Made by a program: the position numbers and the translations under genes. A stretch of DNA of 63,015 nt, counting the filler, from Asterionella formosa (taxonomy: Eukaryota): assembly GCA_002256025.1 (NCBI GenBank). It is 20 parts of 20 records of this genome, joined end to end, with 100 filler letters (N's around TTAATTAATTAA, not from the genome) between each part and the next. Parts side by side here need not be neighbours in the genome. Positions count along the whole stretch, not along the records: positions 1 to 3,067 come from NKIB01014519.1; positions 3,168 to 6,232 come from NKIB01014520.1; positions 6,333 to 9,399 come from NKIB01014521.1; positions 9,500 to 12,561 come from NKIB01014522.1; positions 12,662 to 15,722 come from NKIB01014523.1; positions 15,823 to 18,880 come from NKIB01014524.1; positions 18,981 to 22,037 come from NKIB01014525.1; positions 22,138 to 25,194 come from NKIB01014526.1; 12 more parts are not named here. The stretch is one strand, 5' to 3'. Shown one piece after another: positions 1-63,015 of this stretch. Under the pieces are notes generated by a model, which worked only from the letters and a program-made list of their open reading frames with translations, ran no database searches and was not told the DNA's origin. How positions within the stretch are numbered: the first letter of the stretch is position 1; the number at the start of each line of letters is the position of its first letter.

Positions 1-329
1 GGTACCTGGTACCCTGGTACCTGGTCCGGGAATTCATGACAAGGTAATAGGCAATAGAAAACGAAAATGATCACGTGACTACGACATATACTAGCTGTGC
101 AAATACTTTGGCTTTGGCTGTCACTACTACCGGTACATTCTACTATCTCTTATCCAGCACGTACTAGGCAATAGAATACGAAAATGATCACGTGACTACA
201 ACAAATACATGTGCAAATACCATTGACTATAGTAGTCCATATACATAATTCGCGTAGATTTCTTGCATGGTTTGAGGACTGGTTTGGTACCATTATGTAC
301 CGGTAGTCAGGAAGGAAAAGCACATGTTT

Positions 330-490
330 GTAGCCAGCCCGTAACCGTTGAATTTTCGTGATACTTTTTGGTGATACAATTTCATTTTTATTTTTGTGGA
401 GAATGGATTTTTTCGGTTTAAATCGAGTAGCCGTTACATGATACTTTTTCAAAAAAAATGATACCAAATCGAAAATGATAAGAACGACCC
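330..490 (-). mobile_element. Terminus of a PIF/Harbinger-like DNA element (TTA + GGGTCGTTCTTATCATTTT); diverged copy at 22526-22710
   Basis: The reverse complement starts TTA-GGGTCGTTCTTATC and aligns by eye with TTA-GGGCCGTTCTTATC at 22523. A TTA/TAA target with a GGG terminus is typical of PIF/Harbinger. Confidence 0.5.
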
Positions 491-648
491 TAATAACATC
501 ACCAAGTCACATCGATCCAGCAAATTTTACCGACGGTACCTGGTACAAGGAACCTGGAACCGGTAGTAAATTCACATGATTTGGATTTCATCAGATTTGA
601 TGTAATAACAGATACCGGTATACCGGTAGCAACCTGTGTACCGGTAAA

Positions 649-857
649 TGTTGAGCGATCCTGCACATCGATACAGATGTATATAGGGTTAGGGTTATAT
701 CAAATATATCAGAACTCGACTAACACCTACTGTATACTTTGATGTCAACTTGGGATACATAAGATTAATTAGCTTATATATTCAAGAAATACTAATACTT
801 CTAGTTAGATACTTCACTTTGCATTCAAAAAGAGTCCAATTAGAAGAAAACAAACAT
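649..857 (+). mobile_element. Probable 5' LTR/leader of a Ty3/gypsy element
   Basis: Starts TG and lies directly upstream of the gag relic. It is closely similar to 40499-40724, which is also followed by a homologous gag start. Confidence 0.6.
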
Positions 858-863
858 GGCAAT

Positions 864-2666
864 GTATTCAAGGGTTCCTGTCATTCCTTTGATCAAAGAT
901 TACAATGTATTGACTATCAACACTAAAAATTCAGAGTTGCTTTAACCTGTGGAAGGTTTGAATCATTTGATCAAGATATAATCGATGGAAGCTCTGTGGA
1001 AGCATTGTTGATTGGAGTGAATCAATTTTGTGACATGGCTAACACATGTGCCTTTAGCCCTGCAGATACCTTTTCCTACTTTAAAGTTGTTTGACCAACA
1101 TTGCCTTATCGGATTGGTTGAATGTGGAGGTACACCCAGAAGATCAATCCTATGATAGTTTCGATGAAGCAATGACTTCATGGTTAGATGATCATTAACC
1201 AAACGAGAGTTTTCAACGTCAATGACAATGGATGCTATGCTAGTACTTGTCTAAACCCTTTTTCTATGTTGATAATGGATTTCGGAGCTTGTATTAAAAC
1301 TCTGAACAGGCTACTTCAACTAATGCCTCATCCAAAAGGAGATCAAAACGGATTGTCAAAAGAAGATATGCGGATCATCATCATCCGATCTATGCCCGAT
1401 GAGAGGCAACAAGAGTTTGAATTGAAGCATGCTAAAACTTCAGACCAATCAATTCGCTCGGTTCTCGCTTACTTCGAGAGTCAACAATCGTTTAAGGATC
1501 GAAACAAGCACCTTCCCAAGAACAGTTTTCAAACAATCACGCAAAATCGTCTTTGTATTGCTGAAGGCAATCGTGTGATGCATCAAGAAAACGAGCGTGT
1601 CAGTAGTCAATTCTACAACGATAATTTTAGTCAAAGTGGTCGTGGAAGGGCGCGTGCTATTGACAATGCAGCCGGTCGCGCATGGGATCGTCAGGAAACT
1701 GTTTGTCGTCAAGCTCTACAAGCCAGTTGTATGTACCATGATTATCGTGGCCCTTGCCCGGTACATCCTGTAGGTACACATACTTGGGGCAATTGTTTCC
1801 AGAATCCATGTACTCAAGGTGGTCGAGCAGGTTGCATGGCTGGTTGTCATAATGGACATGGCCGTTCCAGTTTTGGTAGACGAGGACATTTTGGTGGTCA
1901 TGGAGGCGGTTCACACAGTAATCCTATGGAAAGCTACCATACTGACACTGCTAACCCTGTGTCTGTTCCACATGCTTGTATGTTAAATACATGGTGGGGT
2001 TCTTCACCTACCAATCTTAAACAAGTCAGATCATTTCTTGGTGCTGTTACGTACTATTGAGACATGTTTCCTAGACGATCTCATGTTCCTGGACCACTTA
2101 CAGATTTAATTGGAACTAGTCCATTTGTCTGGTTACCTATACATCAACAAGTTTTTGAAGAAATGAAAGCGTTGTTGGTTGCAGATACACTCATGCGTTA
2201 TCCTGATCATACTAATCTTCCTTTTCATGTCTTCACTGATGCCTCTGACTATCAATTAGGGTCGGTCATTATGCAAAATGATCTCCCAGTTGCTTATTAT
2301 TCTCGCATATTATCTCCTGCTCAAAAGAATTATACTACTATTGAAAAAGAATTACTTTCTGTGTTAGAAACTTTCAAAGAATTTCGCTCTATGTTATTGG
2401 GCGCAGTTCTACATGTTCACACTGATCATCGAAATCTTATTTATAATACTTTACATACTCAATGTGTTCTAAGATGGAGACTTTATATTGAAGAATATCA
2501 TCCTACTTTTCACAATGTGAATGGGACTGACAATGCTATTGCAGATTCCATATCTCGCCTCCCGAGGCTTCAGTCTTTGGTGGGGGATGATATTGGACCG
2601 AAATCTCCAGCATCAACATCCATTTCTACCTTTTCAATTGAATTAGATGATGAACCTTTCATCTAA
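864..2666 (+). pseudogene. Internally deleted Ty3/gypsy gag-pol relic (gag, end of RT, RNase H)
   Basis: Gag-like ORF with CPVHPVGTHTWGNC and an RGG-rich tail, fused to the RT thumb (PTNLKQVRSFLGAVTYY*DMFPRRSH) and RNase H (FHVFTDASDYQLG, YTTIEKELLS, VHTDHRNL, NAIADSISRL). Protease and the RT core are missing; in-frame stops are present. Confidence 0.92.
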
Positions 2667-3067
2667 GATGCCGTTTATGGCACTTTTTCAAATTTATGTC
2701 TAAAGTGACGTATTTATGCTACTTTTCTAAAATATTATGCTACTTTTTTGGGAATTTATTTGGGTCAAACCAAAATTTATGTGTTCTAAAACAAAATTTA
2801 TTCTACTTATCTAATAATTATGTGATCAAACCAATAATTATGTGAGTTCGCAACAATATTTTTTTCCAACTAGCCCTCATAACGGTATAATGGCGAAATT
2901 ACGCCACTTCACGGCAATATTATGCTGGTCTCACCACATAATTAAGTAAAGAGTACCTAATTTCGATTCAATTATTATTTTTTCCTCTATCACATTTTCC
3001 CTTGATATCGACTGCCAAAGAACAAACAGCACAAGCAGTTGTTGGCGCCGATATCCGCATCCACAAA

Positions 3068-3167
3068 NNNNNNNNNNNNNNNNNNNNNNNNNNNNNNNNN
3101 NNNNNNNNNNNTTAATTAATTAANNNNNNNNNNNNNNNNNNNNNNNNNNNNNNNNNNNNNNNNNNNN
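3068..3167. other. Artificial contig-joining linker N44-TTAATTAATTAA-N44 (first of 19; others start at 6233, 9400, 12562, 15723, 18881, 22038, 25195, 28351, 31506, 34661, 37815, 40968, 44120, 47271, 50422, 53572, 56722, 59870)
   Basis: Identical 100-nt spacer with stops in all six frames. Flanking contig lengths fall almost monotonically from 3067 to 3046 nt. Confidence 0.99.
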
Positions 3168-3276
3168 CGAATATTTCCACTCCACCATGATAATCAGGAC
3201 GCACCCGCGAATGCGAATTATATAAATATATGACATGCATAACATAATGTGTAACATTTTACATGACCGTCACTCT

Positions 3277-3475
3277 GGTAAGTACAAAAACAGTGCCCTT
3301 CTACATATTCATATCAAAAACAAACAACCAGTACTTACACATTCATTCCCATACCAGTTTCCATCTGTAGGATTAGTCATACTGCGTGCTACAGTTACAT
3401 GTCCAGCCCTAGAGGGCTGGATGCTCTATAGGGATGACGCCTAGAGGCGTCTTCCCTTTACCCTAACCCTAACCC
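3277..3475 (+). repeat. Dispersed ~190-nt repeat ending in twin GC-rich hairpins followed by CCCTAA repeats
   Basis: Hairpins CCAGCCC-TAGA-GGGCTGG and GGGATGACGCC-TAGA-GGCGTCTTCCC. Reverse-complement copies lie at 35787-36145. Confidence 0.85.
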
Positions 3476-3873
3476 TTTTTGGCAACTTAAGTAGTCACCC
3501 CATCGTCGCTTGGATAATAGTCATTGTAGCCCTCACACATACACTAACCCTAACCTGATCGTTTCTTCATCGCTTACCTAACCCTAACCCTAATTTTTAT
3601 TTGGTTATTTTTTGGTACCTGGTATTTTGTACTAGGATACCTGTTTTAGGCACCGATTAAAATAGTCCGTTTTGGTACGTTGTACCACGTTGTTCTTTCA
3701 GGTATATGTAATTTGTGACTGGTAATGTGAATGGTGATGTGACTGGAAATGTAACGGGTGATGTGACTGCCGGTTATACTGGGGGACATGTTGAGGGCTT
3801 GAATGATGACAAGAGACAAATTTGACTCGTTATCCATGTCGTATAATGGCTTACTCGAGTGAATTTAATGGGT

Positions 3874-4551
3874 TCACCTTCTCGACATCATCCGTCTCCA
3901 GAGGTCACAATACCCACTTGTAATAACCGCACTGCTGTCGTCAGCGATAAAGGGAGGTTCACCAGCTATCCCAACACATGAATTTTTATTGGGACCATAG
4001 GAACAGAGCGTTTCTTCATCGCTTATGTTATAATGTTTCTTGCAAATGCTGTACTTCAAGGCAAAGTGTCTTACTTCTATCCGTTCAGATGAGTTTTTAT
4101 TAAATCCATAAACAGTCAATGCAGAATTATCAGCAGGCCAAGAACTGTTGTCATTTAAAATAACATTCGCAGACAAAGCATTGCCTATACTTGAACCAAC
4201 CGAAGGAGAAATCTGGTACTGGATCTCAAGAGAAAGAGATTTTCCGTTCCAAATTGCATGAGTAACGGTAGAGTTTTCATTCGTTATAGATTTCCTTGTA
4301 CCTTGAGTTTCAGTATAAAAAATCTGGACGTAGCTTTTCCTTAGATTATGATTCTTTATGTTGTAGCAATTAGTTTTACTTAACAACGTATCTCCTTGTT
4401 GCGATGAACCACTACAACTGGAAAACTCTTTTTCTCCTTTTGGTACAATTACTCTTTTAAAAAAAACAGTAAAGCTAAGAAATTTCTTGCCGTTGTCAGT
4501 TGCTATGCCTTTGGCAGCTCTCAACCATAGAAAGGTCAACAAGACGAGCAT
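3874..4551 (-). CDS. Hypothetical protein, possibly secreted
   Basis: 225-codon ORF with a hydrophobic N-terminus and Cys residues; no domain recognised. Confidence 0.35.
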   Translation of the reverse strand: MLVLLTFLWLRAAKGIATDNGKKFLSFTVFFKRVIVPKGEKEFSSCSGSSQQGDTLLSKTNCYNIKNHNLRKSYVQIFYTETQGTRKSITNENSTVTHAIWNGKSLSLEIQYQISPSVGSSIGNALSANVILNDNSSWPADNSALTVYGFNKNSSERIEVRHFALKYSICKKHYNISDEETLCSYGPNKNSCVGIAGEPPFIADDSSAVITSGYCDLWRRMMSRR

Positions 4552-4867
4552 AAACTAATTGGGAGGAAAAATGCGAAATGGTTGGATTAAAAAACTTTAT
4601 GAAAAAACAATCATCATTGAATTTGACGATGTGAAAATCGAATCTCTCTCCTCTTCCTAATTTTGTCCTGGTGATGCTGTTCGCAGCATATCAGCTTGCT
4701 TATGATTCGCTAAAGCTTGTCCCTTAGTACTTACATTCTTCATGCTGATGAATTTTCTTTTTTTGTAAACAAATAAAAAATTGTAACTGATCCGAAATTT
4801 AAGAGATTTATGATTTTCCCTGTTCTGTATCTATAGTCTTGAAATAACAACTGTTACTAGATTGCTC

Positions 4868-6232
4868 TTCTAACTGTTAATCGGTCATTTGCTTCATATG
4901 TAGAGTACCTGTACACACTGTACCGATCTGAAGTAAATGAATCATGTTTGCATATCCAAAATCAGCCCAGTCATCATCTTTTGAGTCTAGTCATGAACAT
5001 GAATCAATCTTTAGTAAGATACGAGTAACAGGTGTCAAAAGATTTGATGTAGTCTGAAATAAGTCGAAACAGAGATAGACAGTATATATATAGCAGAAAA
5101 ATATGCAAATGTCAAGGTTCCCCTAGTCTTCATGAAGAATCAAGTCATGAGAATAGTACATATATCAAGTCATAAAGAATCAAGTCCTCTTCTAACCGTT
5201 AATTGGACATTTGCTTCAGATGTAGAATGCTGGTACACACTGTACCGATTTGAAGTAAAAAAATCTTGCTTGCATCTCCAAAATCAGCCTAGTCATTATC
5301 TTATGAGTCTAGTCATGAACATGAATCAATCTTTAGTAAGATACGAGTAACAGGTGTCAAAAGATTTGATGTAGTCTGAAATAAGTCGAAACAGAGATAG
5401 ACAGTATATATATAGCAGAAAAATATGCAAATGTCAAGGTTCCCCTAGTCTTCATGAAGAATCAAGTCATGAGAATAGTACATATATCAAGTCATAAAGA
5501 ATCAAGTCCTCTTCTAACCGTTAATTGGACATTTGCTTCAGATGTAGAATGCTGGTACACACTGTACCGATTTGAAGTAAAAAAATCTTTCTTGCTTCTC
5601 CAAAATCAGCCTAGTCATTATCTTTTGAGTCTAGTCATGAACATGAATCAATCTTTAGTAAGATACGAGTAACAGGTGTCAAAAGATTTGATGTAGTCTG
5701 AAATAAGTCGAAACAGAGATAGACAGTATATATATAGCAGAAAAATATGCTAATGTCAAGGTTCCCCTAGTCTTCATGAAGAATCAAGTCATGAGAATAG
5801 TACATATATCAAGTCATAAAGAATCAAGTCCTCTTCTAGCCGTTAATTGGACATTTGCTTCAGATGTAGAATGCTGGTACACACTGTACCGAATTGAAGT
5901 AAATTATCTTGCTTGCATCTCCAAAATCAGCCTAGTCATTATCTTTTGAGTCTAGTCATGAACATGAATCAATCTTTAATAAGATACGAGTAACAGGTGT
6001 CAAAAGATTTGATGTAGTCTAAAATAAGTCGAAACAGAGATAGACAGTATATACATAGCAGAAAAATATGCAAATGTCAAGGTTCCCCTAGTCTTCATGA
6101 AGAATCAAGTCATGAGAATAGTACATATATCAAGTCATAAAGAATCAAGTCCTCTTCTAACCGTTAATTGGACATTTGCTTCAGATGTAGAATGCTGGTA
6201 CACACTGTACCGATTTGAAGTAAAAAAATCTT
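4868..6232. repeat. Tandem satellite, ~322-nt unit, ~4.2 copies, runs off the contig end
   Basis: ATGAAGAATCAAGTCATGAG recurs at 5132, 5454, 5776 and 6097. The first partial unit is the most diverged. Confidence 0.97.
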
Positions 6233-6332
6233 NNNNNNNNNNNNNNNNNNNNNNNNNNNNNNNNNNNNNNNNNNNNTTAATTAATTAANNNNNNNNNNNN
6301 NNNNNNNNNNNNNNNNNNNNNNNNNNNNNNNN

Positions 6333-9300
6333 TTTATTGGTGACACATTTCGCAAACGTCCTGGACCAGCATCGTGGAGCTTGTACTATCCCGTACATAG
6401 CCTTCACAAGCTTGCAAACATGTGTATCGGAATCGACTCCGATCAAACCTTGAGGGGGCTCAATATAAATGTCCTCATCGACGTCAGCATTTAGAAATGC
6501 TGCTTCCACATCAATAGCCTCCGCTCGCCAACCGTTGTACATCGTCACTGCGAGTACCGTTTTGATTGTCGCATCGCTTGCAACTGGAGCAAATGTCTCA
6601 GTAAAATCGACACCTGGGATTTGCTCATATCCCTTCACGACCAATCTTGCCTTGTAAATGGTCTTCCCGGTTAACACATCTTCTTTAATTCGAAACACCC
6701 ATCTCGTTTTTAGTGTTCGCTTCTTAACAGTATCACGTTTGACAACTTTCCACACTCCTCTCGACTGGAAGTTTTCATATTCTTTGTTGATCGCCTTGAT
6801 CCACTCTTTCTTGTCTGGTCTTGCCATTGCTTCATCGTAGCTTGTTGGTAATCCTGGATCAGAAGCCAGACTTGCGTTGTACACAAAATTCACCTGTGTA
6901 TTCTTCGTAATTTCCTTCATGTTATCCTCCTCGATAACACCAGGCATCTCAGTATCTCCTGAAAATTTCACAATTTTCGTACTCGTAGGATTGAACGATG
7001 AGTCCAATCTTCGCATTTCACGTGCCAACTTCGCTTGCTTAGACTGAGCACTTTCCGCACGTTTAGCCTTCACAATTGGGGTATTGGTACCTGTAACCTC
7101 GTATTTCGTAGTACTACCGTCTATCTTAGTTGATTGTTCAGTTTTCCTCCCCAATTCTTACTTGTCATCATCTTCATCTTCATTATCGGACACTTCTCGA
7201 GGTTCGAACTCGTCGTAAAAATCGTCATGTAACTCTTCATTATCTTCTCGTACTGATATCTCCGTATCCTGTTGGTTGGTGACTGGCTTGAACATTTTCT
7301 CTAGTCCATCCGTTGGTACGTTTGTTCCATGCCACTCACTCCACTTTACGTCACGTGTATTGACCACAGTATTTGTCTCGTGATTATACATGCGATACGT
7401 ATCTTGAGAGTGGTCATCTGAGTATCCCAAAAAGACACACTTGATGGAATGTGCATCTAATTTCTTGACACCTTCTCTTACAGTAACCCAACCAACACGT
7501 CCAAATTGCCTGTAGAGCTTGTAGGGCCTCCTTGTATTCGTTTCTCCATAGAACACATCATCAGGACTCTTCTTAGTCACTGAATTCACTGTACTGTTTG
7601 TCAATCTTGTCGCAGTATGTACAGCTTCTGCCCACAATAGCCCCTGATATTCATCTGTGAACTTCGCACTTAGCATCATAGCGAGTGCTCTCTGACGCAC
7701 TGTAACAAAACCACGTTCCACAACACCGTTGTGCTGCGGAGTATGAGGTGCCGTAAATTCCATCTTGACACCTTGGTTTTCGCATACTTTCTTTAGTTGC
7801 TTGGAGTTCTCACCTGCGTCATCACATCGGCTAAATTTAGTCTTATGTCCCGCACCTGCAAGTTTTGTGAGTAACAACGCTCCAATGACAGTTCCGATGT
7901 CACTTTTCTTCTTAATAAAATAACTCCAGCGTTTCCTTGTATAATCGTCCACGGCCATCACCCAATACTGATTTCCCACAGCGGATTTTGCGTAGGGTCC
8001 GCTAATATCAATAAACAGTCTTTCTCCTGGTGTCGTAGCCTTCTCTTGCGTCATCTTGGGTACTGCGCGTGCTTTCGCCTTGGCTGCTGCGCATCCTGCG
8101 CACACCTTTAAATTTCCAACAAGTTTCCACCCAAATAATTTCGATGTCTCACGAAGACATTTTTCCCCACATGTCCAAGCATTTCATGCGCTTCATTTAT
8201 TTCCACAATCACATCATTATTTTCGTTCGCGTTTCTTTTCTTGATCGTTTCACCTATCGCTTTCGTCGTTTTCTTCTTATCGTTAACTTTCGTCCATTCA
8301 TTCTCGTCTTCTTTAGTATCATAGTCGATGGATTGTTGTGTTGGCTTCTCGCTTTCTTGTCCCACCTCCAACACCGCTTCCTTTAGAATAGGCGTTCCTT
8401 GCACATGGTACATTGCACCAATTGTCCTCGTTTCATCACGTTTACAGATCAAAAATCCGTTGTTGTTTCTGATCGTCATCTTATCATCGTCAAACATAAC
8501 TTTATTTCCCTTGTCAATAATTCTCGAAATACTGATAATGTTCTGCTTGAACTCCGGTGCATAGAGCACATTGGTGAGTTTCAACACTTTTCCTTTGTCT
8601 GTCGTCGTAAGGGTCACCGTGCCTGATACGTTCGGAACAATTGCTGCGCCGTTTCCCACAAGAACAGTTTCACGCACTGCGCGCTTGTCCTCCATGATGC
8701 GCTCATCATTGCATATATGTACCGTAGCGCCACTATCTAGTAGCCAACGGTCCTTATGCACGCACGTATAATTTACCTCTTCGTTGTACCTTGCCTCAAT
8801 GCACGTCACCACGAGCATTCCTTGCGTAGTGGTGTTGGCGTCTTCTCCCTTCTGTTTGATTGGTGCATTTTGTTGATTGTTGCACTCACTGGCATAGTGC
8901 CCCATCTTCTGGCAATTATAACACTTCACATTCTTTCTCTTATTTCGTTGCTCGGGAGTTAATTCTCTCTTTTCTGTAGTATTGCCCTTGCTTCGGCAAT
9001 CAACTGCCTTGTGGCCATACTTGCCACACTTCCTGCAGTCTCCCTTAAACTTGCTTTTTGAAAAGAAGGCCTGCTCGCCATTCTTATTCGTCTTGGTTTC
9101 GTCACGCACATACAAATCGTAATAGTCGTGTACATTCTTCTTGACCTCTTGGATCGTGAGCTCGGAGCTCGCGAGACCAAATTTTCCAACCACCAAACTC
9201 TTGTAGACTTCCGGTAGGCTGTTGATAACATGGGCCACATAGGCACCATCCGAAATTGCGGAGCTCGTACGACTCAATCGTTCTCGAATTCTATCCAACT

Positions 9301-9399
9301 CCACAAACCAAATGTCGGGGTTCTCATTCTCGTTAATCGTGCATTTTGTCCACTGACCTGACAAGGCAATCACATTTGCCATATTACTTGACTCGTACG
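6333..9399 (-). mobile_element. Ty1/copia LTR retrotransposon gag-pol, partial, with one frameshift (~8165) and one in-frame stop (7158-7160)
   Basis: Two CCHC knuckles (CRKCGKYGHKAVDC, CYNCQKMGHYASEC), protease WLLDSGAT, HHCC plus integrase core (IDISGP, RCDDAGE, HNGVVER) and RT (YKARLVVKGYEQIPGVDF, IDVEAAFLNA). Domain order PR-IN-RT. Confidence 0.97.
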
Positions 9400-9499
9400 N
9401 NNNNNNNNNNNNNNNNNNNNNNNNNNNNNNNNNNNNNNNNNNNTTAATTAATTAANNNNNNNNNNNNNNNNNNNNNNNNNNNNNNNNNNNNNNNNNNNN

Positions 9500-9653
9500 C
9501 CATTGCACCATCCAGCATGGACTTCCAGCTCCGGATCTGCTTTGGCTGAACCAAATATGCTCTGGCGGTTGCCTTGATATTGTTGGGCTTGCTGTATGCT
9601 TCCGCAACAATATTTTTCTTTTGCCTGATGCAGAGATATTTTTTCGTTGTCAT
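9500..9653 (-). CDS. N-terminal HTH (Brinker/psq-like) of a pogo-family transposase, truncated by the contig end
   Basis: KKNIVAEAYS...IKATARAYLVQPKQIRSWK is a typical pogo N-terminal HTH, ~390 nt inside a TA-CCGTA terminus. Confidence 0.7.
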
Positions 9654-10039
9654 GCTGATGATTCCGTAGAAAATGATTTGGTTGGCTAACCTTAATTTCT
9701 ATCACGATTAGGTTTGTAGAACCTACACAATTTATTACATCGTAGAATCAGGTACAAATTGTATACACTCTAGAAATTTCTGTTGAAGTCATGACGAAAT
9801 TCGGGCGCGCCAGTGCTCCAAAAATAGAAATTCAATTGATCCTAGAAGCCGATTGAACCTAAAACAATATATCTTTTAATGTTGCTATTTATGTTTTAGA
9901 CTATGGAGAAAACGGTGGTGAAGTTGGTTTTTTCATAAAAGTTTGACAATCAAAAAAGTTCCAATGTCTTGTACTCCCCTCTAAGTAAAATCAGTCGTGG
10001 CTGTGTACATTGAGGGGTACGAGACACCAGGTTTTACGG
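9500..10039 (-). mobile_element. Left end of a pogo-like element (terminus TA-CCGTAAAACCTGGTGTCTCG); second terminal copy at ~11318-11401
   Basis: The terminal ~80 nt are duplicated at 11318-11401, both copies ending CGG-TA. The subterminal motif AATGTACAC..GACTGATTTTACTTAG is shared with the MITE in the next contig. Confidence 0.7.
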
Positions 10040-10693
10040 TACTAAGGAGAAGTTGGTTTTATGTTAAACCACTTTGTCATAACGTGTTTGTACCAGGGTA
10101 CCAGTAAACAACTGCAGTGACCCCTTGAATGCAGAATAACATGTTTTACTATCAAAACTTATGTAAATGACAATTATGAGAGTTCTAGCTCCTTCTGGAG
10201 CATAAAGGCTAGTAGCTAGTCAGTTGTGTAGCTACTTAGTTTGAGATTTGGAGTCAGCTGTTCATCTCAAAAGATTGCCAAAAATAGCGAATCGACCACA
10301 AAACATGGTGAACACGGATTTAGCACAATAAATACTTGCCTTGAAAAAGGGGAATACAAATGGGCTATACAACAGATTATCATAAGAAAAGAGCAGCAAT
10401 AGCGACTCATCAAATTACAACCCCTTCTACCACTTTGGTAACATGCCAATCAGTTGAGACATAGCTAGTGGAGAAGCATTGAAGCTTGGAAAGCCAGCTG
10501 ATAGCATTGCCTTTCCTATTCTTACGCAGCTAGGACAATGCCTGTCTAGCGCTACAGAGTATCAAAAACTAATATGATTATGCATTTGTATATTAGTATT
10601 CTAAAATAGATAAAACTCTCTTCTGTTTTCCCAATTTGTTTTAAGCTGCCTAGGGAGATAGCTTCAGAATCAATCATACTAACACTGAAGCTC

Positions 10694-11250
10694 AGTAAAT
10701 TTCATTAGTTCTACAGGATAGCGCACATTTTTCTAAGATGTATTAATATGACAATTATTTCTGTGATGTGAAAAAAGAGAGTTCTTCACCTCGCAAGAAA
10801 AATGCGACTTCATGTTGTTATCGGCGATCTCAATTTTCGTTGTCATTATTAGTGTTATTACTTTACTTCTTTTACAATTGTATTTTCCATGTCGTTCTTA
10901 ATACAGGTAGCAAGTAGCAAACTGTCGTTCTCAATTTTCGTGGAGATAATTCGTATTTTCGTCATGGTCAAGGTTGCCACAACATGATGAAGGATTCTCC
11001 AGGTGCTCACAGCCACTACCTGTCTTCTCTTGTGTTTTGTATGTACAAAGGAATCGCAACATGATAGCTAAATCATTATATTCTAGTGCCTACGAGGACA
11101 AAAAGAATTCAATTACCTACCGGTATAGCACGTTACTTTGTCTATGACAAGAAAATTATTGGGTGTTTGGTTCCACCTCGAGAAAAATGTACAGGGGGGT
11201 CCAGCAACCATAGGGGGGGGGGTCCAGGACAATGAAGTACAGGTATACGG
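10694..11250 (+). mobile_element. pogo/Tc1-mariner-like MITE, right part
   Basis: Highly similar to 12735-13270 and ends in the same TIR, with an extra CAGGTA. Confidence 0.8.
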
Positions 11251-12253
11251 GTATTTCTTTTCATGTTGCTATTTGCGTTGCGGTGAAGTTGGTTTGCTTG
11301 CAGTGTTGGTAATCAAAAAGGTCCAATGTCTTGTACTCCCCTCTAAGTAAAATCAGAATTTGCTATGTACTTTGAGGGGAACGAGACACCAGGTATTGCG
11401 GTACCTGGTACCAGGTACGGTAGAAGTCTTAATCGACCAAATGCCGGTACGTGCAAGTTGCGTTCATTTGCTTTAATAAATTTTTTAATCAAAGATAAAG
11501 ACAGCTAAATCTTCTGTTCTGCAAAATTACCGCAACTTGCTAAAATTTTGTCGTCAAGGGGGTCATTTTCGACCAAGACCGAAGGATATTTGGTCTTGGT
11601 CGATGAGGTGGCTAAAATTCTTTGCTTTTTTGAACAACATAAGGCATCATGACGTGTAATGACCGGTAACTTCACTTCATGGGTTGGTATTTGGTCGATG
11701 AGTTGGAAAATGCTCTGAGCTCTGTTGACATGTCAAAACTACGTACCAGATACTGAGTTTTTTGTACTCCGAGTGCGAGGTCATATCAGCGGCTTTGTCT
11801 TAAATATATACATTTATCATTTTTCATAGGACGACTATCGATCGATGTATACCTCAACTTGCTGATCACAGCGTATGGGGATAGCCGTCTATCAAAAATA
11901 TTCGAAGTATGCACTTAGAGTGCTGGTAAATTATTTATACCGCTGCCAACATGGCTGCTCTTGTACATAACAGTCCTTTCCTATCAATGTCCTGTAAATC
12001 TTTTCGAAGTTCACCACGCGACAAGAAAAGTTAGGTGTATTATGTAAGAACTCTTCCTATTTGGGAAAAGTAATTATTTTGCATTATTTCTTCATCGGAA
12101 AGGAATACGATAATTTCTGGCTTTGACAATGATTCAACAAAACTTTGTCAATTTGGATCACTCGTTTCGCACTTAATTTATATTCAATCAGTTAAAAGAA
12201 GTCGCTCGTCAGCACAATTAACAAGTTCTATTCCATTCAAGCAGTCATTGACA

Positions 12254-12561
12254 ATGTTTCGACTATCTTGTCGGAAAGCAAAATTGCAAGATGATCATGT
12301 CAAACGGTTGAAAGCGAATGATCCAAGTTTGGTGTACCTAGATCTCAGCGATAGATCAATTCGTTATGTTGGCGCCAAGTCCATTGCAAAGGCCCTTAAG
12401 GTCAATACTGTCTTGACTACACTTTATCTTGGAGGTAATTCAATTGGTGGAATTGGGGCAAAAGCAATTGCAGAGGCCCTCACGGTCAATACTGTCTTGA
12501 CTACACTTTATCTCGGAGGAAATTTAATTGGTGAAATCGGGGCAAAAGCAATTGCAGAGGC
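12254..12561 (+). CDS. RI-type leucine-rich repeat protein (NLRC3-like repeats), 3'-truncated
   Basis: RLKANDPSLVYLDL followed by 28-aa repeats GAKAIAEALxVNTVLTTLYLGGNxIG. Confidence 0.85.
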
Positions 12562-12661
12562 NNNNNNNNNNNNNNNNNNNNNNNNNNNNNNNNNNNNNNN
12601 NNNNNTTAATTAATTAANNNNNNNNNNNNNNNNNNNNNNNNNNNNNNNNNNNNNNNNNNNN

Positions 12662-13270
12662 GCCGTGACTGAATTTGACTGATTTTACTTAGGGGGGCCC
12701 AGGACAATGAAGAGATTTCCCTTATAATGGACATAAGTAAATTTCTTTAGTTCTACAGGATAGCCCACATTTTTCTAAGATGTATTAATATTACAATTAT
12801 TTTCGTCAAGTGAAAAATGAGAAGAGTTCTTCACCTCGCAAGAAAAACGCGACTTCATGTTGTTATCGGCGATCTCAATTTTCGTTGTCATTATTAGTGT
12901 TATTACTTTACTTCTTTTACGATTGTATTTTCCGTGTCGTTCTTAATACAGGTAGCAAGTAGCAAAGCGTCGTTCTCTATTTTCGTGGAGATAATTCGTA
13001 TTTTCGTCATGGTCAAGGTTGCGACAACATCATGAAGGATTCTCCAGCTGCTCACAGCCACTACCTGTCGTCTCTTGTGTTTTGTATGTACAAAAGAATC
13101 GCAAAATGGTAGCTAAATTATTACATACTAGTGCCTACGAGGACAAAAAGAATCATGGCACGTTACTTTGTCTATGACAAGAAAATGATTGGGTGTTTGG
13201 TTCCACCTCGAGAAAAATGTACAGGGGGGTCCAGCAACCATAGGGGGGTCCAGGACAATGAAGTATACGG
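12662..13270 (+). mobile_element. pogo/Tc1-mariner-like MITE, body and right TIR
   Basis: 13243-13270 is the perfect 28-nt reverse complement of 15598-15625. Confidence 0.8.
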
Positions 13271-15597
13271 GTACACTGCCTTGTATAGAGTGGGTAATAC
13301 CATCACCTCTAATAGTTTTGTCATGGAATGAAATCCCTTGTTGTCGTACCTCCCCAGTTTTCTTGTAATATGCATATTAGCATGCAAACCATTCTACTAC
13401 TAGTAGATAAAATAGTTAATAACAATTGAGGTACTAGTAAACAAGCAATGTAAATACTTAAGAGATTTAAAATTTAAAAGAAATTATCTAAACACACAGT
13501 AGTGAATGCCCGCCAGTGCAACAATCTTGTATCAGATGCAAGAGTTTGTATGTCACTATTTTGTCTTGGCTATATGGCTCATAAATTCGGTCTATTGCTG
13601 CCTGTGTTTGCAGGAGTACAGCCAGCACGAAATAGCATTGCCACTGTCTCCCACAGAATTTTGCAGTTCACTCTACTCCTTTCAACCCTTGTAAATAGCC
13701 CTTCTGGCTTTTGCCCTCCAATCCCAACCTCCCATTCCTGTGAAAGAACAACTAATGTCTTTTTGGTGTCTTACTACTATTGTAGTCTGGATCAACAGCC
13801 ATTTTGCTTTCGAAATCGTTTTATTTTGGGTTAAAGTACTGAAAGACTATTTAGTTTTAAGCAAATGATGGACTCAACTTTAAGCAAGACAACTTGAAGC
13901 AATATTTTGCTTAAACTGTGTAGACAAGCATGCACAGTCCTGAATTCATATGTACATGGCTGTATGTGTCAATACAGAAGGAAAGAGATTTACCAGCATT
14001 GGTCTACCTGTATGTCAACAATGTGTTGGTAATAACAGTGCATCGCAATGTGTAGCATTATTTCATAATGTTGTTCTGCACTCCTGTATGCACTCACCTG
14101 TATGCTGCTGCATTAAGGGGCTGCCAAACATTAACTATAGGGTATCACTAATAGTTTTGACAGCATACTTCACGTTTGTCAGCTTTTACCAATATATAAA
14201 TTGCCAATTCGTAATCAATCAATGATCAGTAGATAAATAACTTATTTAGCATCTGTTGCTCCAATTATTCATGTTATCGACGTAGTTGTAGTCTTATTTG
14301 TTGTGTAACTACTGTAAAAGTGTCAAAGCTTCTCGTAACAGCCATCATGTCATTTTAAAAATCGTGCATCACTGATTTACATGAAAAAATGTGCTTCAAT
14401 TTTCGTTGTCAATATTTAGTGTAATCAGCATAATTGTTTTGATTGCATTGTCGATGATGTCGTGATTGTACGTAGAAAATAGCAAAGCGTCGTTCTGATT
14501 TTTCGTTAAGTTATGTCATGGTCAAGGCTGGGACAACATTATGCAAAATTCGCTCTCCAGCCGTTCAGAATGACTAGTTCGGGGGGGCCCCCCCCTAAAT
14601 AATTACATTCTAGTGCCTATGTGGGCTACCTCCGGTACCCTGTACATGCATCCATCAAAAGGTGTATGATATACTATTGCATGTTTCATGGGCAATATAT
14701 TCCTTACTTCACCTTGTTTACCGGTATGCTGTATTATTAACTACAGTGTTATGTAGGTATTTGGCTGTGATGGCATTTGGGTTGAAATGATGACATCACA
14801 CATTAAGGGAAATCGATACTTCAAGCAAAGCGGTCAAACATTGTTAAGCAAATCCTAGCTATCATGGTACCAACTGGCAGAATAAGTAAAAAGATAGGTC
14901 TCAAAATTGTTGTAGGCTAAATCAGATTAAAGTTACATTTAATTCCAAACAACCAGGCGGTGGGGTGGTTTATTAAATGAAATGAAAAATCATAAGAGAT
15001 TCACATGAATCAATTTGGAATTGGAATCACTATTGCTGGCATGATGACGTGTGTAGCACTAAGATATGGATCATACTGTTCGTATAGCAAAATTACCGCA
15101 AATTGCCGGAAAGCGGACTACTGGGTACCTGGTACTGGTACCTGGTACCACCATCTTCACCATTATCACGCACATCCCGGACTTTCTACTTTCTACGACT
15201 AATCAGATTTGATTTTTCAACCGAAAAGGGAGTACAAAATCAACCGTCAATGCAACCGGGTTGATTTTTTCTTTGTTATACAATACTGTATTTTCTCGTG
15301 ATCAAGTACCAGGTACGGAAAAATACCGTGAAGGTATTTTACCATCCACAGTAGAACGATACTTGAGGCCTACAGAAAAATATGACTTGGGTTGATTTTT
15401 ACAAGTAATACCCTGGTACCTAATCTGGTGCTTCGGTGGTACCATACTGATTTTTATTATGCCTACACACAGCGGCATAGATACAATATAATGTATAAAC
15501 ACGAATGATGGGTACATGTTGGCATACTCCTGATTTATACATGTGTTTTGGCATTGAGCAGAATAATCTCTACATACAGCAACGGCGATATAGTATA

Positions 15598-15722
15598 CCG
15601 TATACTTCATTGTCCTGGACCCCCCAATGTACACTGCCGTGACTGAATTTGACTGATTTTACTTAAGGGGGGCCCAGGACAATGAAGAGATTTCCCTTAT
15701 AATGGACCTAAGTAAATTTCTT
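15598..15722 (+). mobile_element. Left end of the same MITE family (TA + CCGTATACTTCATTGTCCTGGACCCCCC)
   Basis: Preceded by TA. 15637-15722 repeats the contig start at 12662-12747. Confidence 0.8.
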
Positions 15723-16720
15723 NNNNNNNNNNNNNNNNNNNNNNNNNNNNNNNNNNNNNNNNNNNNTTAATTAATTAANNNNNNNNNNNNNNNNNNNNNN
15801 NNNNNNNNNNNNNNNNNNNNNNCCTTCATTATTAGTATTCATGTTAATGTTGTACCAACTGCGAAGCAAATACATGTTAGTCATATTATTTTTATGCAAC
15901 AACATGCAGTTCCATTCTATTTTCACTTACCATGAATAGATGTATTCCGTCACACAGGTTTTCCCATCACAATGTGTCCAACGATCCATTTCGATTGTTC
16001 ACTGTATTAACTAATGGGAAGGAATTGTGTGTTAGGCTTGTCTTGTCTAGCTTTTAATACAACAGGCAGTTCCAATAATGATGGTATGGTCATTTACCGC
16101 AACAATGATACAAATCCATGTTCAGTTTCCACATTCCTCAATAAATTGTGAAGACATTGATGTTCAGAACTTCCCTATAATCTTTGTATACAATTACCCT
16201 GATAGATATAAAAGGATGTGTTACTTATGTTCTAACGGGTGATTCTTGTGAGCATTGATCCAACGACAGTACTTACCGCAACCGTCATTGAATTTGTCCC
16301 CGAAAGTATGCATATACAGGTAAGCAAATAAACACTTGAAGAGAATGCACGCATTGAGTTACTGTCAACCCAACAATTGAATATTCTGAGATATTCACCA
16401 TGTACACACGAGTCCCAATATAATTGAGCCAACCATATATGTATTTATTTACTTCTATGTTTGAATATTTCAAACACGCGTGTACAGGTACTGTCGTACA
16501 CATAGATCTGAATATCATCAATTTTACCGATACTTAATTTTAATTTATTCAATATTGTATGATTTCATTTGTTTTGAACTTAGTCTGTAAAAATTTCAGT
16601 AAGTGATATTAGAATATAAACAATGCTGTATGAGTTCATTATTTACCACGACCTAATATAAAGTATAAATATAGGTTGTACGACAATCCGGTATGGAGTA
16701 ATAGTTAATAATATTATTAA

Positions 16721-17931
16721 GGTTGCTGCATTTGAACCCCTAGCTCGAGGTAGAGTTTATAAAATAATATTGAGTCAGACTAATCAAACACATACTCTCC
16801 ACAAATAAATCAAATATGTATAACGCTCAACGGAGCTTTCACCAATACACACCCTTTCCATATGCTTACATACAGTCTTCGGACAAAGTAGGGGTGTAGG
16901 TCCACTCTATATATCGTCAGTATATAGGATCTGGTCAGAAACTGCAGAAAGGAACTTCGGTTTTTTAACTATGCTAAAAAGACTCCAAAAATCGGGGGAA
17001 ATCTGTTTATTTGGGCATAGTAAAAAAACCGAAGTTCCTTTCTGCAGTTTCTCGCCAGAAGTTTTATACTGATGCTATTTGAAAGTTACAGATGTATCTA
17101 AATCGCCGTCAGACCCAGCCAACGTTTAGCTATCGTCGTCCAAAAACTCGACAAAATCGGCCTTTTCTACGGTCGCCAAAATATCGGAATCAGAATTATT
17201 ATGTGCCGAAACGTCATCATCGGAATTGTAGTCGTGTGCCGTAATTTTTAGTCCTAAAATCTCCTATCCAAAAAATTCCATTGTAAGTGCCCGCTTCCAC
17301 ATATATAATATGATTGGTGAACGTGAATTACATTCCTCTGTTTGATTGGCCTGGTTTGCGAGGTCTTGCAAACCCACGCCGGCCACATTGGATAAACATG
17401 TAACATTTTCTTGGGTGTTCTGACAGTCCGGTACTATATTCACGACGGGTACCAGTTCATGATTATCATTGGACATACGCGTACCGCTCCTTGAGTGCAC
17501 TTTCAAATATTTGCCGAGCCGCCGGGTCATATACATGACCCATAGTTGTCGATCGGAGTATAGATTGTAGTACTGGTGTATGCACATGAAGCGATGTAGA
17601 ACCTAAATATATATATATATATAACGATTTGAATATGTCGAACGGATTCAATGCATAGCATATAAAATCGTTAATCGGAGTATAGAGTGTCCATGCAGAC
17701 ATGTTGATCGTATTTTTAGCGTATATATACATTCAGCGACTAAGAGTGTTTATATATATTTAGCGATTTTGACAAGGAATCTATGTACGTATTCGCAAAT
17801 TTCCACTGATTTAAATATTTCAAATGGAATCACGTCATTCAAAAATAGCTAATTAAATTCTTAATTCCAGGGAATTTTCGCAACCCTAAGCAATATTTTA
17901 ATATTTGCCTAGGGGTTCAAATGCAGCAACC
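16721..17931. mobile_element. Complete non-autonomous DNA transposon with 23-bp perfect TIRs and TTAA TSD (Kolobok-like)
   Basis: TTAA-GGTTGCTGCATTTGAACCCCTAG ... CTAGGGGTTCAAATGCAGCAACC-TTAA. RR...YY termini with TTAA are characteristic of Kolobok. Confidence 0.88.
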
Positions 17932-18437
17932 TTAAGCCCCATCATGGATGTGACATATATGTAAAAAAGTGTAAGGGTTAGAATGCGAAGTATGAATATG
18001 TACTGCGGTTGTACAAAATTTGGCGTAAAATGATCTTACAAATTAGTTGTTTATGATCTTAATTCTAGTGTTTGTGTTATCGTGGTGTACAGTAATACAT
18101 TTTAAAGCATGCATTTTTGTAAACAGGGCCCTACTTCATCTACATCTATCATGTTCACAAGTAAGGACTGCCAGGAGTACGTAGTAACAAGCAAGGTACC
18201 GGTTGTTATGAACAACTGTTTGCATCTTGTTGAAGGACATGATATGATGATGCACGTATCTGGAGGTATGATATTTTTCACTTGTGTACATATATATATA
18301 TATAGGCACATATTCAAGTAACTGGTATGCAGCCTCCCTCACCATGGAGGGCGATTATATTTACAGCTACACCATCAAATGAGTCCGTTTCAGTGCCATA
18401 GCGGGTACACAGTATACAACATGCTACAAGCAGATGA

Positions 18438-18880
18438 ATAGACCAAAATGACCAAGATCCACCCAACAGCATCAGTAAATTGAGTAAGGCTATTGACGAT
18501 GTCCACGCATCCAAATAAGATCCAGACAGACCGTTTCCGTCCCACCGTACCTGTTCAGTACATACTGAACAACAAGCAGATGAAAGAAGCACAAGAATTG
18601 ACAAGAAACACATGGAGATAGACCAAAATGACCAAGATCCACCCAACAGCATCAGTAAATTGAGTAAGGCTATTGACAATGTCCACGCATTCAAATCAGA
18701 TCCAGACAGACCGTTTCCGTCCCACCTTACCTGTTCAGTACATACGGAAAAACAAACAGATGAAAGAAGCACAAGAATTGACAAGAAACACATGGAGATA
18801 GACCAAAATGACCAAGATCCACCCAACAGCATCAGTAAATTGAGTAAGGCTATTGACGATGTCCACGCATCCAAATCAGA
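18438..18880 (+). repeat. 180-nt tandem repeat, ~2.5 copies, truncated; possible 60-aa coding repeat
   Basis: ATAGACCAAAATGACCAAGATCC recurs every 180 nt. The frame is open in the later units; the first unit has a TAA stop. Confidence 0.93.
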
Positions 18881-18981
18881 NNNNNNNNNNNNNNNNNNNN
18901 NNNNNNNNNNNNNNNNNNNNNNNNTTAATTAATTAANNNNNNNNNNNNNNNNNNNNNNNNNNNNNNNNNNNNNNNNNNNNC

Positions 18982-21324
18982 GAAGTCGACGTAGCCAAAG
19001 TTTGCGAAAGCAGAGCAGCTCCCGGAAAAATCAGTGTAAGCGCATCACATCCTAACTCCTTTAAATCGATCATCCCTCCGCTATCAGCAGGTGTACTCCA
19101 GTACATCTCTTCCAAGGGCTTCCACAACATGACGCCAGTGCAAGCCGCCACTCTCCCTCTCTTTCTCACCAACAAGGATGTCGCCGTTCAAGCAGTTACT
19201 GGATCTGGAAAGACTTTGGGATTTTTGATTCCAATGGTGGAGATGATCCTGCGTCGTACTACGTTACTTAAAAACCGACAAATTGGAGGACTAGTGCTGA
19301 GTCCTACACGCGAGCTGGCTAGACAGACGTACACAGTTGCCAAAGAACTCTGTCAGTATGCGAGTTTACCTCAACCGCTCTTGCTGGTGGGTGGAACGGC
19401 AGTTGCTGATGACCTTGCAACATTTCAATCTTTGAAAAGTGATATAATGATCGGCACACCTGGTCGGATAGAAGACATTTTCACTCGATTTGATGTCATT
19501 GACTTGACTGACCTTGAGTGTTTGATCTTAGACGAAGCCGACGTGCTGCTGGATATGGGTTTTGACATGACTCTAACCAGCATTATGAGCAAACTTCCAA
19601 AAATGAGACGAACAGGCTTGTTCAGTGCAACAGGAACGGCGCTGGGCGGGAGTGGAGCCGGCAGTCGTGGAATCAAGGAACTAATGGCCCGCGCGGGAAT
19701 GCGAAACCCGGTCTGGGTCAATGTAGCCATTGCGGCTACTGGTTCTAAGAGCAATGAAAAATCATTAAAACAAGTACAAGAGCAAGCGACACCAACTTCC
19801 CTGACAAACTACTATGTCGTGTCGCGGATAGAGGAGCGACTATCGAGGTTAGTGGCCTTTTTAAAGCAACACAAAGAGGAAAAGATAATTGTTTTTTTCT
19901 TGACTTGTGCCTGCGTCGAGTTTTTCGGGACCACTTTGCAAAAAATTTTGGAACCGCAGTACGTGGAGCTTCTTCATGGAAAATTGGTTCAGAAGCGACG
20001 AGAGAAAGCCATGGAGCGATTTCGGGAATATGAGAATGGTGGAGTGCTCTTATGCACGGACGTTGCAGCTCGTGGTCTCGACGTGTCTGATGTCAGTTGG
20101 GTAGTTCAGTATGATGCGCCGCAAGATCCTGCTTCTTTTGTGCACCGAGTTGGGAGATCAGCTCGTGCTGGTCGCGTTGGGTCGAGCTTACTTTTCTTGA
20201 CCGAAAAGGAGGAAGCATATATAAACCTTCTGAGGAAACGAAAGGTTCCGCTTTCTCCTCTGCCTGAAACCGAAGATTGTGTTCCTCCAAATTTTGAGTT
20301 GGATACCAGAATATTAGAAACAACTCATGAAACACAAAACAAAGGAGAAAACGAAGATCACAGCAGAGTCATTCTCAGCGCTGCACACCCCAACACACCA
20401 ATTCCTGATGTATTGCATGATGTTCTCAAGTTGGTTTTGAAGGACAGAGATATTTTGGAAAAGGGAACCAAGGCCTTTACTTCCTATATTCGAGCTTACA
20501 AAGAGCACCATTGTGCGTTCATCTTTCGGTAAGTGCCCTTACTGTTAAACGTATCCTTCCATGCAAAGGGCGGGCTTGATGCCAACAACTTACGACTTGG
20601 AGTAAGCAGACTAAAATGGTCTCGCTTCAGGATGCTATAGTTTTTGGATTGTCACCGTCGCATGCAAAAGCATACCTTTTGGGGGAGAACACAGTAGGTC
20701 TCCTTGGTCCCAATTCTCTTCTTTACCTCTAACGATGGAATGGATAGAAACCCAGTGACCAGACAATCATTTTTTCCAAAAACCACTCACGCTGTTATGA
20801 TAACCCTTCAATGTGATAGGTTTGCTTCGTTGGATCTTGGCTCGTTGGCTACATCCTTTTGCTTGTTGCGTCTACCGAAGATGCCAGAGCTTCGGGACAA
20901 ATCTGGAAGACCAAAGACTCTAACTACTTTCAAAGGTATTGGACCAGAGGTCTCCATTCATTCTATCCCTTTCAAAGACAAAGTTCGCGAGAAAGCTCGA
21001 CAAACGAGACTCGAAGCGGAGCTTGCTGCTGGCGGCAAAAATGCTAAGCAAATCAAGGCAGAACAGAAAACAGCAGAACGCCTACAAAAAGGGAAGGAAA
21101 AAAAGCAAGCGGAGATCGCTAAGGGTCGAAATCCGAATAAGAAGCGTGGACGCCAAGCTCAAATATTTGATGAGTGGGATGCTCTTGCAAAAGAAGAGCG
21201 GCTTCACAAGAAGATGCGAAGTGGAAAGATAACAAAGGAACAGTTCAAAGAGCAGATGTATGGCAAAACTGGCCATGACGGCGCAGTGAATGAAAATGAT
21301 TATTTGGGCAGTGACTCAGAGTAA
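18982..21324 (+). CDS. DDX55: DEAD-box RNA helicase DDX55/Spb4; exons <18982-20528 and 20820-21324, 5'-truncated
   Basis: Q motif GFHNMTPVQ, AVTGSGKT, SPTRELA, DEAD, RRTGLFSAT, HRVGRSARAG, AFTSYIRAYKEH. A GT-AG intron at 20529-20819 restores IFR-FASLDLG...LLRLPKMPEL. Confidence 0.95.
20545..20768 (+). ncRNA. Candidate intronic box H/ACA snoRNA
   Basis: Hairpin closed by TGGTC/GACCA, ACA at 20763-20765, upstream ANANNA candidates, and AACCCAGT starting 14 nt before ACA. The 5' boundary is a guess. Confidence 0.3.
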
Positions 21325-22525
21325 ATCTTCTCAAATTCATCTTTATGCAAATCTTCACTTGCAGCCATGTACAAGGACTCAAAGTTAGTGCCTTTTCCCT
21401 CACTTTTGTCAAGTGGATCGATAGATGTGACATTGTCATTATCGTTCACTTCCTTTTCACGTCCAATGGTGAAGCTTTTTTCCTGAATCGCCTCCCTTTA
21501 CATGATGCAACGATAGGAACAACAAGGTCGTTCCTTAACTTTACATGATCATTAGTTTCCGATACAAATATTTTTCTTGGATGGAGAAATCGCTTCTTGC
21601 ACTGACATGCTGTGGAGTTGAAATAACAACCTACCTGTCGTTGAGCCTTTTGTGATTTTGCAATGTATACTGAAGACTTAGTTTCACGGGTTGCAATGAG
21701 AAAATATGGAAGGATGTTTACATTGTTGCAGTTACAGACCCAATGACTATTTAACTGCAACTAGAAGGTCACTTCTGCCTCTCAAATAAAGGCATTGTTA
21801 TAATACTCCAGCCTATAATTTGCTCTGTGATCATTCCATTGGTAGTGCAACATGATATCAATTGAGTATCAGGTAGCAAGATGACAAGTTATACACATCG
21901 AGATTGTTGTTGCATGATGTACGTGAATTCAAACAATATCTAGTGGAATTCATTGCTTGCCATTCAAATGTTGTTGTTGCTTTTCATCGTCATGGCCAAC
22001 GAAAAATTAACGCTTGAGTCAGAGCTAAACTTGTTAANNNNNNNNNNNNNNNNNNNNNNNNNNNNNNNNNNNNNNNNNNNNTTAATTAATTAANNNNNNN
22101 NNNNNNNNNNNNNNNNNNNNNNNNNNNNNNNNNNNNNTGTCTCTGCTTCTAGCCTTCCTGCTAGATAGACTAATTGACCTTCCTGTCAATTAACACACTG
22201 TTTCCTCGGTTGATAATCTAAATCTCAAATTAAATTATAAGCTAAACTAAATGTTTCCTTTCCATGCATCTTTGCTTCCTGCAAAGTCATTCTAAGACTC
22301 TCTTCGAGTTTCCACTTAACATTTCCATAGAAATCTTCAATCTCTGATCTCGTTAGACAGCTGATTGACGTGGCAATGCAATATTCGACTCGTTCGATTA
22401 CAATCGAGTCCACAATCCTTGTGACTCGGGCTAATATTCTTGACAGACATCATCATGCATTGTCCCCTGATGATGTTTGTACTGGACCAGCACATGGTTC
22501 CAACATTGCTTTGATACTCCACTTA

Positions 22526-22710
22526 GGGCCGTTCTTATCATTTTTTTTCGTGTATCACGGAATTTGAATTTTTTTGAAAATGTATCAGCAACAGTAACTC
22601 GATTTGAACTGAATTTCATTCATTCCAAAAGTGACAATGTATCACTAATTTGTATCACAGTGTATCATGGAGTAACAAGGATTGTCAACGGTGACAGGCC
22701 AGCTACGAGC
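22526..22710 (+). mobile_element. PIF/Harbinger-like terminus, homologous to 330-490
   Basis: TTA-GGGCCGTTCTTATCATTTT followed by repeated GTATCA subterminal motifs shared with the first contig. Confidence 0.5.
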
Positions 22711-25294
22711 ATCTAGATATATATGAGCAGTAATATGCATATGCGTAGCTTAAATAAAAATAACAACCGGAATAAAATAACAAATATCATACTTGTATCA
22801 TCTTACGGAGCCTGTGCGGTACATGCTACTAGCCCCTGGTACCAGGTATTGAGAGACTCGTCAACACATTGACCATGTCGATAATCAGCTATTTCTCCAT
22901 CAAAATGGCAAAGGAGTCGCTGCGCTTTTGCGGTCTAAGATATCATTGTACGAACGATGCAATAGAAAAGGAAATATAGATATAGCTTTACAATTGCATA
23001 AGAAATTACGAATCAACAATGTAGAAGAGGAACATTCGTCATTTTATATGATTGCAAACAGAACTATTGATTTGTTACAGCAACGACTAAAGCTATGAGG
23101 TGCTGGCTGCCAGCAAGCAAGCAAGCAAGCGTTAGGGTCTACAGGATCTCCTTCATTTTAGAAGCGTTATAGAATTTATCAGCAATATTCAAATGGATAA
23201 TCAAAGGAGACGACGAGGAATGGCATCAGATTCAACAATTGGCTAATCAAACAATAATCAACCTAACAAACTCAGTGGAATGAAAAACAATACTTAGATC
23301 TAATTGTCTAGCACTTGCAGTTACTATAAGAACCTTTTTCCATTTGTGATAGTCGATCTTTTTGGTGGTGAAACCAACATTGTGGAAGCGATGGATAGGT
23401 TACTGTTACTATTTAGATAGACAAAAATGATGCTGGTCGAGGGGGGGGGGGGGAGAAGGTAGAGAAATGTATTACCTATTAATTATTAAAAATAATATTT
23501 TAGTATAGAAAGCAAGGGATGGATGAGCTAAATTAATTTGCATCCTTTCAGTACAAGGCTTCTACTGCTGCGCGTTCCAAGTAGGGACATACCAGAGCAA
23601 ATGTTTGTATCTGCACACGACAAGTGTTACATGCGTTAATAAAATGCTGATGGCGACAGATATACTTAACTGCAAGCCATCGTACCAACTAACCTACCCA
23701 ATGGAACAGTTGTGTACTATACCTCATCTAAGCCGCTTATTACGTGAAGTGACCTTGACGTAAATAAGCCTACCGGTAGTTGATTTTGATTGAATCACAT
23801 GAATTAGTTGAATAAATCAAAATGCGTATTTGAATATATCAACTATATTATTTGAATACATCACCTTAATTATTTGATCAGAGTAACATGCATGCATTCC
23901 TAATCATCACTATATTACGTGATCATCTTCATGTGATTATTTGAAATACTTCATGTAAATCTGTGATTTAGTTCATGTAAGTAAGTTTTATTCACATAAT
24001 TCTGTACTATAGTTCACATATCCTAACAATTCTGTTCACGTAATTTTATTATACAGTTCACATAACACAATAATGATTCTGTCCACGTAATTCATTAATT
24101 TAGTCCACGTAATTTTCCAAAGTTCATTGCACTAATTATCTGAAGGGTCGTTGAACTATTTATCTGAAGGCTGTCCAACTAATTTAAAAATTCTATGCAA
24201 TAATGTAGGTGACTAATTCAACTATTTCACTCTTCGTGGGAAACCAATCTTGACATGCAATCAAGGCTGTGCTTTCAGAATAATGGAATCTTCAGTTCTA
24301 AAAAAGGCAGACATTATGGGACATCTGTATGGACAATGCAAGCAGAGAAGCTCTTCATGCAGAAAGGAACAATTTTCAATCTTGAACAGGCATCATTATG
24401 CGTCATTGCAACAGGAATGACCAACATTGGTTTCCTTCTTATCTGTGCAATGCCTTCTTCATTGACCAGCAGAGATTTTCGTAGCACCAACATTGCTTGA
24501 TTCATTAATTAATTCGATAGAACTAGCTACAACAGAAAGCAACACACACACACATGTGCCGTTCAAGAAACCAGGAACACACCAGCATCAGTCAGACTGC
24601 ACCAAACTTCACTCCTGTGTTCAAACGAACGATCCTATCCTGAAATGGCCTTCTAAAAAGTCGAGTAAATGTAGAGAACAATAAGAAGATATCAGTGTGA
24701 GTTATTGCCCCCTTTGCTGATATGATGAGAAAAACTTAGATAATTAATCTTACCTTGTTAAAAGCCTCCATTTGTGGATCACCATGTGGCATGTATCACT
24801 CCTGCTTTTAAAAGAAGACTCCTTTCGTGAAAAGGCCTGTTCGAATGTCAAATGAATGTAGAGAACAACAGCATACCTCTATAATTTATAGCTCGCTTGT
24901 TGATATGATAACAAAAATAAGAGTATTCACCATGCAAGTTTTATGAGTTCATTATGGTACTAGGTAGTAAACTTTAAAGCGGTATTTGTGTGTATATTTA
25001 GACTACATACCAATAGTCTACCTAGTAATATCCGAGAAAAAATCCATCTTGTGCACATTTCGAATCGCCTTGTTTCCGCAAAACACAATTCATTAGAATA
25101 GGCAACGGATAGCTTTCAACTTTATGACTCTATCATCATTCAACAACACTTCCAAGCCCTCTTGTTTCAGCCTGTATTGTTTCCATTGACGTTGNNNNNN
25201 NNNNNNNNNNNNNNNNNNNNNNNNNNNNNNNNNNNNNNTTAATTAATTAANNNNNNNNNNNNNNNNNNNNNNNNNNNNNNNNNNNNNNNNNNNN

Positions 25295-25505
25295 CAGACG
25301 CTTGCGCCAATACCTTGATCAACACGCGAGCACAAGCCTTTGCTTCGTCTCCTTTGGCGAGCGTGTATTCTATTGGATTATCTTCGGCAGCTCGTAAAGT
25401 TGCTTTTTCGGGAGCGGTTAGACGAAGTTTGTCGAGTTGACAGTTCTGAATGTCTACAAAGGCAGCCGACACTGGTGACGGAGCTAGTACCGCTGGAGGA
25501 GACAT
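25295..25505 (-). CDS. N-terminus of a host protein, possibly V-type ATPase subunit H; truncated by the contig edge
   Basis: Coding-like GC-rich ORF MSPPAV...AEDNPIEYTL...ARVLIKVLAQAS. The resemblance to stramenopile V-ATPase H is from recall only. Confidence 0.45.
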
Positions 25506-26721
25506 GATTCTGCGCGCGTGAGAGAAATATGTGAGCCCATCTTGCAAGCACACACAAAGTCATCTTAATTCGGTTTAGTGCTGGTGAAACTGATATATAT
25601 ATATATTTTTTGTTTTGTTCCGCGATTTCTAAGCGAGGGGTCTCCATTTTTCTACGATTTCCCTACAAAGACTTACATGCCTCAGTGAACGAATACTCCT
25701 ATCCAAGGAGGACTACAGGTATGCAGAGAAAGGGAGAGTGGCTGATCCAATGCTTCCATAAGTGCTGCTGCAATGTTTCATTCGCCAGTCAAAATAATTT
25801 AGTACCTCTTTTCACTTTATATATACAGTATGCACATACCGGTACCGGTAAACTAGGTCTAGTAGAATTAAAATACCACTGTACATTGTTTCTATGAATA
25901 CACATGTACTAGAAACAACGTATTTTCCCTTTTGTCTTGGTTGGGTTGTTCAAATCTTGCTTCTGCCGTACATACCACCGGTATATACATGATATGATTT
26001 GACATACTTTTGTGACAAACCGGGTTTGTTCAAATGAATACACTATCGGTGCCCTATGGTACCTGGTAACCTTGTACTGGTACTCAGAGTAGAACCTATG
26101 ATCAAAACGGTGGTACCAGGTACCTGGCACCGGGCGGTACCACCTAAAAACTGAGAGTCATACAAACTTTCAGTTTTGTACTGATAGTCATAACAAAACG
26201 GGGTAATCACACGGTTTGAGACGAATATTTGTAATATTATAAATCTGTATTAGACAAAGTCCTTCCTGTGCATATTAGGAACAGCATTGTTCGCACTTGA
26301 ACACTGCAATCTTGTACCAGTTCTTTAGTTATAGTAGCCCAAAATTGGCTGTCGACGGTTTTTGGTCCAAATCAGTTTTACCCCATTGAGCCTGCATGAC
26401 TTTTTCAACACATAGGAGAAGCTGAAGCTATATAAATAATTAGCTTGTTTCAAGACTTTTCCGCATCATTACTATGGCATGTTTGCGCCGTTGCAATTAA
26501 GTTGTGCGCCATAATAACTTGTTTATTTAGAGTTGTTTAAGTGCTGGAGCGCCAATCAATAAATATTATAACCTAGTGGTACCTGGTACTGGCATGATAG
26601 ACTACTAGTAGACCAGCACTGCGGCTGGTATGCATGACATAAAAAAAGCCTACAAGTCCAACTTGTCAGTCTCAAAATATACAATTATTTGCAGAGTCAT
26701 CGTTGAGACACTATAGTAATC

Positions 26722-28350
26722 ATGTTGGCAGACCAAGGAATGCTAACTCCTCATGAAACGGAAATTGAGCAGCTAAACCTCAACAATGTAATTCGAGAGT
26801 TAGAAGCTATCAAGGCTAACAACGGAGGTAAAATGCCATATGGCACTATTTCTAAAGTGGTGGAGGCTAGGAAAAGATTGCTCCCATGGCTATCAATTAA
26901 CCATGTCAAGTACCAGATGAAGAAGAACAAGAAATTATTTAATGAGATTTACTCTAGTACTACTACATCGACCAGCACATTCTCAGCTGCTATGGGTAAT
27001 GCCGCCTCATACTCTCTGACTTTTGCTTCCCTTTCCACAATGTCGACCAGCGACTTTAATGTTCCTAGGGACCTTGCCCCCACCATCCCCACCAATTATG
27101 ATTCCTCACCAGCCAGTAGCACCAGCAACCCCCAGCAATTGATTTATTTTATTTGTTTCAAACACAGCAGGACGAAGAGGAGGATGGTGGTGAGATATCA
27201 TTTGATAGCCAGAAGCTAAATGAGCTGACAAGCGCAGAGCAGAATGAGACACACAATATTAAACATACCTGTGAGAATTTTGGTGAGGGCGAGATGAGAA
27301 CAGCAGATGCAGAAGGCAGTGTAAGTCAACAAACAACCAGCACAATCACCGGAGGAAGACCAAAGGGTGCCACTGCAGCCAATGTTGGGCAACGACATGA
27401 AATTGCCATGAGGGAAATATGCGATTTGTATGCTGTTGCTCAAGAAAATTTCAAAGATGCCAAGAGGCGAGTAAAAAATGGAACACTTGCGATGATCATA
27501 ACAGAAGCAAAGGCAAGGAATGGGCTGCCAGAAGAAACTTTCATGAATAGAAGCACAATTGTCAACAGAGTCTCACAAAAAATGGGGCACCGACATGGAA
27601 GGGTAAGCCCAATGCTTGCAATAGAACCATACATGGTGGAATTGATTCATCAACTTGCCCGAATGCGAAATCCTATATCTGTCAGTGATGGTCTTCGACT
27701 TGCCAACTCCCTAATATCTGGAACTAAAATAGGAGACAGCGTCAATTCATGGAGACCAACTCATTCTTCTGCATACCGATCTAATAAAAATCCGAAACTT
27801 GGAATGGGTTACTGGAGAGGGTTCATGAAAAGGAACAAAGACTTAGTGACCGCTAAACGTGGTGTTAAATTTGAAAGCAAGCGAGCTGATTGGTGCACTT
27901 ACAATAATTTTGACGCAATGTATGAGCAAGTGTACAAGGAGATGGTTGCGGGAGGGATTGCTGTTGAATTACCAAATAAGGAATGGTTGAATAAAGAAGG
28001 AGTAGTGGTACTTGAGGAAAAGGATGCATTGAGACTCCAGACAAAGTATAATTTGATTCGTCCTGACCGGCTGCTTTTTGTTGATGAGGTGGGATCAAAC
28101 ACATCTCAAACTAAAGATGGCAATGTGGGGGGAGAGTTATTTTTCTGTGGAAAGGGTGAGCGACCACAGCAAAGATCGGCACATAAAGATGCACACTTTA
28201 CCGTTCTTGGGTTTACAGCTGCGAATGGGAATCCAATTATGTGTGCCATCATTTTTGCTGCTAAGACTCTCGAAGATGAATGGGTACTTGGTCTTGATCC
28301 ATTTGCAGAGTGGGTGGGAGATGAAAACAACTTGTTAGCGAACAGTGGAA
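26722..28350 (+). mobile_element. pogo/Tc1-mariner-superfamily DDE transposase, frameshifted near 27150, 3'-truncated
   Basis: GGRPKG, a CENP-B-like HTH (LGMGYWRGFMKRN), first catalytic Asp in LLFVDEVGSN, and HFTVLGFTAANG. Confidence 0.85.
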
Positions 28351-28450
28351 NNNNNNNNNNNNNNNNNNNNNNNNNNNNNNNNNNNNNNNNNNNNTTAATT
28401 AATTAANNNNNNNNNNNNNNNNNNNNNNNNNNNNNNNNNNNNNNNNNNNN

Positions 28451-30098
28451 CCCCCCCTGCTCCTCTAGACCCTTTGATGTTTCAATGATCTGAGGAGTAG
28501 GAGCAAAATGAACTAGACAAATAGGATCGTGATCCTCTGGTTCATCTAGAGGTTCAGGAATAGGACTGGTGGGAGCGTTCCTTTTGTGTTTACGATCCTT
28601 CATTTTTGTTATTCTGGCCTTGAGCGTAAGGTCACCATAAGGTACCTCATCACTGTAAGGCTCAGCTGAAGTTTCCTTTCGTGGTCGAACAATATTACAA
28701 ATGAGTTCAACACCTTTTTCCCAGTTACCATCAGGACATGTCCAAATGCGATAAGTTAATGCATCTCCATGGTTCCATGCGATACCAACAAACCTTCCTA
28801 GAAGAAAGTTTGGGTTGGGGTACTTGGCGGTTGGCTCATAGTAATAGATTGCTTGCCAGAAGGAAAATCGAAACACAGAAATGTCTGGAGTTCTTCCGTA
28901 AAGTCTCTCAATGGGAGTCCTCCAATCCAGTCCCTTATGTGCTGAATGATTTAGGCAATCAATAACCCACATCATGCAATAGCACCAGAACGTAAGTGCT
29001 GGAGCTTTTGCCAAGCGTAGAGATAAAATAGTTCAAGATTTAATGTCTCGGATCTTGAGCTCTGCCTGGTTCTGGTTTTGGTTGTGTGTGGGACAGAATG
29101 GATTTGTTTTGTGATGTTTTCCCAGCTTGTTTTAGTCCACAATATGCCAGACTGAGTTTGAGAGTTATCAGTCAACAAAATGTTGGGAGCTCCAACCTCA
29201 CGTACAAAATCCTGGTATGCTCCATGTGAATGTGCCTCTCTAAACATACAACGTGCAAACAGAAATTGCGATGGAATATGAATGAAGAGTTGCACACATG
29301 AGTAGTTCCGGATGGACTTGATAGATGAGAAAAATGTATCCGAATCTGTCCTGCCATCGAGTCGATTAGGATGAAGAGGAATTAGACGCTTCTTTCGATG
29401 CTGTCTGGGTGCTTCTCTATTCTCCATTTCAACTGTCTGGGTGCAGAGCTGTGTTGTTGCTTCGAGTGTCTTCTTGGTTACAATCTCAGTTGAATTTCCA
29501 AGACGTTTCTCCCATAGAGTTGGCTCCTCTTCAACAATGCTTCCGCGTCCCCTCCTAGATGACTGCTTCAACAACTCAGATGAGTTGCTGGGAATTCGTG
29601 GTGTCAACCAATGAATTGTGTGGGAGTTTGCTTCTTCGATTGTAGGTAGGCAAACATTGAATGTAAGAAGTTTTTCATCATCAGTGAACAATAGTTTAAT
29701 CTGAATGTTGTCAACCTCAATGCATTGCAAACCGCTATCCCGTTCAGAAATGTCATGAACAATAACATTATTGTGCCTCATCACATGAGTGTTGATCAGC
29801 AGCGCTTAAAGGCTGCTCCCCCCAACCCAAGTAAATAAGTTTCTTTTGTTTCTGGATGTTCATAAGCAGTGACTGCATTGACAATTGGAAGAGTAGGTCC
29901 ATCCATATTGGCCCCCCAACCATACAGTTTTGCGCTCTTGCTCACTTTTTCCAGAACTCTCCATCCAACTCCGCCAATGACCTCAAATTCAGTTCCTCCA
30001 TCAAGCACAACCCTTGCTGCTTCCCCCGGAATGCGTCCACGTCGGAGTACTGGGTTGCGACGTATACTATACTTCGAACAAAGTGCTAGATATATCAA
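28451..30098 (-). pseudogene. Degenerate copia (CoDi-like) pol: protease-like region and integrase
   Basis: VVLDGGTE, TDSDTFFS, VGAPNILLTDNS, RTPIERLYGRTPDIS, GRFVGIAWNHGDALTY; several stops and frameshifts. Confidence 0.85.
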
Positions 30099-30129
30099 TA
30101 GTCATTTGGAAAGGTAAAGCGATCGTGAT

Positions 30130-31015
30130 ATTCCAAAATTGTCAAAATACTACAGATCTGGGATGACAGCTTTGTCGAAAATGTCAGGGCAAGATGGGTT
30201 CAGAGAACATGCACCTAGAAAAGGATTTCACATTGCTGTTATGGTTATGTATATCTATCAATGACACTTTATTCATACCACAGTATACATCAACATGTGT
30301 TGATATTTTAGAGGAAAGGGTAAAGAGAGGATTTATGTCAGTTACTAAGATTATGATTTGTCCCCAATGGGAAATGATATCTCAAATTGGGTTACGAATG
30401 GCAAAATGTCACAGAATGAAACATTACCCTCATCTGATTAGGAAGTTCGGATCTCCTTTTAATTTCTTTGGTGGATATTTGGAGTCTTTTTTGAAAGACA
30501 AATTGAAACGACCCAGTAAGCGTGTCAACGGACAATTACATCGATTAAAGCATGACATTTTAACAAGGTCATCTGAAACAAGGCAGTCTGCCTTGGCACG
30601 AAAAATTGTTTTTGTAAGTGATTCATTACATACAGAAAACAAACAAAAGAAGATGAGTAGAGAAAATACCATCAATGTAACTGAGGGTATTTCAACAGAA
30701 ATTGATTTCGAAGGAATGATTCCGGATACAATGATGTTGCCTAGTAGGTCACCTGATAATTTGGGAATGTTGCCTACTAACAAGATCCATTCCCAAGCCC
30801 TTCCTGTTAAAGTTCAAGTCTCTGCTTTATCATCAAATGGTCTATGGACTATATCAGGTGTCCCTAATAAGATTGGGCATGTATCACAGAGTAAGGATTC
30901 ACCTTTGTCTTTATTGATTCATCCTGATTTACCGAAGGGGGCCAACTACGTAAAGAGCATTGCGAATTCAGCAATAGAAATAGCAAGAATCTTTGGAGTG
31001 TTTTTGGCGGACGGT
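30130..31015 (+). pseudogene. Plavaka/CACTA-like transposase C-terminal relic
   Basis: KCHRMKHYPHLIRKFGSPFNFFGGYLESFLKDKLKRPSKRVN matches the K-x-H...H...FG...NF...E...K-x-P pattern of these transposases. Confidence 0.55.
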
Positions 31016-31017
31016 TT

Positions 31018-31195
31018 AATTGGCAATGCCACTGGCAGTGCTATTATCGGTGACAATACGGGTAGAAGGTTGGGGATGACCAAGCTCAACAAGAATGTTG
31101 CGAATAGCATATGCCTCTTTGCCATGATTGTGGAACAAAGCAGCTAATTCGTCCTCAGCAGCACTTGATAAAACCTCCTTAAGAATTTGACAGTG
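31018..31195 (-). pseudogene. Copia RNase H fragment
   Basis: ILKEVLSSAAEDELAALF...IRNILVELGHPQPSTRIVTDNSTASGIAN. Confidence 0.9.
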
Positions 31196-31505
31196 TACAA
31201 ATTGTTTGATTGCAATCTGCCCTGAATTGATTGAGAAAAACAGAACGAAATGGATCTCGAGAAATATCGCGACATGATTCGTGAGGATGCAAGCAACAAC
31301 CAACCCTAATGAGGACAAAATAGGTACGGAACAAAACATTTAATATTAAATTTGAAATGCTAAACTAAATATCTATTCGAATTAGTGTGTGTTATCGACT
31401 GCAAATCTTCGGAGTGCTATTGGGCATGAATTGATGGAGAAAATCGAAGCGATGTGGTTGTTGGCAAGTGGGTGCATGAAGCATATCAACAATCATCCTT
31501 ACCAT
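31196..31505 (-). repeat. 310-nt segment apparently identical to 53800-54109 (reverse complement)
   Basis: The ORF track shows the same peptide MFCSVPILSS...AIKQFV at both sites, and the nucleotides match by eye. Confidence 0.92.
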
Positions 31506-31605
31506 NNNNNNNNNNNNNNNNNNNNNNNNNNNNNNNNNNNNNNNNNNNNTTAATTAATTAANNNNNNNNNNNNNNNNNNNNNNNNNNNNNNNNNNNNNNN
31601 NNNNN

Positions 31606-34415
31606 AGGTTGACCCACAACAGATGCATGGCAGTAAGTGGTTCAGGAAATCCAGCTATCGTAGCAAACAAGATTGCACAAATTTCACCAATGTTGCAACT
31701 TATCAAAAAACAAATGAAGGCTTGCATGTTGGAATATATACGGCGTCCTTCTTCGACAGCCACAACGATTGTTGCAAAGTTATCATCAGCTAGAATCATA
31801 TCAGCCGCTTCTTTTGCCACTTCCGTTCCAGTGATTCCCATGGCAACACCGATTGCCGCCTGTTGAAGAGCAGGGGCATCGTTTACTCCATCGCCTGTCA
31901 TGGCAGGAATCTCATTCAGGCTTTGGAGCATCTTGATTAACTTTTGCTTATCAGCTGGTTCAGCACGGCAAAATACAATGTTGTCGCTCTTGAGAATCTC
32001 AAGTTGCTCTTCGTCGGACTTCAAGAAGAACTCTCTACCTTCAAAAGCCTTGAGCACCTCGCCTTCCTGTACTGGTGGGAAGATATTTACGTCTCGTGCA
32101 ATCGCTACAGCCGTGTCCTTGGCATCCCCGGTGATCATCATGACTCGGATTCCAGCTTCAGTGCATTTTTTGATGCTCTCGGCAACTTCTGGACGAGCAG
32201 GATCCTTTATTCCTACAATTCCAACAAGAGTCAACCCGCTTTCAACGTCCTTGTACCTCTTCGGGTCAGACAAAAGAGGATGCTTAGCAACATCGCCTTC
32301 ACTTGTGGATTCAAAACCTCGAAGACTACTTTCTAAGTATTGGTTTTCCTTTACAGCCAATGCCAAGCATCGTAGTGGCCTCTTGGCAAGCTCTGTAGTT
32401 TTTCCTTCTATCGCTCGTCTCATTTCTCCGGTAATTTTTTTTACTGTTCCATCTCGCAACTTAACATGAGTGCAACGGTTAATTAGCAAGTTCGGTGCAC
32501 CCTTGACAAGGAGTCGATTGCCATGTTTACTATATCCTGGGCCGCGAGAGTCCTTTTTTGACGTTTTCCTGGGGTATTCACAGAGGACTGACATAGATTT
32601 TCGATCTCTGTTAAACTCTAATGTTGCTTGTCGAGGATGAAAAATTCTCCATTCATTGACGTTGGCGTTCGCAAGAATGCTTGGAGGAACATTTACGTGA
32701 AGGCCATCCTCATCGATGTGACCTCTGTCCATATAGTGGGACATACCGCCCAGTTTTTCAGCAAGTACACATAGAGCAGCTTCGGTGGGTTCGCCAACGC
32801 GTTCAAATGTCTTTTCAACCTTTGCAGTTGGCTTCTTCTTCCTTTTCGACCTTTCTTGATCATCGAAACCATCTTCGCCAGAACTGACTTCTGTTCGGTC
32901 ATGTCCAATAATCTTGGCATCATTGCAGAGAGCGCAGACAGCAGCCACATCAGCTACTGCTCCAGCAGGAATATCCTTCACTTCTCCATCTGATGAAATA
33001 CCATCAACATTTCCAACTGGAGTGTACGAGGTGCCTTCGACAAAGTGTTCCTTCAAACCGGAGCTTCCCTGACTTTCATCTTGTTCCATCAAGACCAATG
33101 ATACTACGGTCATTTCATTCGTTGTCAAAGTTCCAGTCTTGTCGGTACAAATCACCGACACACACCCCAACGTCTCGACCGACGGCAATTTTCTAACAAT
33201 GACATTTCGCTGGGCCATACGCCTCGTGCCCAAGCTCAAACAGAGTGTAATGACTGCAGGTAGACCTTCCGGAATGGCTGCCACCCCTAGGGCCACAGAC
33301 ACTTTGGCAAAATAGATGGCTCCTTCCCACGGCGACGAAAATGACGGATCATCCATTTTAGGAATGCTAATGACCCAAACCAACAAACAGATGAACCCAA
33401 TGATCACGGTAAGAGTATTGCCAAACTCATCCAATTTAATGGCCAAGGGTGTCTTGGGTTGATCTTCCTTGGCTTGGGTCACTCCCTGTTGTATCTTTCC
33501 CATTTGAGATGTCATGCCAGTTTGGACAACAATAGCACGACCGGACCCAGACGTTACCATGGTTCCACTATATAACATCCCCCGTTGATCCTGCAAGGCA
33601 AGGTTACTATCCACAAGTCCTTCATCTCCAGGAAACTTCGAAACTGTGACACTTTCTCCAGTGAGAGACCCTTCATCTACTTGCATGGAGGAGGACAAGA
33701 GTGATAAGAGTCTTGCATCCGCAGGAATCTTGTCCCCAACACGAATTTCTAAAATATCTCCAGGTACCAATTGAGCGGCATCCATGCCTGCCTTCCAAAC
33801 ACCATCTCGCAAGACTGTGGCTACGGCAGGTTGCATCTTTTGGAGTGCCTCCAGTGACCCCTGGGCGGATTGGCTTTGCCATACTCCCACCGCAGCGTTC
33901 ATGATGAGAATGGCAAGAATGACCATGGGTTCAACAAAGCTCTGATACCAAGGATGGTCTCCGAGCTCCAGATATGAGAAGATCCCACTCAAGATAGCAA
34001 CGCCAAGTAATATTTGCACCAATCGATCTTCGAACTGTTCCAAAATCAATTGCCAGGTTGATTTTCCAGGCGACGACTCTAAGGCATTGGGTCCATACTG
34101 AGCCAGACGAGCTGCCACTTGATCTTGTGACAACCCCCCTGGAGAGGATTGGAGTGTCGCCCAAAGGTCGTCCATGTTGACAGATCCTGGATCTGCCGAG
34201 GAGGCATTGTAGCTAAGCAGTGATGTGGTGGATACCCCTGACTCTTGCTGTGAGAAGGAACCACCCCGTATCCTGGCGAAATTTCGGAGACTACCGCACG
34301 TGGAACTTGACAAAGGAGGCAGGACGAATGCAGACTGTAACGGCAGAGATGACACAACGATAGTTGACAGGATGAAGCAACTGCAACTGGTCCAGAAGGC
34401 TGATTGGATCGCCAT
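31606..34415 (-). CDS. SERCA: P-type IIA (SERCA/ECA-type) Ca2+-ATPase with N-terminal presequence, 3'-truncated
   Basis: LTGES, VAAIPEGLPAVITLCL, DKTGTLT, GEPTEAAL, KGAP, MITGD, TGDGVNDAPAL, ISCNIGE, LLWVN. First ATG at 34415. Confidence 0.96.
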
Positions 34416-35120
34416 TGTCGCCTCTATATTGAAGCGGAAACAAGTGCGTCGTGGAAGTCCAAGCAACTTGGTTAGCAGAGAAGATTACGATGCATGGACA
34501 ACTATGAACCGGTAGACTAGACTACTGCTCCGGGAGTTCATCAGTGTTGTGTGTATTTGGCTGATATCATATACCGGTACTGATGCAGTGATTGGTGAAT
34601 ACTAATGCGCACATCATGATGAGTACGGGTATCTGGGTTCGTCGTACATAAGATTTGGTGNNNNNNNNNNNNNNNNNNNNNNNNNNNNNNNNNNNNNNNN
34701 NNNNTTAATTAATTAANNNNNNNNNNNNNNNNNNNNNNNNNNNNNNNNNNNNNNNNNNNNAATTCTTCTTTTCGCCCTTTCAGAGGCGATGGGTCTGATG
34801 AACTGTAAAGATCTCGATGTGAAGAGGCTAAGCGGAACTATGGCAAAGATAAAAGAGATGAAAACGATCAAACAAACAAAGACTATAAGTGCTTATAAAA
34901 TCACCGGTTGTTACACATACAAAACAAGAGAAAGTATCGTTCTCTTGTGACTTATTTCTGACGTCGTCTGACGTTGACAGGGCTGATGTGTTCATATTTA
35001 AGTATATATGTATACGGGTATATGAAGTTGCCATATCTATCGCGAGAATTGCATAAATATATCATCGTCTATTAATTTTGTTTCTCTTCGCCTTCGAGAC
35101 CGTTTACAACAAGGCAAACT

Positions 35121-35636
35121 ATGTCGTCAAGCAACAATAACAAGAAGAATGATGACGGTGGAAGCAAAAAGAAGGAACCCAGTGACACCCTGGATGAGAA
35201 GGAGTCCCCTGCTTTGTCGACTTTCCAAGAAGGAACTCAGTGTGACGAAGAAGAATCGTCGTTCCTCGAAGATAAAATCAGAATTGCTAGTAGAAGTAAT
35301 GCACAAAGGCAAAAGAAAAAGAATTTGGCACCCACATCCTCAGAAAAGAATGATCATGAAGAGTCGGAAGACGTTACTACACCTGTTGTGGCACCACCAC
35401 AACAACAGGCATGTCCTGGCGCATTTTCAGAAGGAGGCCAGCCGGAATCTGCAGCAGTACTCGCTGCTCAGGTTGTGGATGAACCAGAACTTGCAGATGC
35501 TGTTATTTTGGACCAAGAAGCAATTGGAAGAGCCTATTGTGAACGTCGATTGTTGCAAGTCCTGGGTATAGTTTTGTTGATTGGCATGTTTGTCATTGGC
35601 TTCTTCCTGGTTTTTGTTCTGGTACAAGGAGTTTGA
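35121..35636 (+). CDS. Single-pass membrane protein with an acidic disordered N-terminus and PGAF motif; possibly a truncated receptor-like gene
   Basis: CPGAFS...LAAQVV followed by the TM helix VLGIVLLIGMFVIGFFLVFVLV. The stop codon abuts TTAGGG repeats. Confidence 0.6.
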   Translation: MSSSNNNKKNDDGGSKKKEPSDTLDEKESPALSTFQEGTQCDEEESSFLEDKIRIASRSNAQRQKKKNLAPTSSEKNDHEESEDVTTPVVAPPQQQACPGAFSEGGQPESAAVLAAQVVDEPELADAVILDQEAIGRAYCERRLLQVLGIVLLIGMFVIGFFLVFVLVQGV

Positions 35637-35780
35637 GTTAGGGTTAGGGTTAGATGGTAGATTCGTTGGATCATGCCTGCAATAATACCGCAAAGGACAC
35701 CAGGAGGGTGTGCGCTGTGTGGCGGTATGTAAAGATAGGGGTTCATTGATTTTTCGAATAGTGTTGTATCAATAGAACAG

Positions 35781-36166
35781 GTTAGGGAAAAGGGACGACG
35801 CCTCTAGGCGTCATCCCTATAGAGCATCCAGCCCTTCTAGGGCTGGGCATGTAACTGTAGCACACAGTATGACTAATCCTATAGATGGAAACTGGTATGA
35901 GAATGAATGTGTTAGTACCGGTTGTTTGTCTTTTGATATCAATATGTAGAGGTGCACTGTGTTGTACTTACCATAGTGTTAGGGTTAGGGTATAGAGCAT
36001 CCAGCCCTTCTAGGGCTGGGCATGTAACTGTAGCACACAGTATGACTAATCCTATAGATGGAAACTGGTATGAGAATGAATGCGTTAGTACCGGTTGTAT
36101 GTCTTTTGATATCAATATGTAGAAGTGCACTGTGTTGTACTTACCGGTTAGGGTTAGGGTTAGGGT
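35781..36166 (-). repeat. Two tandem copies of the twin-hairpin repeat, separated and flanked by TTAGGG repeats
   Basis: Homologous to 3277-3475. GTTAGGG tracts lie at 35782, 35978-35990 and 36147-36165. Confidence 0.9.
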
Positions 36167-36240
36167 ATATAAAACGTATCTACCAACATTTCTTTTGATT
36201 TGATTTGTTAACCGAATTCTATTTGATAAAATAATCATTT

Positions 36241-36561
36241 CTAACAATTCCGAACAAAGATGAAGGAGAATAGGAGAGGAGATCCGCCCACAACAAGCAA
36301 CAGCAAACAAACTGTTTTTGGCAGGGCAGGGTTGACCCTTGGGAAGAATGAAATGTGTTGTGCTCTGTTTCAGGCAGGCTATCAATCATTTGTTTTTCGC
36401 ATTGTCGAAACAATTCCTCTGGTGCAAAGGGGACAATTATATACATGATGGTAAGCAAGTGCAATGTTTTCTTGCCTTTTGTTGCTTGATACTGTTTGCT
36501 GTTGCTTGTTGTGGGCGGATCTCCTCTCCTATTCTCCTTCATCTTTGTTCGGAATTGTTAG
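36241..36561. repeat. Perfect 69-bp inverted repeat with a 183-nt spacer
   Basis: 36241-36309 is the exact reverse complement of 36493-36561. Confidence 0.97.
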
Positions 36562-38486
36562 CGCATGAATTGCTATTTGTAATGAATTATAAAAAGGGCT
36601 ACATCGTGTGCTTCTTACTTGCTTGTTGAACACAAACTTACTCTGCAAACGCTGTTCTTTGTCTACAGACAATCAATCTGTTGAGCGAGAGATTTTTTGG
36701 GAATCAGGCTGCGGCATGGTAGCTAAGCACAACGAAAATGATGCCTTTGTAACGATTGTTTGTTCATGAACTCACTCTGCGATTGTTGTTCACTGATCGC
36801 AAACAATCATATGATCAGGGCTGGGTTGGCCATTGGGGAACATGGTAAGGAGCACAGCAGAACCGAAATCATGGCTTCGTAACTTTTTTTCTCATCAACT
36901 CACTCTGCAAATGTTTCCCTCTTTCTACAAAAGAAAATCAATCCGAGCAATGAGAATGAGCAGCCGGCTCATTTGCTATGAATTGATCTACCGGTAGTAG
37001 TAACATGGATTCCTGCAAGTACTATGAGTAGCCAAGCAATCTTGCGATTAGTTACAGCATCCAGCGGCAAGAATGAACATTCATTGCTTGTTGTATTGGT
37101 TTGAGAATCACGTTCTATAGAAAGTATCAATATAAACTATATAGCGAAGCGATTAATTTGATTGATTTTGCGATTGTAGAATGAAATTGAAAAAGTGAAT
37201 TGGTTACACATAATTATTTGTTTGACTAGCATATATATTTGTTTAACCTTGAGGTATTAATGTGATCAAAGTGAAGATAAAATGGGAGCAAACTAACAGA
37301 ATTAATGGTAGTCAGAGTGAAGAATATTTGTGAACGGAAATGTTGTGAATTGTAGAGAAAAGTACTGTATTATAGAGATTATTACTGAACAAATTTTTCT
37401 TCATGTCACCAGAAAATATTGTCAGTTGGCCCCAAAAATTATGTGGGTTTCTAAAATAATAATGGAAGTTGTCAAAACTATTTTAGTTCACTCCGTCCAT
37501 ATATATTGTATGATGCATTATATTTTTTTGTGATGTCATACCCTTAAATTATGTATGTAGCTAAATTCGTCATATTGGGCCACCCAAATAATTAATTTGG
37601 GTGATCATATTTGACTAGGTTTTTTTTATGGCGGCTGTACCAGTAATCGGCGTTGTAGCTAGATGTATGATTGAAGACGAGAATAGCACATTGTCAATGT
37701 CATCATTGGATTTTCCGGTGTGCTGTTATCGCTTTGTTGCCAGTAAATTTTGTATCTATGAAGAGTGGCAAGGGCGCGCTTCCACTACACATGTCATGAC
37801 ATGCTGATTAAAGANNNNNNNNNNNNNNNNNNNNNNNNNNNNNNNNNNNNNNNNNNNNTTAATTAATTAANNNNNNNNNNNNNNNNNNNNNNNNNNNNNN
37901 NNNNNNNNNNNNNNTCGTGGAAAACTTTTTTAGCGTATGGTCTAAATACTGATCCTCAACAATAGGGGTTACACCTTTTGCAATGTGAAACACTCAATTA
38001 AACATTTTTGTACTTTGCATTTTGTTTAGCCTTCTTACCAAGTAGGTTCAGATATTTTGAAAGTCCAATCCTCCCAAGTCTATTTTTTCTGGGTCCCTTC
38101 GCCAGTTCTACATCACCCACATGCACTAGATAATTTGTCTCTGTTGACAGGTCAAAGTATATCTTGAATGTATGTGTTGCATTCAAGAGTTCACCATTAT
38201 GTGACACTGACATTGCTTCTTACCCCCTACAAGCACCAGCTTGTGCTGGCTTCCTAGGTGATTGGAGTTTCCTCTAAAAACACTCTGGCTAAGATGATCA
38301 TTTTTGAGAAAGGTGGTTGGGGAATCACCTAGCTACACTAACAAAACTAGGTAAGGACAGGCCTTATCTGAAGGTAGCACAATGAATACTTGCCTTGAAA
38401 AAGTGGAGTAGGAATGGGCTGTAAAACAGATTATCATTTTATTCTACTTCTCTGATGCAAGTGTTGCAGCTTACATGCAATCACTT

Positions 38487-40217
38487 ATGTCCAATGATGA
38501 TCATCTACTGGTACCCGTCGTGAATGTAGTACCAGACTGTCAGTACACCCAAGAAAATGTGCGTTACATGTTTATCCAATATGGCTGGTGTGTGTTTGCA
38601 AGACCTCGCAAATCAGGCCAATCCAAACAGAGGAATGTAATTCACGTTCACCAATCATACTATTATATATGTGGAAGCAGGCACTTACAATGGAATTCTT
38701 TGGACAGGAGATTTTAGGACTAAAAATTTTGGCACATGACTACCATTCCGATGATGACGTTTTGGCACTTAATAATTCTGATTCCGATATTTTGGCGACC
38801 ATAGAAAAGGCCGATTTTGTCGATTTTTGGACAACGATTGCTAAACGTTGGCTGGGTCTGACAGCGATTTAGATACATAGGTAACTTTCAAATATATATT
38901 AATCATTTTTATAGCGCATTCTTACTATCTATTTCTTGAGTTGCTTTTATTGCGCTCCATGGCCCATATAAGGTGGGGCAGTGAAAAGGGTTGGTTGGTA
39001 GTCACTTCCTCGTGTAGAAGTAGTTCAAAAGAAATTGTGGCAGCTTTGTTCTTGGTTCTGTTCTCTATGACTGCACTCTTTATGTTGGCCGGAGAATAGG
39101 ATGGTGAGTGTGGATTGGGTTAAAGATTTCCCGTTTGGCCCCAATTTTGGTGATTCAATTTGAAGTCTCCATAACAATTGGTGATTCCAGGGCTTCCAAC
39201 TCATTTTTTTGGTCGTTGTCTTCATTATCACAAAAATTATTGCTTTGAGCAGCCCATCCAGCTCAGGCGCAATTTCTTCATCAGTGACTCCTTCATTTCT
39301 CTGTATTCTTCTTTACTCTTGTTAATGTTTGTCATATCGCAATTCTTGTATTCTTCTGCTTCTTGCACTATAATAGCGCTCATTGTAGTGAAAGAGTTAT
39401 TAAGCTTCTTCATTTCTTTTCTCTTGTTAATGTCTTTGCCTGGTTCTTTTTCTGTTTGCATTGCGTTAATTCCATTGCTGTGAATTCCCCAACTGATTGT
39501 AGTATTTGTGGAAAACGCTAAATCAACATCCATGCAATTGCTGGTTTTCATTGCTCCTGCCTGCATTAATCTTTGTTTGCTTTTCCATCTCCTCCTCTTT
39601 CTGCATTCTCTTTCTGTCGGATTTCATTACCATCTTATGGTGCTGTCCCACTTTTATGAGATGTTCTTTCTTTTCCTGGTTGGCCGCTTGGATAGCGCCT
39701 TTCGTCATGGTGAATTGGTCATTTTTAGGATTTATTAACTATCAGGACCTGGACGTCCCTGTAGCTTATGTACCACTAGATTCTGTGACCAACGCTGTAG
39801 TACTGTAGTAGTCTTTCTTAAACTCGCCTTTATACTTGGCAAAAAATTGGTAACCTTCAAATAGCATCAGTATATAACTTCTGCCGAGAAACTGCAGAAA
39901 GGAACTTTGCTCTTTTTATTATGCCAAATAAACAGATTTCCCCCGAATTTTCGAGTCTTTTTGGCATAGTTAAAAAACCGAAGTTCCTTTCTGCAGTTTC
40001 TGACCAGATCCTATATACTGACAATATATTGAGTGGACCTGCACCCCTACTTTGTCCGAAGACTGTATTTAAGCATATGGAAAGGGTGTCTATTGGTGAA
40101 AGCTCCGTTGAGCGTTGTACAAATATGATTTATATGTGGAAAGTATGTGTTTGATTAGTCTGACTGAATACTATTTTGTTAACCCTACCTCGAGCTAGGG
40201 GTTCAATTGCAGCAACC
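38487..40217. mobile_element. Partial copy of the Kolobok-like element (one TIR plus TTAA), interrupted by an insertion
   Basis: Homologous to the reverse complement of 16721-17475; ends CTAGGGGTTCAATTGCAGCAACC-TTAA. Confidence 0.88.
38895..39848 (-). mobile_element. ~950-nt insertion with a 15-bp target-site duplication, likely retroposed (non-LTR type)
   Basis: GGTAAC(T/C)TTCAAATA occurs at 38880-38894 and 39849-39863 but is single in the uninterrupted copy. The minus strand ends with AATAAA and an AT-rich tail. Confidence 0.7.
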
Positions 40218-40498
40218 TTAATACATATACAAAGTATATACTGACTCGAAGATGAGCAGAATAATTGGGTTTGTGCTTGCTACATTTTAAGTAGTCAACA
40301 CGGAATCCTATATCATGTAGGTATCATGCTACCTTTGGAGCAAAGTTACTTCGTGGTAATGCATTTAGGTAAAACTTATTCGGATGGATATATGTATGGA
40401 ATCTGCAACCTGGAAAATTAAGAAATAATATTTAACCCCCGAAAATTATTGCCGTCAAACGGTTTTGAGCATGTTTTCCGGATGTCCCAGGAACCTGG

Positions 40499-40967
40499 TG
40501 AGCGATCTTGCGCATCAATACAGATGTATATAGGGTTAGTGTTATATCATATATGTATGAGAACTCAATAATGAGAGAACTCGACTAACCCTCATTGTAT
40601 ACTTTGGTGTCGACTTGGAGAACGAGTTACACACAAGGATTAACAAATAAGCTTATATATTCAACAAATACTACTACTTCTAGTTAGATACTTCACTTTG
40701 AATTCAAAAAGAGTCCAATTAGAATTAATATTGTTGATGTCCTCTCAAGTTCCAGTGGTCCCATTGATGAAGGATAACAACATACTAAACATCAAGATTC
40801 AAACTTCTTTGTGTATCCTAACAAGCCAGGTCGACATTTCGAGTCTTACAGCAAAGATATGATCAATTGACGCTCAGGGGAAGCTTGTTTATTGATTTCA
40901 GTAAATCCTGTGATATGGCTAACACATATATCTTCAGTCCAGCAGATTCCTTGCTTGTTCACCTACT
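40499..40967 (+). mobile_element. Gypsy LTR/leader plus degenerate gag start, related to 649-1075
   Basis: Nucleotide similarity to 652-845. MSSQVPVVPLMKDNNIL resembles MYSRVPVIPLIKDYNVL in the first contig. Confidence 0.75.
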
Positions 40968-41539
40968 NNNNNNNNNNNNNNNNNNNNNNNNNNNNNNNNN
41001 NNNNNNNNNNNTTAATTAATTAANNNNNNNNNNNNNNNNNNNNNNNNNNNNNNNNNNNNNNNNNNNNAAGGAACTTATTGGTTCTCAGAACTGTTTTGAT
41101 TAACCGTAATGAATCAGTGATGAAACATAGGAAATCGTCTATTTCTGCTACATTTGGTGGCATATTGTGGTCTTTCTGATGTAGTCTAAAATCTCGAGGA
41201 AAGTGAGTTTTCCATAAAATCATCGCTGGTCCTATATGTTTCCGAAATTTTCTTGAAATTTCAAATGTTGTTTCGTTAAACAAGCCAGACTCTAGGACCA
41301 AATAGAATTTGATAAGAACAAAATCCAGGACACTGTCATCTAGCCTCGTCTCCTTGCCTTTGTCATCATGATCAAAGTATTTGACCAATAAGAGTCGTTC
41401 CTTACTCTTTCATTGACTCTTGAACAGACATGAAATACGCCATAGAAACACGTTTTTCAACAAGGGAAAGATGGGAATGTGGAATTTTTTTCATAGATGT
41501 TGGTGCCTAGTAATCTAACTATGTTTATGCTCATACTAC

Positions 41540-41625
41540 TTTCGACATCTTTTCTAAGTGTCTCCAGCCATTCAGACCGTCTAAGTTCTTGTTCAGTTTC
41601 TGGGTTTTTGGTTGGAGACACTGTT
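41540..41625 (-). pseudogene. PIF/Harbinger transposase fragment
   Basis: PTKNPETEQELRRSEWLETLRKDVE matches the E-S-x-R-K-D-V-E catalytic helix of Harbinger transposases. Confidence 0.65.
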
Positions 41626-44600
41626 GTGGTCAAAGTCAAAAGTTTTCCTCGTTCTTAGTGCAACATGATGGAACAGGAAGGACTAATTTATGAAATTTTT
41701 GATTGAAGGTTCAGATAGGGAATGTTTTATATGTAATTGAACGCTATTCATTACTATTTATAAGATAACATCTTTCTATTTTTTGAAATGTTTGAATGGC
41801 CGTCAACTACTATCGCCAAGTTCCTCATCCTCTTCTTCAAAGTCAAGGAGGTTAATAGAATTTACGATCTTGGATGTATCCAAAGGTATGGGATCATTCC
41901 TTACAAACTTTTTATGTTCTTGATTGTAATTATCCTAATCATGCGTTGTAAATTCTTGAAAACGAAAATAGTCTTGCCTACCTTCAATGTTGGGCTTACC
42001 CTCACTGTTTGATACTTGTTTCTTTTCGATTACGTTCTGTTGTTAAATATCAACAAGAAGCTCTCTGTAGTACTTCAGTGTTAAATCAGTCCAGCAAAAT
42101 GTCAACCCATTGACTCGGTATGAACTGTTTACAATAAGGTTGTTGTGTCCTTTTGCAGATCCGCCAGTCAAAACAATCCAAATAAACTTACTCAAAACTG
42201 AACGAATGAAATGGTTCAATGTCAATTGGAAGTAATGAATACGCTTAATGCACATTCCTCCAAACGTATGGTTAAAGTACTCTTTTCTTTCCTTAGCACT
42301 TCTTACCGATAGGAAATCATCGGTTCCCCTATGAGAAAATTCTTCAACACCATTCCATATGCAATTGCATTCTGCCAATTCAGAATAATCCTTAACGGCA
42401 AGAGTGATTTCGGGATGACGTTTCAACAAGAACGAAATGCACAATCGTGCATACCAATGACTTGTTGGACTTGATATTCCAATACTACTTGCTGGCACAC
42501 ATGTTTCAGCAGGAATGGTTGGTATCGATATCAAAAACAAGGTGATTCAAGGAGATTTAAATGTTTACATGAACTTACCTGGGTGTTACAAAGTGTTCTA
42601 GTATGAAATATTTCACCAACGAATTCGGTTGCATGAGAGGAAGTTATCGATGCAACTATATCCCTTCGTCTTGTATAAACAGTAGTGGCAAGGCTGGAAT
42701 CTTTGTATCCACTGATAGACAAGTTATTCAGGGAGATTTTGCGTTCCCATAGGTCAATCTTATTATGAAGTTGTTGAACATAAAACAACAACTGATAATG
42801 ATGCTTCTGAACAATGACTGTTTCACGACTTAGGCGGAACTGTGATATATACTATTTGAGATTGTCGCCATTATCGAGATGTAAGTCCATAATATTTGTC
42901 TTTGGATTATCAGTGACTGGTGAATCGTCACTCCTTCCTTGAATGGGTGGATAAAAAGGCGGCACCTTCTTGTTACCAGGAGAGGACAGTTCTGACAAAA
43001 TATCATCATTGTCAGAATCTGAATCTTGGTGATGATCTCGCTGCTTTGTTGAAGCAGTTGTATTTGTTACAAACTCTTCGTACTCATGAGACAATTTCGT
43101 TGCAGGAGTAGCGAAACGCCAGCTTTGTTGCTTTGACATGAATAGGAAGGCTTTATTTCCGAGTCTTTTCATCCTGGTTACTACTGTTGCGGTACTTCTT
43201 CTGAGACAAGTTATCAATTGTAGAGCGAATAATCGCTTCTTTTTATTCCTTTACCGGACATGACGATAACAATGTACAGGAGTCAAGTTAAACGGGCCGC
43301 TGATGCTTTAAAATCAAAGAATGAAACAATAATAAAAGAGAAAAGTCTGATATTAGCTATTTTTGGCATGTCAAAAATAAAAAAAGAGTTGGTCTCTTAG
43401 ATCATACAGAAATGTTAATTTATCATTCACTACCTATGTTATAATCGGAGTACTTCGGCATTATATCATAATAATCCTCAGGACAAACGATAAAAATCAA
43501 CCTAAATACGAGGTAAGAAACCGCACTTAATATGTTTGTGCACAATGCTGCCGAGGCTTTGTAGTGTCTGTGTCAATTAATTATGATTTCGACATTGGAA
43601 CGTGAAGTTATATAGATACATGCAACCAGAAGATTTTCTGCCAGAACCACCACTTTATTTGCCTCTGCCTCTTCCTGTCTTTGCATTATTTTTAAAAATT
43701 GTTCTTGTTGACATAGTCTTGGTGAACTTCATGTCATCTTCGACAGTGAATCTCAGGTGCATGTGGTCACACAGCAGCTTGATTGGTATCCATTTCTGTT
43801 GGTCGGAATTTTCTGAACTGATAATATTAAAATAGCTCAAAATTAAATGAGAATAAATGCCCTTGCAGATACATTGGCTCATTCTATTAGAACAGACGAT
43901 GGTGAATCTTGAACCAGAGTTGGATCCATGAGATCACTAAGTTGTACAAAGAAAAGCGACAGTCAAAGATGACCATTGAGCGAGGAGGCAAAACAACAAG
44001 CTTTTTTGCCTGTTATCATAAAATTTAGAAGGGTTAGGGTTATCCGTTGTACTAGGTCTACATGAGCCAACCCGACGTCCTCAAAATTTGGACACAGCCA
44101 GTCATAAGATGAATACCGGNNNNNNNNNNNNNNNNNNNNNNNNNNNNNNNNNNNNNNNNNNNNTTAATTAATTAANNNNNNNNNNNNNNNNNNNNNNNNN
44201 NNNNNNNNNNNNNNNNNNNGAAATCAGACAACGATTACGTTCGGGAAAGAAAACCAAAAATTATATTCACGGTGCAGTATTAGCCAAGACATGAAGAATG
44301 CAAAAGTACCAGTATACTGTTTACAATTCAGTAATGATTGCCAACAATGCCGGGTAATGCTGTGCCTGGTAGGAGTACTAGGGAGTAAAACAGTTTCAAC
44401 CACATCACATTTAGACAAGCAAGTAGATTTCACTTTTTTTGCATATTGATGTCAAATAATATGCAATGCATTTTACGTTCTATCAGGATAGCTGCTTCTG
44501 ATGCAGAATGTTGACAGTTGAAGGATGAGGGACAATGGCAAAGTGGTCTAGAACAGAAATCCCCATCATGCTCGATTCTTTGTTTTCCTTACCAGATACC

Positions 44601-46756
44601 CTTTAGTTGAAGTGTTCTTATCAGGGAGGGGGAGAGGCTGCTCCTGTTTTGTAAAAGTCCTAGTAGGCCAGTATGCTACCCCTGGTTGAATGTGAAGAGC
44701 AAAAAGTACATCCATACAAACCAGCAAGTTGTGGTAAATTTGCCAAAATGATGATTTGGTCATCACGGATATTCATGCCTGCTGATCCGGAACTTCAATA
44801 AATATGCTGGCTAGCTTGGACAACGATTATCTTTCATTCATGGCATGATTGTTTTGAAAACTATCATGCTGGAATTCGATTTGGCAAGAACTATTTTCGG
44901 GTGAAACTCATTCCCCAAATCTCAAACCCCCATTCCAAAAATTTGGTGTTTTTCCAGAGAGCTAGATTTTGTCAGGGTCAGAGGCATACACAGAGCAATC
45001 ATAAACCAATGAGTGTACAAATGCATAGTATGTATTGGAATACAACAATAAAAATGTGCGGGAATAAATATAGCAGTATTTCTATGTAGAATATATGTAC
45101 TGGTAGCCTCTCCTAAATTCCTGAATAAATGTTTATTATAATATGTATGCTGATGAACTAATCATAGAATGCACTTATTTTTACTATGTATTGTTAATTT
45201 TTCTACATCTAAGTGTACTGGGGAGTTCTTAAAATATCATGTTTGCTGGTACTTGTAGTTCATCATGACAATGGATGATCCGCCTATTGTAAACAGATAA
45301 AACACAAATTACAGATCAATTGTTGTTTTCAGCTACCAATGTTCTACTTTATATCCACTTGATGTACGAAGGTTTCTTATGTACAAACAATTCCCTTTTT
45401 AATCTGGCAATACATCATGGTGATATTGTTGCTGTGGTCAAGCGCCATATCGCTTCTGCGGATTTTCTATTTTCGATATTTTGCAATGTATATCAAAGCT
45501 ATGTAAACATTTTTTTCACTACTACTTGCTGAAGATACTGTATTCTATCTAGGAAATGGCTCAGTGATTTAGCACGTTGCTTTTGATCTGAGGTTGTGAG
45601 GTTCAATTCCCGCAATTCTTTTGAGAAGCAATTGTTGGGTTCAACTCCCACACTTCTTACCATCCCACATGGTCTTGCCTGGTGTGCAAGAAATAGTGGG
45701 TTGCTCCACCCCCTAATACAAGCAGTGTGTGCTGCCTTCCTAGGCGATCGGAGCTTCCCTAATGTTGTAGCTAACATGATCACCTTTTGCGAAAGGTGGT
45801 TGGGGAATCACTTACACTAACAAAACTACTAGGGAATCAAAGGTCTTGTCAGCAGGTAGCACAATAAAAGACTTGCCTAGGAATATGGGAGTACAAATGG
45901 GCTATAAAACAGACTATCCTTTTCCTTGTATTCTATCTAAGAAAGTAATAAAAGGGTTAAGCAGTTGTTCATAATTAATAGTCATTTGTTTATCATGGTC
46001 TGTTGTAATGGTAACAATGGGAAATTTCCTTTGGTCAAGTCATTGTGTAAAAATGTGCACATAGAAAATGCCTGTTACAGTAATATGTATATTCATATGA
46101 TTTGTACCACAGCTGTTTGCACTTCTGTACTCATTCATAGTATGAAATGCATGTAAATGAAGAGATTTCTGGAATAAGGAATCTTGACACTCGGAATTGA
46201 TATTGGAAAAACCCCAATTGTAGCAAAGTTCTTCAGAAACTGGTTTTTCCAGAAAATTATTCTTTTAAACAAATAGATTTTGATAAAAATCGAAAGTAGT
46301 GGGCCAGTTCAGAAAGATTAGGTAGAAATTTATAAATGTTGAATTAAAATTTCCGGAGGGGTCGAAAGTCTACTTTTGTACAGTCAATCATGGTATTCTA
46401 CCCAATTACCAGTGCCGCTAGTAAATTGCCTAGACGATAATAGCTACGTTATCATACTAGAGCGAGGTTGGGGTAAAGAAGCACTTAACTATGAGGAAAA
46501 CAAACCTAAATTTCTTTTTTACCTGGTACCGGTACCCGGTAGCAGGTACCACAACTTGCTCTGGAAGGTCCAGTAATCAGCGCACATAGTGTGCAGGTTG
46601 CTCATTTTCTGTTCATTGATTCACATGCAAGAAAAAGGCAGGGGTACAAACCCAAAAATTGTCGAACCCCTGAATTTCGCGCCACTCCATTATATTTTAA
46701 ATAGTTTTTTACACCGATGTTAAGCTGTTACTCGTTTTATTGTCAAAATGAACTGG

Positions 46757-47270
46757 AAGCCAGCAGTCAGCAGTCAGCAAAAGAAGTGAGCAGTCAGCGA
46801 TTTTTTCAAAATATCAGTGAATCAAGTCAGCAGTGAGCAAAACAAAGTCCGCAGTCACTAGTTAGCAGATTGAAGTCAGCATTTTTACAATAGTACATCA
46901 TGGTAGCAATATGAAGAAGTAGATAGCAATGACCTTTTAAGGCATCAATTTCTATTTCACAGTTTATCATCATGTACAGAGTACCCCTGATAGTATGAAT
47001 GTAGAAGGCATCGCTTTTAGGATCCCAACAACAAAAAGATGCTTTTCCATCATTGCTTATTGAAATATGAAAAGTAAACACGATTTGTACACCGGTACCG
47101 GTAGTTGGTCTCTTCCTGTGTACAAAGTAGCTTTCTTGACGTCGGCATGTTGAAGTTAGCAGTCAGCAAATGAAGTCAGCAGTCAGCAAATATTTCATAT
47201 TTTCAGCAAAGCAAGTCAGCAGTTAGCAACAAGAAGTCTGCAGTCAACCAGTTGAAGTTGGTAGTCAGCA
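46757..47270. repeat. Degenerate (AGTCAGC)n arrays
   Basis: Many AGTCAGC/AGTTAGC units at 46757-46882 and 47153-47270. Confidence 0.85.
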
Positions 47271-48483
47271 NNNNNNNNNNNNNNNNNNNNNNNNNNNNNN
47301 NNNNNNNNNNNNNNTTAATTAATTAANNNNNNNNNNNNNNNNNNNNNNNNNNNNNNNNNNNNNNNNNNNNCAAGAGAGCGAAAGCAAGTGGCTCTTTTCA
47401 TTGTTGTTTGCTCGTAGGAAGAATTTGATATCTGTATCGTCATTTGCTTGTTGGAATTGTCCGTTGCCTCAAACCTGCTTGGCGTGTGCGTACACACAGC
47501 CACTGTTGACTTGTTTTCATTGGTATGTTGTTCTTGTATTCACTGTTGAACTTGTCCGCATCTTTGTTAACATCAATAGAGCGACAAGTGGGTCTCTTCA
47601 TTGTTGTTTGCTCCTGGAAAAGTCGGTGTCCGTGTCATCCTCATCAATAGAGAGACAAGTTCTTTCGTTGGAAAAATTGGTACCCATGGTATCATCATTC
47701 GCTCGTTGGAACCACTGTCCGTTGCCTCAAACCTGATTAGCGTCTGAGTACCGATATGTGCACTGTCGACTTTTGTACATTACAGGTGGAGTGACTTCGC
47801 TACTAAATTGCGTGATATAATAATATACCCTGTAGCACGATGCAGAATACAGTTTCTTCCCACTAAAGTGCGTGTTATAATATCATACTCCGTAGTACGA
47901 TGAATAATACTACAGTTCCCAATCATCTCATCATAATTGATAAGATGATAATGTGATATCACGATAGGTTTACATCGATGCATACATCATCATTGATAAG
48001 ATGATAATGTGATATCATGATAAGGTTACATCGATGCATAAATCACCAAAGTATGATACGTAATATTGAATAAAGTACATAACATAGCTATGATACATTG
48101 ATCCTAAAACTATGATGATTTTATAAAATGTTTATGATATAATTTTGATCAAAATATGATCATGTAAAAATAATACAATGACAATAAAATACGATAAAAT
48201 ATGTACGCAAGTGTTACCAAGACATCATAGAATATAAATCAAGCAATCATAAAGTATGTTAATTAATATATATGTTTGTCGTTTAATGTATACAGTTAAA
48301 GTCAACAGTTAATATGATAGTATTATACAGTGGATAGGATCTAAGTATACGGATGCGTTGATATGTACATCACTATAATATGATTTGTGATATGGATTGA
48401 TGCATATCACATACCGGTATCCTCAACAACCAGCCATCACGTTCATTGTTGTGTCGTCTTTCCTTGTTTTAGCTATATATATG

Positions 48484-48687
48484 CTCAGATCCGTTCCATT
48501 GCAAATCTTCCTTCAATAGGTCAAACTCGTCATCCTTGAGCATTTGCATTCCAGTGGCATCGTAGGACTGAAGCGCATCCAGAAAGATACACTCCTTTTC
48601 GGCTACGGTGAGACGAATGAGTTCCCCAATTTCCGGATCGACAACACAGTATTCCTCATCAGGACTAGTTTCGTTTTTGCTTGATTC
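48484..48687 (-). pseudogene. PGRL1: Isolated exon fragment of PGR5-like protein 1
   Basis: Manual translation gives ESSKNETSPDEEYCVVDPEIGELIRLTVAEKECIFLDALQSYDATGMQMLKDDEFDLLKEDLQWNGSE. It is preceded by the acceptor CTTTCCCCATAG and stops after four more codons. Confidence 0.75.
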
Positions 48688-49257
48688 CTATGGGGAAAGA
48701 CGGAAGTAAGAATTTTTATTTACTCATAAATAGTTACTAACAAAATGGTTATTTGTTTTTAATCAAGTACAGCCATTTGCAAATAACCGGACGCTGGTGT
48801 CGTTTCTTTTGCTCCATCGACCGAGTCGGACAGAAGTGTCATGTTTATGACAAGTCTCTTCGTTCCAACCACTCCTCATATTCGAAACCGTTTGATTCGT
48901 CGTTGTGGCAAGTTTTGTTGCGCAGGAAGTCACAAATAGGCGGGAGACATCCATCGACCAAGTCGGACAGAAGTGTCAGGTCAGTTCTTGTCACGTCTCT
49001 TCGTTCCAACTCCTCTTATTCGAAACCGTTTGATACGGCGGGATACAACCTTCCTCGCTGTTTCCCAAGTCCAATGGTACCACCAGAATGCAGCAAAGTT
49101 TTCTTCCCATTCATGATCCTTGTGACTTCGTCATGTTGTGGCGTTCTACCCCCTGCTCCATAACCACAGCCACCCTGTCGCGGGCCGTTGCAAGGCACGA
49201 TAATGGGTGATGTACCAAATTTTTCCGGTATAATAGATTCCAGCGCTTTGACTTTCA

Positions 49258-49662
49258 CAGCCTCTCTACAGAGCTGCGACAGAAAATAATAGGGAATTAA
49301 CATAGTACCACCATAACCGTACATCGCAGCCTCTACAGAGCTGCGACAGAAAATAATAGGGAAAAACATAGTACCACCATAACCGTAAGTGCTACTTAAA
49401 GGTGCTGACAAAAGATGTAGACGTATTACCTGGTACCGGTAGTAACTCGTCAGCCTGGTCCTACATATGGTGTTCTTTTGGTTTTTAGTTTTACGATCAT
49501 ACGATCCTAAAACTATGATGATTTACTGTCCCACTGCAGTAGCAACAGTCCTGAATATATGGTGTTCTATTGGTTTTTAGTTTTATGATCATACGATCCT
49601 AAAACTATGATGATTTACTGTCCCACTGCAGTAGCAACAGTCCTGAACATATGGTGTTCTGT
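49258..49662. repeat. Two local tandem duplications (~68 nt x2; ~92 nt x2)
   Basis: CTACAGAGCTGCGACAGAAAATAATAGGGAA occurs twice; ATATGGTGTTCT recurs at a ~92-nt period. Confidence 0.9.
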
Positions 49663-52261
49663 TGCTAGTTTACTACTCCGACTACCCCCAGTATATCACT
49701 TACTACCTGCTACTGGTACTCTGTATATATATATGATATATTTTTATTGTCATATGATATACCGGTACACATGAAGAGCTCCCAACCAAAAAAGGGGCTT
49801 AAACAATTTGCCACCATAACCCTGGCGGTTATGACTTACACCAATTGAATGGTCTAAATAATTAGTTTCAACGGACGTAGAAAATATCGATGCAAACAAA
49901 TTTCAGAGATAATACCGGTACACATAGTCGTGGAAAACAATGGACATATAGTGCATTGAGTATTTTCGAATTATGTATATGCGAGTATGATCATCTCAAC
50001 CATATCAGATGTTTAATAGCGAGAGCGCCTTTGAATTTTATAAAATGTATAACGCTATATATATATATATTTACAAATTTTATTACTATATTCATGGCAT
50101 ATATATTTTTGAAATCGTTCTGTCATGTTAACAAACAATGCCTGCTGCTTCATGAAAAGATATGTCGTAGTAAAGCACATGACAAGAAAAGAAAGTTTAC
50201 GCAATACATAACGAAAAACATTGTGACTTCGACACATTGCGCCTTCGAAGGATGGAGAATGTTTAAGGTAATGAAGCCATCAATGTGGTAGCTACTTGGA
50301 TGACAATCGTTGGGAGACAGGCAGCACAACAACAAATTGTTAACTAAACGCAGCCACATTTCCTTTTTTCTCAGTTGATTCAACAGCTCGTTTCGCTTGT
50401 TGGGGAGCACCAATGTAAAACNNNNNNNNNNNNNNNNNNNNNNNNNNNNNNNNNNNNNNNNNNNNTTAATTAATTAANNNNNNNNNNNNNNNNNNNNNNN
50501 NNNNNNNNNNNNNNNNNNNNNTCGTAATTGCAGAGGTGGTTGGCAGCCAGCCAGCAGTTCGTTTGGAATAGGCTTTACATAGCTATTACAGTGCTCTGGA
50601 TACTTCCGGTTCCAGCACTCATCAAGGCTTTGTATGCTGCTGGGTTGGCTTGGCTTGGCTTGGCTTGGGTATCTCTTCACACAACTGCAGCGTTGTGAAC
50701 CAGCAGTTCAGCTGCTACTGCCATTGCCACTACTTGCAGGAGCAAGGGACAGTCAAATCCTGATTCATCATTAGAATCAGATGACCACAACACTTGAGTG
50801 GGATCCAGCGACGAGTGAAACTACCAGTATTGTTCCTGACTTGGAGGCTACCTCATTTATTAGAAAAGACCAACAAAGCTATGCTTGCATGGCTTGGTCA
50901 CCGTGATCTCAGTCTCGCTACTGCTCGTTCGTGTGCTTGATGAATTCTGGAGAGAACCTCCACTTGGATCATTGAATCAAACTTATCACAAGAAAGGAAC
51001 CTCGATTATCGAATGGCTAGACGTGAGAAGCGTCCACAACGACGACATTAAAACCAGCCACACAGCAAATACAAATTTATTTGTTTCTAGACCAAAGCTT
51101 AAAAGTCTGCATACCGGTATTCGCTTCAAGCTGTTCACCAGCCACGGGGGGGGGCATTGATTGTTCTCCACACGTGATTCAACTATGGTACCCTTACTGA
51201 AGCTTTGTGGGAAGCTGCCAAGTTCTTTCTTGTCTCGATCTGGAACCTGACTGGATCATGAAGAATGAAAGCCACAATCAAAATAATGAACAACTTGCCC
51301 TTTAGTATAGTTAATTTATTTATTCATTTATTTGCCAATCCGCAGGTTTCCTTTTTGATGGCAAACTATCGTGGTAATGGTACATACAAAGCTATCAAAC
51401 ATGGAAGGACCTATATACATTACCGGTACTATTCATCATCAGTGCAACTGCCCTATTAAATATCACTTGAATGCTGATTATTCTACTTTGAAACTTGTCC
51501 TTGGACTTATTATGGAGTAGCACATTCTGCTACTGGTACTTAGTATGGAGTAGCAAATTTGGCTATTGGATCCTCATCAGAATAGGAGTCCTTGCGAAGA
51601 GTGAATTTCTATTTGGAAATATCCTGTATATGATATATCATATGATGTCCAAGCGCCAATTTCAATTTTTCAAATAATTCCTATGGAACCATATACCGTA
51701 TCTTTGGTGACTTATCGCTTACTGCACCAACTGATGAATCAGATATCCATAGTACTTGATGGGTACTGGTACAACGTGGTTGTACCATCTACGTAGATAC
51801 ATTACAACCTAGTAAAAAGTAGTGCTGGAACGGCCTCAAGTCCCAACTTGTTGGACCTACCATTACAGCAGGGCACTAACAGGCCAATTCGTCTTTAGAT
51901 TGCATCTTATCAGCATGTCTGAAAATTTTAAGGTCTGGCCACTGCTGACCACGCGGAAAAGGCCCATTAATCCAAACTATATCGCCCGTGCAGATGCATA
52001 ACCCAACCTCGTAGCGAACACCAGGGCCATTGAATGTAGACAACATGTTTCAAAGCCCCCCTCAAGGAAAGCGTCAGAGGTATTTAGTGCGTGCTCGTCA
52101 CAAAACAGTGAACAGTGAAATTGATGTGGACAAGCATGGTCCTGTATTTGAACAAACTTATTCACCATGTCTGTCGTAGCTTCCCGTAAGCAGCCTGGAG
52201 GAGATTATCTATGGTGGTAGATATTAAAGTTGGGTTTGTAAATTTTGCTAAAATGATCGTT

Positions 52262-52618
52262 CGAAGGCGATGCCTTGGTGGCAAGTTTTCGTAGCTTTTC
52301 CATTAGCTCTAATCGTTCGAAATACTCTGTCACTTCCTGCAGCAGTGACATCGTACTTGGCTCGATATTGGCTGTCAGCATCGCCACGTGCCATGCGAGA
52401 GGTTTGGCCCTATCGATTATCTCGATGAGCTCCTTGTTGGGAAGTTTTGCTGGTACACCATTTCCCGTGGGAAAATGTGTGAAATTATTATTTAGTTCAA
52501 TTAGACGGTCTACGAAGGCTTTTATGCCGCCGTTACATAGTCTTAATTGATAACGCATATAAGTTTTCTGCTTAGAGAGCCCATCAAAAGGTATGAACCG
52601 GCTGTTTAGGGCTTCCAT
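52262..52618 (-). pseudogene. Gypsy-type gag fragment
   Basis: QKTYMRYQLR...FVDRLIELNNNFTHFP...ELIEIIDRAKPLAW...EYFERLE has the same pattern as the gag in the first contig. Confidence 0.65.
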
Positions 52619-55600
52619 ATGGTAGGACTATTTGTGCTATCTATGGTGGTAGATATTAAAGGTGGGTGCGATATTTTGCTAGAATGATCGAGGCACTTGT
52701 GCCGGTATCTAGTAGCACACGGAGTACGCATCTTATCCCATTTGCGCATGTAATTTCTGCAATCACTCATCGTTTTCGCTATCATGATTGACTTCGGATG
52801 ATTGGTCTGAGTCCCGTCCTGATTTGCCTATGCTCATCGGTTCGCAGAAGAAGCAAAGGAGGAAGGGATGGAAGCCATTGCATCGGAGGATTTGGCAGGA
52901 GCAATGCCCCCTCAAGATGCCAAGAAAAAGTATGTCGTTGGATCCAGCAAAGAATCTCCGTTTGCAGAGGAGGTGAAAGTGGCAGAAGAAAGCCGCAGTT
53001 GTCGTGCCTCCTCAAGATGACAACGATACAGAAAACCGACTCGCTGTTGCTTTCCATCTTTTTGTGTTCCATAAAGATAAAGTCCTGTTTCTTCGAATGA
53101 TACGGGATGATGCACTACTGGTAGCTATTGACACTGACACTGTAGCATGAGACGACTCTTTGGAGTGACGGATGAGCGATTCCGGCTATTGAGACAGGAA
53201 AGTGAACATCAGATCCGTCTTGGCTCGACCCGCCAGCAGAAACGTAAAGGAGGCATCATTCATGATACAACTCCTGCTGATGCTGCAGTAAAACATGAAG
53301 AAGGAGCAAAAATACGCCGTAGTCGTCATGTTCATGTTCATATTCATGGTGAACAAAAGGGTACTACTCGACGAGAACTGACATTGCAACATGCCGGAAG
53401 GGAGAAAGCTGTTGCTACTACAGCAACAACAGCAACAACAACAGCTACTACTTTCAATGAGGCATGAAATATCAATGAGACTCGCCAGAAGTCGTTTCAC
53501 AGGAAAAAGGAGAAAATAAGATACAAGCATTAACAAAGGAGTCAACCACAACCTCCTAGTGAAGTAGTCATNNNNNNNNNNNNNNNNNNNNNNNNNNNNN
53601 NNNNNNNNNNNNNNNTTAATTAATTAANNNNNNNNNNNNNNNNNNNNNNNNNNNNNNNNNNNNNNNNNNNNGATGCCATTCCAGACATTTGCACAATACA
53701 CCAGGTATGTTATCCATATATTTTGTATCTTCAGAATTCATACAAAATATAGTTTATGTAAAAGAATAAGAGAATTCATATTAGATGCTGACAATATCGA
53801 TGGTAAGGATGATTGTTGATATGCTTCATGCACCCACTTGCCAACAACCACATCGCTTCGATTTTCTCCATCAATTCATGCCCAATAGCACTCCGAAGAT
53901 TTGCAGTCGATAACACACACTAATTCGAATAGATATTTAGTTTAGCATTTCAAATTTAATATTAAATGTTTTGTTCCGTACCTATTTTGTCCTCATTAGG
54001 GTTGGTTGTTGCTTGCATCCTCACGAATCATGTCGCGATATTTCTCGAGATCCATTTCGTTCTGTTTTTCTCAATCAATTCAGGGCAGATTGCAATCAAA
54101 CAATTTGTAGTGAAGTCGTCTTTCGTAATGATTTATCCTCTAAAAGATTTATCTTGAACTTTTAAAATGTTTTGTTGTAACATCAACTAGTCCTGCCTTG
54201 GAAATAACTGTATGATTGTGAACCAGCCATCACATGATACCACGATAAGTAATCTTGTTCAGCAAAACAGTAAAGACTATTTACGTGAAGTGCACAACCA
54301 TAAACTGTACCTGGTAGCATGAATTAAGACACCACAAATATCCTTACTAGCTATTTCACAAAGGAAGATGCATGTCGTAAATGAATGAGCCACAAGAGCA
54401 GGGTCTTAGTTGAACTTTGAAATGAATTGTTTGAAACATCAACTAATTCAGTCTCGAGTTCAAAGTTTTTTGTGAAATCTTCACATGAAACCGTTAAAAC
54501 TTCACATGAAACCGTTAAAAGTAACCTTTTCTCCGGGAAGAGTGGCATTAATTCATGTGAAGTACCACATAATAAACACTCCTACATAGAACAAATTTCG
54601 AAAAGTGGCAGATTTTGCGGCTTAGATGTGTGGGGAGCGTCTGTCTTGCACCAGTGTGGACTCATGGGCATGGAAGACATCCAAGGGTTTGTAAGAAACC
54701 AGTATGATGATGAAGCAGTGTCGACCCTGGCAAGAGTGAAAAATATGCACTGTAAGCCACCACTATGCAATAATATTAGTGACTTTGTAAAAATTATTTC
54801 TTCATGGCTAGATACACCAAATCAAAACTGATTCCTTAATAGTATAGCAGAGAGCATTGTCTAACATAAGCTTTGTACTTGTGTCAAGTTTTGATTGTTG
54901 AATTACATCCCTCCTACCTTTCAATCTGATGGGCAAGGCGGAGCTGAGCTCCTTCTTCCAGCGTAATCCCACCTTTGTTATGAAAATTCTGAATTGAGTT
55001 ATTCACTGTTTTCACCCATTGTAGTTTTTGTCCCAGTGTATGGTGGTTCTGTCAAACCAGTCTTGGGAGTAGCAACAATGCCAAATCGCTTGGATTGATC
55101 ATCTCTTTCATATCATATAGATAGTATGTAATCAAAGTATCCAAGTCCAGGCATCAAAGTTTTTTGTGCTCTTCTTCTGTGTTGCCATACAAATACTGCT
55201 TTCTTACCCTCCAGCCAATGAAGCCCGTATTGCCTCAATGTAGTCATCAGGTTTGTTGTCCGCCGTTCTGCTCAAGGGAACTCGGATACAGCTGTTTTGT
55301 GATGACAACTCCCTCATCATTCAAGGCACAGATTTCGATTTCATTTCATAATCAATCTGCCAGCGGCACAAGCTGTATTCATATTTGATCAGATTAAAGC
55401 CAACATTGTCAGTGACCAACAATGGCAAAATTATGCAACTCAAATCAATGATATGATTATATTGAAAATGAATAAGACGAGGCATAACAAACGGGAGGAT
55501 GCATTGCTATGAAAATCAAAATGTTAAAAACTATGATTAAATTTGTATTTTATGTCAGATAAGTAATCTAAAATAATAAGAATATCAGAGAGCAACGACA

Positions 55601-55887
55601 ATATTATACATCAAATATTGTGATAAATTAATTTTGTCACAAATTTATTTAGTATATTTCGAATTTGCTCCCACTATTTCCAATGTCCTCAACATGCATT
55701 CCACCCATCTACCCACACCCCTGCAAGAAAATGGCAAACATCAGGGATTAAAAAATTAGAAAGGTGCAGGGCACAACACAGCACCTTATAACTAATACAA
55801 GTAGCAGTGTATCTAGACCTTCAAGGTAACACAACATGAATGTGTACAACCGAATAATGTATAGCAGTATACTTCTTCACCATCAGC

Positions 55888-56721
55888 TTACACTATGGAG
55901 TTATAGCAATGTGGATAATCAAGACCAAACTCTGTGAGCCAAATTAGACATAGATTTTTACAAAATACATTGATTATCTCTCTTGTTTGCTCCAGCATAG
56001 GCCTTGAACCAGAAAGCTTGTATGTTCCAGTACTAACAGTTTGGGAACAAAGAGAATTCTCTCCTTTCTCATCATTGCAATTTGTTCTTTCACTGCTCTC
56101 CTTCCCGAAAAGTGAAACTTCAATGCCTGCAAAATCTGCCATACGTTTCAAGGCGCCATTAGCAAGAAGAACTGATGGATCAATATCTTCATTTCTCAGA
56201 AAGAGGATGTTTCTTTTTTCAACAAGTTCCATTAATAATTTGGCACTTGATGTGTAGGTGCGCAATCTTGATAACAGAGCATTAAAAACGTTGAGCTTAC
56301 CACTGGAAGCAATAATTTCATGGAAGAGCTCAGGTGATCTGTAGTGTTTGGATGGGTTTGTCCAGGAACCTGGGGTGAAGGGATCATTATCAAATGCAGC
56401 GTCGGTCCAAAAATTCCAGATTGACCAGAGCCAGTCGGCTGGGTCTCGAAAAACAAGAATAAACTTTTCTTCTTGTGACGGAATGTATTTGTAGTTCATG
56501 AGGACCTCTTCTCCACCTCCGATGCAACCGTTCAAGAGCAGTGTGGAGCTATTAAATAATTTACGTCTACTTAGCACTTGCTTTCGATACTCATATAAGT
56601 GGATTCCTGACTCGTTGGATTCACGTGTTACAGAATGGACGCAAAACTCTTTCAAGTTGGGGTCGGTCGCCTCTATCCTGGGATGACCGGCAAAAATGCG
56701 AAACAACTGTGAAGTCCCAGC
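55888..56721 (-). CDS. Sulfotransferase-family protein, 5'-truncated
   Basis: AGTSQLFRIFAGHPRI..KE (5'-PSB-like) and FILVFRDPADWLWS (3'-PB-like). Confidence 0.75.
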   Translation of the reverse strand, partial: AGTSQLFRIFAGHPRIEATDPNLKEFCVHSVTRESNESGIHLYEYRKQVLSRRKLFNSSTLLLNGCIGGGEEVLMNYKYIPSQEEKFILVFRDPADWLWSIWNFWTDAAFDNDPFTPGSWTNPSKHYRSPELFHEIIASSGKLNVFNALLSRLRTYTSSAKLLMELVEKRNILFLRNEDIDPSVLLANGALKRMADFAGIEVSLFGKESSERTNCNDEKGENSLCSQTVSTGTYKLSGSRPMLEQTREIINVFCKNLCLIWLTEFGLDYPHCYNSIV

Positions 56722-57119
56722 NNNNNNNNNNNNNNNNNNNNNNNNNNNNNNNNNNNNNNNNNNNNTTAATTAATTAANNNNNNNNNNNNNNNNNNNNNNN
56801 NNNNNNNNNNNNNNNNNNNNNCCTTTGCTACTCGCCCAATTCTCTGCATCCCCTGCTGTGTTTATTAAATCTGAATCTACTTAGGCTGGGATCACAACCC
56901 AGTGGATATCTGCAACAAAAGCTGCAACTTTCCCAATGATGATAGGGACACCAGTAATTGGCAACATCGCAGAAAATTGTTTGGCTGCAATTGTAGCCTA
57001 CTTCATCAAGCGAAAGTGGAAATGTGGGATCATTCTCATCCAATGAGGCAGCAGTCCACATTATTTCGACTTGCTGAGGTTGGGCTTGAGTTTGCCAGCA
57101 ACCACACACAGGGATACCT

Positions 57120-57816
57120 CCTCATGTTGCACTATTGCAACAAGTGCAGGGGCTGCAGCACTTAATCTTAGGTCTTGTAGATCAATTTGATGAGAGACTA
57201 ACAAAACAACTTGACCAGAGACAAATAAATGGTGGAATATTGGGTGAGACCAGAATGATTGACCTAATTCGTCAAGGGACCAGTGACCTTAGGGCAGCTG
57301 TTGCAGCAGCTGGGCAAAATTCATTTCATTCAGGAGCAGAACTTGCGGTTATTAATGGAGGACCTGGAATTACTGGTAGAGATGGCACTACTATGATTGC
57401 ACCAAAGCGGTTTACACTACATATGTAGTATGGTGGGCAATTCCATGTTCTACCCCAGACATGGAGGTTACCAATGAGTCTTGGTCCCTTAGACTTGTGG
57501 ATGCAATGGTGGTTGGGAGAGCGATGTGAGGAATGATGTTCTTCCCCTTAAGATTTTGCAAGGAAGAGATGTCTACCATCTAGATTTCATAATGGCAGAG
57601 GAGGGTCGTGGTACTAGAAAGGCTCGCAAGATTCTGTGTGACATAAGATTCTTGATGGTATACTTAGAGAACAAAGTCAGGGCTACTGGAAAGTGGGTTG
57701 AAACTCATACAGTGTCCTCAGTTCTGGCAATGTATTATGAAGTAGTAGAAACTCTGGTGGTAAATGATGGTAACAATCAGCATCATATATGCCGCCATCC
57801 TCAGTTAAGATGGTAG
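57120..57816 (+). pseudogene. Degenerate C-terminal region resembling stramenopile Crypton (CryptonS) proteins
   Basis: FHVLPQTWRLP..LDLWMQWWLG..VLPLKIL..D..RKILCDIRFLM; stops and a frameshift. No tyrosine-recombinase core is visible. Confidence 0.4.
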
Positions 57817-60800
57817 ACATTCTTAGTGTTGATCCTTTGCAAGCAAGAAAAGCAATTATCCTTGGGCATGATAGAAGAATAGTGTATGATTTTTTACCAT
57901 TACTTAAGTCCAAATGCAGGTATTTCAGTACCATCTTTAATCTGACCAGCCACAGTGCATCAGCCATACATAATATACCTACTATCAGTATGCAGGTGAG
58001 ACATGCATGATACCAACCGCTAAATACCGGTATATCCATTAAAGATGTGATGCTCATTTTCGACATCATGCAAAACATCCAAGCTGATTCTAGATTCCGT
58101 TTTTCCACATACTCGTGTATAGATTTGTCATATGTAGCTACCTGGTACATATGGCATGAACCGACCTCAGTGTCCGGTAAAATGGTTGTGCAACTCAATT
58201 GTGCTTTATCTAAATGTTTATCTGTCTTTATAATTTTTTATTTTTATTCAAGCAAAATGTTGGGAACTTGCTTGTACTTGGGTACGTGAGGTAGACGCAT
58301 GAGTTGAGTGAGCGCAATGTCCATTTCAGGATCAGAAATGAATACTTTTCATTCTGCTAAAATCAATATTTTACAATCGATGCGTACCAACAAAGGACAT
58401 TTAGCCATCATTGGAGGTCACAAAAAATAATATCTATATATCAATCCCTGAGGTTAGGTAGAAGCTACCTAAGAAATCATCCTATCTAAGATTTGATACA
58501 CCAGCTCTGTCCATCTGTCAAAATTCCTTCAATAGCTTAATTCTTTTTTTCAGTCCTCGCAAGGTGACTGACCATGTTGAAACTTTTGACGAATTGTGTG
58601 CCACGTGTATGAATGGATGGGTTTGACCATTTATTTGAGGGCCAATCAAAATTAAGCATCAATTAAATTCGTACGAAATCGAATTTTGGATTTCGAAGGT
58701 GATACCGTACCTTAGTCACACTTTCTCCTGCTGGGGAGGTTCGGTTCAAAAGACCCGATGTCTTCAATGAATTTGTGACGAAATCTGTATATAATTTTGT
58801 CGAATTCTTGTTGGGAGAATCATCTACGGGTATGCTTCTGCAAGTATACACCAGGTACATATATAACGGATGGTAAATTATCCATCGATCTTATGAACAA
58901 CGAAATTTCGGTATTATCTTGTGTTTCATTCATAATTAGGAGACGATCCAGCATTAAGCCTTTGTTCCAACCTAAATTGATTCTTGTTATTACTCAGCAG
59001 TTGCGCTTTGGTGGAAAGAATCACTGCAGAGTCATTGCTATATCACTTTCCAATTGAGTCAGAGAGGCACATAGCATTAATGCAACATCAACCAAATCTA
59101 ACATTATCAAATCGTTGCCCTAAATTATTAGTAAATGAATATGATAAGGGCAAACAATAATGAGGAATTCCCTTTCTTTCAAGAAACAGCTGGATTTGCA
59201 AGCCATTTTACTCAAGGAAATAAACTAACAGCCCTTAAGTTGAAACTTCACAGGATCCAGGTAGGATGGAAAGTGTCTCAAATATAGATCAAGAATCTGA
59301 AGCATTTATAAAAGAGAAGAGTGGAGGAGGAGTTTAGCCAAAACTTGTAAAATAGTCATCAGGAGGTGAATAATGGAATCAAAAATGCCACTTTAGAAGC
59401 AGGCATGCTAACCACTAAGAAGCCATTCCCATTTTAAAAACTATTGAAAGAGGCTTTCCCATACATATGTTGGTTCAACATGGCTGCATTAACAGGCACA
59501 ACAATAAAGCTGTTGACTTTGACCATACTTTCCCACAGGCCGATAGGGTCATAGGGCATTGGGCTGCTCCATAATCATATATTACAATGTATGCTCAACA
59601 GTTTTACTCTACACTAATCTATCTTATCCTTAGTTGCCTGAGGAGGGTTCAGATATTTTGGAGTGATCCTTTATGATAACCCTTCTTGATTGGTTACACC
59701 TTGGCTGGAAGCATTTATCACTTGCATTGGTTTAACAATGAAACTTGAAAAAAGGTTTGGATAATGGATGGCTGTGTGATTTCAACCTTGCCTTGAAAAA
59801 GAAATGTAGATGAGCCCATGAGTTCATGGGTCTCACATTCATAGTTGCTCGGTAACTCAAGTGCCTGTGNNNNNNNNNNNNNNNNNNNNNNNNNNNNNNN
59901 NNNNNNNNNNNNNTTAATTAATTAANNNNNNNNNNNNNNNNNNNNNNNNNNNNNNNNNNNNNNNNNNNNGCCACCATCCTAGCATCCCTGGAAATTTCCA
60001 TGGAAGCCACAAAGAAGACGTCAAACGAGTTAGTGTTCAGAGCGTTGCATGACAGAGTCCAATTCCCGCTGTCTTGCCATGTTAAGACTCGAATTATAGG
60101 CAATCTATTGTCCCATACACTTCCACTTGCAATACACATATATAGGCAGGTCTTGACAGAGATACAAAAGTTTAAAAAGTGTTGCTCGACCCAATTTTTT
60201 GTATCTCCAACATCCGGGTGGTATGTTGCTTTCGGCAACACATTATTTGTTGCTCCGAAATGTGTATCTTTGTGTATCGCTGCAGATACAGCATTAAGCG
60301 ACACCATTTTTATCTCTAATGTCAATAATGGAAACGAGTTTTTGGAGGAGGGATCAGCAGCAGTTATTATTATTGCAACTCGTTTAATTACCAACAAAAA
60401 TGGTCGCATGGTGGAAGAATGGCGACTATCTGCTCATGACACTGCCAAGTCCATTATGCTCCGACAATGTACGCAGGAAGCTGCTTGCATGGTCGGAGAG
60501 AACAAGTATAGTTGAATTGACATTCACGGTTGGGAAGGAATAGGACAGTCGGCGGCCCTCACCACAATTGTTGTTTCTGCTCGAAATTCGGGATACATTG
60601 TCCTAGTATACATGCCTGACGGCGATTACTGGTGTCTGTTGATAGGCCAAGCGTCCTTCATAAGTGTTTTTATAATATGTCCTTTCAATCGCAAGAAATT
60701 TGCGCCAAGTTCTTGCAGTGTCACGAAAATGATTTGGAAGGACAATTTAGTGCAGCACCGACCCCTATTATGAGGAATCAATTGAAACAATACATATCCA

Positions 60801-61009
60801 AACATCTACCACCAAACAAAGAATTCGAATTGTCAAAGGCAACCAATCATGGCGAACCGAAATGAAATGAAACAAAAAGATTGGGTATAAAGTTCGTCGT
60901 TGTAAATACAAGTGGATGTGTTGCAGTCAAGAAAATGATAGCTATGCGTTCAGAAGGAGGATGAAAGATTCATAATTTTGTTGTAATTTTTCTAATAAAA
61001 GTGTTTGTT

Positions 61010-61213
61010 TTAGATTTGAAACTTTATATTGGCTTGCAAGCCAGAATTACTGGGAGGCATGTCGACAGAGATTTCAAAAACGTTGGCAATTCGGAGTTTA
61101 GTGATGGTCTCTGATTTTGCGGCGATGAAAGACCTTGTCGGACAAATGGATTGAATGAAAGCATCAACACCAGCCAAAAGACAAGAGGCAATTGCGATAA
61201 ACGAAGCTCTCAT
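61010..61213 (-). pseudogene. Truncated 5' part of a nucleus-encoded plastid protein gene
   Basis: Signal peptide MRASFIAIASCLLAGVDA|F, a Ser/Thr/Arg-rich transit-like stretch, ~25 mature residues, then a stop. Confidence 0.6.
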
Positions 61214-61607
61214 TTTCTAATTTACTAGGAGGATATGTTGAGGAAGGCTGGTGAGTGTCGCTGTCATGATGGAAATAGTCTTCATCCTTTGCGTTTAATA
61301 CCAAGTAATATCAATAGCAACAAATTCGAATGCTGCGTCTGATGCACATGACTGCGGAGACACGAAAAAAGGCTAACTGTTTTGCCATTACTGAGGTCTA
61401 TTTGTGAAATCTACCTCTGTAAAGATTCATTTTTTCTGAAGATACAATTAAAAAATTAAAGAAATGTATCTCTGTTAACCTGCCCATAGATACACATTTC
61501 GGAGTAACAAAAAAGTGTTGCTGGAGCGAAGCAACACACCACCCGGATGTGTGAGATACAAAAAATTGGGCCAAGCAACATATTTTTAATTTTTGTATCT
61601 CTATTAA

Positions 61608-62697
61608 GTTTCGTGCATTTCAACCCAAAGGCAAAAATTAAAATATTGCTTAGGGTTGCGGAAATTCCCTGGAACTAAGAATTTATATGAGCTATTTTTG
61701 AATTACATGGTTCCATTTGAAATATTCAAATCAGTGGAAATTTGGGTGTGCGTGCATAGATTCCTTTTCGAATTCCCTAAATATATATGTATAGATTGTA
61801 CATCTCTATATGTATAGATTGTACATCTCTCTATATATACTGGTATACACTCTATACACTGATCGACAGTATATGTGTCATACAACCCAGTGGCTCAGCA
61901 AGTATTTGAAGTGCTTTCTAGGAGTGGTACGCATGTGTCAAATGATAATCATCTACCGGTACCCATGGTGGATATGGTACCGGCGTACCGGCGATCGCCC
62001 AAGAAAATTTTAAATGTGTATCCAGTGTGGCTGGTGTGGGTTTGCAAGACCTCGCAAACCGGGCCAATCAAATATCGGTAAGTAATTGAACTTGACCAAT
62101 CAAAATATTTATAGTGAAGCAGACACTTACAATGGAACTTTTTGTACAGAAGATTATAGGACGAAAAATTGAATCACAAGACTTCAATTCCGATGATGAT
62201 GTTTTGGCGATTATTGATTTTGATTCCGACATTTTGGAGACCGTTGAAAAGGCCAATATTGTCGAATTTTCGAACAACGATAGCTCAACGTTGGAAGGGT
62301 TTAAAGAAGTGCTAAGTGCATAGGTAATCTTCATATAACCGCAGAAGTTAACTTTCGGCGAGAAAGTGCAGAAAGGAACTTCGGTTTTTTTATTAGGCTT
62401 TATAAACTAGTTGGCCCAGTAAAATCCACTATTTTCAGCATAGTTAAAAAACCGAAGTTCCTTTCTGCACTTTCTCGACAGATCCTAAATCCTGACGATA
62501 TATAGCGTTGACCTATAACCCTACTTTGTCAGAAGACAGTATCTAACCATATGGAAAGGTTATATATTGGTGAAAGCTCTGTTTAGCGATATACATTGAT
62601 GTTTTACTCGTAAGAAGTGTGTGTTTGAGTACCGGTACTCTGACTCAATATTTCTTTTTTAACCCTACTTCTAATCTAGGGTTGAAATGCAGGAACC
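61608..62697. mobile_element. Complete, diverged copy (second subfamily) of the Kolobok-like element
   Basis: TTAA-GTTTCGTGCATTTCAACCC ... GGGTTGAAATGCAGGAACC-TTAA; collinear with the reverse complement of 16721-17931. Confidence 0.88.
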
Positions 62698-63015
62698 TTA
62701 AAATCGCCCCTAAAAAATAAAAAATAAAGCTTCGTTTTCTCCCATGCTCAGTCAGATATAGCTTTTGTCTACTCTTATTATTTTAGGCAATTTGTGCTAG
62801 TCTAGTACAAATCACCGTACTGCTCTATCCTTTTGTCCCGCGTGTACAAGCGTGGCTAAGGATTGACGACACCGATGCATGTGAATTGCCATGCATTCTC
62901 CTATTTTATTGATGGCAGACATGCAGGATAGCTCAGATCGATTAGCAATCTATTGACTTTCCCTAAATGCCCACTACTTCCGCTCAAACGATTCTCAAGT
63001 CTTCTCTTCACTCTG

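Follow-up and report, generated by a model that had tools for sequence, protein, structure and literature searches.

This stretch of Asterionella formosa DNA raises the question of why its non-coding sequence is so rich in palindromes of the form TA-CC..GG-TA, and why these stand so often in chains. The window, that is, the whole 63,015-nucleotide stretch analysed (20 contigs of ~3.05 kb each, with N44-TTAATTAATTAA-N44 linkers between them), contains 23 copies of TACCGGTA against 1.5 expected under an order-3 Markov model, and 16 copies of TACCWGGTA against 0.7; a 200-kb genome sample gave 88 against 4.0 and 57 against 2.5, respectively, bearing out the abundance pointed out in an earlier note on this DNA. 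Across the whole 68-Mb genome, TACCGGTA occurs 28,528 times and TACCWGGTA 26,886 times, with 1,718 and 902 occurrences of the respective reversed-word controls, and 139 of 145 motif copies lie outside long ORFs (ORF depletion p 2e-14). It is highly likely that these motifs are footprints left by the excision of resident pogo-type transposons that duplicate TA, with CCG-ended and CCA-ended families contributing.

The enrichment is confined to particular words. TACGGTA, which the earlier note had counted among the pervasive scars, must be removed from that list: TACGGTA/TACCGTA shows no enrichment in the window (6 vs 5.2) or in the 200-kb sample (19 vs 14), and the window copies at 10035 and 15596, at least, belong to element ends and are no scars. 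Taken as Sleeping-Beauty-like products, the same words are without enrichment (25 vs 19), and repeat-family alignments contain three cases as new insertions. The type found at 11235, TACAGGTA, shows only weak enrichment (12 copies vs 6.7 in the genome sample), TACATGTA is barely above expectation (9 vs 4.3), and 4-nt scars of the CCAC type show no enrichment (8 vs 10). With nil or bare enrichment, TACCGTA, TACCTA, TACATGTA, TACTAGTA, TACCACTA, TACCATGGTA and TACCGCGGTA were rejected as major scars.

Alignment of repeat families identifies the motifs as insertions, with the change from TA to TA-CC..GG-TA accounting for 22 of 34 polarised non-tandem insertions of 5–8 nt, anchored on a duplicated TA as had been claimed. 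A CCGG core is flanked by duplicated TA 111 times and a CCWGG core 73 times, any other duplicated dinucleotide occurring at most 6 times. Gain of TACCGGTA at a TA has taken place at nine separate sites of family K, for which 30 copies were aligned, one family K insertion being common to 12 of the 30. Two length differences previously read as insertions proved to be so: that at 11235 is derived, since the other copies examined of the same MITE end read GAAG-TA-TACGG, and that at 62630 is longer than most of its homologues. The window features concerned are:

16717..17935, no strand: TTAA-flanked 1.2-kb repeat of family K, employed as a neutral insertion recorder (30 aligned copies)
23771..23778, no strand: TACCGGTA, through which a repeat copy gained 6 nt (homologous stretches: 4 short, 0 long)
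62630..62637, no strand: TACCGGTA gained in a K-related repeat (homologous stretches: 35 short, 5 long that share TACCGGTA; row L121)

The inserted bases match the termini of resident elements, which carry CCG..CGG and CCA..TGG ends. Elements ending in CCG and duplicating TA, postulated earlier, are present as a 648-bp MITE (MITE A) and as pogo family B, in which a DDE_1 transposase (Pfam accession: PF03184; E 1.1e-21) lies between inverted repeats with TA flanks (TIRs on L144 and L154). A search for a DDE_3 (Tc1/IS630-type) partner returned no genome match, which does not prove its absence. The CCG-ended features of the window are:

9500..10039, minus strand: pogo family B, one end (terminus CCGTAAAACC..., with TA at 10040-10041), truncated where the contig starts; 98% to the complete copy of 1,861 bp in L144
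10691..11253, minus strand: old CCG-ended MITE A copy (92% to a complete copy), with a 15-nt gain containing TA-CC-TA-CCGG-TA at 11114-11125 and an insertion TA-CAGG-TA at 11238-11245, both relative to other copies
11282..11401, minus strand: decayed pogo family B terminus, CGG end at 11401 (82% to the family B end)
12662..13270, minus strand: MITE A copy without the insertion at 11238 (97.5% to a complete copy)
15598..15722, plus strand: MITE A end, TA/CCGTATAC, truncated where the contig stops (100% over 125 nt)

A connection between these elements and the CCGG scar is provided by sites observed in several states. At two repeat sites, paralogues form a triplet of plain TA, CCG element and CCGG scar. 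At a single-copy site (L253, 5080-5727), the assembly allele is filled by MITE A, and two wild samples hold other alleles: in run X1 (record 2, contiguous) 5077 is joined to 5728, leaving a plain TA, and in run X12 (record 11, contiguous) 5080 is joined to 5725 (TAC/CGGTA), a gain of 6 nt, TACCGG, its junction letters being deduced from the coordinates of one assembled contig at depth 8. At three listed sites run X12 has the assembly's state while X1, X14 and X15 differ from it; at one site X12 departs from the assembly. Among the contigs listed, none from X14 or X15 spans the MITE site, which is uninformative. Judged from these contig coordinates, a CCG-family scar was seen where an element once sat, an empty, filled and +6 series at one locus, in keeping with the earlier suggestion that resident CCG elements have inserted and excised. 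Such elements (family B, MITE A) would insert at many kinds of TA; at excision, terminal bases would be left on the flanks as 3' overhangs, probably of three nucleotides, and two CCG overhangs could then anneal at their CG, after which fill-in would produce TA-CCGG-TA with a presumed net gain of 6 nt.

The CCWGG scars point to a different family, with termini CCAGT... and CCAC... and a duplicated TA. A G precedes the TA at 201 of 234 CCA ends, and GG at 31 of 35 inspected, and the preferred target, as read from these ends, is G-TA-C, at best WGG-TA-CCW. An attractive alternative for this family, in which the 4 bp GTAC would be duplicated and the ends would be of the canonical CAG type, was rejected, as a reciprocal G was found at only 2 ends against 26 predicted (C-TA ends, n=26) and the L204 ends differ at -1; on the same reading, the target duplication is TA, not GTAC. 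Assignment of CCWGG to this family is inferred from a C directly following the scar in 84% of CCWGG against 35% of CCGG copies, which places CCWGG in a CCA-end context. The cases that might show a scar where a CCA element once sat are paralogous and chain-embedded, and no single-copy site showed a CCA element and CCWGG as alternative alleles. At one repeat site, CCAGG and CCAG scars occur where other copies hold a CTC-ended MITE. Of 72 WGGTACCW sites, 45 adjoin a scar unit; for CCA ends the figure is 18 of 35, close to the 40% that any GG-TA-CC half-site gives as background, so that this adjacency indicates target choice rather than authorship and was dropped as proof of the latter. The corresponding figure for CCG elements, 1/52, misses scars one TA farther out, and the MITE A flanks were query-biased. 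Scars are ~100-fold more numerous than exact CCA ends. Because two 3-nt CCA overhangs cannot pair and CCAC-type scars are not enriched, the repair route to CCWGG is itself conjectural. The window holds two features of the CCA family:

10091..10285, plus strand: scar TA-CCAGGG-TA, then a decayed CCA-family end from 10101 (79% to a CCA-family MITE in L249)
26140..28350, plus strand: pogo-like element that starts TA/CCACCTAAAAACTG, its transposase ORF broken, truncated where the contig stops (terminus common to other copies; 144 protein matches in the genome)

A Pfam search of CCA-family transposases (the copy at 26140..28350 and its relative L071) gave no match; the top ESM Atlas clusters for L071 are DDE_1 (score 0.95).

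All of the chains named in the earlier note were located (3-19, 537-545, 613-646, 11402-11422, 15126-15147, 26114-26122, 46520-46541 and 47096-47103), and that at 11402 does open on the TA directly after the CGG terminus of the DDE_1 element family. The chain features, none with an assigned strand, are:

3..25: TA-CCTGG-TA-CCCTGG-TA-CCTGG(T)
537..646: scar cluster, with TACCTGGTA at 537 and TACCGGTA at 613, 621 and 639
11402..11422: TA-CCTGG-TA-CCAGG-TA-CGG-TA, adjoining a family B terminus (related chain in paralogue L002)
15126..15147: TA-CCTGG-TA-CTGG-TA-CCTGG-TA
26112..26139: degenerate chain TA-CCAGG-TA-CCTGG..., just outside a CCA-type terminus
46520..46541: TA-CCTGG-TA-CCGG-TA-CCCGG-TA
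47089..47103: (CA)CCGG-TA-CCGG-TA
49427..49441: TA-CCTGG-TA-CCGG-TA

The derivation of chains from CCG elements is supported for CCGG units, whereas TACCWGGTA units and most chains point instead to the CCA family and its GG-TA-CC target. Likewise, favoured TA targets do exist, as the idea of TA hot spots required, with the refinement that they appear to be at least partly created by the scars themselves. CCA-ended elements would enter G-TA-C, ideally within WGG-TA-CCW, and leave TA-CC(A/T)GG-TA, +7 nt, a scar that would turn one GG-TA-CC target into two; two neighbouring scars of either kind would also create a new one. Since scars would in this way rebuild the preferred target of the CCA family, its elements could return repeatedly to old scars and chains would lengthen unit by unit, making a self-feeding loop of scars and targets probable.

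Chains might instead be ordinary microsatellites, grown by slippage of GGTACCW units from single scars that are themselves footprints. A gain at a GGTACC site can indeed also be read as duplication of 6 nt with a W added, one chain reaches 13 units, and identical neighbours of all unit types are in slight excess (49 vs 39.8 expected of 220). Neighbouring CCWGG units, however, share orientation in 33 cases and oppose it in 32, a randomness that speaks against new units copying their neighbours; chains combine CCGG, CCWGG, CCAG and CCAGGG units, and CCA elements sit inside chains at L084 and L196. Slippage as the general source of chains is therefore unlikely, although some units may have been added by it. 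Transposon-independent repair, in which a staggered TA break would be filled and extended by untemplated bases, is very improbable. In its favour, this genome has a general class of gains, at whatever dinucleotide, that combine a short duplication with C/G (39 of 40 cases with three bases and 14 of 15 with four; GC in 11 of 18 two-base additions), but that class places G on the 3' ends, in GC order, where the scars require CC..GG. TAGGCCTA occurs once against 111 for TACCGGTA, CCGG gains are confined to TA and, as seen in part, to former element sites, and L253 offers a filled/scar allele pair.

The avoidance of long ORFs would also suit motifs selected as transcription-factor sites, as proposed for TACATGTA in Phytophthora, where a footprint origin was rejected by Seidl 2012 (PMC3520976), PsMyb37 is described as binding TACATGTA (PMC11134190) and GTACCGGTA is listed among oomycete promoter motifs (PMC10031896). 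Purifying selection accounts for that avoidance, however, and the motifs appear as block insertions in repeats, at nine unrelated TAs of family K, with alleles that vary between samples (L253); block insertion contradicts selection as their origin, which is, if anything, a shade less probable than repair, while later use of scars as binding sites is possible. An assembly or polishing artefact has next to no likelihood, as independent environmental contigs hold the same stretch with their own TACCGG gains and losses, 12 family K copies share one insertion, and the motifs are depleted from ORFs.

Read as excision footprints, the ~55,000 scars represent roughly 0.36 Mb of sequence added to the genome, and excision becomes the chief source of 5–8-nt non-tandem insertions in the repeats examined, a process that writes non-coding DNA, can form repeats without slippage and leaves a countable archive of past transposition. 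A broader proposal, whose prospects we consider evenly balanced, is that the CCA family farms its landing sites, most targets being self-made and chains being ordered visit logs, and that the stramenopile motifs TACATGTA and GTACCGGTA may share this origin and have been adopted later by transcription factors. For motif discovery, abundant TA-CC..GG-TA palindromes may be non-regulatory in origin, and the footprint origin of oomycete promoter motifs, once dismissed, becomes testable by alignment and allele tests.

The footprint chemistry is already known; its scale here is unusual. In the account of Tc1/mariner elements in PMC6943129, footprints comprise 2–4 terminal bases, with TACAGTA/TACTGTA for Sleeping Beauty; a duplicated TA around terminal element bases and a central A/T ambiguity recur here, the latter in CCWGG, whereas the present scars keep bases of both ends (CC+GG, CC-W-GG), and are very uniform and genome-wide in number. 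Passer, of the pogo superfamily, is described with target AAGTACTT and footprints of 0–4 bp (PMC9976928), and shares the pogo-type transposase, the TA target within a G-TA-C palindrome and the footprint size; unlike Passer as described there, the CCA family has a WGGTACCW target rebuilt by its own presumed scar. Abundant TA-bounded non-coding palindromes are also found in the oomycete promoter motifs TACATGTA and GTACCGGTA, the latter an identical word (PMC3520976, PMC10031896, PMC11134190), although these are published as transcription-factor sites and TACATGTA is scarcely enriched here. The nearest parallel in behaviour is Stowaway in intron 4 of Triticeae beta-amylase, where footprints and re-insertion are reported at one TA (PMC1925063): gain and loss are repeated at a single TA, with an element beside an older footprint, but in that account at one locus with varied scars, whereas here the process is stereotyped, genome-wide and chain-forming.

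Short TA-bounded motifs, read in an earlier note as stacked transposon footprints, are abundant both in the window, which is eukaryotic in character, rich in repeats and joined from 20 short contigs by artificial N/TTAATTAATTAA linkers, and in the parent assembly (68.4 Mb, 15,436 contigs). A diatom source is suggested by freshwater sequencing runs in which one gene occurs and by the label of one Atlas cluster. Every coordinate named in that note is present in the window, and the comparison with a Markov background that it suggested shows strong enrichment of two words: against order-3 Markov expectation, TACCGGTA occurs 23 times in 61 kb of window (1.5 expected) and TACCWGGTA 16 times (0.7 expected), with 88 versus 4.0 and 57 versus 2.5 copies, respectively, in a genome sample of 20 stretches of 10 kb drawn from four long contigs. 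Whole-genome counts reach 28,528 for TACCGGTA (reversed-word control, 1,718) and 26,886 for TACCWGGTA (control, 902). Enrichment extends to TACCAGTA/TACTGGTA (54 versus 11) and, modestly, to TACCAGGGTA and TACCCGGTA; TACCTA, TACATGTA and TACCGTA/TACGGTA exhibit little or no enrichment over Markov expectation, which for TACGGTA corrects the earlier note. ORFs of at least 200 aa, which occupy 42% of the sample, contain 6 of its 145 CCGG/CCWGG words, a depletion with p 2e-14 when reckoned per TA. TACGTA (52 versus 23) and TAGCTA (89 versus 36) are approximately twofold enriched in the whole sample, and may represent one-base scars and a GC-addition class.

Comparison of repeat copies identifies these motifs as insertions anchored on a duplicated TA, as had been supposed; in an all-against-all comparison of 190 sequences, 22 of 34 polarised, non-tandem insertions of 5–8 nt take the form TA-CC..GG-TA (12 CCGG, 4 CCWGG, 3 CCG/CGG and 3 others), a rough count in which two row pairs duplicate one site each and 2 of the 12 ‘other’ rows are off-register scars. 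CCGG was found between duplicated TA 111 times and CCWGG 73 times, with six or fewer between any other duplicated dinucleotide. Among 30 copies of family K, a TTAA-flanked 1.2-kb repeat (4.05% divergence from consensus over 36,073 bp), TA has become TACCGGTA at nine distinct consensus sites, TACCAGGTA at one and TACCGTA at two, and CCWGG-type units have been added at one GGTACC site in six copies. CCGG scars arise in this family at ∼1 per 150 substitutions, near the gain–decay balance for an 8-letter word; with a mutation rate near 5e-10, the scar load would, on a rough estimate, need just ∼1e-7 moves per element per generation, which makes such numbers feasible.

Empty, filled and scarred states of a single site have been recovered by placing contigs of four environmental sequencing runs on locus L253 (G000:C15135:8000-17999). 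The assembly allele carries the CCG-ended element MITE A at 5080-5727, with TA on each side; a single 3,128-nt contig of run X1 joins 5077 directly to 5728, the plain TA that precedes insertion; and a single 3,208-nt contig of run X12 (depth 8) joins 5080 directly to 5725, with nothing in between. The resulting junction, TAC/CGGTA, is 6 letters longer than in X1, each matching an element-end base as judged from coordinates rather than printed letters; this allele series derives from one locus, with site-spanning contigs listed for X1 and X12 and none for X14 or X15. Among 40 differences listed (with 183 further), X12 shares the assembly state at 4643, 4709 and 8935, where the other three runs differ, but departs from the assembly at 4789; this mildly supports descent of the X12 scar from the same MITE A insertion. 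In the same comparison, TACCGG was gained after 4491 in X1 alone, and the chain unit at 5873 is absent from X1 and X12. Plain, CCG-element-filled and TACCGGTA forms occur at two more TAs among repeat paralogues (L146/L055 and L019/L051), probably as independent events because identity is 78%. A third paralogue site has CCAGG and CCAG scars, but its filled copies hold a CTC-ended MITE, a case at odds with one scar type for each element type.

Candidate donors with CCG and CCA ends are resident in the genome and also in the window, and their termini match the inserted bases, a comparison that the earlier note had proposed as a check.

Proposed donor elements
MITE A: 648 bp, ends CCGTATAC (CCG), at least 475 candidate places
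Family B (pogo): complete copy of 1,861 bp, ends CCGTAAAACC (CCG), DDE_1 transposase (E 1.1e-21)
CCA family: complete elements of 3.4-3.5 kb with CCAGT ends, plus shorter derivatives
CCAC-ended relatives (within the CCA family): include the window element at 26140

The chain (adjoining scar units sharing TAs) at 11402 does begin at a pogo terminus, its first TA being that just outside a decayed family-B end. The CCA-family transposase has no Pfam match; it groups with DDE_1 clusters in the Atlas. Family B also harbours, at G-TA-C, a CTCCCTC-ended MITE taken here to be Stowaway-like (L097:6143-6903, L156:2023-2829), whose expected scars, TACTAGTA and TACTCTA, show no clear enrichment.

Diatom repeats are methylated, and CCAG words outside chains, which share the context of CCGG, are probably CpG-decayed CCGG; no enrichment was found for CCAC-type 4-nt scars. 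In Tc1/mariner excision the transposase cleaves the non-transferred strand slightly inside the element, by a few bases, and end joining leaves the element's first or last 2-4 bases between the TAs (extracts of PMC6943129); for the pogo element Passer, a target of AAGTACTT and footprints of 0–4 bp are given (extracts of PMC9976928). Two CCG overhangs would pair via CG and, following fill-in, yield TACCGGTA; CCWGG could arise from 4-nt CCAG overhangs pairing C:G, A:A and G:C, in either orientation, or from 3-nt CCA overhangs, with mismatch or trimming required.

Chain formation appears bound to target preference. G precedes TA at 201 of 234 exact CCA-family ends, and GG is present in 31 of 35 inspected flanks, mostly with A/T ahead of it. 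A 4-bp GTAC duplication would require reciprocal ends equal in number to the 26 C-TA ends; two were found, and the duplication is therefore TA, inside a preferred WGG-TA-CCW. C follows 84% of CCWGG scars, 35% of CCGG scars and 25% of any TA; CCWGG scars lie mostly in chains, and CCGG mostly alone. A CCWGG scar placed in GG-TA-CC would convert one target into two, and two neighbouring scars of any type would create one; 45 of 72 WGGTACCW sites in the sample touch a scar unit. Of 35 CCA ends, 18 adjoin a unit, a share close to the 40% expected as background at GG-TA-CC, and it is therefore sequence that draws CCA elements to chains. Growth by slippage would copy unit orientation, and identical neighbours over all unit types are in slight excess (49 versus 39.8), yet adjacent CCWGG units divide into 33 of the same and 32 of opposite orientation.

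The TA scars are real, an assembly artefact being excluded by independent contigs rather than raw reads. Block insertions within repeats are left unexplained by an origin as regulatory sites, the case made for Phytophthora TACATGTA (extracts of PMC3520976 and PMC11134190), with GTACCGGTA a further regulatory motif case (extracts of PMC10031896), although later adoption is possible. A general repair signature, in which a short duplication with C, G or GC arises at any dinucleotide, does occur in this genome's repeat alignments, but has polarity opposite to the scars and no TA specificity.

This TA-independent signature runs through the repeat families of loci L001-L170, in whose alignments it is more numerous than TA scars: copies of a 2-3-base duplication enclose a single added C/G (39 of 40 three-base and 14 of 15 four-base cases) or an added GC (11 of 18 cases), with deletions free of such bias; window examples lie at 38558 (GT-GC-GT) and 38657 (TA-C-TA). 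It looks like untemplated G added at staggered breaks, or footprints left by a different class of element. At several ends of CCG elements an additional G separates the terminus from TA, giving CGG-G-TA (window 11251 and 13271; L030, L144), and many CCA ends devoid of flanking G have TA-C-TA or TA-GC-TA outside the terminus, possibly the same G-addition at work on transposon ends.

Other repeats in the window include a TTAA-flanked, possibly Kolobok-like high-copy family with GG..CC ends (16717-17935, 38500-40223 and 61600-62703; >1,200 candidate places); a 310-nt segment that two contigs share without a difference, one inverted relative to the other (31196-31505 and 53800-54109), either because the repeat was copied very recently or because the contig ends overlap; tandem arrays reaching contig ends (322-nt units at 4865-6232, 180-nt units at 18438-18880); broken LTR-retrotransposon coding fragments (1188-2666, 6333-9399 and 28451-29805), with an RNase H match for 2061-2663 and the other pieces judged by eye; and a small repeat bordered by TTAGGG-type units (AGGGTTAGGG/CCCTAACCC; 35630-36170 and 3470-3600), which explains CCCTAA enrichment in the window.

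No account was found in the open-access literature of footprints as a genome's commonest words, or of a scar multiplying its own target; footprints themselves, and re-insertion next to a footprint, have already been described (extracts of PMC1925063).
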